Shown: positions 1 through 64,000 of the stretch, piece after piece
Position numbering within the stretch: the stretch's first letter is position 1
Layout: each line of letters opens with the position of its first letter
Origin: Octopus sinensis
Taxonomy: Eukaryota
DNA length: 64,000 nt
NCBI RefSeq assembly: GCF_006345805.1
Contig: NC_042998.1
Coordinates: 165,292,001 to 165,356,000, forward strand
Direction of reading: 5' to 3'
Notes under the pieces: generated by a model
Seen by the model: only the letters and a program-made list of their open reading frames with translations
What the model was told of the DNA's origin: nothing
Database searches by the model: none
Program-made: the position numbers and the translations under genes

Positions 1-162
1 TACGTATGACTATATGTTGAGTTACCTCGCAGTTTCTTTTGTTCATTGGGTATTTCGTAGCCCTTGGTTTAAAAAACATTACTTTTGAAATATGACATGA
101 TGTCACATTAATGAATTCAAGAGAAGCAACACTCCATGTTAACATTCCTTCACTTAAAAGGA

Positions 163-350
163 TAGCGAACTGACACAATCATTAGCACCCCGGACAAAAT
201 GCTTAGCTGCATTTCTTTTGCCTTTATATTTTAAGTTTAAATTCCCCAGAGATCGACCTTGCCTTTCACCCTTTCGGAGTCAATAATAAAAGTACCAGTT
301 GTATACTGGAATCGATATAATCGATTTCCACCTCCCCTCAAAGTTGTTGG
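163..350 (+). mobile_element. tRNA-derived SINE family A, diverged copy
   Basis: Matches the window-wide consensus head and core (..TTGCCTTTCAYCCTTTCGGRGTC..AAGTACCAGTT..). Confidence 0.75.
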
Positions 351-1571
351 CGAGTTCTCTACCAACTAATATTATTTTGCCCCCCCCCCCGATCGTCTGG
401 TTTAAGTAATATGTTTGCAACCATTGTTAAACAGATAATACTTAAGAGATACAATTCTATGCAAAACGGCTTTGATACTAATCTTTATTCCATTCTCACC
501 TCTTTTCTTCTAACATAGAACTTATCAACATCATTGTTTCTGTGGAAGCTTGTAGTTCATGTCAGGATCTTGCGGATATCAATATCTTTGGATGGTTTCT
601 TCTAAAAATTAGTCAAGAAGTGATATCGAATGTTGATATCACCATTGATATCACAATGCACATGTATTGTCGGGTATTTTCATGTAAGAGGAAAACTTCA
701 ACTCTCATATTTTTTAAAAGTGTTTATAATATCCTTTCGTCTATATTTATTCATAGTACATTTGTATGATGGCCTAGGTTTTTGCAACTCTCATTCAGTA
801 GAAATAGGAAAATAGAAAAGCTATTGATGTAAATGTTTTAGGAAACTGTTTTTTATATTTCTTTGTTTTTCGTGTTCATCTGTCAAATATAGTCATTTCG
901 CTAGGCCAAATTATATCCCTTTATCAGTAGAAAATACTGTTACAAATCTCAGCTGTTTCTGAGAACTGTAAATATCTTGATTATAGTCGTCGTCGTCATT
1001 ATGTATCATACGCTTTTCAGTGCATTGATGACACTAAATTCTTCCCGATCAACGCAAATTCTCCCATCGGATGAAGCCTTAGCGTTGCTTTGTTCTGATT
1101 TTCTCTTAGTGTTTTCTTGGTAAAGACACTAGGGTGGTTTGCCATTGCCTTCCCTAACTGGATGGCCGTTGGCGCACGAGGAGCTCATACGCTCATCGAC
1201 AGGTCTTGGTTTTTGTGCTGCTGGATGTCCATACACACTTCCCACAAGAGAAGCTAGCAACTCAAACAGAGGAGCCAGTTTAGTCGATTACTACTGGACC
1301 ATGTGATGAGATCCCTGACGTAATGAGATCCCTGACATAATTTTGATTATAGATCTCTGGAAAATCTTCAAAGAAAAATGAATGGCTTTCGTGAAAGTTT
1401 ATTACTTTTGTAAACCTTAAAAAATAGCCTGTACATTTTCGCACAAGAAATGAAAGCGGATTTAGGGACAGAATAAACCAAAACACAGACAGCTTACTAT
1501 TTTGGAATATTCACTAAGAAATAACGATAACATCGGCGACAATTGTTCCACTGGATGCATATATGCATGTA

Positions 1572-1748
1572 CCGTATTTGATGGTATAAAAGACGAACAA
1601 GTATATTGAAAGCATTTCAGTTTCAGCAGCGCATATTCAATAAAAAAAAGTTTTAGGACCAATTTCGCATATAGGAATCGAGGAGAATTTTGAGATATTT
1701 TTGTGGTGGTGGTGATGGGGAGTGTGTCTTATATGATATCAAATATGG
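1572..1748. mobile_element. MITE, Tc1/mariner-pogo type (CCGTA termini, TA TSD)
   Basis: TA|CCGTATTTGATGGTATAAAAGAC at left; GTCTTATATGATATCAAATATGG|TA at right; imperfect ~23-bp TIRs. Confidence 0.65.
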
Positions 1749-2096
1749 TATGTATACCTGTGTATTCCAAATGACGACAGATATTTAATAGACGTACAAA
1801 TGCTTAAATATAATTTCAGAGTAATACACCATATAATTTCAGAGTAATACACCATACAGTTTACCAGCTAGCAAAATAGATGTGAGTTCGATTCCCACTG
1901 GGTTCTCTCATTTTATTCCATTTCAATTTTGCAGACATATATTCGATGAAGCACATAAACTGCGAGTCACTTTGTTATGTCTGTACTTGTATACGTGAGA
2001 TTGTGTGCATGTTTACGTTTAAAAATGTAAAAACATTTAAGATTATTTCAATACTTAGGAGTCCAATTACACACTATAACGTAATCAGTGAGAGAA

Positions 2097-2100
2097 ACAA

Positions 2101-2155
<55 letters not shown>

Positions 2156-2203
2156 GGGAAGAGAGTGTCGGAGAGAGAGGCCAAGGGATAGAAGAAACCT
2201 GAA

Positions 2204-2260
<57 letters not shown>

Positions 2261-2261
2261 T
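2097..2261. repeat. Compound microsatellites (CA)n(TA)n(GA)n and (AAT)n
   Basis: Directly visible; representative of dozens of such tracts in the window. Confidence 0.95.
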
Positions 2262-3144
2262 TGATAATGAAGGTGGTGATGGTGATGATGATGCCGGTGG
2301 CGATAACGACGATGAATAAATAAATAGGCAATTGATGCTTTATGGTGATGTGTAAAAAGGAAAACAGAAACTCACTCCACGTATATTGGAAGCTTAATGG
2401 CCTGTTACGCTTGGTATTTTAGTATATTTCTCAAATGTTTCCTCGCCTATCAGGTGTCAGGTATTTTAGACCGTTTAATGCACTTATTATATTGTGTCAA
2501 GGCGTCATTTCTTATTCACTGTAACTGATGCGATATATTTGCCGATCAGTTTTTACATAGTGGAACATTTCTTTCAAAAATGGCTATTTAGTTATATATA
2601 TATATATATCTTTAGAGAGAGAGAGAAAGAATATGAATATACATATACAAAATATATATAGAATATATAGAATATGTAATGTATATATACATATATGTAG
2701 AATTTATATAATTGTATATCTGTGTGTGCGCATGTGTGTGTATGTGTGTGTGCGTGTATGTATGTGTGCGTGCGTGCGTGTTTACATATCATGCGTGTGA
2801 TTACAGCAAAAGGGCGGTTATTTGGTTGCTTTGTGGAAATAAATAAAAATAATATTTAAAGAACATCTATTTTTTTTACTCTTTATTTGGGGATTAATTC
2901 ATTAGTTTGAAACACAAGCTATTTTTCCATTTTAATTCTGTATGGTGCTGACGCCAAAAAGCTTTTTAAATTCATCATATGCACATAAATAGACACACTC
3001 ACACACACACACACCCACACACACACCCACACACACACGGAACCCGACAGTGTCGATAGCCTAGCATTCGGGTCGAGTGCCTCTCTGGAAATACCCTAAT
3101 TTTACACCATGTTAGGACATTAGACATATCTATTTATACATACA

Positions 3145-3176
<32 letters not shown>

Positions 3177-4017
3177 ATCAATAGTAATTATTTATATCGA
3201 ATTTTCGCAGAAACGGGTTTTTTACCACAGTCCTAAAATGCATACATCATTTACAATGATCAGTTCTTTTTGATAATACGATCTGCATTGGCTTTATCCA
3301 GGACGGTAATATATAAAACATGCACGTATATATATATATATAAATAATATACATATAATAAATAATAATAGTAATAATAATGGCATTGATAATACTACTA
3401 CTACTACTACTAATAATAATAATATATATATATATTTAAAATTTATAAGTTTAAATTATTTAAATAATTTTTAAAATTTTAACTTTAATTTAAATATTTT
3501 AATTTGGAATTTTATATTTTATATTTTTTATATTTATATTTTATATTTTTTTAATTAATTTTTTTCTATGTATTGGCTTATGATTTTCACTGTTTGATTT
3601 GCCTAATAGTGGTTTTATCTCTAATTTAATATAATATAATATATATATAACAATAAAAAATCTCTGAGCGAGATATAAACAGTAACTGCTCTATAACATA
3701 AGGGGGATCAGCCATCTGAATGTGGCTAGGGTCAGGGGTGGTGGTGGGGGTGTTACCGATGCATTTAGCCCCAGGCGAACATCAACGTCACCAGAAGGGC
3801 TGACACCATTCCCATATATACGCATACATACATACATACATACACATAGGTAAATAAACCTACAACTTTAACTTGCACATACATATAGCGAAGCCCATGT
3901 GTATATACACACTCTTACTTACATGCACACACAAGGACACATATGCACACATATACCTAATCCTCTACTTATCTCCAACCTTGCGTGCTGACTCTCACAT
4001 GATCACTCCCATAGATG

Positions 4018-4058
<41 letters not shown>

Positions 4059-4302
4059 ATAAAATTAGGGAAGTTATTTCCAAATCCACAGGGGAGGGAA
4101 GTTCAATTTAGTGGTACTAAAATGAATTACTCACTGTATTATATACATATTTATAGATAGGTTTAAGAGACAGAACCACCCTCAAGCAACTCAATCATCA
4201 TTGAACGACATTATTCACGATAGGTACATATAGGACTAAATATTAAAATTATCAAAATTTATGCCTTTAATTCTTATTCTAGATCATATATTTTTCATTA
4301 TA

Positions 4303-4408
4303 TAGACTACGTACGTTTCATGACAACATATTCCTCGATATTGCTGCATTAGAAGGTCTCAAATACAATACCATATTAAAACGATTATATCGCCAATCTT
4401 CAGGTCTA
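4303..4408 (-). ncRNA. Type I hammerhead ribozyme motif (Penelope-like pLTR) with enlarged stem II
   Basis: Minus strand: TAGAC-CTGAAGA-ttggc...gtcat-GAAAC-gtac-GTA-GTCTA; perfect 5-bp stem I, intact core, palindromic stem III. Confidence 0.8.
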
Positions 4409-4644
4409 GATTATATGAACTTATTTTGCTATTTACATTCTATATAAAGATATGACAAACTAAATTATCTAACTAGAAGTTGTCGGAATAATTTTACTTT
4501 CGCAAATAATGAACGAAAATGTGGAATAAGAATAGAAAAAAGAAATGTTAGTAAAAAGAAAATAATCCGACAACTTCTAATCATGTAATTTAGTTTGTCA
4601 TGTCTTTAGATAAGATGTAAATAACAAAATAAGTTCATATAATC

Positions 4645-4750
4645 TAGACCTGAAGATTGGCGATATAATTGTTTTAATATGGTATTGTATTTGAGACCTT
4701 CTAATTCAGCAATATCGAGGAATATGTTTTCATGAAATGTACGCAGTCTA
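4645..4750 (+). ncRNA. Mutated inverted copy of the hammerhead motif
   Basis: TAGAC-CTGAAGA...GAAAT-gtac-GCA-GTCTA; GAAAC>GAAAT and cleavage triplet GTA>GCA. Confidence 0.65.
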
Positions 4751-4901
4751 TATAAAGTAAAGTATATGATCTAGAATAAGAACTGAAGGTATTAATTTTG
4801 ATAATTTTAATATTTAGTCCTATATGTACCTATCGTGAATAATGTCGTTCAATAATGATTGAATTGCTTGATAGTGATTCTGTCTTTTAAACACACACAC
4901 A

Positions 4902-4973
<72 letters not shown>

Positions 4974-5085
4974 TGCATGTATGTTTGTATACATCTATGG
5001 GAGTAATCATGTGAGAGTCAGTACGAGGTTGGAGATAAGTTGAGAGATATGTATATATGTGTGTTTGTCTATATATGGATATATC

Positions 5086-5126
<41 letters not shown>

Positions 5127-5219
5127 ATATAAATAATATATATATGCATATATATATACATATTATATGCATATGTGGGCACAGCTCGTCACAAAACATA
5201 AACAACAAAAAATACGAAG

Positions 5220-5560
5220 TACGAGGACATGGGATAAGGACTTTCTGCTTTGTCTCTGTCAGCGATATTTCTGATCTTCCAACCATGACACCTTAGAGAA
5301 ACGGAGCCCAGCTTTCGATAAACTTACAAATCTGCAGATATTACAGGCCAACCTGCCCCTCCATTCACTACACGGACACACCATTTTCGTGCAGCTGCTT
5401 AAATTCTGCATGAAAAGTTCGTGTTTTCTCGAATACACCTGCTGCTTACTTTACTTGTTTCCTCTATTGGTAGTAATGACTAACATTTCTTTCGCAGTTG
5501 ATCTCCCATATTCCACAAGCTTTGAACGTGGGATTTACACAATTTTTAAATCTTAGTCGT
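5220..5560 (-). mobile_element. Possible degraded mariner 3' end
   Basis: Ends in ..CCTCG|TA on the minus strand (TACGAGG-type mariner terminus); only weak transposase-like coding remnants. Confidence 0.25.
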
Positions 5561-5771
5561 GATGTCTCTTGAAGGCGTTTCTACAAACGATTTCGTTGTA
5601 CAGTAAATGTTTAGGCACGATTTCCAGTCCAACGTAAAATATGTTTGTCGGTTCCCGACTCTGATGCCTTTTATCAGATGTCCCTTTGATAGAGCCGAAC
5701 TTGATCTAATCAGTAATCATATATGATATCTCATCTTGATTCAATATGTCAATGAGGTATAACCACAATAA

Positions 5772-5965
5772 TCATTTCTACTAAAGGCACATGGTCTGAC
5801 ATTTTGGGGGAGGCGACTAGTCGATTACATCGAATCCAATGTTTCACTGGTACTTAAGACGGGCGAAATGCTGTTAAAGCATTTTGCTTGACGTACTAAA
5901 GATTCTGCCAGCTCATCGCCCTTATCCTTTCTATTATATGCACAAGGCCTGTAATTTTGGGGAGG
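5772..5965 (-). mobile_element. SINE family A (tail B) plus second tail fragment
   Basis: Reverse complement of head (..GCCAGCTCATCGCCCTT) and tail B (..CTACTAAAGGCACA..CTGA). Confidence 0.7.
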
Positions 5966-7318
5966 TATAACCACAATAATATCGCTAAATTATAGTTAAC
6001 CAATGACATACACAAATACATGCCTACAATTATACACATCCATTTTTTCACCTCTATTCATTTCAAGTTTGTTTTTGATTTATATCCGCGCAGTAATAAT
6101 TATTTTCATCAACAGTGAATGGTTGAAAGACAAAATCGACCTGGTAATGTTTGACTTGGCATGAATTCGTTGTTTTACATTGATATAAGGCCATTAAATA
6201 ACATCAGTTAATTAACACATACACCAAAATATGACTGGTATATATTTCATAGTGACAAATTCGATCTCAGCTGCATTTCAAGCCAGAAACCACGTCGAAA
6301 ATTATAATAAGGTTCAAGTTATGAGAAGTGACAGTTATGACGCCTTTTTTCCCTGCGAGCAAATAAACACAAGCAAGACACTTATTTTAATAAAATCAAA
6401 TAAACGAAACATATGTGTAATTATGGTACATACTTCTGAAAGATAAATAAACACACCACAATAACTAAATCATTATAAGATATACCGTATCCTATTTTCA
6501 CACATATTTGAATAAAGCATATTAAATAAATAAATCACGTAAAACTCAATGCCCTAAGTCTCCCAAGTGGTTCACTCATAGCTATACAGCAGCTGTTCTG
6601 GCATAAAACAAGACCAAGAATGCTTGGTGAGGCTCATTACCTCCTTAAAAAAATGCTAGTAGTACTGCAACATTTGCAAGATCCCGATCCATACGGCAAA
6701 TGACGAAAAAATGCTCTCCCGTTTCCCAAACTAGAAACGATGTATCTGTAATGGCTTCGCATTCAAGTTCCCACTGCACATCCATTATTTCTACCCCAAC
6801 GATGCTCACCACTTTGCATGTATGTGTGTGTGTGTGTGTTTATGCATGTATGCATGTATGTATGAGTGTGCGTGCGTGCAGTAGATATACAAAGAGAGCA
6901 AATTTTAACTATTTCTACGTATATTCAATAATTGATGAACAATCCATTTTCAAAGGAGGGCACTCAATACATTTATTGGGAGATAAATGCATAGATCAAA
7001 ACAGTTTGATTCAGATTCCTTGGTACTCTGAGTTTCAAGTGTGTGGCTACTCTTCGGCGATTGGGGTCTGAATGAGAGTTAGACTGAAGAGAGTTAATGC
7101 TTTTAGTATTTTTTATCATTTTATTTTACTTTTTTACTTGTTCAATTCTTCCCATTATGGACTTTCTGATGAAGCTTTGGAGGCACAATTGTTGTCCAAT
7201 TTTTGTTTGATTTGTTAATGTTTACTACTGTACATATACACACGACCACACGCACGCGCGCGCATATACATGTGTGCACGTGTACAGACATGCAAACGCA
7301 TATGGGCGCGCATGCACG

Positions 7319-7390
7319 CAAATTTACGCCCGCGCACACATGTACGCTCGCGCATTTATGTACGCCTGCACATATATGTACGCCCACGCA
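7319..7390. repeat. 18-bp minisatellite x4 inside a purine/pyrimidine-alternating tract
   Basis: CAAATTTACGCCCGCG / CACACATGTACGCTCGCG / CATTTATGTACGCCTGCA / CATATATGTACGCCCACG. Confidence 0.65.
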
Positions 7391-7507
7391 CGCACATCTA
7401 TAGGTATGAATATGCATATGCGTACTCACCCATATGAGAGAAGGTACAAATTAATTACAAAAGGAAGAGGAAAAGATAACAAACGAAACAAAGTTGCAGT
7501 TTTACGT

Positions 7508-7550
7508 TGTGTTACTATGTTTCGGGGTTATAACCTCTTCTTCAGGACAT
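7508..7550 (-). ncRNA. Minimal type I hammerhead motif in a PLE 3' region
   Basis: Minus: tgtc-CTGAAGA-agagg ttataa cccc-GAAAC-ata-GTA-aca; core intact, stem I imperfect; ~100 nt downstream of a GIY-YIG remnant on the same strand. Confidence 0.65.
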
Positions 7551-7651
7551 TTGGAGAAAAAAGCAAAGATAGAAAAGTCGTTGATGAGATGTGTAGGGGA
7601 GGAAGGAAGAGGGAAAAGAATGATGAAGGTGACTTGTGCAGAATGCTGTCG

Positions 7652-7765
7652 CTATAGCAACCAGTCATCTTCATATACTTCCTTCATGTTGTTCATGGCT
7701 GGTCTAAATTTGTTGAAAAGTAGGGCCTCCATGATTCTAAGATTGACCCTGTTGCGTTGAGTGGC
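7652..7765 (-). pseudogene. Penelope-like GIY-YIG endonuclease C-terminal fragment
   Basis: Manual translation ATQRNRVNLRIMEALLFNKFRPAMNNMKEVYEDDWLL*, fits the PLE motif LxIxEAxxIxxxxPxLN. Confidence 0.7.
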
Positions 7766-8511
7766 ATTTTCCTTTCGTAGTTTACTTTGTACCTTCTCGC
7801 ATAGTTCCGGTCTCATACAACAAATCCCTTTAAATTAATACTGTATTGCGTTCTGCTGAGGTTCTATTGATTCTTCTCGCCAAACGATCCCGGTGAGGGA
7901 GACGATTAATCAACGATGGCCCGACCATGCAACAGGTTACACTGGACTACATACTACCAAAAGCACTTGTCAACAATCTGACATATTATGTCATAACATG
8001 ATATCATTATCAGACTTATTTCACAAAACCGAAGTAAATAAATAGCTTTAGCAGTTAAGACATATTTTACTAAAACGGAATCAACAATAACACCACATTA
8101 AATTAGACATAATAAGTTATGAAAGGATATGTTTTCAGCATATATTATTCTTATTTAGTGAACGTCAAAATTTTTGAAATATAAAAAAAGACGATCATAT
8201 GTCCTTATGGATGTTGTTTTGCAACATATGAAACCGCAGATTGAAACGGACACTCCTTGGTTTAGGGAAATATTAATATATAATTATCAGGTTATGTTAC
8301 CAGTGGCAACGTTGTGTCTTCGTAAGTATAAATATTTCTTGCATTATGATATTATCGTATATCGTAGGAGGTGTCTTAATGGCGGAATGGAAAAATAGAG
8401 ACTGAACTTACACAAATACACGCACGAACATATACACATATATATATATATATGTGTGTATATATACGTATATATAAATATACGTGTTTATATGCATATA
8501 TATATATACGC

Positions 8512-8579
<68 letters not shown>

Positions 8580-10233
8580 ATGTGTGTGTGTGTGCATGTG
8601 TGTGTGTGTATTGGTTTCAGTATATTTTGTAGTATGTAGCATGGGCCGAAGAATGACGTAGGTGATAAAACCCTCGTATGTAATTATATATATGTATGGG
8701 TAAGTTTCCCTCTTCCTCTGCCTCTGTGTGTGTGTGTGTATGTGTGTGTGTATGTGTGTGTGTATGAGTGTGTTTCTTATTCGCGTATGTATAAATATAA
8801 ATATATGTTTATTTATTGTTGAGGTAAATAGAAATTATACATTCAAACCAAGGTTTGGTTCATTTGGTTACTGAATATCTAAAAGAAAAAGCTTATTGAA
8901 GGGCTGTACAGCTAATTCCATGTGAAAATATATAATCAGAGTTTTCAAAAAAATTGGTCCGATGTTTACGGTCGAAGGGGACATTGGGACTGTACCAGTC
9001 GTAGATATAACGTTTAATTGTAAGAATCTTCTGAAGAACCTAATAGTGCTCCATTTTACATTCATGCTTACCTCTATAAGTCATTATATCCCAATAAGGG
9101 TTAATGATGAAATCTCCTTTACAAGACAGTAGTGCACAATAGCGAGGCCCTAAAAATAAGGAAGTAAAAGCTATTGGGTATCATTGATCATACAATATTG
9201 GTGTATAAAGCAGAAATGCAAAGCAAATTCCAACAAATTCCCCGAACGAGAGGAAGTACCGAGTGTTCAACGGAAACAACATAAACGTGAGTCACAAGGG
9301 AGTAGAAAATAATGTCTAGTTACATAAAGAACAACACTGCAAAAAAGCTTAGACCGAAGAAGCCAATATACAATTACTGATATACAGAGTTTTTCTTTAC
9401 CAAAATGCAATGCCTAAAACTTGTTATTATACGAAGCTGATCTTTCCACTGGCAACTATCCACACGTTCCTTACGTATACAGAACACAATACCTCTAAAC
9501 TGTCAGTACTCGGCACAACACCTCTAAACTGTCAGTTCATTTTTGAAAACCAACTGGAAAATAAGTAACCACCAACATTATACGAGTGATCATAGACAAA
9601 CCACGGGCATTTAGGAAAAGTGAGGATGATGTGACCTTGGTCTTGCAGAGAAATTCTACATCCCGTCTCTAAACAAAAAAGCAGAATAACTTCGAATTGA
9701 CGACATATTCCGATATTGTCTCTCAGGAATTTCAAATAGAGTCCATTGATGAATGACAGTGTATTGCAACTACTCACATTCTTTAGAGCAATCTACATAC
9801 TTAAACATTTTCTTTATCAATCTGCTGACTTATGCAGACGATCGACGAACCGAATTAACGAAATCATAATCTGGGAAATGTACTCTCTGTTTACTTTACT
9901 CATAAATAAATATAAATCAGGCACTACAAAAGCACTTTTATGTTTTTGAACAGCAAAGTAAACAAAACCCATATAAGCATATATGTACATGTATGTATAT
10001 ATGCCACTGTTGTGTGAGTGTGTTTGTGATTAAATCTTCCACAAAACTGTATCAATTTCATATAGCACATTTGCAGTAAAGATTTCCATATTGTCACTTA
10101 AGACGGCGGCATACCGAAAAATTGCTTATTTGACAATTCAATAACGTACTTTCTCAACCTTCCCCTCCGTAGATTTATCTCTCTTTTTTTTTGTTTCACA
10201 TTTCTTATGTCCTTTAGTTTTCCTGTCTCGAAA

Positions 10234-10271
<38 letters not shown>

Positions 10272-10824
10272 GTCTGTCTGTCTGTCTGTCTATGTATCTC
10301 TATATCTACCTACCTCCCTACCTACCAACCTATCTATCTATCTATCTATCTACTTTTTATTCTCCCTATTTCTTTCCTCCATACTGAGAGAGAGAGAGAG
10401 AAGAAGAGAGAGGGGAGAGAGGGGGAGAGAGAGAGGATCAACATACACACATATATACAAAATATGACCCGCTTTAAAACACCCCAGCCAAAAAGACTAA
10501 CCGATGAGTGCACGTTTGCATTCACATATAGACGTTCATAAAGACACTTTCATCCACACGCACAGATACCAATAGTCACCAATTTACAGATACACATATA
10601 TTCAAACAAATACACATACCTACACATTTGCACACACACACACACACACACACAAACAGAATCATACAGATACTCATGTACGCATTCACAGAAGTACTTA
10701 TGCACCTACACTTGTATATGTACACACACACATGCTCATATGCATCTATGATACACCCATATACATATATTCTAACGTACATACACACGTGCAAGCATAC
10801 ATACGATTCACACTAGTATAGAAA

Positions 10825-11410
10825 CGTGGTTTTCAGTTCTTCACCTTGGGCAATTCTTCTACAATAGCCTCGGGCTACTAATGCCTTATACGTTAATTTG
10901 GTAGCCCGGAAACTGTGTATGCACCTGTGTGTATGTTTTTGTGTTTTAATTCCGCCCCACCCTCCGCTGCTCTGTTTCACATGGCCTAGTGGTTAGAGCG
11001 GCGGACTCGCGGGTTCAAATCAAAGACCGGGCGATGTGTGTTTATGAGCGAAACACCTAAGCTCCACGCGGCTCCAGCAGAAGGTAATGGCGAACTTCTG
11101 CTGACTCTTTCGCCACAACTTTCTCTCACTCTTTCCTCCTGCATCTTGCAGCTCACCTGCGACGGACCGGCATCCCGTCCAGGTGGGGAACCTATACGTC
11201 AACAAAACCGGGAAACCGGCCCTTATGAACCAGGCGTGGCTCGAGAAGGAACAGGGCTCTGTTTCACAACAGGTGTTGGTTTGTTTACGTCCGCGTAACA
11301 TAGCGGCTCAGCAAAAGAGTCGTGGGTCAATTTGTTCAACTAAACGTTTCAAGACGGTACTCCGGTATGGTCGCGGTCCTTTGAGTGAAACAATTAATCG
11401 ATGAAAGATA
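10825..11410 (+). mobile_element. CORE-like tRNA SINE (family B), interrupted by SINE family C
   Basis: CACCTTGGGCAA..TTCTACAATAGCCTCGGG core; 3' part resumes after 11268 (GGTGTTGGTTTGTTTACGTCC..). Confidence 0.65.
10982..11255 (+). mobile_element. tRNA-derived SINE family C (V-domain-like) with 13-bp TSD
   Basis: A box TGGCCTAGTGG, B box GGTTCAAATC, GCGACGGACCGGCATCCCGTCCAGG motif; TSD GCTCTGTTTCACA at 10969-10981 and 11256-11268. Confidence 0.8.
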
Positions 11411-11799
11411 AAAGATTATACAAATTGCAGGAAAAAAAAAATGAAAATATTTGAAGGTGATAGCAATTCCTAACACAGACACAGGTTACGCGTAATCATC
11501 GAAACCCAGAAATTCACTGATAACAATTTTATCGACTTACAGAAAGATGACAATGCTAAAGAAACCATGGCAAAATTTGAACTCAGAATGAATGGAGATA
11601 AAACTCCGTACTTCAAGATTTTGCATACGGCGCTCCCCCCGATCTTGTCAGCCGCTGCATTTCATATATGAAAATAATAATGAACGAAATATCTTCGCCG
11701 TTAGCAAATGTCATTAAATAATGAATGTTTAAAAGTTAAAGCTATAATTATTTGTGTTTTCGTTCAACATTAACGTCATCTTAGCTCTAGTTCTCGTCT

Positions 11800-12545
11800 T
11801 TGTTACTGCCATCGATACAATCATCACAATCATGCCACCATTACCAATACCACATTCACTACCATCCCACCATCATCATAGACATTACCACCATCGTCAT
11901 CACCACTATCATCCCCACTACCATCTTCATTATCATTATTATCGTCGTCATCGACGTCATCATTATTGCCGTTATCATCATCACCGACACTTAGAACATT
12001 GTTTACCATCACAGTTATCAACATCCTTTCTGCATCATCACTACTATCGCCATCACCACCATCATCATCTATATACTCATTACGACCATCACCACCACCA
12101 TAATTGTTACTACCACTACATTTTATGAAGATCACAATCACTATCATCATCATCATCATCACTATGCTCACCAGCATCATTATAATCTCCATCATAATTA
12201 CCACCATCACTGCCTCCACCACATCTCTTACCAACATTATCATCAATGTCATCATGTTTATCGTCATCTCCATGATGATCAACATTATTACTACTCAGCA
12301 AATTATATTCAACTCCGCTCCCCCCCCCCCCCGCCTCCATTGCCATACTATCTTTGACCACGATATTACGAGCAATAACACCAACACCACTACCATCACC
12401 ACCATCAAGATCATCACAACTACCATCCTCCTCTTCTTCGCTGACACTGTTTTCACCTCTATCCCCTCCCCCACCTTTACTGTCCTCTTCTGATCGTCAT
12501 CATTGTCATCATCAGCACCATCGTCGTTGACATCGTCATTATTAA
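11800..12545. repeat. Degenerate (CAT/CAC/TAT)n trinucleotide low-complexity tract
   Basis: Gives His/Ile/Met/Asp-rich ORFs in several frames on both strands. Confidence 0.9.
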
Positions 12546-13297
12546 CTTCTATTAATGATTTTTGCCTTCGTCAGAGGGCGTGAAGTTTTACTGTGAGGAA
12601 CACGGTCGGTTTAATGGACATTCATATTTGGCTTGTACTTAATTTTATCGATTCTCTTCCTTACTCCCACCATCCCTGAACAAAAGGAAATCCGTATATT
12701 GGCCTTAGAAGAATTTAAACTGGCAAGGTAAAGGGAGGTAATTAAATAGCACGTCATCTGTGTTTTTTCTAACACTGCTTATCGTATCATACACGTTCAT
12801 TTCGTGATATGTTCATTAGTGTTAATGGAATTTTCATTTCTATCATTTTACTCATAGTGTAATCCGAAGAAGAAGTTAAAAGGAAGTTCATTCCATCACC
12901 ACCTCCCATGATGTATCTGCAGAACTTCCGATACGGCAGTAGTAAAATGATGGGAAAAGAAACAAAGAGATGTACTGCAAGAAGGTAGCAAATGATCTTC
13001 AATCTGAACACCAAGTCTGAAATCTTGCAATAGAGTGGGCGCCAATACAAGCATCCTAGAGCTAAGTGATAGCATTAAAGGGGGTGAGAGATGCTTTCTA
13101 AACTTCAGGAGGTTGAAGCAACTGAATCACCGATGTTCCCCGGCAGTGTTTGTCCTCCTCCTCCTCCTCCTCCTCAAATACTTGTGCAATCAGCTTATTA
13201 CGTACCATCTGTGCTAGAGCTTTCGTCCCACCTTCTGTTTTAACGATGATGTATATATATAGTGCAATACATTAGCCATCACCCAATAAAGTAGATA

Positions 13298-13802
13298 CCG
13301 TAAATCCTCGAGTATAATCCGCATTTTATTCCCAAAATTTAAAGGTCAAAATCCCAAGCGCGTACCATATACGAGGTTAAAAATGAAAAATATTTTCTAA
13401 GCAATATCTGAGTCACTATTTGCTGTCCGGCAATGTTTATTCAGATGCATTTTGTGATGTCGGGCGCGAAAATACCTTAAGCTAAGCCTGAAAGCAATGA
13501 AGTCATAAAAGAATCATCCATAACTTACAGTAAGCAACATTTATTAAAATAAAAGTATTCAGAACACAGAATAACATGTAGCAAAAACAATTTGCAAACA
13601 TATTTACATTTCCATATAACAGGTAAGAACATCACTATTATTGTATTACGCATGCGCGGTAGTGTTTGTTCGACTCGGTGCTGCTGGCTTAATTACGCAC
13701 GACTCAAGTTAGAGAAGGGGTGCGTATTATACACAAGGTTTAGGTTTTTCAGAGGTACAACCCCCTAAAATTCCCCTGCGTATTATACTCGAGGATTTAC
13801 GG
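13298..13802. mobile_element. MITE, Tc1/mariner-pogo type
   Basis: Perfect TIR CCGTAAATCCTCGAGTATAAT / ATTATACTCGAGGATTTACGG flanked by TA. Confidence 0.9.
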
Positions 13803-14299
13803 TATTTCATTTAAGTGAATGTCTGACATAGATGTTCCTAACTCTTCCTTGGATAGAACAAAGAAAGACATCGTGCCATTGACATAGCAAAGGCCGATAT
13901 ACCCCCTCCACCACTGCGATAGATATGGGTTGGCTGACTCCTGTCTTCAGGTCAAAATACTTCAAAGCTTTTGTTCTTTTATCAAACTATTCTTTATTGT
14001 GATATTTTTAGATCGGAAAGAAAAAAAAAACATTTGCGAAAGATAGTGTTTAGTTACCGATATTTTCTGTCGAAATTAATCTCGTATTCTCTGTTTTTGT
14101 TTTGTGCCGGTTGGAATGTTATTCTTTTCATTTTCTAGCGTTTCTATGTTAAATAGTGCAATAATATACTTCAAAAATTTTCTGTTTGTTTTGTAGTTAT
14201 TTTTTTTTGTTTATTGTTATGTTTTTTAGAGGTAAATCATGAAAAAGAAGCCAAATTTTGCATCGGCGTTAGATTGTAAAATAACATGGAAATATTTTT

Positions 14300-14780
14300 A
14301 AAGAAATGAAAACCTATTCGGTTATAGACAAGGATGAAGGAAAGGATTTTAAAAAATCTGGTGAATCCTTTGAAGAACTCATAAAAGACAGAATTAAACG
14401 TTGTTCTATAACAAGATAAGTTGCCTCTTACACGTTTTAATTCACCAAAAATGCCAGAGGTAAAAATAGATTACATAAATTCAAGTGTGTCTGTTCAGTG
14501 TTTAAAATATTACAATAACATCAAAAGTTCATTTTTGTCGTAAATTAGTAATATTCATATCTATCGAACACTTAGTTACAAATTATGAACACTGGATGTT
14601 GATAGTAAAGAAACAATAATGACTTTTGAAATTAAATGTTACAGAAATGTCTTCCACATTCTGTGTGATGATAGAAGATTACAAAAATTGCTTGATTACG
14701 TAACACAACACCATAACATGTTACTCTAGAGAATATAGTTATTCATAGACAAACTCCCTTTAAAATAGGCATCGCAAGAA
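14300..14780 (+). pseudogene. Possible heavily decayed Penelope-like RT
   Basis: Fragments LDVDSKETIMTFEIK (cf. E.LVSFDV.SL) and KIGIA (cf. GIAMG) in plausible order; many stops. Confidence 0.25.
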
Positions 14781-14859
14781 TACAGCGGACGGGATTAGTT
14801 AACAGCAAGCAAATAATAAGAGGCGGATGCTGAAAAATATGAGGTTGGCAACTGGATTA

Positions 14860-15044
14860 CAGGTAAGTTCACCGCCATCAATTAACCGTGAAGAAATTTC
14901 ACCGCGAGGAAAGTTTACCGAGAAGTGTATCCATAGCATCTCACTATTAATAGTTAAAAACAATTTTATTGAAAAAAAAAGAGAAAAAAAAACTGAAGAC
15001 GGAGAACTTTCTCTGCGGTGAATTGATGACAGTGAACTTATCAG
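14860..15044. mobile_element. Small foldback MITE with ~15-bp subterminal repeats (TTCACCG)
   Basis: GGTAAGTTCACCGCCATCAATTAACCG vs reverse complement GATAAGTTCACTGTCATCAATTCACCG. Confidence 0.6.
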
Positions 15045-15443
15045 ATATGTGGCAGCTGACTCGAAAATATGAAGAGGGACCATGTCTCTCAATAAAACAC
15101 TAAAATTTATGAGAATACTGACCTGTGGCTTAGATTCGGATTGGATACAATGACACATTTTGAAAAATTTCAGGTCATTGTGTATATATAAAGTAGCTAT
15201 CAGCAAGTCTATGTGTAGTGGGATGCATTCAGCTATGCTTCAAAGTGACTACGAGATACAAGTCTCATTCTGTAGGTTCGGATTGAATAGGCTGCAGTTT
15301 TGTTTCAGTGCCTTCCGTATGTCAGCTATTAGGAGCTTCTCGGAACAAACCACTATCTTACATTAATTGCCGAATAACTCAATGATTGAACTGCAGCCTG
15401 GTAAGCTTTTTGACATATCAATGTGTTGTTGAACATCTACATG

Positions 15444-15491
<48 letters not shown>

Positions 15492-16699
15492 ATTTATATA
15501 TATACATATATACAAATATGGAAATTGCTTTCGTTGAACTGTGGAGTATCAGACGAGTATATTTGGCATATCTGATACATACTAGTACACCTCGAAATAG
15601 CAAGTAGTCACTGGACCTACAAGAAATTGCCACCAAATCTCCCTGGAATATTACCCTAATCGTCTTCAGAATATAGTTAACGGATAAATCAATAATTAAT
15701 ATAATATCCGATAAATGAAGACTGTACAGTTGTGAGGCTAAAAGACCGGCTGAGCATTATGCATTCTATGCACGGAAATCATTCTCTTAATATGTACGAG
15801 CCCCATCAGTGAACTACAGTGGGTACAAATCTGTACAAAGCGGGCTCCAAATCATCTATAGAGATAAGTTTCGCACAAAGTTCTAAAAATATATATTCAC
15901 TACTAAACAACAAATTTATAAAGCAGAAATATACACAATTTTACACAAACGACAGCGTTAAAAAGTGATTTTCTTTGGAAATGTCCTCAGAATATACAGT
16001 TAGTTAATATTTTCTTAGGCAAATACAAATTTGGTAGATATATCAAGAATTTTTAAAAAGTGTTAATATAACATTGAAATCATGTCTATGGATCTAAACG
16101 ACTTCATCTTAATTCACAATATCATTTTAGCACCAGGAAAGATTCATCTTTCCAGGACACGGAGCAACTAACATCCCGAATTATACTCAACCCAATAAAT
16201 CCGTTAGTAAATAGGAATCGACACTACGCTAGAAACATAGGCTTTCGAAATGAAATCTGGTAGCTACACAATATTAATATAAATGCACACGTGTGCACTA
16301 ACCCTCCCCACCACCACTACCACCACCACACACATACTTTGTAACTTCAAAAATCACACTGACAGCACATTTATACTGCACGAAAGTAACTACCACAGCT
16401 CTTATGTAGACAGCACCTTTTGTGCATCATACCAGGCTATCACTACCGCGCAGCAAATTATTTAAATTTCTTCCTGAGATATAATCAAAACAGTGTACTC
16501 TCACATCAATAAAGAAAGCAATAAGACTTTTACAAACTTCAAAAAGACACAAAAACCTCCATCGACTTCTCTACGAAAAAATACCAAGGCTTCACTAATC
16601 CACCCATCTCCAACTTCAAATGACAGCACAGATTCAGACAGTCAATCTGTTCCCGAGTCATTTTCAGAAAATACACGATAGCTTCAACAGCAAAATCTT

Positions 16700-16880
16700 G
16701 CGTCTCTTATCATTTTAATTACCATCGACACTAGCAAAGCTTTCGACTCCTTTTTTCACTCATACAAATCAGCTCAGCACAAAACGCTGGATAAAAAGAC
16801 TGGATACTGACGATTTGAACGGCTTTTGAAACTGGATCTTCTCTAACAAAGCCGATTTGGGGCTAAACAACAACAACAAA
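16700..16880 (+). pseudogene. Tiny non-LTR RT remnant
   Basis: LIILITIDTSKAFDS (DxSKAFD motif) at ~16709-16750 followed by a (CAA)n tail. Confidence 0.35.
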
Positions 16881-17167
16881 ACCAACCCTTATATTCCCTC
16901 TATATTTCTACTTTCACTTCGATTTTTTACATTCTCATTGATATCATGTCTTTCTCTACTTGTATCTTATATAATTTTTCACACCATTCCTCCGACACTT
17001 CTCTCTATCTAGATACTTATCACTCTGTATTCCTACCATATATATATATATATATATATATCACATTGACCGACCAGGCTATCAGATGTTGCTACATGTC
17101 GCTGGTCACAATGCGGTTCACATTGTTTTAGCCTTCAAATGACGCCACCCCGCTGGCTAAGCGAGCA

Positions 17168-17209
<42 letters not shown>

Positions 17210-17213
<4 letters not shown>

Positions 17214-17420
17214 AAATCCAAACAAGAAAACACAAAAAACACAACAACGCGAGGACATGGAACAAATATAGAATTATTGGACGCCCAGGAAAGAAGGAAA
17301 GTAGGAGGGTTTAACGTTTCGAGCAGAGCTCTTCGTCGGAAACATAGGAGAAGAAAAGATCCAGAGAAGGGAAGACAGAGGAAAAAAAAATCGCCAACGG
17401 TACACACGAGGTCACATTTT
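17210..17420 (-). mobile_element. Short PLE-like element between (TA)n tracts with degenerate hammerhead (17309-17343)
   Basis: Minus: GTTT-CCGACGA-a-GAGC tct GCTC-GAAACGTTA-AAC; core has U4>C. Confidence 0.5.
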
Positions 17421-17659
17421 GATATATATATATCTGTAGGATCTATCTTTCATTTCACCATCGTACCATCTCAATTCTTAGCAATGTCACTCCAGTACTC
17501 TGTATTCACCACACTCTTCCTCTTCTCTTCACTATCTATCTCGTTTCTCTTCTTTTTTCCTTCCAATCAGTCGCGTTCTTCTATTTCATTTTTTTTCTTT
17601 ATCCTCAATGTTCCTTCACTTCTTAAAAGCAAGTACTTCTATAGTTCACAGAATAGACA

Positions 17660-17693
<34 letters not shown>

Positions 17694-17764
17694 GTAATGA
17701 TCAGTAAGAGGAAGAAGAGTAGTAGAAAACAAATATATATATATATATATCTGTGTATATATTT

Positions 17765-17821
<57 letters not shown>

Positions 17822-19066
17822 CAAATAATAAAATAATCACAAAACAAAAATCATTTTAAAAAAATCTTCATAACAAAACTAAGAACAACAAGATCAAGAA
17901 CAACTGCATTTCGAGATTCTATCGAAATGTGCAAAAGTTATCTTAATTTCCGGCTGTAGTGCACTGTTAAGACAATAATGGTTCTAATTGAAGCTAGTCG
18001 TTTCATGTGTGGAGACAATTGAACTGCTGTTAAAGCATCACTGCGACTGAATAAGGCGTCGACTAGTGGAGTTCAGGCCCTTGTCGGTACTAGATTGCTA
18101 AATAGAGAGAGAAGAGAGATGGAGATATGTCACTTATATTCTGCTAGCATCATAGATAACTGGTAGACATTTTGTCGCTTATAAACAGACACGAATATTG
18201 TTTTGAATATAGTTTGCTACGTCGCTGCGTGCAATATCTTTTTCGGTCTTATCTTTGTTTTGTGTTTTGTTTGTTTTTTCTACTTGTTTTTGTTATGTTT
18301 TTATCGTTTTTAGCGTGCTGTTTTTCATTTTAGAAAAAAATTGCATTTTATTGATTTTAGCTTTTTTAAAGTTATAGTTCGTGTTTTTTCTTCATTTTTC
18401 TTTTCTTTTCTTTTATTTTCACCTTCCAAAAATCCCCACACATTCGAACTCAAAATCTCTAGTTTGAATGCATTTTTTATTTGGTGTTGCTTTCTATGGT
18501 TGTGTTTGTGTGTGTATGTGTATGTTTGTGTGTATTTATAAACTTCATGATCTCACAGCATGGTGTGTCTAAATGGTATACTGGATAAGAAATATGACGG
18601 TTATTTAAATAAAAATCTACGAGTTCTTTCTCTTGTCTCCGAATTATGCAACGTTGCACCTTTGACAGACAGTAAGCATAATTCAACAAACTTATTTTAT
18701 CTCGGAACAGCGCAGGTAATTTGCAAGTAGTTATCATTATTATTTAATCTCAGGTGTTTCCTGATCGAGTAGATGTATAGTTTCACATGTTCCAGTAGCT
18801 ACCATGTCATAATTTTATATATTTTTGGCTACACGGTACAATATCCACTCAGTATTTCTCAACATTTTTGCCTCAGTCCTATAAAATGAACAGAGTTAGT
18901 ATACAGCCTAATGCATACATATACACGTACATTATATATATATATATATATACACACACACGTATATATATATACATGCATACATATACACACACACACA
19001 CATATATATATACATGCATACATACATACATATATATACACACACACACACACGCACGCACGCACG

Positions 19067-19152
<86 letters not shown>

Positions 19153-20409
19153 AAGTAATTTTACAACTTTTATTGCAAATTTTATTCAAGCGTTACTTAC
19201 TACACTTTGTAAAGGAACCCACGTCCGACTAAAATACTTCCAACACCCACGTCGAGAAAAGTTAGAAACGAATGCGTTGTGAGGGTGATTATGCTTCCTA
19301 TTAGTACGTGGAGTTATCTCTCATTTGAGTGCGGGAATCGCAAAATGACTGTTGTATTTTTTTATTAAGTGATAGGAACAAGTGATATGTATTTGTAAGA
19401 GCCGTCACTGTTGTAGCATTATTATAAATCATTGACTGAGATAATGTGCTGATAAACTCTTATTTCCAGTGTTACTAAGTAGAAAATGGACTAAAAGAGA
19501 AAAGCTTCAAGAGCATCGAACTCGCTGTAATCGTTTACTAAGACGGCTTACTGTACCATAACAATATTCAAGAAGTAAAACTTACTCACAATGAAAACAC
19601 AGCTGATGGTAGAAAGACACGATTAATGATGGGAAAATTCTCTAACACTCTTGAATATTAAAAAAACAAACAAATAAATAGATGATAATGAATAGCTTCC
19701 TTTTGTTATTAAGCATGAAGCATCAGATTTATATAGAAGGGAAAAGAGAAACATGTATCAAATTCACATTATTATTGTTGTTTACTGTTGCCTAAATCAA
19801 GCAAAGATCTACATACGGCAGTGCACGCACCTAAGAAAACCTTGTCCAACAAGTCATTTCTTTCTTACTTCAAAGATAAGGTATAGCTTGAAAGAGGTTT
19901 TGCTGCTATTTCTAGCAGTTTAAGCGATCATGTTCTTGCTTCCATATTGGCCCGATGTCAATGCACTTTTTTTCTGGCCGATATAGCGTTCTAACTGAGA
20001 AATCGCAACGTAGTCAAGGGTCGATTTGTCAAGAGAATACCGCTACAATAAAGTAGTACACTGCATGTGAATAAATAATTAGATAATAACTATGTGACTG
20101 CTATTAGCTATGCCTAATGCTCTCAGCACATCATGTAATTGTATTAAATGAGCTGTGAAACTAGACATTCTTATGACATGTTTTATTGATTCAACTTGTT
20201 TTGTTTTTTGTTTTTCTAATAGATAACTCATTGATACTGCTTTAGTTTTAGATCAAACGACTTACATGACAGAAAGGACAAAAATGAAAATGTAACATTT
20301 ATGAATTTTCTAAGAACATTAGCTGTATAACTGAAGTGTAATGGTGTCATTTAGAATTTGAAACGTTACGAGCTACATATAATATATTAGTATTAAATAA
20401 AGCCTTTAA

Positions 20410-20710
20410 AGTGGCAAACCTGGCATAACCTTTCCTATGCCGGACAAAATACCTTTCATCTTTTCGGGGTCGATGAAGTAAGTGTCGGTTAAGTATGAGG
20501 GTCGAGGTAATCGAGTTTTCACGTTGGCAAATTGTTTAGCGGTATTTCATCCGTCTTCATGTTCTGAGTTCAAATTTCGACGAGGTCGACATTACCTTTC
20601 ATCTATCTTGGGTCGATGAAATAAGTACCAGTCAAGCACCGGGGTTGATGTAATTAACTAACTTCCTCCCTTAAAGTTTCAGACCTTATGCCTTTACCAG
20701 GAGGGATTAC
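20410..20710 (+). mobile_element. SINE family A, partial plus full copy (tail B)
   Basis: GAGTTCAAAT B box, core GGGTCGATGAAATAAGTACCAGT, tail AGTTTCAGACCTTATGCCTTT. Confidence 0.75.
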
Positions 20711-21719
20711 CGAGAGCCAGTGGAGAGGTAGAAACAGGTGAGCGTCTGGCTAAAAGTATTGCAAACTTTAATCCTGTTTTTGAAAGTTTTGAATTCGAAC
20801 TCCAGTGCAGTTGCTTTTGTTTGCATTCCTCCAAATTTGGCTGCAGGCATAATCCATCACCTGGCTTAACCCTTATTACTTCTACCTGGTCCTTCGTATA
20901 CTGTTGTTGAAAGGAATCGAGTTAGATTTCCAGTCTCAGAGACAGGTTCTCCTTTCTATTACCGGCCTCGGTAACCCTGCAAAGTTAATGAGTGCTGTTC
21001 AGGTTATATCATATATAAGCATTGCTTCGATAACATAAATGTGAGTCATATAATATAGTTAACATACATTATCTCATCTTTTCAACTATAATTATACAAA
21101 ATTAAAATAAAACATCGAATTTACATGAAGTAGATACAATGTATTAATTGTATCCTCATTAAGAAGTCACAATGAATTCCATTCCCGCCAGCTTCGCCGC
21201 AGTCTGATGAATGAAGTAAGCAAAAGACTAAAACAGCAATACGAAGCCATTTTTTTAATGATTTGCTTTGGGTATTAACGTTTGAACTGATACACACCTG
21301 TATTTCAACAAATTTTGTTTAATTCTTTGATTCATGACATTCAACAAAACTCAAAAAAATGTTGAGTGTTTTAAAAGCATGTATCTGTGTGTGTGTGTAA
21401 GTATTCACATTTTGAGTTACAAGCAGCTCTATAATACTATAATGTAAACATTATCAAAGTCACCTACTTAACGCGTGTGTATTGTTAAACGCTTTTAGAT
21501 AGCAATATTTCGTCCAAGATCCCTTTAAAGATGCAGTGTTAAGAAACACAGTAAACGTCAAAGCCATGCGAAACGAATCGCTCTGGCGGTGAAGAAGAAT
21601 GAACAATATCGGTATTTCGCAGTTATTTCTGCTCTGCAGTGCCGTGCATCCGATTTACCCTCGAAGCGAATTCGAGTAGCTGAAGTATATACGGATAGTA
21701 TAAAATGTATCAGCTGATG

Positions 21720-21763
<44 letters not shown>

Positions 21764-21820
21764 GAAATATTAAAATAACTAAGTCTCTCTAAAAGAGAAC
21801 AGCGGCAGCGTTCCCGGAAA

Positions 21821-22190
21821 ATAATAGTTATCGCCATACTAATATGGCATTCTTATAAAAATAAGAAAAAAGCTGTCCGCTTATTAGCTCCATGAGGCCA
21901 TCGCCTTAAGTTAGCTATTTGATACACAAACTGTATCCATATAACCTTCGAACAAGGGAGGTCAGTCGCTCCACACTACTTGACCGGCAGCTACAGACGC
22001 GTTTCGGAGTATTGCCCCTTTTCAATGCAGCGTAGTGTGGAGCGACTGACCTCCCTTGTTCGAAGGTTATATGGATACAGTTTGTGTATCAAATAGCTAA
22101 CTTAAGGCGATGGCCTCATGGAGCTAATAAGCGGACAGCTTTTTTCTTATTTTTATAAGAATGCCATATTAGTATGGCGATAACTATTAT
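21821..22190. repeat. Apparently perfect 159-bp inverted repeat (21821-21979 / 22032-22190) with 52-bp spacer
   Basis: Arms read as exact reverse complements; right arm abuts (TA)n. Confidence 0.95.
21990..22031 (-). ncRNA. Minimal hammerhead motif with degenerate core in the palindrome spacer
   Basis: Minus: GCTGCA-TTGAAAA-GGGG caata CTCC-GAAAC-gc-GTC-TGTAGC; all three stems present, CTGAAGA mutated to TTGAAAA. Confidence 0.65.
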
Positions 22191-22765
22191 ATATATATAT
22201 ATATATATATATAAATTTTTGGATTTGGTTTGCAAGATTCTTTATGTGAGTTCGTGTGTTGAAGTATATTCTGTCGTGTCTGAGGAGAGCCATTCTCTTT
22301 TAGTTCCTTATAATTTAACACAGTCACCGGTAAAATTTCCACTTATTTCTTTTTTACTTTCTAAGATTTTCGTTGCGTCTTGCAAACTTTTCAATAGTTT
22401 TGACTCTGTCCGTTATTCACACTGCGTTCCTTTTCTTTTGTTTGTGCGCATGTGTGTGGGTTAGTGGGTGTGCCTACACATGTATGCATGTATGTATGCA
22501 TGTGTGTGTATACATGCATGTGTATGTGTGTGTGTGTGTGTGTGCATATGTATATATGTATGTATGTGTGTGTTTATATTTGTATGTATTCTTCAAATTC
22601 ATGCGTTTGCGTGTCTCTGTTTGTGTGTTTTTTATGTATGTGTGTGTGTGCGTGTGTGTTTGTCTACCTCTGTCTCCTTGTGTATGCATATCCAAGTGTG
22701 TGTGTGTGTGTTTTGCAACTATGTACCGTGTTTGTATGAATGCGCATCTCTATATGTGTGGACGT

Positions 22766-22925
22766 GTAAAAATCATCTTGAAGAACCACATAGTAAAGTT
22801 TAACTAAAGACTATACATGCAGGTTCAAGGTGCAGCCATCGGTGTCAGTGTAGCTGGAGATGTGGCCGGCCTCTTCATGACCTGGTGGGACAGAAAACTT
22901 AAGCATATGTTAGCAGAACAGTCCA
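22766..22925 (+). pseudogene. Penelope-like reverse transcriptase fragment
   Basis: VKIILKNHIVKFN*RLYMQVQGAAIGVSVAGDVAGLFMTWWDRKLKHML; matches the PLE RT motif YxQxxGxAxG...AxLFM. Confidence 0.75.
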
Positions 22926-23294
22926 CAACTCTAAGTAGTCCAATGTTTTGGTTTGAAAGATAGTGGTTTAACTAGGAGACAAGATTTAACGTAAGTTAAA
23001 CAAGGTTATTCCATTAAATGAATGTCAAACTTATTTAAAAGTATAATAATGCCACCAAAAAGACAAACATAAAAAAATATGAAACTCACACAAATCCATA
23101 TACCATTAAACATAGTATAAAGCTGATAAATAAAACTTAAGGCATTACATGAGAAAATTTTAATGACCTTAAATAATTTCAGAGATATGTGAAACTATTT
23201 CTCTGGCGCAGCCCATGTTAATTTTTTATCATTCTTGATGCACCCAATGTAGACCAACTGAAATCATTACTCAATATTTTAGTTTAAATTAAAT

Positions 23295-23510
23295 CAGTAA
23301 CCTGACAGAATCGTTTGGACGCCAGGCAAAATGCTGAGCGGAATTTCACCCCTCACTACATCCTAAGTTCAAATTCCACCGGGATCATCTTTGCCTTTCA
23401 TCCTTTCGGGGTCGATAAAATAAGTACCGGTTGAGCAATGGAGTCTATGTAATCGACTCATCCCTTTCCCTCGAGATTGCTGGCCTTGTGCCAAAATTTG
23501 AAACCAATAT
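23295..23510 (+). mobile_element. SINE family A (tail C)
   Basis: Head, core, tail ATTGCTGGCCTTGTGCCAAAATTTGAAACCAAT. Confidence 0.85.
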
Positions 23511-23705
23511 TTAAGTGTAAATTAGATTCAAACTATTATAAATGAGAGTAAATGAATAAATTCATTACTAACCGTATCTGAGGATTAAAAATACCAATTA
23601 AATTCAATAAAATCATTAAATTTCGTGCTCGAGTAAACCTTGAGATCATTACACAAATTTTTCCTAAATATAAAAGTACTATTATGTATTACTAACCATC
23701 TAGAG

Positions 23706-24027
23706 CAGAGGTTCTCAGCCATGTATTTGATCTATGATCCCTATGATTACTATATTATTCTGTTGGACCCCCTTAGCAATTTGACGTTTAAAACCTGATT
23801 TTATAGAAACTTCTTTATTCATATTTTGTTTTTCACACATTAACTTGTGTGGGGTGAACAATGTAAAAAGTCAAAGAAAGAAACCTATTTCTTGCAATAC
23901 ATACATCTAAAGCAAAAGATTTCCAGGGGGTCCTTAAAATACTATTGTGGATCCTCAATTTACACTTTTGTTGCATGGACCCCCAAAAATTTATAAGGAC
24001 CCTCAGGGTCTACATGGATCCCACATG
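23706..24027. mobile_element. hAT (Charlie/Buster-like) MITE
   Basis: Left end CAGAGGTTCTCAGCC, GGACCCC subterminal repeats, 8-bp TSD ATCTAGAG/ATCTAGAA; right TIR damaged. Confidence 0.6.
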
Positions 24028-25051
24028 ATCTAGAATGACTTTACCTATTTCTGTTTCAAAAGATTAAACAACCAAATCTACAATAAAATAACGATATTTG
24101 CTGCTTTAAAGTGAAATAATTGAGAAGGTATTTAAAGTTTCTGTAGGTATTTAAAGTTTCTTTTGGTGGAATATTTTAAAAAGTATCCACGGCCTTGGTT
24201 ACTGAAAACTAAAAACCTATTTCTACTGACTAAAGCAATATTTTACTATTATACACACACCCTCGCATACATATACTCACTAACCTGTGAGCGCTTTTCG
24301 ACCGATATCAAACGTATATGTTTCTGTGATTGCTTAGTAAATCACACCATGGAAATTCTGTTTAGCACATTATCCTCCAGTATTTGAATGGTCTTTAATT
24401 TTCTCAAATGTGAGGATACAAATAATATTTTATGGTTTTCGTGTGACTACATATACATATACATACCACAGCCTAAACAGAAATACGAAGACCTGCCATT
24501 TGTTTGGAACATACGTGAAAGACCGATGCAATGTCGGCTCATCTTGTACATTATCGATTCAAATAAACACCGTGTAATATTTTCGAGGCCATAGCGACAC
24601 ACATGAATACTTTTTAATATTTTTTTCTAAAATTAAGACGAGTAATAAATAAAATATAAAAAGAAATTAGCTGAACAACACAGATTTCTTCGACAATCCA
24701 CTACAACCGCTAACTCACATCACAATGTTTCCTCAGTTTTCCTTTTCTATTATACTGAACTTATTGTCTGTATATACAGCTAACAGGTAGATAAATATAA
24801 TATTTGAGCAAGAATGGAGAGCAAGGCGGCGAGCTGTCAGAAACGTTAGCACGCCGGGCGAAATACATAGCGGTATTTCAGCTGCCGCACATGTGTTCGT
24901 GAAGTAAGAATTGCTGTTTCGTGGTGTTAATATTGTTAACAACTGTTGTTTCTTGTTAAACTGTTGAATAACTTAACTGTTGGAGTTTTCAATTGAAAAC
25001 ACTTAGTGCTTGTGGTAGCACGCGTTGTTCATTCCCCCTTTGGGGGGAAGA

Positions 25052-26582
25052 ATGTCGTCTAGCATGGAGCCTACCGTTGGAGCAGAAATACTTGTTTCTC
25101 CTGTTGAGAGGAGGAAATACATGTCCGGCGAGGAGCCAACTACAGACAAGGAAATAGGGGTTTCCCCCGCTACAAGAAGGAATAGCAGAGAGGATAATAT
25201 ATTTGATATTTTTGGAGATGTGTCTGAGAGCTCGTCAGAACTTTCACCAGAAGAGTTTCCGACTTTGCCAGAGAACAAAGGCATTGTGTCGAAGAGAATA
25301 ATTGATGTGCCTAGCATCCAGATAGAACCAAAAAATGGAAAAAAAAAGTTTTGCGTTGGCTGCTGGGGGTGGAACCCAGATACTGTCGACGAATAAAAGC
25401 GAAATTATGAAATACAGCAAAATGATGGAAATAAATGACAACAGTGTGAAAATTGAACCTCCGCAAAAGTTATTACAGGAAGAAAAGCAAAAAACAATAA
25501 TTTTCAAAACATATTGTCTACAAATTAGAAAAATTGAAAGAATGTCAGAAGAGAAAATAGAAAAGTGCTTAAAGCCAATATTGGGCGACGTAGTATTTCT
25601 GAGAAGAGGAAAAAAATTCGGAACGGTGGAAGTAAGGTTCACCAATAAAGAAATAGCACACAAGAACTCAGTGGAAACGTTGAAAACGAACGACGTGGAG
25701 TTAATACCCTATTATATGGGGATGAGGACGTCGCGAATAAAAATTACAAGGGTCCCGCCAGAGGTCGAACCTATGTGGTTGTTGGCGGCAGTCCTAATCA
25801 AAGAGGTAGAAAAAATTACTCTCCTCCAGGCTACCGCTACGGAAAACCCACGCTGGGATGGTAAAACAATTAATCTTCTCATTCAAGCGGACCCTAAAAT
25901 AATTCAAACAATTCCTGAAACAATTGAGGTAGGGGAGGAGAACCTCGTGGTGTTTGTTGAGGGCCGAAAACCTCGATGTTTTTTATGTGGTCAATTAGGC
26001 CACATTCGAAGGAACTGCAAGGAAAATGAAGAAGAGGAGGAAGAGGAGAAAAAAGACAAAGAGGAAGAAGATAAAGAAGAAACAGATGAGAAAAAAACAA
26101 CAAACAAAAGAAAAATACAACCAGCAACCCAGCCGAGAGCGGCGACTACTACAGAACAACGACCAAAAAAGACTGCCAGAAGAGAAAAAGAAGAAAAAGG
26201 CATAATAGCCGTATACACTAAAGATACTGAGCTCATGAGAGACATTCAACTCATAAAGACTGTAAAAAAAATTGATAACCTTTCAGAGGAATTTATCAAT
26301 TACGACATATATGAAGTCTCAAATAAGACTTATAGAATTCTACAAAATAAGTACAGAAAGACTGTATCTTCATTGAGATTAGATTTTAACAAGTCGATAT
26401 TTCATGGATTACCAGCTCCGATCCCGCGAGAAAAGGAAAAGGTGGAGATTCCCCCTCCACCTGATAATTCTGTGTCGGTGGTGAGACGGGATTTTGACAA
26501 ATCTATTCCCAAGACCGTCCACCTCCGACCCTGGATAAAAAAAAATGTGGAGGGTCCCCCTCCACCGGACAATCCTGATTAA
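25052..26582 (+). pseudogene. Tx1 ORF1 (gag-like, CCHC knuckle), one frameshift in the A9 run at 25339-25347
   Basis: ORFs 25025-25396 and 25335-26582 join; CFLCGQLGHIRRNC knuckle; RRM-like FGTVEVRF. Confidence 0.85.
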
Positions 26583-26593
26583 ACAGGTAAGTG

Positions 26594-29500
26594 ATGGCTA
26601 TTCACATTGGTTGTTTAAATGTTCATGGCCTGTTGTCAAGCTGGAAGCAAGGACGCTTTCTGAATGACATCAGGTCGAGAAATTTGGATGTAATTGTTGC
26701 AACGGAAACCCGGGTGAAGGGGCCAAGAGATCTGCTCCCCCTCCTGAACGGCTACGAGAAATACGTTCTCCGAGTCGGGCGGGAGGTGGGGGTGGGTGTT
26801 GGTCCTACTAAAAAGAAACCGGGTAGCCGAGAAAAAGTTGGTTTTTTCTGACCCAGAAGGCAGGCTGGTCGTTCTCGACTTGACATTCAGTTGTGGCAAG
26901 ACAATCAGGCTGGTCGCTATTTATGCACCAAACATTATTGGCCCGCAAACTGAATATTTTCGTGGCCTAGGAAAGTTCCTAGCCACGTCGCATTCACTAG
27001 TAGTGTTAGGAGACTCTAATACAATATGTGCAGCACACACAGATTGTGTTGGCTCAAACTCGAACATGAACAGAAAATGTAACACAGGCTTTCGGGATCT
27101 GCTAAGTCAATTTCAGCTAGCAGATCCATATAGGTTGGAGCACCCGAACACTCCACAGTGGACGTGGTCAAATAGTGACGGGTCTACCAGAACATATCTA
27201 GATAGGATTTTAATTAGAGAAAAAGATAAGTCCATAGTTGAGTGTCCACAGTTTTTTCTAGTCAGCTACAGTGACCACAAGATGGTTACCTGTAAACTGA
27301 CGGTAGATAAGTTGCATAGACAGGGATCTGGCTACTGGAAACTCAATACGTCCCTTTTGGCGATTGAGGAGTACAGAAAGCGGATCAAGATGTTAATACA
27401 GAGGGCATTAACAGGTACCATCATTAATAACAAATGGTGGTACGCCCTAAAAAGAGCCATCAAATATGAGTCTATTAGGTTTAGCATAAGTTTAGCTAAG
27501 AAGGGACGTAAAATAGGAGATGGTCTAGTTAAGGAACTAGAAGAAGCCTGGAGGACTGGTAATACAGACCAAGCGAGGGTGAAAAGACTGGAGTTAAACC
27601 AGCATCTTGAAGCCCACCACATGGGAAGTATTACCAGAGCTAAGTTACGTGCAATGGGAAGTGAAGGAATCAAAGCCGCTGGATGGGCCCGAGTGGTGGA
27701 AGCTCGGCAAGGAAATAGTTCCTCTATTCGGTCTTTGACGAATCAAAATGGTGTCTTGATAAACGAACCCGAGAAAATGTGTGAGGTCTTTCGGGAGTAC
27801 TTCGCCCAGCTGTTCGGGGGTGACGGCGGTCCTGGTGGTGGGAGAGCCCTCGAGGACTTTCTTACCGGGCTGCCGTGCCTCTCGGGGTCGGATGCGGAGT
27901 CTTGCGAAGGGCCAATCACACTTGAGGAGGTGATGGAGGCTTTGGCCGATTGTAAAGCGGGTAAGTCACCGGGACTTGATGGTCTTCCGTACGAGCTGTA
28001 TAAATGTATGCCAGACTTGTTCGGGCAACTACTGACTGACGTGTACGCGAACTGGAAACGGAATGGGTTTATCCCCAGATCTGTGCGCCGGGGAGTAGTG
28101 ACGTTGGTCAGAAAGGACCCGGACAAGGGGACGTTCTAGAGAATTTCAGGCCCATCACTCTGTTAAACGCAGAAGTGAAGATTTTGGCCAAGGTTCTAGC
28201 AAAAAGGTTGGCGCGTGTCGCGAATGGTATAGTCGGGGAGGCACAGACATGTGCCATCCCAGGCAGAACCATTCAGGATACCCTCCATCTTATTCGCTAT
28301 ACCATAGAGAGGTTTGGTAATAAATCTGGCAAAGGTGGGGCATTGGTGCATTTGGACCAGTCTAAAGCTTTTGATAGGGTTGACCATCGATACCTAGCGA
28401 CTGTACTTGCGCGGTTTGGCCTGGGCCTTGGCTTCCTCAGGTGGTTTATCGCTTTGTACCACAACATTGACTCGATAGTTCGGGTGAACGGTTTCCTTTC
28501 GAAGCCGTTCTGCATCAGACGCTCGGTTCGTCAAGGATGTCCGCTTTCACCACTTTTGTATGTGATGGCTCTCGAGCCATTACTGCAAAGGTTGAGTGGC
28601 ATCCCGAGAGAACCAGGACTAGAGGAGTTTGTTACGGCTTTCGCGGATGATATCACTATCAGTGTAACCACAGTGGTACGCCTACGTGAAGTAGGTAAGA
28701 CTATTGAGGCTTACGAGGAGGTAGCAGGAGCAAAGATTAACCGGGAAAAGTCGGTCGGCTTGCAGCTCGGCACCTGGGTTGGCAAGTCGATGCCTTCAGA
28801 CAGTGTTGTTAGGCGCTGGACGGAGGGACCGGTTAAGTTGCTGGGAGTCTGGTTTGGACCAGGCCTCCAGATAGAGAAGAACTGGACGGAGGTATTGAGC
28901 AGGGTGGCTGCAGTAGTCAAGACTTGGTCTTGGCGGTGGCTATCCCTGAAGGGAGGGCGGAAGTGGCCAATGTGTTTATCGCATCGGTCATTACCTACCG
29001 CCTGACTGTCGTGCCCTGTCCGGATTCGTGGTTGATCAGGTTGGAGAGACAGCTCTTTCGCTTTTTGTGGAAGGGCAGGTCGCCACTTGTGAAACGCTCT
29101 GTCTGCTGTCAAAAGCCTTTAAATGGAGGTTTAGGGATGCCTTGGTTAATGATGCGCAGACATGCGTTGAGGTTGAGGCACCTCTGGATTCTCCTGGATA
29201 GTGAACGGGTGTGGTCTCCGCTGGCCAGACAAATGTTCCTGAGTTCAAGAGTTTTTGCGAACAGGAAGCCTGGTGTTCTTGTAGACCGAGGTCGAGTGAG
29301 TGGCATAAAGAGTGCCGTAAGGCCCTCTTGCTGTTCCGGCGCTCGGGCAACGCCAGCGGTGGGGGTTCCACACGGATTTTATATAGTGGGTTGGTAGAGT
29401 CTGAATGCGACGATGGCCTGGGGTCGACTCTAGGTCTCGGATTTATTCAACTGGACAGCTTGTTTCATCGTACATTCGGGTTGAGAACGTTGGACAACTT

Positions 29501-29990
29501 CCAGAAGTCCTTAACCTGGCAATGCTACAGAGGTGCCTTGCCCGTTTGGGATAAGCTCGCAAGACATGGTAAACGTCAGTCGCCGACCTGTCCAAGATGC
29601 GGTGGGGACAAGGAAACCGTCCCTCACGCTATTGTTCAGTGTCCGGAGATAACTGAAATGTGGGCTTATGCTGAACATCTGTTGTCCGGCGAAGGAAGAG
29701 TACGGCTGTCGACTGAGTCAATTATAAAAATTGACCCACCGGGAGTTCTAACGAACGAAGGTAAGAATTGTTTTCTCACGGTTGTAGCAATAGCAAAAGA
29801 GGCTGTATGGAATACTAGGATAAAAGGAATTAAGACAGGCAACTTTATCTCTGGTGACAATTTACGATCCTTTTTTTCTTTTCATTTGAAAAGGAAACTG
29901 TGGCTGGAGAAGAGGTGTCTGTCAGAGTGTACGTTCCAAAAGAGATGGAAGTATGTTGCACGAGTGTTGTGCGTGCAAGGAACCGTGTGA
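26594..29990 (+). pseudogene. Tx1 ORF2 (APE endonuclease, RT, C-terminal Zn finger), four frameshifts
   Basis: LNVHGL, ATET, IYAPN, GDSN, YLDRIL, SDH; KSPGLDGLP, LDQSKAFDRVDH, RQGCPLSP, FADD; CPRC..H...C; shifts near 26780, 28130, 28955, 29237. Confidence 0.92.
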
Positions 29991-31033
29991 ATAGACGAGG
30001 AAAAAAAATAAAAAGGTATCAGCGGTAGATCGGGGCTTGTGGGATCGGAGCGTAACTTGATCATCGCTTCATTTGTATTGTTTTTGTACTGTGTATTCCA
30101 TTCGATTTTTATGTATTGTATTTTATTTTTGATGTCACATTTATGTAAAATCATATCGATTCACTGATCCCATCAGTTGTACTGTCCATATCTATGTTTG
30201 GCCCCCGGTGGGCAATAAAGAAATTGGTATTTCGTCCTCCGCTACATTCTGAGTTCAAATTCCGCCGAGGTCGACTTTGCCTTTCATCCTTTCGGGGTCG
30301 ATAAAATAAGTATCAGTTATGCACTGGGGGCGATATTATCGACTTAATCCGTTTGTCAATCCTTGTTTGTCTCCTCTTTGTGTAGCCCCTTGTGGTCAGT
30401 AAAGAAATAAGAATGGAAATTCTGAGGGACGATATTTTGTTTGACAGATTTGCTTGGAGAGAGACATTAGCGATATTATGAGAGATCGAACTTGCTAATA
30501 AGGGAGACAAGTCAGTCTGACGCAAGATTTAATTTTCATAACCCTCCAAATGACTTCAACAATTTTGTTGTAAGATTTTTACAAAGAATTATGATTTAGT
30601 CACAAACTCGAAGACTTGAGGCATTATTAGTTCAAGAAGAACTGTCAGTTAAAACAAAAGAAAAAAAAGAAAGAAAAACGTAAAACTTGCTTGAACCAGC
30701 GAATAGTACAATTAAGACGATGAGTAGCATACGCTAAGCTTTGACAGATTTGAACTAAAATATTTAGTTACAAAGATCTAGTTACAGCTTTGTTTTATTG
30801 TCTGTGGCTTTGGACCAAAGGGATTGTTAATTAGCAGCAATAGGAAGTAAGGTAACGACAAATCAACGCAGTTTTGGCATTTCAATTAAAAGGTTGTTTA
30901 AATTATATCTAAAAAAATGGATGAATAAATGATAAAAGAATATTGAAGTGGGAAAAGAGGAGATTGGTGGGAGAATAGTGAGGAAGAAGAATGAAAAATT
31001 ATGTGAAATGCTAAAAGGTACACACACACAAAC

Positions 31034-31108
<75 letters not shown>

Positions 31109-31394
31109 ATATATATATATATTATATATATATATAAATTAAATAATAAGGGTAGAAATTGATATTAATCAACTAAAACCGGTGGCTTAGCGTATTTTAA
31201 AAAATCCGATTTAAAAATTGTGTTACATACAAAATTTAGAGGAATGACCACTAAAGGGGAAACCCTATATGCTAAACATAGACGTCATATCGCTATTACC
31301 ACGAAGAATGTGTTTTCAAGAAAAATCTCAGTAAAAAAACAAAATGTAAAAATAAGCAAGACAAATGAAAATATACGAAATAAAAAACTATTAC

Positions 31395-31468
31395 CTAGGT
31401 ACCATTGATTTCACTTGTTAATATTTACGTATATGAACACGAAAATATCTGCAAGATCATCAGCATAG
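31395..31468 (-). ncRNA. Hammerhead motif with enlarged stem II in a PLE-like remnant next to (TA)n
   Basis: Minus: CTATG-CTGATGA-tCTTG...CAAGt-GAAAT-caatg-GTA-CCTAG; stem I 4/5 paired. Confidence 0.55.
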
Positions 31469-31599
31469 TCTGTCGTTTACAAAACATTATTTCCAGAACT
31501 AGATACAGAACGCTCATCCGAAATTGAGCATGTATAAAGTTCTACTATTATATATTTGGGTGTATCTTTCAAATGCTTTGACTTTGGCATTTCGCATTT

Positions 31600-34500
31600 C
31601 GGCTGATATTGGCATTTCGCAGAACTCCTCATCCATGGTTGAGAGGCGTGGCATGCCACTAAGATAGGAGGTGAAATCCATCACCGTCCCAGAACCACCA
31701 CGCACCCATGCACTTCGGTGAAGTACCGCTGAAATTCCGCACACATCTGCTTAGACTCGGTTATCATGCACCCATCACAGATCGCCTAAGCCCGAAATGT
31801 TGCTTTGTTTCCACGCAGCGCCTCTGCATCCGGGCCCATAAAACGCTTTTGTCCCCTCCCATTTCAGTGCATACGCTTTAGTTCTAACAATGCAACCTCC
31901 GTGCTTGGCGTTGAAGAATTGATCAAGAGCCAATCTCGTCGCTAGCACGTCGGTCGCTGTGCTCTTCCTAAGCGCTTCTTCTAACGTCCTAACTTAGTCT
32001 CCCCCTCTCCTAGATTCCTCTAACGGTATTTCCTAACTAAAAACTACCGCCTCTAATCTAATAATCCTTTTCAGGGTTATCTACCATCTGCTTTTGACGA
32101 TCGCACTCGCCAAATTCCGATGCGCTAACTTGGTAACCCGGTCTCTGAAAGCTTGGGAAGGACGTGTTCATCTTCCAGTATCCGGGGCCCAGTCTATGGA
32201 TCCTATCTATGTCGACTGTACAAATCACAAATTTATGGTCCATATAGCCGACGACTTTGAAACATGGACAATTTATATTACTTCTATCTACAGGCCTACA
32301 AATTACTCTATCTTGATACGATCTGGAAGACCAGACGTGGTTCATTCATGTCCACATTGGCGCATTCGGAAAATCCAGTAAGTTCCTGTCATCCAACAGG
32401 AAGCGACTGAGCAGTTTTGTGAGGTTTTTACTCCTCCTCTCCTGTCAACTAACAATAAAGGGCGTGACGTCCCAAGGAAAACCTCCAAACATCTGGAGAA
32501 ATCTGGCTTCCCCACCCCCTTGGGGTCATAAACAGCGACTAGACTAAAGGCATCACCTTCACTGTCGCTCAGGCCCAGGACTTACCCTCCGGGTCCAGGA
32601 AGATCGTCCGAACTTCGAGAAACAGGCCTTTCCTAAACAGCATTGCTACCGCCTCCCATTCTGGGCCGACTAAGAGATGCGTAGAACACACAGTCGTCGA
32701 AAATGTGTGCAAGATCGCGTGTGTCGGAAAGCCTGGTCTCACTGGCTGCAATCAGATCCAAACCTAGCGACCTGAGGTCATTGAGCAAGCGACCTTGCTT
32801 CCAGGGCGACCTCAGGCCGCGAACATTTATGCAGCCTATTCTGAAAATCACCATGACGGCTCGAAAGGGTTGAAGAAAAGAGAAAAAGAGCGGGGTTACA
32901 TACCCTCCTGGATCTGGTAGTAGCCTGATAACCAGGGCTCTGGATCTGGTTCCTCTGGGAAACCGGCTAAAAGCCTGTTCGTGGCGCAGACGTTTGGCCT
33001 TTCTACGTCATGCTGGAAATCCCTCTGAATTTCTTTGTGTTTAGAGGTGTAGCCAAATTAGCATTAAGTGATCCGGAATGTTAAGGGTGCTGGTGTCGTA
33101 AATTGCACCTTCTGTCTGAATCTCCTTGTTACTGGCTATGGGAGCCAACAAATTTTTGTTGGCTCTCCTCATGAGCACATAATTCAATGTTTCCGTATTG
33201 ATGACTGTGAACTTTGTTTTGGGGTCTACATGTGGTTGTGAGTGTTTTGGTGGATTTGGTTGGGGTAGTGGTGATTTTGGTGCTGTTGTTGTTTTTGCCG
33301 TCTATGTCCTATGTGCAGGGGGTTTCAGTGCTTTCAGTGTTAGTGTAGGTTCGTCTTCTTTATCTTTTGTCTTAAGGTTTTTTTGCTTTTGCCTTGTAGC
33401 GTTTTTTCTCATCTTCCCTACTGGATGAAGAGGAAGTAGTGTCTGTAGGATTTGCCTCGGGGAGAATGACTGTGTTTGTGGCAGTATTAGCATGTTGGTG
33501 TGATTGTATGATTGAGAAAGAGGGCAAAGAAGGCTGGTTTGACAGATACTCTGAGTGGTTTCCTCCATCCAATGGGATTCACATGTTTCGGTTGTTGTTG
33601 GAGATGAAGCTACCGTTTTATTAAAATGTCTCTGTTGTTGCTGTTGCTATTGTTGAAAGTGCAATGTAGGTTGCAGGTCTAGCCACGTACTTCCCAAATT
33701 TTGGGGGTAAGAAGCTCTCAGGTGGCTTATGGTCCCAGAGAAGTCGCATCTGGGCTTCTTGTCTTCCACGACAACAAGCAATTCCCCCTTGTTGGGTAGC
33801 TGGATAAGGTCCGAGATTTTCTCGATATTTCCTGGTTTCACATGGATTAATATTTCCAAGTTGATCCCACAGCAGTTCTCCCTGCTGCTCCTTTTTACCT
33901 CCAGGAGTGATTCTGAGCCGTGCACCACACAGGTGACAATCCATCTGACGTTTGCTCCTGGTGGCACATCATTTACACTAATTCTGGTCGTCCAATTTCA
34001 GAAGTAGGAGGATGCAGGACCCACTCCTCAGTCCATCGGCGTGGCACTGCGTTTCTTTGCGAGAGGTCCTTACTTTTAAAGAAGAACTCAATGCTGGCAA
34101 ATTCCCCTCACTCCGTATATGGACCACATCTATTAAAGTTTCTCTGAGGGCCTTCTCAGCATGACTGATGGAGGCTATTTCAACTGGTCTACTTTTGCAG
34201 GATTCGCATCTGAAGTATACTGTCTTCTTTTTTGCCTCTATTATTTCGGTAGGTACGAACACTGCAGCCTTACCCCGCTCAGACTTAATGATGTCTTTCG
34301 CTTTTGAGAGTTCAGGAGTTTTGTCATCGAGTGCGATAGCAAACATTTCTCTCTTTGAGTTCACTACCTCAGCAAACCTTTTATTTTTGTTATTGTCTTT
34401 GTTGTTGTCGTCGTCGTTGCTGTTGTTATCGTTGTTGTTACTGCTGCTGCTGCTGTTCGTGGTGATGGAGTTGTGGCCACTTTCACCGTTATCGCTATTT

Positions 34501-35090
34501 CCCTCCACTCCGCCTTCAACTGTAGGATTATTTTTTCCGCTAAAATCCGTAGCAGTGTTAACGAAACTGCTGTCTCTGCGGTTATTGTCACTGCCACTGA
34601 TGCTGCTGCCCTTGCCGCTTCTCGCGTTGTAGTAGCTACCACTACTACTACTGTAGCTGCTGCCGCTGTTAGGGTCACAGCTACCACTACTGTTGTCAAT
34701 GTTGCCACTGGTGTACTTTGTACTTTTCTGCCTCCCTTTTTCCCCTCCTCTCCTGTATTGTGGCCTGTAATGGAGGGACAGGGAAGGGAAATCTTCAGCA
34801 GTCACTAGACCTGCGGGAGATATAGTTTTTTCTTAACTTTTTCAAGATGCGCCCCACTCATCTTGTTGAATTGTATATGATTAAACAACCACCGAACTTA
34901 CTTGGTGGGCAGAATATAGCCCCGTAAGGGGCCAAACAAACACAGAAACCCAGTGACAAGTTCTTGGTGTTTCTATTAACAACTTGGAACAAAATATAAA
35001 CCGAAAAAACGGCAGCAAACGGGTGTAAACAATTGTTTTCAAAAGAACTTACTTGGAGGGTTCAAAAACACGTCCGATGCACTCCGCAGC
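31600..35090 (-). mobile_element. 3'-truncated, decayed Tx1-clade element (element 2): 5'UTR, ORF1, APE domain and tether
   Basis: IGCINVRGLRSPWKQGRLLNDLRS (32633-32854), LDPEGK, YMDHK, GPGYWKMNTS, CEMPISAE; ORF1 pieces VVVEDKKPRC; homologous to element 1. Confidence 0.88.
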
Positions 35091-35102
35091 AAATACAATA
35101 AA

Positions 35103-35148
<46 letters not shown>

Positions 35149-35150
35149 TA

Positions 35151-35352
35151 ACCCTTTTAACCAAAAGAATAAGACCTGAAATTTGGTGGGAGGGGACTAG
35201 TCGATTACATCGACCCCAATGTTTAACTGGTACTTAATTTATTGATTTGGAAAGGATGAAAGGTAAAGTCGACCACAGCGGAATTTGAACTCAGAACTAA
35301 TGGCCGCTAAGCATTTTGCCTAGAGTGCTAAGGATTCTGCCAGCTCGTAGCC

Positions 35353-35387
<35 letters not shown>

Positions 35388-35794
35388 CCTTCCTATCATA
35401 GGCACAAGACCTGAAATTTGGAGGTAGAGGTTAAATCGATTATATCAACCCCGAAAGGAAGTAAGGCAAAGTTGACTTCGGCGGAATTTGAACCCAGAAC
35501 GTGTAGACAGACGAAATACCGCTAGGCATTTCGCCCGGCATGCTAACGACTCTGCCAGCTCACCGACTTATAATAATAATAACCCCTTCTACTAAAGGCA
35601 CAAAGCCTGAAATTTTGAGGAGGGGACTAATCGATTACATCGACTCCGGTATTTCACTGGTACTTAATTTTTCGACCCAGAAAGGATGAAAAGTAAAGTC
35701 GACGTCGGCGGAATTTGAACTTAGAACGTCGTGACGGGCGAATTACCGCTCAGCATTTCGTCCGGCGCGCTAACGATTCTGTCAGTTCACCGCC

Positions 35795-35829
<35 letters not shown>

Positions 35830-36040
35830 CTTTTCATTTAAAGGTACAAGGCCTGAAATGTGTGGGAGAGGCCTGAAATGTGTGGGTTGATTGCATCAAC
35901 CGCAGTGAATCACTGGTACTCAAAGGATGAAATTCAAAGTTGAACTTATCGGTATTTGGACTCAGAACAAATTTGAACTCAGAACAAAAGGCCGCCAAGC
36001 ACTTTGCCCGGTGTGCTAACGATTTTGCCAGTTCGCCGCC

Positions 36041-36042
<2 letters not shown>
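35151..36042 (-). mobile_element. Head-to-tail array of four SINE family A copies (tail B) separated by (AAT)n
   Basis: Copies at ~35151-35354, 35387-35570, 35583-35796, 35829-36042. Confidence 0.88.
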
Positions 36043-36088
<46 letters not shown>

Positions 36089-37734
36089 GATGGATGGTTT
36101 GGTGGATGGATGTATCTATGAATGCCTGTGTGCATATTCATGTGTATGTACATTTGCATTTATATACATAATAGTTCTCTGCTTTATTCTGTATGTGATT
36201 CCATGTGCACTGAGTTTTATTTGAATGTGTAAGCACGAGTATACGTTTTTCCCGCATATGAAAAATGCTTCTGCTTTGATACGTGTTTGTTACACTAATT
36301 TTATATGTATATATGCATGCACCTGTGACGGGTATTTCTGTTATGTGTTATTTTTCCTGTATGTGTGTGCTTTGTATTGGTGAAAAATGTAAAAATATTG
36401 AGGAAAGAAGGAGAAAAAAATGAAGTAAAAAGGAAGAAAGAAAGGAAGGAAAAAAGATAGAAATGAAAGATGAACTTATTTTACCTGACTCCATTAGATT
36501 TCTCATCCATTAGATTTTGTACATAGCAGAGAGATAGACGGAGAGGTTAGATCATCAATTTTCTTCCTTTCCTCCAACAGGCAGACGCCAGGCGACATTT
36601 TGATAATTTGCTGACTTTTACAAAAAAAATTAATGGTAATAAATTAATAAAAAGCCGGAAAGAAAAATAAATATATAATAAGGAAATGAGGAAGAAGAAA
36701 GCCCAAAATAAATCGAAACAAAAATAAAACAGTTACAAAATAAAATATACGATATTAAAAATAGATAAAAAAAGATATTTACGCATAAAAATAAAACAGC
36801 AAAAACAAAGATATATAATATAAACTATATAATATAAATATGTATTAAAAGAAAAATAATAAAAAAGGGAATGGTCAAGGCAAAAATAAATAAAAAAAAT
36901 TGTAACAAGAAAATAATATCCTCCTTAACAACAACAACAGCAGCAATAGTAGCAACAGTAACAATAACAACAACACAAATATAGTGCAAACAAGCTATAA
37001 GAAAACGACTGCCGAAGCACGTTTGCTGATTATAGCTAATTTCATTATTCTTGTTATCTCATTGATTACTCTTGATTGAACGACAAAATGAAGCGAATAA
37101 AGAAAGAAAAAATGTAAAAATACAAAGTCGTTGAATGCGCAATCCTAGTCAGCAAGATGCTGATATGCTGGCCTAATCAACAGGGTGAATATTGGTCGAC
37201 CAATGCTAATGTGTGCAGTCTAGTAACAAGCAAACGGTATACATCAAACCCACCTCCATATTTGACCTGAAAAGTCAGTCTATGAAAAATACGTACGAGG
37301 CTCTGCTTAAATCAAAGTATCGATAATTCTGTCGGGACTAATGTGGATATCATTTTTTATCCGAGAGGAAGAGAAAAAAAATATATTTGGCAGACGTATG
37401 ATCAAAGACATTCCAACCATGACCATTTAGTTTCACTAATATTCTTTTATCCTTCTGGTTTCTTCGGCGTGATTTGGCTGCTATTTCTAGAAGGTTAATA
37501 GACTGTATAGAGGATAGTCTGTCGATGATTAAAACCGTTCAAGCAGTGATCATCGCATCTTTTTAATTAAACGTTGTGTATCGTCTGATTGTCTGACTGA
37601 CAAAAATCAAAGCAGAAATATATTAAAGAAAAATGGTGAGGAAAACCACTCCATGGTCAATATTCTACAAGATTTGACAGGGAGAAAGTAAGATAGTGTG
37701 ATGCCAATTTTGGTACATAAGCTCTGAAATAATG

Positions 37735-38245
37735 ATTTCAAATTTTGGCACAAGGCCAGCAACTTTGTGGCTGGGGTTATAAGTCGATTACATCGACCCC
37801 AGTGCTCAGCTGGTACTTATTTTATCGACCCCAAAACGATGAAAGACATAGACGACCTCGGCGGAATTGGAACTCAAGACGTAAGAAATTCCGTTAAACA
37901 TTTTGTCCGGCGTTGCTAACATTATTACCAGATCACCGCCCTTTGAAAGCTCTGAAATAATAGCAAAAACATATCTGCACAAGACCAATGTCTTGCTACA
38001 AATGTTTTATATATATTTAATTGAAGAGCCATGCTGTGAGCAAACAGATCCCTTGGCACGCCGGGCAAATGCTTGGTGACATTTCGCCAGTCTGTACGTT
38101 CTGAGTTCAATCTCCACTAAAGTCGACTTTTCTTCCATCCTTTCAGTGTTGATAAAACAAGTACCAGCAGGGTACTGGGGTCGATGCAGTTGACTTGCTC
38201 CCTTTCTCAAAATTGCTGGCCTTATGCCAAAAATTGAAACTAATA
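37735..38245. mobile_element. Two SINE family A copies (tail C) in divergent orientation: 37735-37942 minus, ~38045-38245 plus
   Basis: Core and tail C motifs on opposite strands. Confidence 0.8.
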
Positions 38246-38896
38246 TTTTATTCATTTAATTCATGGCGTTTTCAGGTACTCCTATTAAGCATGATGACAC
38301 TAATGTTCCTTTTGAACCTCCAAATTCAATACCAGCAGGGAAAATATGAGCAAGGAGAGAACTGCACACGACTGACGTTCTGTGAAAGAAGTAATTGATA
38401 TAGTAATTAGTGCGGAGCCTATAAGTTGGGACAAAAGAGTGATGAGCATTGGAAAGACGAGTGGAATAGGAATGCTTTGCGTATAGATGATACAAGCACA
38501 GCCACCTTAATGGCGGAAAGGTAATTATAGCAGACTTAGAAAAGACAGAGCTGTGTATCAGAGACTGTAGCGTATCGGTGTGTGATTTTACGCGAAGTGA
38601 AAAGAATGGTAACATTAAATGCAAACTACATAGCTGGGACCAAGAAAATATTGGCCACATCACTATTGACTGACCAGTCCTTGCAGAATCCGAGAATATT
38701 CAGAGACACGATTGGGTTTTTAGCTAGACTAGACAAAGCCCACAATTCATACATACTCTATAGAAATTCTACCCAATAATATAGCACTAGATATAATCTT
38801 CAGTAGTGTCGTACAAACTTTTCACAAAATTCAAGAAAACGTTAGCGATACCAAATTTATATTTACATCTAATTACGCTCTTATATATCACATTAT

Positions 38897-39105
38897 GTGG
38901 CGAGCTGGCCAAATAGGTTAGCACACCGGGCAAAATGCTTAACATTTCATCCAGCTTTGTGTCCTGAGTTCAAATTCCGCTGAGGTCAACGTTACCTCTC
39001 ATCATTTCGGGGTCAATGGAATAAGTATCAGTCGAGCATTGAGGTTGATGTAATAAACTAGCCCGCTTCCAACAAATTTCAGACCTTTACCTTTTGTAGA
39101 AAAAG
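38897..39105 (+). mobile_element. SINE family A (tail B)
   Basis: GGCGAGCTGG..GAGTTCAAATTCCGC..AAATTTCAGACCTT. Confidence 0.8.
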
Positions 39106-39705
39106 TTACGCAAATGTAGAAAACGAAGAATAAAAACTTACATTTAACTGACTTAAATTATCTTATGTGAAAAGAAGAATGTGACTTTGTTAGTATTATG
39201 AAGCTTGCAATGGACCAACAAAGTTTTGGTAGGGTCTACTGGTAGACTACCAGGGTAACGTCGAGAATCCTTCTATAATGTCGTTGCCAAACAATATAAC
39301 ACAAAACATACTCTTTACAATCAACTCTCAATAATAACACATTCTCTACAAAACAACCATTAAACAATGTATTACAAACCACAGAAAACATATCGCTCAC
39401 AATCAGTACCTACCATATCTGGATACATCTCAGTCAACAACGACTCCCTACTTGAATGGCCGATCATACCACAAAACTTGATTTGGCCGAAAATATCTAA
39501 GTTATCGAAGTTATAATAACACAGCACTTACATAACCGATATCAGATGGTATACTATCAACAACTCATACAATTCTGTATGAGTGTTACCAACTAATACA
39601 ATAGAATACAAACGGTACAATTTCTTAATCATCGTTCGACGCTAAAACACGTCACATCAGTCACATAGTTCTTATGAAATACAAACACCTCTAAATACTT
39701 TAACG

Positions 39706-39944
39706 CAATGGTTCTCAACGATTTTTTGCTTATGGACCCCTTGATTCTTGTTTTCCTCAACTTGACCTCTATAGCGATTCGATGTATATATCAAAAAAAA
39801 TCCTATTGAATTTTTGTAATTAAATATTATTTGAAATTGTATAAAAAGACTAAAATATTTTGTGTATTGTAGAAGTATAACTAATTTATTGCACATAAAC
39901 CTTAACAGCAAAATCTTATGTGGACCCCAGTTAAGAACCACTTG
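39706..39944. mobile_element. hAT MITE related to 23706-24027
   Basis: CAATGGTTCTCAAC ... GTTAAGAACCACTTG termini with GGACCCC motifs. Confidence 0.65.
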
Positions 39945-41944
39945 TTTAACAGGAAAACTTAAACAAATATATGTTTATCGCCAGCTGGTTATAGATGACA
40001 TCTGCACCCGATATATATATTGCAAGCATGGGAGCGAACCCCTACCATTCTCTACAGACGACAGAAGATTTTCTAACTAGAGACTTTGCTTAAACAAATA
40101 GAAATATCTAGAAAAAGAAAAAGCGGTTCTGTAGATTGAAAACAGAAAAAAATTCTCTAATAATAGTTGCCTTACAAATTTTTTTTTAAATGCACCGGTA
40201 AATACAAAGCAAAAATTACCTGAGCTACACATATATACAAAATAGAGAAAATAACATTACTAGGCACTGTACACGTGTTGCATAGAGTATTTTCAATACA
40301 GCAGAATTCAGAACGACTGAAAAAAATACTGCACGTACCCAAGGCACACAGAGATGCACTCGATAGTGCTGTGAAAGCATGCAATTAAAAAATACTGCTG
40401 AAAAATAATATTAATGATCCGGAATTGGTCAATTAGTTCTTAATTATTTGGCCGTCTCATTCAATTGATTATAGAGTTATTTTTTGTTCAATCATCAAAA
40501 AATCCTACAAAGAAAAAATACATAAATGTATATTTGATAAAAAGAAATAATAAAGCATAAATAAATGCTTTGGATACTTAAGAGTTGGCGGAAGGGTGAC
40601 AGAGAAAACGGAATGCTTTAGTTGAATAGAAAAGGTTTCTGGGAGGAATGTGGCTAGTCAGTGAGTTGGGGGGAAAGTTTGCAAATGGAAAGAAACAGGT
40701 TAGAATCATTAGAAACAGCACGCAAAAGAGAAAGGAAATAAAGTGTAGATTGAAGGAAATAAGTTATTTTCTCTATTTTGTATGTACTTGTAGCTCAGGT
40801 AATTTTTGTTTTGTATTTACCAGTTTTACTGGTAGTTCTGTTTAATGTTTGATGTGATTGGGTTAATGTTTATCTCATTGTACCATACAGAAAACATAGA
40901 AATAAAATAGATAGTAAGAGGATGAAGAGAGAGAAGAGGACATAGAAGGAATTGAAGGCGATAGAAATGTTTACAAACAAGGAAGATGTGTGCGTGCGTG
41001 TATATGTGTGTGAGAGAGAGAGAGAGAAAGCGGGGTGAGGGGATTGTGTATGAAAATAAGAATAATATCGAACGGAATGATGACTGGAAATATAGGATGG
41101 ATATAATGTATAGGGTCATTCAGAAGGGATTTCCCTTGCTTTGTCATAGGTTTTGAACAGAGCCCTTCCTATCTAGATTAACAAGGAAATTAAACATTGT
41201 TAACAGAATGACGAATAGAATAAGGAAGATCGTGCCTACAATAAAGTATTGAATAATAGATAAGGATAAGAAATAGAATGAATGAGTCAATATAATTCTG
41301 GGTAAAATAACGTAACTACTTCAATAAATATATGAGAAAGGTTATACAAGAAGGATTTGGAGTTATAGAATTAATGGAATTAGATTCTAGCTGTATTCTA
41401 TTTTTTCCCTAATCTTTTATAAGTTTCATTCAATGAAATAAGGTCCTGCTGGGACATCGCCTTCAGAGAGTTTTGCCGATTGTAGCAACTTAAATACTTT
41501 TTTTTAAAGGGATATAATCGAGGTGAATCTGAATACGACACTGTGTTTTGGTCGTCGCTGTGCCATTTCCGCTACCACTGAGAGCATTAACAATGGAAAA
41601 GGAAAGAAACACTGACATTAACAAGGTAAGACTCCATGTATAATGTAGACCTACATGTTTCATCTGAAGATATATTTTCTAAATGAAAAAACAAGAATAG
41701 TGGACTTCATTGGTTTCATGAAACTTGCTGTGGATCAACAAAGCTTAAATAAGGATTATTGCTAGATAACTTAGGTGACGTCATGAATTGCAGCTCAACA
41801 AAATTGTTATCAATCAATATCACACTACATACTCTTTACAATCAGCTCACAATGACCACCAAATAACATAATACAACCCACACAACAAAATCTCCACACA
41901 ATCATCACCCAATCAACACCATCATCACCCAATCAACACCACAC

Positions 41945-42135
41945 AGGTGGTGAGTTGGCAGAATCGCTAAGCACTCCGAGAAAAACGCTCAGCGACTTTT
42001 CGTCCGTCTTTCTGAGTTCAAATTCAGCCGAGGTCAACTTTGCTTTTCATACTTTCGGGGTCGATAAGATAAGTAACAGTTGACTAGTGGGGTCGATGTA
42101 ATCGACTTACCTCTCCCCCAAAATATGAAACTAAT
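41945..42135 (+). mobile_element. SINE family A
   Basis: Head, B box and core present. Confidence 0.8.
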
Positions 42136-42226
42136 ATAATAACATCCCATGTAGTCGTACTTAATATCTGATCGTATTACACCAACATTCCACACAATTC
42201 ACATTTTCTACGTCTGTCATCAACAT

Positions 42227-43160
42227 CAGCGCTTCTTAAACTATGGGTCGCGAAAATTAAATTCAAATACTTAAATTTCAGTTTATATCTTATTTCACAA
42301 ATTTCAGTTTATATGTTATTTCTGAAATTTTATTGCATGTTCTTTTGTCATTTAGCACCAAATACCTATGTGAAACGACTTTTTCAGCTTTAACACTTAT
42401 TAAAGCCAAATATCGTTCAATGCTGAAAAACTTAGAAGATGCTTGACGTCCAGCAGTGTCATGTATTAAACCAAGGTTTAATTTGTCATGCAGCAAAAAG
42501 CAAGCACATCCGTCACATTTATTTTTAATTTTGTTTGTTTTATTTTTTATTTTTGTACTTGAAACATTTCTTTGGTTTATTTTTGTACTTGAAACAAATC
42601 CTAGAACTACTTTTGGATCTTTTCGGTTTGAACGGCAGTTTTTTAAAATAATTTCCACGTAACTAAAAAAATTAAAACTTCGTATACGGGTAGAATGTGT
42701 TTATAAAACATCTTTTTCTCTTGGCTTTATTGAGAAAATTCTATCGTTTGTAAGATATTTGTTGTTTTTTTCCTTCAATTTCTGCAATTTCAACCAATCA
42801 ATGACGTCTATTGAGGTGAAAACATTCTGTGCCGTATGAATATGTCCCTCGTTTAAGAAACAGATTGCGTTTATTTACATTTCTGAAGAAAAAAAGATAC
42901 CTTTCCCCACACCCCTAACCCTAAAACAGATTGAAATGCAATAGATCGATACTAGGGTCATAATTATGGGTGACAATTTCATATGACACCGCTAGAAAAA
43001 ACTGCCGTTCAAACCGAAAAGATCCATTACTTTTTTTATATGTATATTGTTCAGCAAAAAAAAAAAAATGTTTTATGTATTGTATGTTTTATTTCATATT
43101 TAATACCTGGAGTCGTGATAAAAATCAGGTCATGAATGAAAAAAGTTTTAAGAAACGCTG
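42227..43160 (+). mobile_element. Internally deleted hAT Buster/Charlie transposon retaining the transposase C-terminus (42333-42518)
   Basis: TIRs CAGCGCTTCTTAAACT / AGTTTTAAGAAACGCTG, TSD ATCAACAT/ATCTACAT; LLSFSTKYLCETTFSALTLIKAKYRS..KQAHPSH. Confidence 0.88.
42615..43025. mobile_element. MITE with 30-bp perfect TIRs and 9-bp TSD (Merlin- or Mutator-like), nested in the hAT
   Basis: GGATCTTTTCGGTTTGAACGGCAGTTTTTT / AAAAAACTGCCGTTCAAACCGAAAAGATCC; TSD ACTACTTTT/ATTACTTTT. Confidence 0.85.
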
Positions 43161-43321
43161 ATCTACATGGTCACGGAAGGAAGGCTTTTTATCCTATATC
43201 TGCTCGATCAAAGTAGACCTGTACCTAAACAATAGCAAAAGCAGAATTCTTTTACTTACACAAATGTGAAAGATTTTTACGAATTTTTGCTATATCTTAA
43301 TATATGTAAAAGAGAAGGAAG

Positions 43322-43537
43322 ATGGTGAGCCTGCCGAATCTTTAGTGCACCGGGAAAATGCATAGCGGCATTTCTTTCGACTTTACGTTCTAAATCCGAA
43401 TGCTGCCGGGATAGACATTGTGATTCATCTCTTTGTGGGGTCGATAAAATAAGTACCAATTCTTCTCTGGTGGGGTCGATGTAAGTGACTTATCTCATCC
43501 CCAGAAATTGCTGGCCTTGTGCCAAATTTGAAATCAA
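43322..43537 (+). mobile_element. SINE family A (tail C)
   Basis: GGGGTCGATAAAATAAGTACC core; tail C. Confidence 0.8.
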
Positions 43538-43936
43538 TGTATGTAAAAGAGAATGCAAGTGTACATGTTCCAGTTGAAGGCACCACCATGTACTTGAAAC
43601 CCTGCAAAAGGGGTACATCTGACATGAAAGTCTTAGGGTATGTAACTTTTCCTGATAGATTTCTATAAAGCTAGGCAAGGCTAGGTACCGCTGCTAATTT
43701 TAAATAAATATGATACGTTTGTGCGTAAAGAAGGAGAAATATATAGTCAAGCAGAAACACTAACAAAAATAATATTAAAAAATAATGATAAATAATCGAC
43801 CAGTTCTTTTGATTGTTAAATGAAAACAAAAATGCATAGAGATTTCACGGATATATAATTTTATATACACAAAGATAACTCGAGATATATTAAGATAGGA
43901 TCATTGAACTACTTTTCAGTTTTAGCAAATTTATAG

Positions 43937-45200
43937 GTGGTGAGCTGGGAAAATTGTTGAAACGTTCGGAAAAATGTATAATGCTATTTTCTCCAGCTCC
44001 TTACATTCAGAGTTCAAATTTGCTGGTTTCATACCGAGATTAGAAACAATCTTAGTTCACTGATCGGTAAAATTATTACAGTATCACCCTGGAAATATTT
44101 AGTGTCGGTAAGACAATGGGCTGGTAGAACGCTTAACATTTCGTCCGACTTCACGTTCCAAGTTCAAATTCCGGTGAGGTTTACGTTGCCTTTCCTTCTT
44201 TCAGAGTCGACAGAATAGGTACCACTTGAGGACTGAGGTTGCTGGGGGGGGGGGGTAATTAACTTAGTCCTTTCTCTGAAATTGCTGACCTTATGCCAAA
44301 ATTTGAAACCAATATTTAGTTAGAGTTATTTACAGTCTAAGTTTAAATCCTAGGGTCAAATAAATATCATTAAAGATATTTGAGTTATTTACATTCCATG
44401 CCTCCACCAGAAGTTTTGTCTTTCTGCCTGTGTTGGAGAGCAACTGTGCTAAGTTATTAAACTACGGTCAATAGATTCTCAAATCATCAACCGAAATATC
44501 TTGTATAAATTAGTTAATAGCTTTTTACATTCTAAGTTCAAATTTTGCCAAGGCGAACTTTAATTTTTCTAGGTCCAATAGAATCAACTATTACTGTTAA
44601 GTTTTATCTCGTTGATTATACACTTTCTACAAATTTGAATCATTGAGTCTATATCAGAAATCAATAACAGCACAATTAATTTGTTTCCAGATTGCCCTCA
44701 GATTCACTAAGAACAAGTAAATATTTTTTAATGTTCAGTGGTTTGGAATGAGACTAAGAAAAAAATTGACTACAAAATAAACCAAGCTTGAATATTGATA
44801 AATTTGTCAGGTTCTTTACGTGTAAAATATTGATTCTAAACTTTGGCACAATGCCAGCAATTTCGGGAGAGACACTAAGTCAATTACTCAATCTCAGTAC
44901 TCAAATGGTACTTATTTTATCGACCCCGAAAGGATGAAAGGCAAAGACAACCACGGCGGAATTTGATCTCGGCATTTCACCCGGATTTTTCCAGTTCCCG
45001 TATAATATTTAGGGAAAGATGCTAAAAACACAACTTTTATGAATAAAGAGTAAACAAAAATCTTTTAACATGGCAAAACTGGTGATGATTCAACAAGAAG
45101 GTGGTGAATTAGCAGCTGTTATAGCGTCTTACACTATTTTATCCGGCTCTCTACGTTCCTCAGTTCCAATCCTGCCTAAGCTAGCTTTACATTTCATCAC
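43937..45200. mobile_element. Cluster of diverged SINE family A copies and fragments (e.g. 44118-44313 plus, 44832-45000 minus)
   Basis: Repeated AGTTCAAAT B boxes, core and tail C motifs. Confidence 0.65.
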
Positions 45201-45556
45201 TTTTGGTCGATAAATACTTTGAAGTTACAGGAATCATTTTCTCATTTTCACACCTTAATCTTGAATTGAAAAGTAGCAGTGGAGACTTGTGGCGTTCTCG
45301 GCCCCCCGTACTATGTCCCCGCTCACTGTTGTCGGGGCGGAGATTGTTATCCGCAAGTGCTAGCCCCGTGAGTCAGAGTGGCTGTTCCAGTACATCTCCC
45401 TCGTCATCCCCTGGGACTATGCCTTTTCCATTGTGTCTGCTGCGACCATGAAGCGGATTGAATTACAGGGAATCGAGAGACTGCAAGAAGTTCGTAACTT
45501 ACTACACGAACACTAAAAGTAAGCATTAATGACTTGTAGGTACACTACATTTCGTT

Positions 45557-45753
45557 ATGCAACCACAATATGCTACAAAGTATATTAAACACTTTTATAA
45601 GCTAATATGTTCTACTGTGTTAGCAGTGCTATTAAATCACTTGCTAATGTTATCTTTACTTAACAAAAGATTCAGTAGTACTGCTAACACAGTAGAACAC
45701 AGCAATTGTTTATAAGAGCGTTTGATATATTTCGTAGTATATTAAGGTAGCAG
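45557..45753. repeat. ~200-bp imperfect palindrome (foldback MITE-like)
   Basis: TGTTCTACTGTGTTAGCAGT vs ACTGCTAACACAGTAGAACA, with similarity extending outward on both arms. Confidence 0.75.
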
Positions 45754-45843
45754 TATAGATAACCTTAAAAATTATAAAATTAAGGAAATATATTCCAATT
45801 TGAAATTGGGAAGCAAACTGTAAACTAGTATTGAAACCGTTCA

Positions 45844-46077
45844 TAAGGCGGCGAGCTGGTAGAAACGTTAGCACACCGGGCGAAATGCTTTGCGGTATTT
45901 CGTCGGTCGTTACGTTCTGAGTTTAAATTCTGCCGAGGTCGACTTTGCCTTTCATCCTTTCGGGGTCGATAAATTAAGTACCAGTTACGCACTGGGGTTG
46001 ATGTAATCGACTTAATCCGCTTGTCTGTTCTTGTTTGTCCCCTCTGTGTTTAGCCCCTTGTGGGTAGTAAAGAAATA
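45844..46077 (+). mobile_element. Near-consensus SINE family A (Tx1-type tail A) with 15-bp TSD
   Basis: Full head/core/tail; TSD AGTATTGAAACCGTT (45827-45841) / AGTATTGAAATCGTT (46078-46092). Confidence 0.92.
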
Positions 46078-46092
46078 AGTATTGAAATCGTT

Positions 46093-47682
46093 GTTTCTTT
46101 CTTTATTGCCCACAAGAGGCCCACACAGAAGGGACAACATAAAATAAAATTAAACGTATAATAAGATGAATGATAACATGAAAATGATAATGAAAATGTG
46201 CTGCTTGCACCACCTCAAGCAGCATCACTTCCTTGGTAATCCTTTTACTACATATACAACACATTCCTCTAATAGTTGTTCATACCCTATGCTGTCTGGT
46301 ATCCTTTTAGCGTCTGTATTGATTTTCCAGAACTTATAACCTTTTTTTCTATTTCCTCACTTCTTCTATCTGCTTTTCTGAAACTAGCACACACATGTGC
46401 CACCCTATTGTGTTCGTATATCCTTTTGTATCGACAAATTTTGCCGTCTTCCAATCTGTTACTTTCCGAATTAGTTCCTTATTCTCTTTGTTCGTCAATA
46501 TACAAACGTAATTTACTTCGCGGGGAGGGGAATTCTTTGTACTTTGTTGTAATTGCATTTCTTTTTGGATTGAGTAGGGGGGATGTATGTGGGTTCGGTG
46601 TTTGTGGGGAGAGGGTGGGTCTGAGATTGTATGGGTGGGGTGGGTAAGGTTTGGGGTTCCAAATCACTCTGTCCTTTCTTCCTCTTTTTCCTTCTTTCTT
46701 CTGAAATTATCCATGCTTCCTCTCTTTCCTTTTCCTCTTCTTGCTTCTTTTCCGGCCTCACGTCCATCCTTTCTGAAGTCTGCTTCTGCAGAAGACAGTG
46801 TGCTTTAATGTGGCTTTCTTGGCCACATTTAAAACACTGAGGAGTCCTGCCCTCCACCCACACTTTCAACACTACACCTCCGACTGATACCGCTTCCACC
46901 AAACAATCCAGTGCTTCCACCGCGGCCTGCACAACCAGATCCACTGCTTAGAGCTTCCAAATCAAGCCCACCGCCCATGTGACCTGGAGGATGGCCACTT
47001 TCTCCCCACCTCCCAGAAGAACAGCCGATGCGACCCAAGCCACATCTACCTCCGGTGGTACTCCCTCTACCCCAATCATGGAAGTCCCTCTTCCAAACAA
47101 GTGGGTAGAAGGACTATCTTGCCCGATTTTACCGTGTCCATAGCGAGCTCCCCTGCCCTAACCTCCGTCCTGAAATGGACTACAATAGCTCCGAATTCAC
47201 CTCCTCCGGTCAGTTACGCTATGTCCCACCAGACCGAGCACAACGCCCTTTCCATAATTTCAGCTTCTACATGTTCCACCTTCCCCTCCTCCACCGAGTA
47301 CACCCTGTATACCACAGTCTTCCAGTCCACTATCTTCTGTGGCGGTGACAGCTCAACGTCACTACCCACTCCACATACCACCTCCTCACATCCTTCAACA
47401 TTTGAAAGGACTACCTCCCCTTTGCCCACCTCTGTAGAACTTCCCCTCCCCAGGCACCTATCTATCCCATCGACAGCGAGTACCAGCTCCTCCTCCGAAG
47501 ACGACAACTCGGAACCACCAAGGTCCGATCAAAACATCCTTTTTGCCATGGCTATCTTTCGAAAAAATCGAGAGAAAGCACAAGAAAACCGCTGCAAAGC
47601 AGCACAAAACAACCAACAATTCAAACAGCAGCAACTCCAAACAACAATCAAACCTCAGCCCACCAGAATGCTCGACGAAATT
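46093..47682 (-). mobile_element. ORF1-only Tx1-derived non-autonomous element (element 3), frameshifted
   Basis: PPQKIVDWKTVVYRVY, VWVEGRTPQCFKCGQESHIKAHC; 3' end GGCCTCTTGTGGGCAATAAAGAAAGAAAC; 23-bp repeat TGTAAACTAGTATTGAAACCGTT at 45819-45841 and 47683-47705; no ORF2 sequence. Confidence 0.85.
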
Positions 47683-48153
47683 TGTAAACTAGTATTGAAA
47701 CCGTTATTGCATGTATGGAGAGACACGGCGTTTTTATTATGAGTGGGCTGCAATATGTAAATGAAGTAATAAATTATTGACATTCGAGAATCTCATGGTA
47801 ATTGTTAATCTGTGATTGTTTCTTTAATATGTAAATTAATGACTTTGCTGTCGAAAATCTTATTATTATATTTCATATTAAATATCATATTATTTAAATT
47901 CTATGATATCATTGATTAAGAAAAATTTATTGTTTGAGGCAAGTTCATTAATTGTGGACATTATAATGAGAGAAATTCATACATTTCAAACTTGTTTTTT
48001 TTTATCACTGCATACACATAGATTTTCCATATGAGCACATTTGATTACATCAGTAGGATACAATCAAAATATTTTGAAGCACTCATTCTCAGGACAAAAA
48101 TATAATATATTATCCTTAATACAGCTGCAACAAAAGCTATATTGCAACCACTC

Positions 48154-48497
48154 AAGGCGGCGAGCTGGCAGAAACGTTAGCACGTCGGGCGAAATACTTA
48201 GCAGTATTTCGTCTGCAGTTACGTTGTGAGTTCTTGTTTGTCCCCTCTATGTTTAGCCCCTTGTGGGTAATAAAGAAATAAGAAACGTTAGCACGCCGGG
48301 TGAAATGCGTGGCCGTATTTCGTCTGCCGTTACGTTCTGAGTTCAAATTCTGCCGAGGTCAACTTTGCCTTTCATCTTTTCGGGGTCGATAAATTAAGTA
48401 CCAGTTGCGCACTGGGGTCGATGTAATTGACTTAATCCGTTTGTCTGTCCTTGTTTGTCCTCTCTGTGTTTAACCCCTTGTGGGTAGTAAAGAAATA
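48154..48497 (+). mobile_element. Dimeric/nested SINE family A (two tail A ends) with 17-bp TSD
   Basis: TSD TATATTGCAACCACTCA on both sides; internally deleted first unit ends AAAGAAATA at 48280, second unit restarts at AGAAACGTTAGC. Confidence 0.88.
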
Positions 48498-50089
48498 TAT
48501 ATTGCAACCACTCACAGATACATACATACAACATTACTATCAAGTAGATGGCCGGTTTAAATTTGCTCTAAATTAAAAAAAGAAAGAGAACACATACATA
48601 TCATCGTAATGCTTGACTGCAATATACCTTACAACCGTTCTATAGTATATAACCTAATCGTTAAACCCATCTTAAATTATCAGATTTTCCGAGCTCAATA
48701 AACTACCGTGTAAATGGCTCAGTATTTTACTGAATTGTGTACTCCTAACGTACTTCTCAAGCGAAATAAACTAAACACGCTCTGACAAGACTGGACATTT
48801 CGTTTGTAGGTACATTCCATGACCTTTTTAGCATTTCTGTCTACTTAATCTTACTGACAAGGTATAGCTAGAATATAGAGTTACCCATGAAGCAACCTAG
48901 TGAGATTGAACTTTGAATTGCGTGATTTACAAGAGAACCTTACCATTCAGACACATAAAATATCAGATTGGCATCCCATGAACAATAATCAGAAGAGAGG
49001 GCGGCAGGTAATTATTCGATGTCAGGGTGCAGTTTAAAATGGCAGTTATTAATGTTGTTCATTTGTTTCTAAGTCACAATAAGTTTGCTGCGTATCTTTA
49101 ATGGCTGTTGTCACACAAAAGGTAACAAATCGATTATCAATGCAGTCGAAAGAAAGGGGTTGATTAGAAATTCGAATGAATGGAATACAAATCTGAGATA
49201 GTACCAAAGGCACCCATTCTGATAGTACCTAAGACAACCGCGGAATACAATAATAACACCATACATTTACATTGCTAATACTTCCGCGTGTAAATACATT
49301 AATAACTCTGGCCTGGACGAATAAATTCAGTCTAAACAAGACTACACAATAAAAGCATTAACATCTATTATATAGAAGCGGACTTTCGCCAATAAACATA
49401 TTGGCCATGCTAACACTGAAGTGTAAATTCTAAAACAATGTATCACATTTTATCAAGATATTTTACACCGTCTCCCACCAAATATACTTGGAAATACAGT
49501 AACGTATCAAAGCTAATCTCCATATGCGGCTACTCAACTTTAATTCATTAAAGTAAAAGTTCAGATTTGATGCAACTCGATGTTATCTTGAATACGGACA
49601 TAATTACATCCTAGAGCCATGTTATTAATATTATTGATAATATTATTAGCATATTAGTAATTTCAATAATATATTAGCAATATTAACAATGCTCTATAAA
49701 TGTCACTTCCTATTTTAGCACAAGGCTAGTAGTTTTAGTGGAAGAGATAAGCCGATTACTTCGACTCCAGTACTTAAGTGATAAATTATTTTATTAACCC
49801 CGAAAAGAGGAAACTCAAAGTTACTCTCAGCTGGATTTGCGCTCAGAACATTAGGATACTCTGTAAGGCATTTGCACATAACATTTAAAAAATTCAAACA
49901 CTTTTGTGGATGCTTTTTTGCTTTTTACATCAATAAAGGGACTAACGAAGTATTTTACAAATAAATGTTAAAGTTTAAAATAATTTCGAATGAAGGCACA
50001 AAGCAAGACGTTTAAAAATGAAGAAACAGCTTGTTAATCGAACCAAGTTTTTCACTGGTACTGAAATACTTGGTTCGAAATACTTACAT

Positions 50090-50201
50090 ACCAGCCACAT
50101 GGCTTCAGCTTCAGTGACACCATGGGCAAGTATCTTCTACTATAATTCGACCAAAGCCTTGTGAGTGGACTTGGTAGGTGGAAGCTGAAAGAAGCCTGTC
50201 G

Positions 50202-50237
<36 letters not shown>

Positions 50238-50425
50238 ATTTGTGTGTCTGTCTTTGTCCCCCGATGGTGGTGTGTTTACGTCCCCATAAACTAGCGGTTC
50301 GGCAAAAGATACCGGTAGAATAACTACTAGGCTTATAAAGAATAAGTCCTGTGGTCGGTTTGTTCGACTAAATGCTGTGCTCCAGCCTGGCTGCAATCAA
50401 ATGACTGAAACAAATGAAAGAATAA
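50090..50425 (+). mobile_element. CORE-like SINE family B
   Basis: CACCATGGGCAAGTATCTTCTACTATA..GCCTTGTGAGTGGA..; internal (TA)n; 3' AAATGACTGAAACAA. Confidence 0.75.
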
Positions 50426-51521
50426 AAACCAGAATATCAATCCAAAGAAGGAGCTAATACATTATCGCTCAGCCTGCAAGAAACAATATTCAAACCTTTT
50501 AATATTATCCGCTATCGTCTCAAAAAATATCCCATTAAAATAATATATAGATCTGTGCCTGTAAAAAGACAGGATGGTCACAACTGGAGTGCTTTTGACC
50601 AAAGGTTTGTTCGGTTCGTTTTTACTATGTTTACTATGTTTAACATGCATATTGAGTATAAAAACCAGCGATCCAGAATGTCACATTGTAGGGCATAATA
50701 ATACGTCTCTCTTTGCGAAGATTCAATATTGCGTATCGATACAGAAATTATTTTTCTATCGTCTTAGAATCTCATGAACAATGTAAAAAGATGTGATGAT
50801 GTCAAAAAGTCATCTCCAAACTAATGAATATTCCATACAGAGTTATGTATCAATTTTGACTTCATGTATAATAACATAATATATTTAAATACACGAAAAG
50901 ATTGTTTTGGCGTTCAGGAGATGCACGGTCTTTCGTATATAACGATTTCACATCACTTTACGAAAGATTGACAGCAGTGATATGCATAACATTTGGGCAG
51001 GTTTAGTTATATCATTCTCCGCCTGTAGAATAATAACTACAACCAGTATACGTAGGCGAAGAAAGATTCATTGAGACAGGTTGATTAGTTACATTAGATT
51101 TATGGCTAAGAAATTATGCGTATGGTAATGTTATTTAAACCAGAAGATTAAATTGAGTTTCATATAAGTGGAATGGCCACAACCAAGAAACTGATAAGAC
51201 GTCTTAGATTTCGAAACTATAAAAGAGATTCACCTGTACAAGGAAAGTCATATTAACTTCACTAATAAACTCCAAAAACAGATGACATCGATCATACCAT
51301 TGAATTGTCGTTAACTTTATCAAGAGATAGTAATGTATTTATTAATGAAATATATTAATGTGGTGTAATGCACTAGATTAATAGCTTGCATTACTGAACA
51401 TATCGATTTCTTAGGCAGAACAAGGATACATATGTAACTAACGAACAGAAGTGTCTTGGTTTCATTCAGGATTCGAAACAATCATTAACTCAATTTTCCA
51501 GAAGCCCCCATTTTATGAATG

Positions 51522-51564
<43 letters not shown>

Positions 51565-51568
<4 letters not shown>

Positions 51569-51740
51569 AGAGTTTACGAAAAAAACAAAAGACGAAGACA
51601 GGTGGTGTACAAAACAAACAGATGTATTAGTATAACGCTCAGGAATAGAAAAAGTCTTTTACGTTTCGAGCCTAAGCTCTGCTACAGAAAGGGACACAGA
51701 AAAAACAAAGAGAGAAAAAATGTGTGTAGTGGCTAACGAT
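51565..51740 (-). mobile_element. Short PLE-like element next to (TA)n with degenerate hammerhead (51656-51691)
   Basis: Minus: CTTT-CTGTAGC-a-GAGC ttag GCTC-GAAACGTA-AAAG; same architecture as 17309-17343, core diverged. Confidence 0.45.
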
Positions 51741-51744
51741 GTAG

Positions 51745-52206
51745 GACGTGGTAAGAAACTTGCTTCCCAAACACATGGTTCCGAGTTCAGTCCCACTGCG
51801 TGCCACCTTGGACAGTGTTTACCACTATAGCCTCGGGACGACCAAAGTATTGTGAGTGGATTTGGTAGACGAAAACTGAAAGAAGCCCGCCGTATGCATA
51901 CATACTGACATATACACATATATACATACATATGTATTTATATGCTTGTGTGTATGTGTGTCTTTCCGTCTGTCTTTATTCCCCCCCCCTCACCGCTTGA
52001 CAACCTGTGTTGGTGTCTTCACATCCCCATAACTTTGCGTTTCGGCAAAAGAAAACCGATAAAAGAAGTACTAGGCTTAAAGAAAGCTATGTCCTGGGGT
52101 TGATTTGTTCGATTAAAACCATTCAAGGCAGTGCCCCAGCATGGCCGCAGTCAAATGACTGAAACAAGTAAGAGAGTAAAAGAATGTGTGTGTGTATATA
52201 TTTATG

Positions 52207-52255
<49 letters not shown>

Positions 52256-52620
52256 CGTAAATGTTTACTTGCCAACCATATGGTTCGGAGTTTAGTCCCA
52301 CTGTGTGACATCTTGAGCAAGTATCTTTTTCTATAGCCATGGCCTAGCAAATCCTTATGAGTGGGTTTGATAGAACAGAAACTGAAAGAAGCCCGTCGTA
52401 TACATGTATATATATATGTTGTCTTTGTATTTGTCGCCACCCACCACCGCTTGACAACTGGTGTTGGTATGTTTACGTCCCTGTAAACATAAAGAGATAG
52501 ATGGAATGTGTAACAGGCTTAAAAATTCGTAGGGGCTGATTCGTTCGACTAAAATCTTTCAAGGCGGTGCCCCAGCATGGCTGCAGTCTAATTAATTGAG
52601 ACATAAAATATAAAAGATAT
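51745..52620 (+). mobile_element. Two tandem CORE-like SINE family B copies (~51745-52183, ~52258-52618)
   Basis: GTGGTAAG A-box, GAGTTCAGTCC B-box, CACCTTGGRCA(A)GTGT core, internal microsatellite, shared 3' part; resembles octopus OR2-type SINE (from memory, unverified). Confidence 0.8.
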
Positions 52621-53205
52621 ATATTTATGCATTTAGAATTATCTCCCCTCCGCTATAACTCTCTGACCCGTAAATATATTTCTAAGTAAATACTTGTTTA
52701 TTACGAATTATTTATCCACAAGTTTTTTCTAATGGTAGTATGTATTTTTCTCTACCAAAATTTTAAGCTTTTTACATTGCTTACAACCCATAACTGTTAA
52801 TATACTAAATTAATTTTTATATATAGCTATTATATCCCGCTAGACACTTACTATTATTATATTATTTTCTTTGTATTCAAATATATATTCGTGTAGGTGT
52901 ATATTGTTTTTATGTAAGAAAGCATGCATTTACGTATGTCAGTTACGTGTGTTGATCTTTTCTTTACACTTTTTTTGCCTCAGATTTTCTTACTTATATT
53001 TAAAAATATCCGTTGGCCAAAACAGTTATGATTTATTATAGAGATAGACTCGAAACTACATTAACATGTTCCTGTATCTCTCCCTTTTTTTCCCCTTTTA
53101 CAAATTATTTACGAACATCCGGTCGGTTTTTCCGACCTAGCCTCTTTGTTTTTTCCTTCTAATTTTCTTTTGTTAATAACTTATTTGATGTTTCTTTTAA
53201 TTTTT

Positions 53206-53304
53206 TGCACTGACGAGAATGGTTATACATAACTATTTAAATTATTATTAAAATTAATGTGTTTTCTTACATGTTGATATTATCATTCGAAACGGTCGTA
53301 TGTG
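53206..53304 (+). ncRNA. Type I hammerhead ribozyme motif with intact core and enlarged stem II
   Basis: TGCA-CTGACGA-GAATGGT...ATCATTC-GAAAC-ggtc-GTA-TGTG; ~110 nt upstream of (TA)n. Confidence 0.75.
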
Positions 53305-53779
53305 GAAATTAAATTCTAATTTGAACTTGTAACATCTCTACTCCATTTTTCTAATTGTTAGTAGTGTTTTATATAAGATTTTATCTTATACATGCCTATA
53401 ATAAACTCTTTACATATATATATATATATATATATTATTTATATTATTATATGGTCGAACGCCACGCATCCATTTCCAAGTAAGTTTTATCTTAATAATT
53501 CTGATGTGACACTTATATCACTATCCTATCACTATCTATATTCTCCCTCTCTTCTTTCTTTCTTTTTCTCTCCCACCCTTTCTCTAATTCTTCTCCTCCC
53601 TCTTCATCGTTCTCTATCTGTTCCTCTCTCTCCTTGACTCTACCTCCTTGACTCTCGTTGCTCACACATGACCAGCGGCTATCTTTCTTTCTCCTCCTTA
53701 CACTACTGTCAAAGCTTGTTTCTCCAGCGTTCATCACTTCACCTTGTTATGGCTTAACAGCCCTACCATTTGTTTTTAC

Positions 53780-54185
53780 TGTCCTCTTTTTGTTACCACT
53801 TTAACCCTCCGAAAATCCCTAATTTTATTTAATTTGCTTTGCGGGAATGACTGTTTTGACGAAACGCATATTGTCCCGACGTTCTAAATGAGGAGCATAT
53901 ATGGGTACATGGCGTAAAACAAAACGTGAACAACATGAAAAACGGGAACATGAAAAAACAAAAACATGGAAAATGAACTTTTTTTCGAACAAAGAAAGAA
54001 ACAAATAGAGAAACGAGACAGGTAGCATAAAGAACAAACCCTTCATCAGTTGTCCCCTGTTTTATCTAATCTGCATTTCAGACGATAGGACAACATGCGT
54101 CTTCGTCAAAACAGTCGTTCCCGCAAAGCAAATTAAATAAAATTTGGGATTTGCAGAGGTTTAAAGTGGTAACAAAAACAGGACA
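53780..54185. repeat. ~115-bp inverted repeat (53780-53895 / 54071-54185), PLE-like, with degenerate hammerhead 54057-54114 (minus)
   Basis: TTTATTTAATTTGCTTTGCGGGAA vs TTCCCGCAAAGCAAATTAAATAAA; minus TTGACGA-AGACG..CGTCT-GAAA. Confidence 0.8.
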
Positions 54186-56643
54186 TGCGAGTGAGTGGAC
54201 GAATGAAAGAAGGGCACTGAACACCCTTATTGGGAGTTAAGTGGTTACATGTATGGGTCAAAACCATTTCAGTCAAATTCGTCGGTACTCTGTGTTTCAA
54301 AGTGTGATGCTAATACTCAGCCATTGGGAAATTCAAACGCACTCGTACGCGCGCGCACACCCAAACACATATGCACAGGCTTGCATGGATTTTAACCGAG
54401 CGTTCTAAGACGAAACGTATTCCAACGGTGGCTATTCATTCGTTTTCGAAGTAGAACACATTATCCGTTGTGATCTTTCTTACTCAAGATCCTGCTTATG
54501 ATTTGTAGATTTGGTTGCCATTTCTAGCAGTAAATCTACCATACAGAAGCTCAAGATCCGACGCTGACTTATATATTTATGCTACTGGTGTTTGCAAGCT
54601 TAGCCTTTAATTCCGTTGAGACTCTTTCTTCAAGCGGATGACAGATGAATGATGATTTGAAAAAAATTCTTAGTATTTTACACTAAATATTAAAAGAATA
54701 TCAAATCGTTATTCCCAAAAGGTAGGAAACTCAGACACACCGACATGTCTTTAATGGACATAAATTTATGAAAGATAAACTAGTGCAATGCTTCATCTCA
54801 GATGACAAACAGACACAAAAGCATGCGCACATACACACACATACAAACACACACACAAACTCACGTGCCTCTGTGCGTATAAATTTGTACCTATGCAACG
54901 GTAATCATAAATCTGTACAAACGAACTATGCAACCACAGGTATATTAATGTGTGTGAAGATATATATAACATATATATATATATACATTCATGTACACAT
55001 ATGTTTATATATGTACACACATATATATATGGCTACATATGTAAAGATATACTTAAAACTCACACACACGGACACTCGCACGCACACACACACACACACA
55101 CCCACAACACAACTCTCTCTCTCTCTCATATGTATAAAGAGGTGCACATTACGAAAACATTAAAGACTACAAATATATATCTGTACACACAATTGCACAC
55201 TGACGTGCAGTAAATCTAATCAGAGATTGAATGCGTACAATGTGCATCTATATACATGTATTTCTACATATGTGTGTCTGTGTATGCCTGTTTGCCTACG
55301 TACGTGTGCGTGCACGCATGGGTTTGTCTGCGCATGTGTGCGTGCTTCGGTGGATATTTGTACGTATGTATGTGAACTCGCGTCAATGCGGTCACACAAT
55401 CATTCCTTTCGAAAGGAAAGTAAGCACAGTATAGCGTCCATTATAATGGACGCCAACAATGACAAACACCTGTGGCTAATATACTTTACTGCTGCCATTG
55501 TTCGATGATATCTACGGCGGACATTTTCAGCAAATGACAAGAATTCAACTATATCCTTTATAGTTTATCCACGTAACGTTTGGTGGCCATTTCGACAGTC
55601 GCTTTCATTCCCTTTGTGTATATTTATAAATGCGAAATCTTTATTTATTTGTCTTGCTGCCAACGTCAACCTGTTCCAATGTAATTTGGTATGATTCTAC
55701 ATACGGTTATTAGCTACTTGTCAACAAATATCTGTCCTCTGTAATGAAAGCTTAATCTTTCTTCTCAATTTATGTGATTTCCTTTTTGTTGTATTTGAGA
55801 ATCTAAGCTTCAAGACCTATGTGGGTGTATGTATGCATTATCTATGTAAGGGGTTGGATGCATAGGTATGCTTGTGTATATACATGTATATGTGCGTGTG
55901 CATTTGTGTATGTAGGTATGTGTGTGTGTGTGTTTATGAATGTAAATATGTACGTGTGTAGACATGCACTTGTTTACTGGTATACGCTCACAGATACGCA
56001 CAGAGGTAAATAGATACATACACAGAATTGTTAGTTGATGAACAGATAAACAGAGTGATTGATAGACAGATAGACAGATAGATAAGGTGACTGATAAGGA
56101 GATAGAGAGATAGACAGATTGACTGATCGATAAACAGATAAATAGACAGAGATACAGATAGCAAGAAACAAAAAACCAAAAAAAGATAGAACCAGATTGA
56201 TTGATGGATTGATCGCTAGAGAAATACATGGATGAATACGTTTCCTGTATTTATTTCACAGTAAGAATGGTGAAGATGAACTATTTCTGACATTCACATA
56301 AATGTGCAATTCCATATGGCTGGCACGTGTGAGGCCTTATCTATATAAATATATGATGTGACGAAGAATCCTCTAGTTAATGCTGACACATGGCATTCTG
56401 GTTACTTGTCTTATTTTCTCTTGTTTGTTTCATTAGTTTTTTTTTTCTTTGAGATTTCTACGAATGTGTTTTATCTCCGTCATTCCCCATAGCCCTTCTC
56501 GGTTTCTTTGTCATGTTGTTGGAAAGAGGGCTTTGTAGACATACAAGCGGAAGTCTTTTCTAGCGCCGTTTGTGTTAGCTAATCGATTCGCTAGCAGCGA
56601 TCAAAATATATCCTGCCTCATTGTTGGCATATGGCAGCCTTGT

Positions 56644-56644
<1 letters not shown>

Positions 56645-56740
<96 letters not shown>

Positions 56741-56779
56741 CATCTATCCCCCATCTCTGTCTGTCTGTCTGTCTCTGTC

Positions 56780-56869
<90 letters not shown>
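56645..56869. repeat. Compound microsatellite (TATC)n(TGTC)n(TC)n(TA)n
   Basis: Directly visible. Confidence 0.95.
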
Positions 56870-56871
<2 letters not shown>

Positions 56872-56970
56872 CGTGTCTATGTCCCGCCCTCTTTGCTCTC
56901 TCTTACTTTTCTTCTCTTTACGTACATAAATACAAACATTCTTTCAAACATATATGCATACGAACATATA

Positions 56971-57649
56971 CAGGCTGCGATGGGTAAATTGTCGGCATTA
57001 TATATTTTGTTATTTCACGCATGTGCACTATTTGCTTTTGATTTCGTCGACTACACAATATAGTAGGGTCAATTGGGCACCGTCTGTGAGAAAAACAGCA
57101 CTATGACGCAATTCAATCTGTCAGAAATTTGGAAAAGACATGCTGTACTGCTAGGATTTCGAGCCGGAAGCGTCTATACGTTTGGTGGGATACAAAAGGC
57201 TTAGTACACTTTGAACTGTTAAACCCAAACCAAACAATAACAAAGGTGATCTACTGCAAGCAGCTTGAGCGGCTTAAGCCAGTGCCAGAAGAACCACCAT
57301 CTTTGGTTTCAAGACGAAAGGGCCACATACACCGAGGATGACATTCCAAAGAGTGGGAAACGATGCCTCATCCACTATATTCGCCGGACATTGCCCCATC
57401 TAATTATCATTTATTCCACAGTGTTCAAAATCATTTGGACGGGTAAAATATGAATTCCGTCGACGAGGTCAGAACTAAAGGAGTATTTTTCGTCACGGAC
57501 AAGTGAATTTTAGAAGAGGGACCTTGCAAGTCTACCAGATAGATGACAGAGCAGTGTAGGTTATTTTAGATTCAAAAAGTACTTTGCTTATCATAATTTT
57601 GAAAAATAAAAGAAGTATAAAAAACCGCATTATTTATGGGATGACCCAA
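56971..57649 (+). mobile_element. Deleted mariner element
   Basis: VWWDTKGLVHFELLNPNQTITKVIYCKQLERL and WETMPHPLYSPDIAPSNYHLF; right end CCGCATTATTTATGGGATGACCCAA|TA. Confidence 0.85.
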
Positions 57650-57671
57650 TATATGTTTATGTATATAAGTT

Positions 57672-57752
<81 letters not shown>

Positions 57753-57844
57753 TGTGTATGTGTATACGTATACGTATATGCATATGTAGGTGTATGTATG
57801 TATACATATATGTATATGTATGTGTATACATGTAAAGCCATAAA

Positions 57845-58305
57845 ACTGCCGCTAAGCATTTTCCCAGTGCAGTTACGATTCTGCAGCATCGTCGCCTTAA
57901 GAATAAAAATAATAATCCTTCCTACTGGAAGAACAAGGCCTAAAATTTGGAGGAAGGTATTACATCGACACTAGTGCGTAAATTGTACTTATTTAATCGA
58001 CCCCGAAAGGATGAAAGGCAAAGTAGACCCCGGCGGAATTTGAACGTAGCGGCAGACGAAATGCCTCTAAGGATTTCGCCCGGTGTCTTAACGATTTTCC
58101 CAGCTCGCCGCCTTAATAATAATAATGGTTTTAAATATTGGCACAAGGCCAGCAATTTCGGAAGCAGAGATAAGTCGATTACAAGCGCAAAAGAATGAAA
58201 GGCATCGTTTTCAGTGGAATTTGAAAACAAAACGTAAAGACAAATGAAATGTTGCTGAGCATTTCTCCTGGCGTGCTAACGATTCTGCCAGTTCGCAGTC
58301 TTAAT
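57845..58305 (-). mobile_element. Tandem SINE family A copies (tail B and tail C) separated by (AAT)n
   Basis: Heads ending near 57899, 58114, 58302, each followed by AAT repeats. Confidence 0.8.
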
Positions 58306-60092
58306 AATAATAATGATAATAATGATTATATTTATTATTATAGCATCACAATTTTTGCCGACTACCTGTATACTATAAACCAATAAAGGCTTAGGTGGGT
58401 CTACACAACGACAACACAAAAATGTATCAATGTGGAAATTATTTGGCTGTTCTCCTAGTTTCCAAACCCATTGTCTAGATTAATATATTAATGAAACTTA
58501 CTTTTAACACTGCTTTTAGCTCCAGTTCAGATCTATGATAAAAAAATATTTCAGCCATAGTCATCCCGTCATTTATTCAGACATAATATTGCTAAGACTA
58601 CAATATTGAGTACCTTCAAATGTATTAAGGACTACATGATATGTGGTTTGTGCAAGTTTAAGCTGCTATTTCTAGCAGAAGTAGTATCCAGCTAGAGAAT
58701 CCTTCTTTGAAATCGTTGTTGTAATATTGTTCTTGTTACTTCGCCTCAGATCATCCCTGTATATTGTTAAATACTTTCCAACTGTGATTGGATCAAGCAT
58801 ATTTTGAAGACTATATCCTCCTACATCTTTTTCCTTGATCAAGACAGCAGAGTATGCGGTTTTAGAGAAGTCTAACTGCTAATTCTAGACGATTGAGTAG
58901 GCAATTTCAAACTTCTTTGGTGTATATTTATATTTATTAGAAGATATGGTGTTCAAGCCTTTCTAAATGACATTAGATGTGTTTTTAACGTAAAAATCAT
59001 TGCAAATTAAAATTGGAGAACCAATTTTCGGAATACATACTCTTACAGTACAGAGTAAAAAAAAATAACTGTACAGCGATAAAAAAATTATGATAAAGCA
59101 GAAAAGCAAAACAACATAAATGGCAACAATGTTTCCATTGAAAGTTAACAACAGCATCAACAATACATTCTCAGCAACGGCTGCGAAAAGCATGGAGCGA
59201 TTTAAGATGGATATACTGCAGAAGGACAAACAAGTACAGCAGCAACAACGCCCTGTCTGTCTCTCTAGCTCTCTCTCTCTTTCTCTCTCTCTCTTTCTCT
59301 CTCCCTCTCTCTCTCCGTATATATTTATATCTCTCTCACTCCTGGTGGCAATCCAAAGAAAAATCAATAGAACCTGTATGTGGCATCACAACCTGGAAGA
59401 AAGGGCTGCCAGATCTGCTTCGAATGATACTCAATCATCTTTGAAACGTTTTGACCCCAGATAAAAAGTACTCGAGAAAATGATGGAACATATATAGCTT
59501 ATTTTTATATCTTTTAGGATAATGTCTAGTACTCACTACAAGACATCTGATACTGAGAGTAGGGAAGCAGGAAAATGATCTCAAACTGGAAACCTGGCTC
59601 CGATGCCTTTATTAGACCCTTCCACTTGAGTTACTTGAAGGCCAGTGGTATTGGCCGGGTGACGGAGTAATCAATCACTCATCCAGGCCAGGCCAGGCCA
59701 GGCCAAGGTTTGAGCACAACTAGCAAGAAACCAGAATAATTACTGCAATGCACTTATCCAAATCTTTAAACGATTCTACTTGTCCACGGCTCTAGAATAG
59801 TAACATAGAAGGATGAAGAGCAAATTTAACCTTATCAGGTGCAAGGAATCAGAATAAATACCCACATCATAATGACCCTGTTAATTCACCGCCCTGAATG
59901 CTACCTTTTCTGACTGTACGAATTTGCGTCTAAATAACAACAGTAGCAGTAGCAAGAACAACGACGACGACACCAGATTGAGTCAAAAGGGTTTTTAAAT
60001 TTTCACTCATGATCTTTGGCAAGTTGTATCTCCATGTTAATGTTATACAACTTTTCAAATCGTTGCTGAATTGTTCATTCTTTATTTTGATA

Positions 60093-60587
60093 TCTATATA
60101 TATAAAACTGTAGTTGTGTGAGTGTCTGTCCCCTTCGATTTAGATTCCTAACTACTCCCACATTTTGCGGTGCAGTTTAACCAAATTTGGGTATCTTATA
60201 GTCGTGATTCATATCGAGCCCGTCTACGATGAGTCTACGATTTTAAAAATAATTTAACATAATTTTTTATTCCATTTTAATGTATAATTTTTCGTGTGTC
60301 AATGGCGGCGGAGTTGGCGTCCATGGTCACACCTGCACCTGTTTGCTTCTCCCCCTTCTTCCCTCCCTCGTGAAGCTGTGGGGAAGGGAGTGTAAGGAAA
60401 TCAACATCGTAAAGCGTTGTCAAGGAGACCAGCGTTCTTTTAGAACAACGACTTCATGGCTTGAAGACACCAAAACAGAAATGGCTAAGAAAGCCTGAAT
60501 TGGCATCTATAAGGGAAGTAACTCTCTAAAAATGCTTATATAGTTATTTCCCTTACAAACCCGAGCAACGCCGGGCGATACTGCTAG
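60093..60587 (+). mobile_element. Non-autonomous Helitron
   Basis: A|TCTATATATATAAAA start; 3' hairpin CCCGAGCAACGCCGGG then CTAG|T; no TSD. Confidence 0.88.
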
Positions 60588-60649
60588 TATTATATATAAG
60601 CATTAATTGTTTATTCCTTAGAGAATCAGTAGTGGAAAAATTGCAATTA

Positions 60650-61650
60650 GAGCCCTTTTACTCTACCCGTGGTAAAAAGGGACTGAGTGCACCGGTAGTG
60701 GCAAAATAAATTAATGATGTGGAAGGCTCAGGAACTGTCAACGAACGTGTAGCACAAAACTGATTCAGATGTTTCAAGGTGTCACCAGCCTCGAAGAAAA
60801 CTAAGGTCAGAGAGACCTTATTGTGCAAGATGAAATGGATTTGCTTGAAATGGATGACAACAACCAAGTACAAGCAATCCTACATTGTCGGCAGAATTTG
60901 GTCCTTCAGAAAGTACCATCAATAGACACCTTCTGAATCTCGGTCTTGTGAAAAGATGCTGTCGAGAAGCTTCTCCTGAACTGACCAATGGCCAAGCTCA
61001 ATGATGCGTGAACATTTGCTAACAACTACTGGCAAATCCTCAAGACGTCCGTTTTTGTTGTTGAATTGCAACTGGGGACGAAAAATTGATATATTTTCGC
61101 AGTCTCAGTAAGGAAAACCAGATGCTCCGCTCCGGTTAGGCTTCAAAATCAAGGAAAGGTGGATTGAACAGAAGGTCATATTGTATGTTTGGTGGTATCT
61201 TGAGTGGGTGTTGCTCTGAGCTTGTCTCAGATGGCCATGTTGTGAATGCTAACCTTTATGCTGAATAAATGCAGCCAGTATAAAATGCTTTAAAAGAATG
61301 CTACCCGGCATTGGTCAGTTGAAGACGCGCTCTCCTACAGCATTACAACGCCCCAGAACACAATGCCAATGTGACCTAATGAAAATTGTGGAACTTGACC
61401 GGCTGGAAATGCTAGTTCACCCTGCTTTTAGTCCAGACCTTGCACTATCAGATTTCCACATTTTCCGAAGCATGGCTCATTTTCTGCACAGATGATGTTT
61501 CATCAATGTCGATGACATTGAAAACGAGTGCCGGGAGACATTTTGCCTTTAAAACAGCTGAATTCTAAACGCGTGGAACTGAGTTTCTGTCACAGTGATA
61601 GCAACGGTCAACAGAATATAATGGCATATATTTTGATGAATAAACATCTT
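60650..61650 (+). pseudogene. Decayed mariner transposase
   Basis: INDVEGSGTVNERVAQN*FRCFK, IATGDEK, VHPAFSPDLALSDFHIFRSM motifs. Confidence 0.85.
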
Positions 61651-63209
61651 TCGTATGTAATTGGTCTGAACTATTAATTGAAGCTTGACATACTGTTGAC
61701 TCAAAGTATTAGTTGAAATTGTCAGACATTTTGGTGGGCTAAGAATAAAAAAATATTGGATTAGTTGCGTTTTGTAATTCTCAGAATTTACCTATATTTC
61801 TCTCTCTGCACACTTTCCACCCTTCATTTTTCTTTTCTACTATTTATCTACCTCTCTCTCTCTCTCTCTCTCTCGCTTACTTGCTGTAAATCTAGCTATC
61901 TGTCCGTCAATGTATCTATATATGCATACATACATTCACTCACACACACGCGCGCACAAACACACACGCATATATATGTATATCCACGCACAGACACATA
62001 TACACATCTTTACAAACACCTTTCCAGTCTCATACTACCATACATTTTAACCCTGCTTGCTGAATTATGAAAACAAATCGCCATCAGCTGGATTCGAACT
62101 CATAACTCAGGAATTAAAGGGACGTAATTAAATGCAGCAATGCATTTTAATTCGTCACTCACAAACTTTGCCAAACCCAGCGCATTAATAGCTTCAACAA
62201 CAAGAACAAAACTACAAGAGTAACAACAACAACAAAAAACTGAAACAAGCAAGCAAGCAACGTCAGTAAAACCGCGAAAATCGATAGTACTGAATGGAGT
62301 AGAAATTAGAGCGAATCTCTTGGATACCAGTTCCTCTCTAAAACTGGTATCTTAGCAACAGCGAATTATAGGAAATTTGTCAATAATTCGGTGTTGTCCC
62401 TAATTAGGTCTGCTGATATGGCAATCAGTTTTGGTTCTGGAGATTTACAATGAAGACCAGAACACTTCGACTGATATTCAGCAAAATATGGAAACCAACG
62501 AGCAGCATGGCATCTCCCTAGTTTCTTGTTTGTGTGGCAAATTTTAAAATCTATTTCCTGTGTAGGAACACCAAATAAAACTGTTGGATACGCACTGAGT
62601 ATAGATACAATATGTATGCATAAATATGTATGAATGCATTTTTATACGTATGTGTGAGTGCATTTATGCATGTTTGTGGTTATGTATGTATGTATGCATG
62701 TATGTGTACATATGTATGTGTACATATGTATGTATGCATGTATGTGTACATATGTATGCATGTACGTATGTATGCATGTATGCAGGTATTTATATATGTA
62801 TGTATGTATATATCTTCGTACATAGACACACATGTACAAATACATTGCAAATATACAAACACCTCTAAATCTAATGCTAGGATGTATGAATATATTTTAG
62901 GAATCCACTTCGGAAGAAGGAAAACCACAGCTGAATTCATCTGGATTTGAAATCAGAATGTAAAGGAATTCATTGTTATAGGTCACTCACCGATTTTGCT
63001 AAATCCATTTGCCCTGTCGACAACAACAATAACAGCAACAACAATAACAACAACAACAATAGCAAATAGCAGAATAAAGAAAATATAATTATATGAATAT
63101 GCCTCTGTGCGTGTATGTGCATACAAATATATGGATATATCCATATGCTTGTGTATGTATATGTTTATGTATGCAAGCACACACACACACATAAACACAG
63201 ACACAAACA

Positions 63210-63293
<84 letters not shown>

Positions 63294-63554
63294 TCGTTTT
63301 CTAATATACACAGTATAAAGATACAAAGTACAAATAGTTTCTTGCCGTGAAGGCACGTGTCTAGGCAGATTTTTATAACATGCATTGTGTCTCCAAGCAA
63401 TCCCAAGCTCTGAGCACATAGTCTGAGACACGTGTCTTCACATCTAGAAACTGTTAGTATCTCGTATCTTTATAATGTGTGTGTATTAAATGATATATTA
63501 ATCTTTCACTGGATGGAGTACTTTGTTTGTCGATCTTATCTAAATGGAACAGGA

Positions 63555-63593
<39 letters not shown>

Positions 63594-63799
63594 TATATAC
63601 ATGTATTAATTGAAATACCCGATATTGCCCACGTTGTTCGAGTTCTAATCCAAAAGTGTGTTGCTGACATATATTTAAATACAACAAAAGCTGAGCTTTA
63701 CTGGAAGCACTTGCCTTTTGAATACGAAATATATTTCTGTATCAAAATTCTACTTATAAATGCATCTTCGCACATAAAACAAGTAGTCAACATAATCCG

Positions 63800-64000
63800 T
63801 TCTTCTATAGGCATAAGGTCTGAAGTTTTGGGAAAGGGGATAAGTCGATTACATCCACTCCAGTGCATAACTGGTACTTATTTAATCGACCTCAAAATGA
63901 TGAAAGACAAAGTGGACCTCGGCATGATTTGAACTCAGAATATAAAGACGGACGAGATACCAATTTCTTTACTACCCACAAGGGGCTAAACACAGAGGGA
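63800..64000 (-). mobile_element. SINE family A (tail B) interrupted by an element with Tx1-type tail A that runs off the window
   Basis: Minus: ..GCCCCTTGTGGGTAGTAAAGAAATT|GGTATCTCGTC..GAGTTCAAATC.. Confidence 0.8.

What the first reader, a model, noticed from the sequence alone, without database searches (positions are those of the whole stretch)
24823..48497. Three-tier Tx1 system: LINE, ORF1-only element and tRNA-SINE share one 3' hairpin tail
Seen: Tx1 element 1 ends CTATGTTTG-GCCC-CCGGT-GGGC-AATAAAGAAAT (30192-30224). The ORF1-only element ends CTGTGTGG-GCCT-CTTGT-GGGC-AATAAAGAAAG (minus, ~46095-46128). SINE copies end CTRTGTTTA-GCCC-CTTGT-GGGT-ARTAAAGAAAT (46044-46077, 48247-48280, 63962-63996 minus; more diverged at 30385-30408 and 48470-48497). 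The 4-bp stem and 5-nt loop are conserved and there is no poly(A). Known: stringent LINE/SINE pairs share 3' stem-loops (CR1, L2, RTE), whereas mammalian L1 uses poly(A); few Tx1-mobilised SINEs are described. Inference: one Tx1 RT recognises this hairpin and mobilises both a SINE subfamily and an ORF1-only passenger.
Basis: partly seen in the sequence, partly recalled or inferred. Interest (0 to 1): 0.85.

Follow-up and report, generated by a model that had tools for sequence, protein, structure and literature searches.

The report
LINEs that home into their SINE
In this animal genome (likely an octopus), a young family of LINE retrotransposons sits at one fixed spot inside copies of an abundant short repeat (SINE) with which it shares its 3' end, and the SINE sits at the same spot in other SINE copies, so these LINEs likely multiply the very repeat they land in.

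Summary
The shared tail is real: 7 window copies, none in 100 shuffles, no poly(A), and present in all 79 LINE copies examined (40). The LINE (24890-30225) lies inside a SINE. All 40 top copies (99.5-99.8% alike) sit at SINE position 49-65 in unrelated SINE copies (87-89% alike), with a true target-site duplication (39 of 40 concordant). The SINE uses the same site: 30,946 exact tail-to-position-49 junctions genome-wide. A sister LINE family and a young ORF1-only family with the same tail target SINE position 16. So a clade of L1/Tx1-type LINEs, not one enzyme, likely mobilises the SINE and the ORF1-only elements, and homes into the SINE it amplifies. The window's own ORF1-only element is an older lineage that does not use position 49 (0 of 20). 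The hairpin is compatible with the data but shows no significant covariation. Placement in Tx1 proper was not tested. Closest precedent: SINEU/Tx1-Mar, whose target is a DNA transposon and whose tails are poly(A). I found no description in 10 literature searches; Repbase and Dfam could not be searched. Earlier notes of this scan saw unproven hints of LINE-in-SINE targeting in other genomes.

The parts
24823..24889 (+). Head (positions 1-~65) of the host SINE into which the LINE inserted; its last ~17 nt are the 5' copy of the target-site duplication, the distal part of which is probably the LINE's own target-like 5' end
   Evidence: 89% to SINE 1-57; same junction in 39 other copies
24890..30225 (+). 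Full-length L1/Tx1-type LINE, family A, 5.34 kb; this copy is broken by frameshifts and stops
   Evidence: 98-99.5% identical to 39 other copies
25052..26582 (+). ORF1 (509 aa in intact copies), one CCHC zinc knuckle
26594..29990 (+). ORF2 (1133 aa in intact copies): APE endonuclease, RT, C-terminal zf-RVT
30177..30225 (+). Shared 3' tail of the LINE with putative 4-bp hairpin at 30201-30213; ends AAAGAAATT, no poly(A)
30226..30409 (+). Rest of the host SINE (positions 49-232); starts with the 3' copy of the target-site duplication, ends in its own tail (30385-30408); host SINE flanked by a 9-bp direct repeat (24810-24818 / 30409-30417)
45846..46077 (+). Full-length tailed SINE, 232 bp, with 15-bp target-site duplication (45827-45841 / 46078-46092)
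46095..47682 (-). Older ORF1-only element (about 1.6 kb, decayed ORF1, shared tail at 46095-46140); 23-bp duplication 45819-45841 / 47683-47705, the left copy interrupted by the SINE
48154..48497 (+). SINE dimer: internally deleted SINE (48154-48280) joined to SINE positions 16-232 (48281-48497), one outer 16-bp duplication; an example of the position-16 hotspot
63800..64000 (-). Tailed SINE (tail 63962-64000, cut by the window end) joined at position 49 of an older sibling SINE that has a different tail (63961-63800)

Best explanation
The LINE is a member of a young L1/Tx1-type family that sits at one fixed site (positions 49-65) of an abundant tRNA-like SINE and shares its 3' tail, and this family and its sister families likely supply the endonuclease and reverse transcriptase that copy the SINE and the ORF1-only elements. 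Shown: fixed site, target-site duplication, shared tail, SINE-in-SINE junctions at the same site, a second LINE (family C) and a young ORF1-only family (B) at SINE position 16. Inferred mechanism: ORF2p binds the ~45-nt tail (the 4-bp hairpin may be part of the signal), nicks the bottom strand just before GGTATTTCGTC, primes reverse transcription at the exact element end, and cuts the top strand ~16 nt downstream. Each element carries a copy of its target at its own 5' end, which would pair with the target overhang; this would explain the precise 5' junctions, the many full-length copies and the head-to-tail arrays. A SINE cDNA is homologous to the host SINE's head, so it would join by homology and leave [1-232][49-232]n arrays without a second head. 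Specificity is strict for the LINE and looser for the SINE, so most SINE copies land at new sites (often starting GGTA) and each brings a fresh target: the LINE would thus multiply its own landing sites. The window's ORF1-only element is an older HAL1-like lineage, likely moved by sister families with other targets.
For: Site: 30 of 30 and 40 of 40 top copies; 27 of 28 LINE copies picked by position, the 28th degenerate (these sets overlap). Independent targets: pairwise identity 99.5-99.8% inside the LINE against 86.7% (head) and 88.5% (body) in the flanks, control SINEs 89.9%. Duplication: the C/G variant at SINE position 49 agrees on both sides in 39 of 40, Fisher p 1.2e-9. Four 5'-truncated copies (L276, L283, L298, L305) have the SINE head at the truncation point. 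SINE at the same site: 30,946 exact junctions against 113,347 exact tail hits, controls 0 (the patterns differ slightly). Arrays L127, L112, L079 repeat private variants on both sides of the incoming SINE; last units of arrays are unrelated (mean 82% for 5 old-tail, 90% for 8 tailed). SINE and family A share a third T before the hairpin and a 2-nt T-W extension that the other autonomous families in the alignment lack. An older A subfamily (79-93% to the young one) matches the SINE's age and uses the same site. Position 16: 1,481 junctions; family B 96-99% alike, ORF up to 382 aa, SINE head directly before 10 of 18 arrays; family C shares B's first 75 nt (88%), last 32-34 nt (97%) and site. 5' target mimic: variant at position 62 follows the LINE haplotype (p 0.003, best of 7 columns), not the 3' copy.
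Against: No enzyme assay: mobilisation in trans and tail recognition are inferred. Covariation of the hairpin is not significant (76-129 of 500 shuffles as high) and its fold is no better than shuffles (z -0.5 to 0.9). The young family (~110-150 copies) is too young and small to explain >113,000 SINE copies; that needs ancestors or sisters. 40 of 59 full-length SINEs lie outside SINEs. Of 26 old-type LINE copies, 18 are followed by SINE position 49-51, 6 by the target-like 5' end of another LINE, 2 by other sequence; most old truncated copies show no SINE head at the 5' side, and I found no outer duplication to explain them. Family C is known from 2 copies only. tRNA origin of the head was not confirmed.
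Confidence: 0.8

Rival explanations
1. One RT, that of the window's LINE family, recognises the hairpin and mobilises the SINE and the window's ORF1-only element.
For: All three share the tail; the hairpin is the RNAalifold consensus structure.
Against: 0 of 20 tails of the window-type ORF1-only family lie at position 49 while family A is nearly always there; at least three autonomous families bear the tail with different targets; ORF1-only ORF1s form their own lineage.
Confidence: 0.07
2. Family A targets the SINE, but the SINE was mostly amplified by other, less specific or extinct tail-sharing families; family A is a late squatter.
For: Young A copies are 99.7% alike, SINEs about 90%; two thirds of full-length SINEs lie outside SINEs; the SINE loop (CTTGT) matches the sister families, not A.
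Against: About a quarter of SINE tails abut A's exact site; SINE duplications elsewhere often start GGTA like A's target; an older A subfamily of the right age exists; SINE and A share two tail features.
Confidence: 0.15
3. LINE plus flanking SINE halves move as one composite (5' head capture and 3' transduction); there is no targeting.
For: Nearly all young copies are full length with the same flanks; several old truncated copies have the SINE body downstream and no head upstream.
Against: Flanks are as diverse as free SINEs; position-49 variants agree across the insertion in 39 of 40; truncated copies have the head at variable truncation points; some hosts are the older SINE with another tail.
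Confidence: 0.02
4. SINE arrays arise by tandem duplication, unequal exchange or read-through dimer transcripts, not by targeted insertion.
For: No array with the stacked form [1-65][1-232][49-232] among 363 clusters; only three T follow the tail, so Pol III could read through (inference).
Against: Units within an array are only about 91% alike (11 pairs) and often of different families (83%, 6 pairs); boundaries coincide with the two LINE target sites; private variants are duplicated around the incoming unit.
Confidence: 0.07
5. The tail is conserved as a 3'-processing signal (it holds AATAAA) or as plain sequence, and the hairpin plays no part in recognition.
For: No significant covariation; AATAAA lies 5-7 nt before the LINE end.
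Against: The fixed LINE-SINE differences in the 13 nt fall in the loop or turn G-C into G-U; the SINE often has AGTAAA; 94% of cells pair against at most 51% for slid registers, though the structure was derived from these sequences.
Confidence: 0.25

Closest known systems
Tx1-Mar LINEs and SINEU of crocodilians (Kojima 2015, PMC4494074; passages and sections 15-16 read)
   Same: Tx1-clade LINEs and a SINE share preferred insertion sites in another transposon, taken as evidence of trans-mobilisation; two sites used by different families; tandem SINE insertions at the site.
   Different: There the target is a third element (Mariner-N4_AMi), SINEU ends in poly(A), has snRNA heads, and no LINE sharing the SINEU-1 3' terminus was found. 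Here the target is the SINE itself and a ~45-nt non-poly(A) tail is shared.
Xenopus Tx1L in Tx1D; Keno (U2), Kibi and Koshi (microsatellites) (as summarised in PMC4494074)
   Same: Sequence-specific L1-like LINE with APE endonuclease inserting at a fixed site of a multicopy sequence.
   Different: Targets are DNA transposons, RNA genes or microsatellites that the LINE does not itself amplify.
Stringent LINE/SINE pairs with a common tail (Ohshima 2013, PMC3747384; passages and Table 1 read)
   Same: Shared 3' end with a putative stem-loop.
   Different: Table 1 (58 SINEs) lists no Tx1 partner and no cephalopod; its L1-clade pairs are from maize/sorghum and Chlamydomonas; the table gives no target sites.
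HAL1, HeT-A, Ag-Sponge: ORF1-only non-autonomous LINEs (passages in PMC5786205 and PMC5753468)
   Same: Encode ORF1 only, keep LINE ends, form their own lineages.
   Different: Here family B is site-specific for the SINE head, carries a target copy at its 5' end and forms dispersed head-to-tail arrays.
Octopus SINEs OK, OR1, OR2 (Ohshima and Okada 1994; seen only as a citation) and 'Twilight' (recalled; paper not held); L1-Tx1 families of Octopus vulgaris (PMC13282606; first third, passages and supplement search)
   Same: Abundant octopus SINEs; 13 recently active L1-Tx1 families with 421 insertions over 2.29 Mb (mean about 5.4 kb).
   Different: Identity with any of these was not testable; the parts I read give counts only, no partner or target.

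Membership tests
L1-clade-like non-LTR retrotransposon (L1/Tx1) | ORF2 = APE endonuclease + RT + C-terminal zinc domain, closer to L1 than to R2 | tested here: met
   PF03372, PF00078, PF13966 above cut-off; human L1 ORF2p E 2e-64 over 5-867, R2 E 2e-20 (few clades have solved structures)
L1-clade-like non-LTR retrotransposon (L1/Tx1) | Two ORFs, target-site duplication, some 5' truncation | tested here: met
Tx1 clade | RT groups with named Tx1 references, apart from L1 proper | not testable with these tools
   No named Tx1 reference among homologues; trees hold only unnamed rows and one cuttlefish protein
Tx1 clade | Target-sequence preference | tested here: met
Tx1 clade | ORF1 with CCHC zinc knuckle (recalled as typical of Tx1, unlike mammalian L1) | tested here: met
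   PF00098 above cut-off; the feature itself is from memory
Stringent LINE/SINE pair | Shared 3' terminal sequence | tested here: met
Stringent LINE/SINE pair | Conserved stem-loop supported by compensatory changes | tested here: inconclusive
   94% paired, 1 cell of 84 changed on both sides, 76-129 of 500 shuffles as high
Stringent LINE/SINE pair | Tail needed for retrotransposition | not testable with these tools
   needs an assay
tRNA-derived SINE (SINE2) | Head homologous to a tRNA, A and B boxes | tested here: inconclusive
   A- and B-box-like motifs by eye; ARAGORN 0, no tRNA match in Rfam; best z 4.9 for an old-tail copy, 1.7-2.7 for three tailed copies, against 27 tRNA genes of few isotypes
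tRNA-derived SINE (SINE2) | Short, dispersed, high copy, target-site duplications | tested here: met
   232 bp; 113,347 exact tail hits; duplications of 9-24 bp in 24 of 40 solo copies
ORF1-only non-autonomous LINE (HAL1-like) | Recurrent full-length copies with ORF1, no ORF2, LINE-type 3' end, own lineage | tested here: met
   family B

The most novel reading that the evidence does not exclude
A self-feeding retrotransposon community: sister Tx1-type LINE families have divided two sites in the head of the SINE they mobilise, so amplifying the SINE seeds more than 100,000 safe landing sites for the LINEs, their ORF1-only passengers and the SINE itself; each element carries a copy of its target at its 5' end, which makes integration precise and full-length. 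The SINE would then be a host and mutualist of its LINE rather than only a parasite, and this loop would be one driver of the octopus SINE expansion.
Probability: 0.5. Interest if true: 0.85.

Novelty: new variant of a known kind. Interest (0 to 1): 0.72.

Why it matters
It would be an animal L1/Tx1-type LINE with a stringent, non-poly(A) tail shared with a SINE, a pairing absent from the one published table I read, and a case where the LINE's target is its own SINE. Naturally intact, very young copies (2 of 40 with both ORFs) and sister families with different targets make three open questions directly testable: how an L1-type ORF2p recognises a template without poly(A), how APE endonucleases change specificity, and whether a 5' target copy makes integration precise and full-length, which matters for site-specific gene insertion tools. 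It also names a candidate engine for a major SINE family of a SINE-rich genome and warns that [1-232][49-232]n 'dimer SINE families' in repeat libraries are nested insertions.

Tried and rejected
3' transduction or composite unit: rejected for the young family. ORF1-only element as a deletion of the window's LINE: rejected (28-39% ORF1 identity; separate clade; one row labelled autonomous inside that clade, L199, is a SINE-split ORF1-only copy beside an unrelated ORF2 scrap). Read-through origin of the GGTA after solo SINEs: rejected where a duplication was found, as GGTA is also upstream. Hairpin support: folding z -0.48 to 0.89 for five tail pieces, covariation not significant (one search used a mis-set structure and is void). 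Rfam miRNA hits at 46033-46150 reflect the two tails facing each other and are below gathering scores. tRNA source not found. Tx1 naming: no named reference. Expression: no RNA holder on record; contigs of four runs cover all 30 bins but cannot show transcription, and no listed piece spans the whole stretch. Family C copy number: the pattern found only 1 copy; a second (L423) turned up. The careful RT tree did not finish; the quick tree was used, and a smaller careful tree was built. Literature: searches listed no description of this system; Repbase, Dfam, subscription papers and the octopus genome paper could not be seen.
Full report
Observation. Self-comparison changes the anatomy: 24823-24889 matches SINE positions 1-~65 and 30226-30409 matches positions 49-232, so the LINE (24890-30225) interrupts a SINE. 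SINE positions refer to the full copy at 45846-46077. The genome is 2.72 Gb; the nearest named homologue is from a cuttlefish. That it is an octopus is my inference.

The LINE. Intact natural copies have a 509-aa ORF1 with a CCHC knuckle and a 1133-aa ORF2 with APE endonuclease, RT and zf-RVT; 2 of 40 copies keep both ORFs. The best solved relative is human L1 ORF2p. No named Tx1 reference was available, so 'Tx1' rests on targeting and recalled features. Genome counts: 151 exact LINE-type tails, 227 3'-UTR motifs with up to 2 mismatches, 107 young-type 5' ends with up to 1.

Tail and target. A search with the 496 nt before the tail scored 40 of 1107 candidates. All 30 loci returned end in the tail followed by SINE position 49/50. 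The 39 non-window matches, fetched with flanks, all begin at LINE base 1-3; 38 are uninterrupted and one has an internal deletion; 38 show the SINE head by BLAST and the 39th in part by eye. One pair (L066/L098) looks like an assembly duplicate. Among the first 30 LINE-type tails by position, 28 are LINE (27 at position 49-51, one degenerate) and 2 are SINEs with a LINE-type loop (overlaps the earlier set).

Targeting, not transduction. Pairwise identity among 40 copies is 99.5-99.8% inside the LINE, 86.7% in the head and 88.5% in the body; 26 control SINEs give 89.9%. The C/G variant at position 49 agrees on both sides in 39 of 40 (p 1.2e-9). Variants at positions 56-66 of the 5' copy mostly do not match the 3' copy, and position 62 follows the LINE's internal haplotype (p 0.003, best of 7 columns): the LINE seems to begin with its own copy of the target. 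Of 39 further copies chosen as old-type (25) or atypical (14), all have the tail; 31 are followed by SINE 49-52, 6 by the 5' end of another LINE that itself starts with a target-like GGTATTGCGTCTG, 2 by other sequence. Four truncated copies have the SINE head at the truncation point. Most old truncated copies lack a head upstream; I could not explain these.

The SINE uses the same site. The tail pattern has 113,347 exact hits, tail-to-position-49 junctions 30,946 and tail-to-position-16 junctions 1,481; reversed controls 0 (different patterns, so about a quarter is approximate). Arrays read [1-232][49-232]n. In 363 clusters none had a second head stacked before a full unit; units in an array are 91% alike (11 pairs), last units are unrelated to each other, and L127, L112 and L079 repeat private variants around the incoming unit. 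Targets include an older sibling SINE with the same head and body but a different, (ATT)n-ended tail. Of 59 full-length tailed SINEs, 19 are followed by a SINE site and 40 are not; 24 of the 40 have duplications of 9-24 bp, 8 of them starting GGTA or GGTT. The position-49 site lies on the 3' arm of a palindrome in the head.

Not one enzyme. Other autonomous families, 71-75% identical to family A, carry the tail and are followed by other sequence. Family A (old and young) is one clade (100/97), apart from these (quick tree agrees). The window's ORF1-only family (72 candidates, 66-90% alike) has ORF1 but no ORF2; of 30 loci, 20 showed a tail in the span searched and none is followed by position 49, 3 by a motif like its own 5' end. 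Its ORF1 groups with other ORF1-only elements (18 of 19 such rows in one group, support 84).

A second, younger trio. Of 45 position-16 junctions in 40 loci, 42 have a SINE upstream, 2 an ORF1-type element, 1 is unclassified. Following these up gave family B: 1.75 kb, 96-99% alike (6 units), ORF up to 382 aa, 127 hits, many in arrays. 25 of 30 hits (11 sites) are followed by AGAAAC, either SINE position 16 or B's own 5' end, which copies it. Of 20 loci, 18 hold B; 10 have the SINE head directly before the first unit, 2 have LINE family C, 6 have other sequence. The two C copies are 98.7% alike; the full-length one sits at SINE position 16 and shares B's first 75 and last 32 nt.

Hairpin. RNAalifold returns the 4-bp stem on 21 tails, and the fixed LINE-SINE differences fall in the loop or give G-U (74 LINE, 145 SINE tails). 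Covariation is not significant and the fold is no better than shuffles. It is compatible, not shown.

Mechanism. Shown: sites, duplications, tails, families, ages. Inferred: tail recognition by ORF2p, nicking before GGTATTTCGTC (A) or AGAAACG (C), pairing of the 5' target copy with the overhang, homologous 5' joining of SINE cDNA, and the loop in which SINE amplification supplies new targets.

Comparison. Kojima 2015 (PMC4494074; passages, sections 15-16) uses shared target preference to link SINEU to Tx1-Mar; the target is a Mariner element and SINEU has poly(A). Ohshima 2013 (PMC3747384; passages, Table 1) lists no Tx1 or cephalopod pair. ORF1-only LINEs are known (PMC5786205, PMC5753468; passages). 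Octopus repeat papers give class counts in the parts read (PMC13282606: first third, passages, supplement search; PMC8967140: passages). PMC4824008, PMC4758252, PMC3531059 and PMC8869645 (passages) and PMC13295347 (abstract) added nothing on this system. Ten searches listed no description; Repbase, Dfam and the 1994 and 2015 octopus papers were not visible and may name these elements. Earlier notes of this scan report unproven LINE-in-SINE cases in other genomes; I did not test them.

Verdict. Real, and richer than reported: a new variant of target-specific L1/Tx1-type systems in which the target is the partner SINE. Interest 0.72.

Noticed in passing
window 35119-36042 (minus), 63800-63961 (minus) and about 15 more copies: Older sibling SINE with the same head and body to about position 175 but a different tail ending in (ATT)n: a tail swap, probably from another LINE partner (RTE-like from memory, untested). 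It forms tandem runs and is also a target.
   Followed up: partly
window 46044-46140; L164: SINE and ORF1-only element lie tail to tail about 18-25 bp apart on opposite strands in two loci; sequential insertion or priming on both strands of one cut.
   Followed up: no
L191, L198, L200, L208: Trains of ORF1-only and autonomous elements of several families inserted head to tail or into the 3' part of other LINEs at a motif resembling the SINE target core.
   Followed up: partly
L278, L284, L286: A recurring family A derivative lacking the end of ORF1 and the endonuclease, placed before the 5' end of another LINE: possible further non-autonomous subfamily.
   Followed up: no
L308 (4903-6473): Young family A copy with a 3.8-kb internal deletion, both ends precise, in a SINE.
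   Followed up: no
L380, L381 (also L077, L083): One SINE head holds family B at position 16 and family A at position 49.
   Followed up: yes
L085, L162, L187, L283 flanks: Solo SINEs inserted antisense into other SINEs at a recurring body site whose duplication starts GGTAC/GTAC: a possible third hotspot.
   Followed up: no
L148, L158: SINEs whose tail has the LINE-type loop, suggesting tail exchange.
   Followed up: no
window 32749-32829 (minus): 81-bp fragment 79% identical to the start of ORF2.
   Followed up: no
window 24890-30190 in public runs: The LINE is held by runs under four organism labels; contigs only.
   Followed up: partly
window 33978-34832 (minus), 17211-17828: Open frames of 284 and 205 aa without a Pfam match above cut-off.
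   Followed up: no
window 50114-52592: Another repeated sequence, 68-87% alike, unrelated to the SINE.
   Followed up: no

Follow-up and report, generated by a model that had tools for sequence, protein, structure and literature searches.

Recurrent junctions at one position of a tRNA-type SINE suggest a loose insertion hotspot for an octopus LINE and its tail-sharing SINE

In a 64-kb window of octopus DNA (the whole stretch analysed, 64,000 nucleotides), an L1/Tx1-type LINE lacking poly(A) and a SINE with the same kind of 3' tail each abut position 50 in other copies of the SINE, and the joint recurs in contigs of four public sequencing runs. On balance, we think it probable that the LINE machinery favours this site but also uses others.

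Results

The window is rich in microsatellites and carries one tRNA-type SINE family, whose 33 nhmmer matches cover 6.5% of its length. The copies have a head and body in common (positions 1–175) and differ in their tails, one of which, tail A, terminates in CCCCTTGTGGGYARTAAAGAAAT. A full-length copy with tail A at 45845–46077 (plus strand) served as the reference, with position 17 at 45861 and position 50 at 45894. The family shows traits of tRNA-derived SINEs, namely A- and B-box-like motifs (judged by eye against the usual consensus), dispersed copies and target duplications; ARAGORN and Rfam returned no match for a source tRNA. We also noted several other repeat arrangements. Head-to-tail arrays of three to four SINE copies with other tail types and (TTA)n between them lie at 35130–36042 and 57820–58310 (minus strand); the tails in these arrays seem to use TTA microsatellites, and matching joints back to the SINE start occur in the run contigs. 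At 20452–20700, a fragment of the SINE body (104–169) is followed directly by another unit from position 35, which is another tandem form. Long inverted repeats at 4161–4892, 21821–22190, 53780–54185 and 40194–40824 (334 bases at 91%, 159 at 100%, 98 and 62, respectively) are probably MITE-like or foldback elements.

Element 1 (24880–30225, plus strand) is a full-length, frameshifted L1/Tx1-type LINE of ~5.3 kb without poly(A), and it splits a host SINE at position 50, between the two promoter boxes. The 5' part of the host (24823–24879, plus strand; positions 1–57) contains the A-box-like TGTCAGAAACGTT, is 89% identical over 57 bases by blastn and is followed by nhmmer to position 66. The 3' part (30226–30409, plus strand) runs from position 50 to 233 through the B-box-like GAGTTCAAATTCC into tail A, and is 87.5% identical to the copy at 45894–46077. 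The 3' junction (30214–30245) reads AATAAAGAAATT followed directly by GGTATTTCGTCC and onward. As the preliminary description had stated, the insertion lies between the A and B boxes with an 8-bp target duplication: GGTATTTC is found exactly at 24872–24879 and again at 30226–30233, where it opens the 3' part of the host (both on the plus strand). The split host is flanked by a duplication of its own, AAGAATGGA (24810–24818 and 30409–30417, plus strand). SINE likeness to the left of element 1 extends to ~24890 (CTGCCG in register; 7/9, P ~0.002); the duplication may span 17–20 bases with four differences, or the LINE 5' end may resemble the target. Two other origins of the junction were tried and ruled out: GGTATTTC is not the LINE's own end, as five of the seven tail-A ends in the window are without it, nor is the junction a product of slippage, as the tail end has no homology to the bases preceding position 50.

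The coding regions of element 1 are those of an L1/Tx1-type LINE, with a CCHC motif in ORF1 and with APE endonuclease, reverse transcriptase and a C-terminal zinc motif in ORF2, alongside the target-site duplication. The ORF1 region (25019–26582, plus strand) occupies two frames and holds the CCHC zinc knuckle (PF00098, E 6.7e-5). The ORF2 region (26590–29990, plus strand), identified with PF03372 (APE endonuclease), PF00078 (reverse transcriptase, E 6e-30), PF13966 (zf-RVT) and tblastn, is spread over several frames, with breaks near 26750, 28130, 28950 and 29240. Its best solved-structure match is human L1 ORF2 (E 1.7e-6), to which the catalytic region aligns. Among named sequences, the LINE protein is closest to proteins of Argonauta hians (61%), Octopus sinensis (54%) and cuttlefish; no match listed in the homolog searches was named Tx1, the named ones being uncharacterised proteins of cephalopods and fish. 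On the basis of its architecture, element 1 is provisionally placed in the Tx1 clade rather than in another L1 branch.

Element 1 ends in tail A (30178–30225, plus strand), which contains a small hairpin and AATAAA at 30214 and terminates in AAAGAAATT. LINE and SINE have 34–41 bases of this tail in common (p 2e-4). Element 1 agrees with the SINE tail in 28 of 34 tail bases, and the tail of element 3, a LINE remnant described below, aligns to it with a still higher score, 45 (each p 2e-4, 5000 shuffles); all three pairings among element 1, element 3 and the SINE scored above 5000 of 5000 shuffles. A 4-pair hairpin in the tail is retained across LINE and SINE despite several single changes and a double one. 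A structured 3' tail in common, the mark of a stringent SINE/LINE pair, is thus present, and L1-clade tails are rarely found on SINEs (PMC3747384). Given the common tail and the established knowledge of LINE/SINE tail sharing (PMC3747384), the SINE is likely moved by the LINE group of element 1. The earlier proposal that the SINE is the LINE's passenger is in this respect supported (28/34, p 2e-4), with mobilisation itself argued by analogy. All seven tail-A ends in the window, LINE and SINE tails counted together, are without poly(A). Outside the window, the tail-A pattern gave no loci in metagenome contigs and genome contigs, the SINE body pattern gave none in viral contigs, and a protein-profile scan of metagenome contigs gave 38 pattern matches, none of which was confirmed.

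A second position-50 junction lies at 63970–63950 (minus strand), where AAAGAAATT abuts GGTATCTCGTCC. Here a second tail A (63962–64000, minus strand; 39 bases inside the window) runs to the window end, and the host SINE (63800–63961, minus strand) continues from position 50 and ends in a different tail type. The equivalent junction claimed at 63950–63970 is therefore real, but its tail is SINE-type: bases 63999–63963 (minus strand) are identical to the SINE tail at 46040–46076 at 37 of 37 positions, whereas the LINE tail matches this same SINE tail at 28 of 34. The 5' end and the duplication of the second insert lie beyond the 64,000-nt window.

Of the seven tail-A ends, two are at position 50, one is at SINE position 17, three are in non-SINE DNA and one belongs to the LINE remnant, element 3. 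The four further junctions quoted in the preliminary description are all present (AGAATGG after 30409, AGTATTG after 46077, AGAAACG at 48281 and TATATTG after 48497), and the three in non-SINE DNA (AGAATGG, AGTATTG, TATATTG) are loosely alike. AGAAACG at 48281, however, is not unique DNA; it is SINE position 17, in the A-box region, of another copy. It belongs to a composite SINE (48154–48497, plus strand) made of head 1–79, tail A and, after the junction at 48280/48281, SINE again from position 17, with an outer 17-base duplication TATATTGCAACCACTCA. We noted that the tail between the two units is 57 bases long, that the whole composite lies within this one duplication, and that the position-17 site recurs in contigs. 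Element 3 (46093–47682, minus strand; 23-base duplication at 45819–45841 and 47683–47705) is internally deleted, has tail A and lies outside any SINE. Its tail at 46098 (minus strand) abuts AACGATTTC in non-SINE DNA, which does not fit RGTATT, the loose preference suggested in the preliminary description. A related LINE, element 2 (31620–35090, minus strand; 79% over 81 bases at the ORF2 start), is without its 3' part; TGTATTT does precede it (35097–35091, minus strand), although with no 3' end in the window this is not a proven target.

Some further features of these elements are recorded here as observations. The reference SINE at 45845 lies inside the 23-base duplication of element 3 (45819–47705) on the opposite strand, forming a tail-to-tail pair. 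The SINE has a separate 15-base duplication, AGTATTGAAACCGTT, whose end coincides exactly with the tail junction of element 3; the pair could reflect successive insertions or one double-primed event. The LINE 5' ends at 24872, 35097 (minus strand) and 47682 (minus strand) begin with or follow ATTT(C) (GGTATTTCAGCTGCCG, TGTATTTGCTGCGG and AATTTCGTCGAGC), and alignment of the three gave nothing significant (p 0.15–0.5). Element 3 opens with eight bases equal to SINE positions 53–60, as if its donor had once been at position 50.

Next, we considered how often such a coincidence would arise by chance. The junction pattern occurs twice in the window against 0.01 expected from shuffling, a null that ignores that both halves are repeats. 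Under uniform insertion, at least two of seven tails at position 50 has P 4e-7; against short-motif nulls, P is 0.054 (RGTATT), 0.025 (RGWATT) or 0.004 (RGWAT). Relative to a short motif, the window data alone are marginal, and these P values are weak because the window was chosen for the pattern. SINE position 50 accounts for 6 of the 14 GGTATYTC sites in the window, 6 of 76 RGTATT[ACT] sites and ~6 of 164 NGTATT[ACT] sites, the latter two giving an expectation of 4–8%. With regard to Kojima's threshold for a target-specific Tx1 family (>20% of family flanks), two of the seven tails in this selected window and one of the two LINE tails are at position 50. As to Kojima's second mark of such a family, 5'-truncated copies in the target as a sign of independent insertions, the material comprises one full-length LINE with both junctions and an ambiguous left joint (45901>46048). 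Use of the site is not near-exclusive, as it would be for a stringent element such as Tx1L or R1Bm, given that five of seven tails are elsewhere and that position 17 is a second hotspot.

To extend the comparison beyond the window, contigs of four public runs (X3, X5, X14 and X1, of 24 listed; four studies and three organism labels, one of them possibly the source) were compared with the SINE at 45835–46090 (likeness 80), giving 15 of 656 joint rows, 12 of 621 rows of a between-letter table and 24 of 1557 rows of a loose-end table. Of these 15 of 656 joints, five have the tail end as their starting point, and each of them leads back into the SINE in sense. The tail is joined to position 50 in at least 39, 33, 20 and 5 contigs of X3, X5, X14 and X1, and to position 17 in at least 16, 5, 5 and 1, respectively; these counts pool LINE and SINE tails, come from a selection of rows, and are not additive since runs share loci. 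The position-50 rows are 46077>45894, 46077>45896, 46083>45910 and 46083>45915. Rows starting at 46083 were treated as the same junction as those starting at 46077, because the reference flank AGTATT absorbs GGTATT and private variants at 45905–45909 break the alignment. The position-50 junction therefore recurs in exact register in four of four runs, and no tail-to-SINE joint other than those to positions 50 and 17 was found among the 15 of 656. The 12 of 621 between-letter rows include one joint from the tail to 45961, its two sides being separated by 12 foreign letters. The between-side letters have lengths of 10, 10, 13, 3 and 2, exactly those required for position 50, and they differ from one another, hence the hosts are diverse. 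Joint contigs in X3 have mean depths of 50–77 against 22–61 in seven of eight listed contigs; as this is near ordinary, most are low-copy loci. Higher depths (807 in X3, 420 and 480 in X1) mark certain junction variants as multi-copy, so later amplification does occur. Contig depth also dips at position 50, but this is confounded by private variants of the reference SINE and was not counted as evidence.

An excess was estimated for X14. There, 394 contigs leave the reference after the tail plus xGTATT, and their consensus equals window positions 48320–48349 (SINE positions 56–85) with an agreement of 0.46. In simulations, this agreement requires an estimated 27–35% of the contigs in this class to continue as SINE, if agreement is assumed to be the mean majority-letter share and with contigs, not reads, as the unit; at the expected 4–8%, agreement would be 0.37 and only 13–16 of 30 letters would be recovered. 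The 4–8% derives from this window (6.5% family cover); SINEs of all families together occupy 11.6% of O. vulgaris (PMC13282606), a density that could double this expectation, and even then the excess would be ~2-fold. Hits at position 50 thus appear to exceed what SINE density and a short motif predict (an estimated 27–35% against 4–8%, X14 contigs), contrary to the refuting condition named in the preliminary description. An 8-base motif (GGTATYTC) would erase this excess, and the line between a longer motif and a site preference would then be blurred. Moreover, contigs both collapse and inflate repeats, counts were dropped in three runs, and the figures are not shares of all tail ends.

The 5' side of the insertions was less conspicuous. 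No joints from positions 57–71 back to the SINE start were found among the 15 of 656, though a plain full-length insertion with duplication predicts them. A left joint, 45901>46048, was present in one contig of each of three runs and ends exactly at GGTATTTC as in element 1, although it could instead be an internal deletion. Separately, opposite-strand joints 45843/45844>45910 connect the SINE start to ~position 66 in 13, 8, 2 and 0 contigs; these backward SINEs near ~position 66 could be the 5' side of insertions by TTA-seeking tails or of insertions into an antisense motif site (position 87, GGAATTTG/AGAATTTG). None of the 15 of 656 joints fell at that antisense site itself, where private reference variants lower sensitivity. 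In sense, positions 17 and 50 are the only RGWAW sites in the head and body of the reference SINE.

Discussion

The preliminary description proposed that the LINE targets its own passenger SINE. Recurrence at one SINE base speaks for this; strict specificity does not hold, since five of seven tails and one of two LINE tails are elsewhere and position 17 is used as well. Most of what was seen outside the window, moreover, bears on the common tail and not on the LINE as such. A loose hotspot is probably the better account, and we favour repeated insertion, for most loci tentatively, on the strength of the diverse between-side letters, the differing host tails and element 1 itself. In a possible mechanism, the APE endonuclease would nick a short motif of the RGWAT kind, which has sense examples in the SINE head and body at positions 17 and 50 only, and an additional factor would lift position 50 several-fold above this motif. 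As that factor we infer pairing between read-through RNA and the primer. AATAAA sits six bases upstream of the end of element 1, T4 is absent within two of three SINE copies checked, and the host SINE is without a T4 stop; together with the lack of poly(A), this makes it likely that the RNAs run into the flank of the donor. RNA from copies at position 50 would then extend into GGUAUUUC, which is complementary to the nicked primer strand in any other SINE copy and might pair with it. When a SINE enters a SINE, homology might let the new cDNA connect to the host head, which would yield a full SINE and a headless second unit with no visible 5' junction. The missing 5' joints would be expected in that case, and equally if dimers were amplified or arose by template jumping.

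Alternatively, the junction may have arisen a few times and then spread as a unit, either because dimeric SINE transcripts were copied or because the reverse transcriptase jumped from a SINE RNA fragment starting at the position-50 loop to another tail; L1 ORF2p does yield template-jump concatemers in vitro (PMC10830420). Besides the missing 5' go-back joints (none among the 15 of 656), the multi-copy junction variants and the SINE transcripts without a T4 stop are consistent with such a course. Both window junctions, moreover, carry TT where three other SINE tails carry TA, and position 50 sits at the loop edge of a 10–12-pair hairpin in three of four folded copies, although SINE heads fold no better than shuffles (z 0.4 to -1.3). 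Against it, TA and TT forms both occur in the contigs, the window hosts differ in their tails and the between-side letters are diverse, tails in non-SINE DNA are followed by comparable motifs (AGTATTG, AGAATGG, TATATTG), and element 1 is a 5.3-kb LINE with the host head upstream and a duplication. We regard this origin as rather unlikely overall.

Less likely still would be a short RGWAT-like endonuclease motif combined with SINE abundance only, position 50 being then the commonest instance of the motif. The marginal window statistics (P 0.025–0.054) are compatible with this, as is the fact that positions 17 and 50 are both motif sites, and an 8-base motif would explain everything (6 of 14 GGTATYTC sites are position 50). 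The endonuclease hairpin region of element 1 aligns gap-free to human L1, and a loop of L1 length, shorter than the 11 residues of the site-specific Tx1L/TRAS1 (PMC1950540), fits a relaxed enzyme, as far as the alignment indicates. For 6-base motifs, however, the estimated 27–35% against 4–8% is too high, and none of the 15 of 656 joints involves the antisense site at position 87 (with the reduced sensitivity there). That same loop argues against the opposite extreme, a strictly sequence-specific Tx1 family that has come to use the passenger SINE as its safe harbour. In its favour, targets of this kind are frequent among Tx1 families (PMC4494074), the exact base recurs and element 1 occupies it; yet five of seven tails including that of element 3 are elsewhere, a second hotspot exists, and roughly two thirds of the X14 contigs in the xGTATT class continue into something other than SINE, which renders strict specificity very improbable.

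Returning to the loose hotspot, its nearest parallel is found in Alu, which has a hotspot for insertion into itself at position 133 (Levy, Schwartz and Ast, PMC2836564); there too, a SINE enters family members at a single nucleotide and in sense orientation by means of its LINE's machinery. That hotspot was attributed to suboptimal nick sites and RNA-primer pairing (PMC2836564). In Alu, poly(A) pairs with the A-rich linker (PMC2836564), whereas the octopus elements lack poly(A) and their site falls between the promoter boxes of the tRNA-like head; unlike in Alu, the octopus LINE itself is found in the site and has a stringent-type tail in common with the SINE. The crocodilian Tx1-Mar LINEs and SINEU in Mariner-N4_AMi (Kojima 2015, PMC4494074) are similar in that a Tx1-clade LINE and its SINE have a site preference in common, directed at two places within an abundant transposon and ranging from 13% to 90% (PMC4494074). 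Their target, however, is an unrelated DNA transposon, documented with phylogeny and genome-wide rates, while the octopus target is the passenger SINE, seen in one window and contigs. Tx1L in Tx1D of Xenopus (PMC1950540, PMC4494074) is a further APE-type LINE whose insertions into a second mobile element fall on a fixed base, but with a stringent endonuclease and an 11-residue hairpin loop in place of a loose preference and an L1-length loop (PMC1950540). For pairing by read-through RNA, R1Bm and SART1Bm provide a model, as downstream target-like RNA ends aid their priming (PMC7265360); they are of the R1 clade, with rDNA or telomere targets and experimental support, whereas in octopus the pairing is proposed from sequence features.

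In the 2026 repeat annotation of O. vulgaris (PMC13282606), SINEs make up 11.6% and 13 recently active L1-Tx1 families account for 421 insertions; the available part of that text contained no target analysis for L1-Tx1. The available parts of PMC8967140, PMC4758252, PMC4824008, PMC8869645 and PMC9599045 held nothing on a position-50 SINE site, and the open-access literature (Repbase reports and subscription papers being outside its scope) yielded no report of a LINE preferring the head or promoter region of its own passenger SINE. Compared with known targeting of SINEs and transposons, self-targeting of a tail-sharing passenger SINE would thus be a particular twist that we did not find in print.

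If the preference is real, it would account for the tandem SINE units, and false dimer families could mislead repeat annotation. It would also allow target specificity to be observed at an early, loose stage, and octopus would offer a very large natural data set in which enzyme specificity can be separated from RNA-guided priming. A further step, which we consider unlikely, is a feedback loop in which the SINE serves as landing site for itself and its mobiliser, each SINE insertion creates a new site, and read-through RNA of position-50 donors steers the next insertion. Were this loop to exist, targeting would be inherited from the location of the donor and not from the enzyme alone, and every insertion of the LINE would also interrupt a parasite copy within its promoter.

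Follow-up and report, generated by a model that had tools for sequence, protein, structure and literature searches.

LINEs that have kept ORF1 and dispensed with ORF2 are already known. The ORF1-bearing non-autonomous LINEs described so far include HAL1 in the L1 clade, HeT-A in Jockey and Ag-Sponge in CR1 (PMC5786205, PMC5753468, PMC13534243, PMC4494074); HAL1, the half-L1 of mammals, arose several times (PMC5753468), and repeated loss of ORF2 has been described (PMC13534243). HeT-A and other ORF1-only telomeric Jockey elements, as well as Ag-Sponge, rely on ORF2 supplied in trans (PMC5786205), a trait in which they probably resemble the element that we describe here, a 1.6-kb ORF1-only retrotransposon copy on the minus strand of a stretch of octopus DNA (47682-46093; hereafter the half-LINE). 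HeT-A and Ag-Sponge belong to other clades, and HeT-A is telomeric, whereas the half-LINE is interspersed and flanked by a 23-bp duplication. With HAL1 the half-LINE shares being non-autonomous, carrying ORF1 only and keeping both ends of the parent LINE, but it is not a HAL1 in the proper, mammalian L1-derived sense: its named relatives are octopus proteins and its ORF1 bears a zinc knuckle. Mammalian L1 ORF1p is built of a coiled coil, an RRM and a CTD, whereas the ORF1 of the half-LINE is of the invertebrate L1/Tx1-group type, with predicted tandem RRM-like domains and a CCHC knuckle. Moreover, the half-LINE ends in a sequence-specific tail that is shared with SINEs, in contrast to the mere poly(A) of HAL1, and it is known as a single copy whose ORF1 is dead.

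Genomic copies of retroelements may also preserve a record of editing. In vertebrates, APOBEC-edited retroelements carry strand-specific hypermutation acquired during retrotransposition and fixed in the genomic copy (PMC4866542, PMC2873906), a likeness to the half-LINE that stops at the kind of change and of element: the vertebrate cases are G-to-A changes in LTR elements, whereas the half-LINE is a non-LTR element, from an invertebrate, with A-to-G changes. The portions of this genomic hypermutation work on which we draw report clusters of other types as negligible and invertebrates as depleted (PMC4866542, PMC2873906). Dense A-to-G changes on one strand over a bounded stretch, as in the half-LINE, are the mark of repeat RNAs and viral genomes hyper-edited by ADAR, although these have been reported from RNA reads and the half-LINE signal lies in genomic DNA. 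A 2016 review considered the role of ADAR editing in retroelement mutation to be undetermined (PMC4982230).

We analysed the half-LINE within a 64-kb stretch of octopus DNA (the window), and the features discussed below are collected in Table 1. The copy combines full-length ORF1 homology with the lack of endonuclease and reverse transcriptase (RT), a LINE 3' end and a target-site duplication. A 5' UTR had been claimed in the first-pass annotation, made from the sequence alone, and a T/G-rich leader is indeed present; it bears no significant resemblance to the leader of element 1 or of element 2, the other two LINEs considered here. The 23-bp flanking repeat noted at the same time is perfect and has exactly two occurrences in the window, where none is expected, but its left copy does not abut the half-LINE, because a nested SINE lies in between. 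This SINE, which had been overlooked together with the A-to-G hypermutation described below, makes up an insertion of 251 bp between the half-LINE and its left repeat, and its own 15-bp duplication (45827-45841 and 46078-46092) is made up of the 23-mer's final 15 bp. The right 23-bp repeat also finds its match in the 8 bp that precede the SINE's left duplication, from which it follows that the half-LINE was inserted first and the SINE later. The opposite order is ruled out by the same match, which is to those 8 bp and not to the SINE tail, and twin priming is ruled out by the position of the inverted SINE on the 3' side of the half-LINE, not on its 5' side.

Table 1. Features of the half-LINE locus and of the comparator LINE in the window (strand cells are empty where no orientation applies).
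Feature	Positions	Strand	Remarks
Target-site duplication (23 bp), left copy	45819-45841		23/23 identical to 47683-47705
SINE, later insertion at the 3' junction of the half-LINE	45842-46077	+	Many copies in the window; own 15-bp duplication
15-bp duplication of the SINE, right copy	46078-46092		14/15 identical to 45827-45841
3' tail of the half-LINE	46093-46137	-	4-bp stem, 5-nt loop, AATAAA, A-rich end
Last ORF1 codons (uncertain) and short 3' UTR	46138-46291	-	Possible stop beginning at 46227
Distal ORF1: charged linker and C-terminal domain	46292-46822	-	A-rich, unshifted
5' ORF1: predicted tandem RRM-like domains and CCHC knuckle	46823-47549	-	A-to-G shifted
5' leader	47550-47682	-	133 nt, T/G-rich (T 0.45, G 0.29)
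Target-site duplication (23 bp), right copy	47683-47705		Identical to the left copy
Element 1: comparator two-ORF L1/Tx1-group LINE, of a family other than that of the half-LINE	25052-30222	+	Knuckle ORF1; ORF2 with EN, RT and zf-RVT; same tail

The SINE entered exactly at the 3' junction of the half-LINE, tail to tail, so that the same cleavage position was reused. The tail-to-tail arrangement creates an inverted repeat (46035-46137), and it is this structure that accounts for a subthreshold Rfam match to MIR158 at 46033-46140 (33 bits against a gathering score of 67). Many Tx1 members prefer particular target sequences; the 23-mer at the target site of the half-LINE does not recur in the window beyond its two copies, and no RNA family was found there.

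The last 40 nt of the half-LINE align with the 3' ends of both element 1 and the SINE, at scores of 36 and 45, which none of 2000 shuffles reached, and the tail motif has eight matches in the window against 1.05 expected. Tail copies lie at 30191-30222, 30360-30411, 46028-46077, 48230-48282, 48446-48497 and 63957-63999. The "shared hairpin tail" of the first-pass annotation is therefore shared, by element 1 and by SINEs, but a strong hairpin finds no support: the structure comes down to a 4-bp stem with a 5-nt loop, a two-sided change is seen at one of its four pairs among six tails, and in none of five cases did a single tail fold clearly better than its shuffles (z from +0.3 to -1.6). A common 3' tail is also the hallmark of stringent LINE/SINE pairs, where it is read as the recognition signal of the RT, the L1-clade cases cited coming from a monocot lineage and a green alga (PMC3747384); in the octopus window, in contrast, one 40-nt tail is common to two distant L1/Tx1-group families and to a subset of the abundant SINE copies. 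The shared tail makes these LINEs the likely mobilisers of that SINE subfamily. At 30222-30226, behind the tail of element 1, and at 63957-63999, behind another tail at the end of the window, a 5'-truncated SINE follows directly after the tail end, in both cases from the same internal start point, which suggests a preferred insertion site within the SINE.

Element 1 served as our main comparator. It has the layout of the L1/Tx1 group, with a knuckle-bearing ORF1 and an ORF2 that comprises an APE endonuclease, an RT and a C-terminal zinc domain (PF00098, PF03372, which is below its curated cut-off, PF00078 and PF13966). Its RT carries generic atlas names and the half-LINE has no RT; the label that we use throughout is "L1/Tx1 group". 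Over 44% of the query, the ORF1 of element 1 shares 99% identity with a protein named Octopus vulgaris, and all six matches of the corresponding search are octopus proteins. By this criterion the window, a piece of repeat-rich animal DNA, likely comes from O. vulgaris or a near relative. Element 1 is near full length (25052-29990, plus strand) and 93-99% identical to named O. vulgaris proteins over the matched parts, with frameshifts in both ORFs. Element 2 (31598-35100, minus strand) has kept its leader, ORF1 and endonuclease; its RT and tail are not seen, and it is either 3'-truncated or deleted.

The homology of the half-LINE ORF1 to those of elements 1 and 2, claimed at first pass, stands. 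The ORF1 of element 1 matches 47363-46603 of the half-LINE by tblastn (E 7e-32, 28-33% identity), and that of element 2 matches the ORF1 of element 1 at E 2e-12, its direct matches to the half-LINE being weak; the PPQK and VEGRxPxCFxCG motifs are both present. Homology extends from 47438 or earlier to about 46292, that is, into the C-terminal domain. At this distal end, a profile built from eight relatives matches 46504-46292 (E 8e-7 among 9 frames), and P0113, one of the eight and the relative whose match extends deepest into the distal half, aligns with a score of 148 against a shuffle maximum of 51. P0113 is itself a gene model, a Helitron helicase with an embedded ORF1 piece akin to that of the half-LINE and without EN or RT; as evidence for a family it was dropped, because stretches of sequence can be left out of gene models and because none of 18 relatives scanned has ORF2 domains, which P0002 and P0005, proteins of element 1's ORF2-bearing family, lack as well. 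Against 1.84 billion representatives, a profile that included the half-LINE's own pieces gave 327 ORF1 relatives at E 0.001; the 150 listed and our earlier matches form a working set of 154 proteins. Among the matches listed, the closest are 44-51% identical to the half-LINE. A Pfam search with the knuckle piece gave no match, and in word-index protein searches with the knuckle-side piece not one of 1000 longer and 129 near-length candidates matched at E 0.001.

What does not stand is an open frame. Downstream of the likely start, an ATG at 47549, stops begin at 47531 (already codon 7), 47216, 46950, 46351 and 46336 (and 46309), and the frame is shifted near 47105 and again near 46580-46540. 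With at least five stops and two frameshifts this ORF1 is dead, so the copy supplies no chaperone, and the proposal that the element "supplies its own RNA chaperone" is false for it, all the more as its conserved residues are heavily substituted in the A-to-G sense. Stops, frameshifts and replaced conserved residues are not what a sequence under purifying selection would display. The protein of the half-LINE's group is a different matter. The structure model of the element 1 ORF1 (mean pLDDT 78.7), from which we also predict the RRM-like fold of the half-LINE ORF1, resembles RNA-binding proteins with tandem RRMs (68 chains at E <=0.001, with low TM-scores), and the same ORF1 carries a CCHC knuckle; on these modelled grounds, the family protein is likely to be an RNA-binding chaperone.

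The absence of endonuclease and RT sequence, on which the idea of a HAL1-like element had been built, was upheld. Four segments of the element 1 ORF2 gave a single 10-residue chance match in the half-LINE (E 3.5), the N- and C-termini of ORF2 scored at shuffle level against its distal 600 nt (the best score was reached by 142 of 1000 shuffles), and a mere 200 nt or so is left between the end of ORF1 homology and the end of the half-LINE. To put a figure on the cleanness of this loss, we used a toy model of uniform internal deletions in an element-1-like LINE, scoring those that removed ORF2 and kept both the tail and ORF1 down to its last domain. The geometry of the half-LINE was obtained in 2632 of 438516 deletions of at least 500 bp (0.6%) and in 2632 of 95266 deletions of at least 3 kb (2.8%). 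Such rarity favours a loss under selection for ORF1 and tail, in other words an ORF1-only RNA, and we think it likely that the RNA already lacked ORF2 when it was inserted. Thus, the HAL1-like reading fits the geometry (ORF1 reaching into the C-terminal domain, ORF2 gone, ends and duplication kept) but not the state of ORF1. With ORF1 present and ORF2, the second gene of such elements, missing, the half-LINE probably depended for its movement on the enzymes of full-length relatives. It works like the ORF1-only non-autonomous LINEs, in an instance known from a single copy with a dead ORF1.

Alternatively, a full two-ORF element could have lost its ORF2 to a post-insertion deletion or, in the course of this one insertion, to a template jump, in which case there would be no ORF1-only family and the A-to-G shift would be a separate event. 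We find this unlikely, although it agrees with the presence of a single half-LINE copy in the 64-kb window, where the tblastn matches of all 154 relatives fall solely in elements 1 and 2 and in the half-LINE. (The sole locus that came out of a contig profile search, with 236 candidate stretches, was bacterial secD/secF, which matches neither element 1 nor any of the 154 relatives.) It also agrees with the damage to element 2, which tells us that post-insertion damage occurs in this window, and with the size of recently active L1-Tx1 insertions in O. vulgaris, which average about 5.4 kb (2,288,644 bp in 421 insertions; PMC13282606 Table 1) in a species for which 80 L1-Tx1 families are annotated over 56 Mb (PMC13282606). 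A weak likeness of 46240-46200 to the ORF1/ORF2 junction and to the ORF2 end of element 1 points the same way without being significant, 589 and 506 of 2000 shuffles, respectively, being as good. A stop-start overlap is found at 46240-46195 (minus strand), after the likely end of ORF1. Against a one-off loss stands the rarity of so clean a random deletion (0.6-2.8% in our toy model), and integration would presumably be less likely for an autonomous RNA that acts in cis and whose ORF1 has been edited.

The more unusual feature of the half-LINE is the A-to-G hypermutation of its 5' half. Over the homologous cores, base counts are G207/A130/C92/T131 in the half-LINE and G130/A215/C97/T128 in element 1, a difference that concerns G and A (p 7e-10) and leaves C and T alone (p 0.70), and the distal halves of the two elements are alike in composition (p 0.19). 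A change point at 46823, which coincides with the boundary between knuckle and linker, separates a 5' side with a G/(A+G) of 0.64 from a distal side with 0.34; its log-likelihood gain is 36, versus 4.7 and 9.2 for change points in elements 1 and 2. We also compared 122 ORF1 sequences whose alignment covers 80 columns or more, leaving out about 32 shorter ones. In G-minus-A shift at codon positions 1 and 2 the half-LINE exceeds all the others (0.257, versus -0.003 +/- 0.062 in the others; z 4.2), with C and T unchanged.

The direction of change, which we take from the family consensus because the nearest relatives are only 44-51% identical as proteins, is from A to G. When the real codons of the half-LINE are set against the consensus of its six nearest relatives, 31 of 93 consensus-A sites read G and 9 of 82 consensus-G sites read A (p 9e-5; p 0.003 with 10 neighbours and 2e-4 with 20), and T-to-C occurs at 1 of 46 sites. 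The same comparison in element 1, as a control, yields 14/133 A-to-G and 11/78 G-to-A (p 0.51). At 77 conserved columns the half-LINE has 15 replacements of A-to-G type, a rate reached by none of 145 other sequences. Two-fold third positions read G25/A9 in the N-terminal frame, versus G10/A35 in element 1, and show no shift in the middle frame (G9/A9). By the ratio of A-to-G minus G-to-A over all differences, the half-LINE stands out less, ranking 8th of 131 (15 versus 7 among 36 differences).

A sense-strand excess of A-to-G over both G-to-A and T-to-C, clustered within bounds, is the pattern of ADAR hyper-editing, and we judge ADAR to be the probable, if by no means assured, cause of the shift. 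Octopus has an exceptionally high rate of RNA hyper-editing (PMC5625713); on the other side, a cell assay showed no editing of human L1 RNA by ADAR1 (PMC5224506). In the adjacent SINE there is no comparable local bias (T-to-C at 1 of 11 differences over 161 columns), and the target duplication carries no mutation, which makes it likely that the shift is older than the insertion. Other marks are equivocal or unfavourable: A-to-G changes follow G at 2 of 15 sites and A or U at 10 of 22 (p 0.07), an asymmetry that element 1 also shows; A-to-T is raised as well, at 12/93 versus 6/133 in element 1; and only one of four Tyr codons is altered. No inverted half-LINE copy that could have served as duplex partner exists in the 64-kb window, and the 5' half folds on itself no better than 20 shuffles.

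The shift has also to be weighed against a true HAL1-like, ORF1-only family, in which a master element would make a working ORF1p, the G-rich half would stem from slow lineage-wide evolution of base composition, perhaps by repeated light editing with selection acting as a filter, and the present copy would have decayed after insertion. Such families have precedents, as ORF1-only LINEs arise repeatedly (PMC5786205, PMC13534243), and the loss of ORF2 is clean. Conservative exchanges, such as I to V and K to R, account for many of the replacements in the half-LINE, the ligands of the CCHC knuckle have survived along with PPE and VEGR, and the nearest relatives lean toward G too, by 0.08-0.12 versus 0.26 in the half-LINE, so part of its shift may be lineage-wide. 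However, conserved columns also bear radical changes (R to G twice, K to G twice), the shift is more than twice that of any relative except one, and it is missing from the distal half of the same ORF, all of which makes slow evolution of a working family an improbable account. As for a source other than ADAR (RT errors under unbalanced dNTP pools, a transcription-coupled strand asymmetry or GC-biased conversion), the raised A-to-T and the neighbour counts shared in trend with element 1 would suit it, but we give it very little credence, as C is not raised and T-to-C stands at 1/46, contrary to GC-biased conversion, and as the unbiased SINE and distal half and the unmutated target duplication speak against any local process at the DNA level.

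A second ORF1 relative, P0026, has a strong A-to-G-type shift (0.245), which runs across its whole open frame of 264 residues. P0026 might represent an edited transcript; alternatively, it could be another genomic instance.

The explanation that we prefer, and put forward tentatively, is that the half-LINE is a dead single copy of an ORF2-less RNA of the L1/Tx1 group that borrowed ORF2p through its tail and had its 5' half edited by ADAR before reverse transcription. The clean geometry of the excision suggests that ORF2 would have been lost from this RNA before insertion. A putative antisense RNA would then have paired with the 5' half, and ADAR would have hyper-edited the paired part. Inosine is copied as G, so that editing of this kind would end up as A-to-G in the DNA copy. 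The tail would have stayed unedited, hence readable, and the ORF2p of a partner LINE could have inserted the edited RNA through it, as presumably happens with the SINEs of the same tail, by target-primed reverse transcription that would produce the 23-bp duplication. Because the edited RNA would encode a damaged ORF1p, its insertion probably drew on ORF1p in trans or needed none. A-to-G changes cannot make stops from sense codons, and we therefore read the stops as ordinary decay, to which the frameshifts would also belong; the insertion of the SINE followed as well. A broader version, in which octopus harbours an ORF1-only Tx1-like LINE family on the SINE-shared tail and the half-LINE is a germline fossil of one of its ADAR hyper-edited RNAs, is conceivable but rather doubtful.

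In the literature searched, which comprised few subscription papers and did not extend to Repbase, making this a weak negative, we found no report of an ORF1-only Tx1 family, and Tx1 is not mentioned in the portion of the octopus LINE paper that we used (PMC9115989). A Tx1-like ORF1-only case in a mollusc would in any event be a modest extension beyond the L1, Jockey and CR1 clades. An A-to-G-hypermutated genomic copy of a LINE, of which the literature searched likewise contained no report, may be new. This signature matters more than the ORF1-only status of the element, for it bears on the heritable mutation of retroelements by ADAR.

If the signature is real and recurrent, it would mean that RNA editing acts in the cephalopod germline and that there is a route from edited RNA to A-to-G changes in the genome, and a simple genome-wide screen follows from it. 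If the broader version of our explanation holds and P0026 counts as another case, the retroelements of cephalopods would be subject to heritable mutation by A-to-I editing, and their editing by ADAR would constitute the invertebrate counterpart of APOBEC DNA editing.
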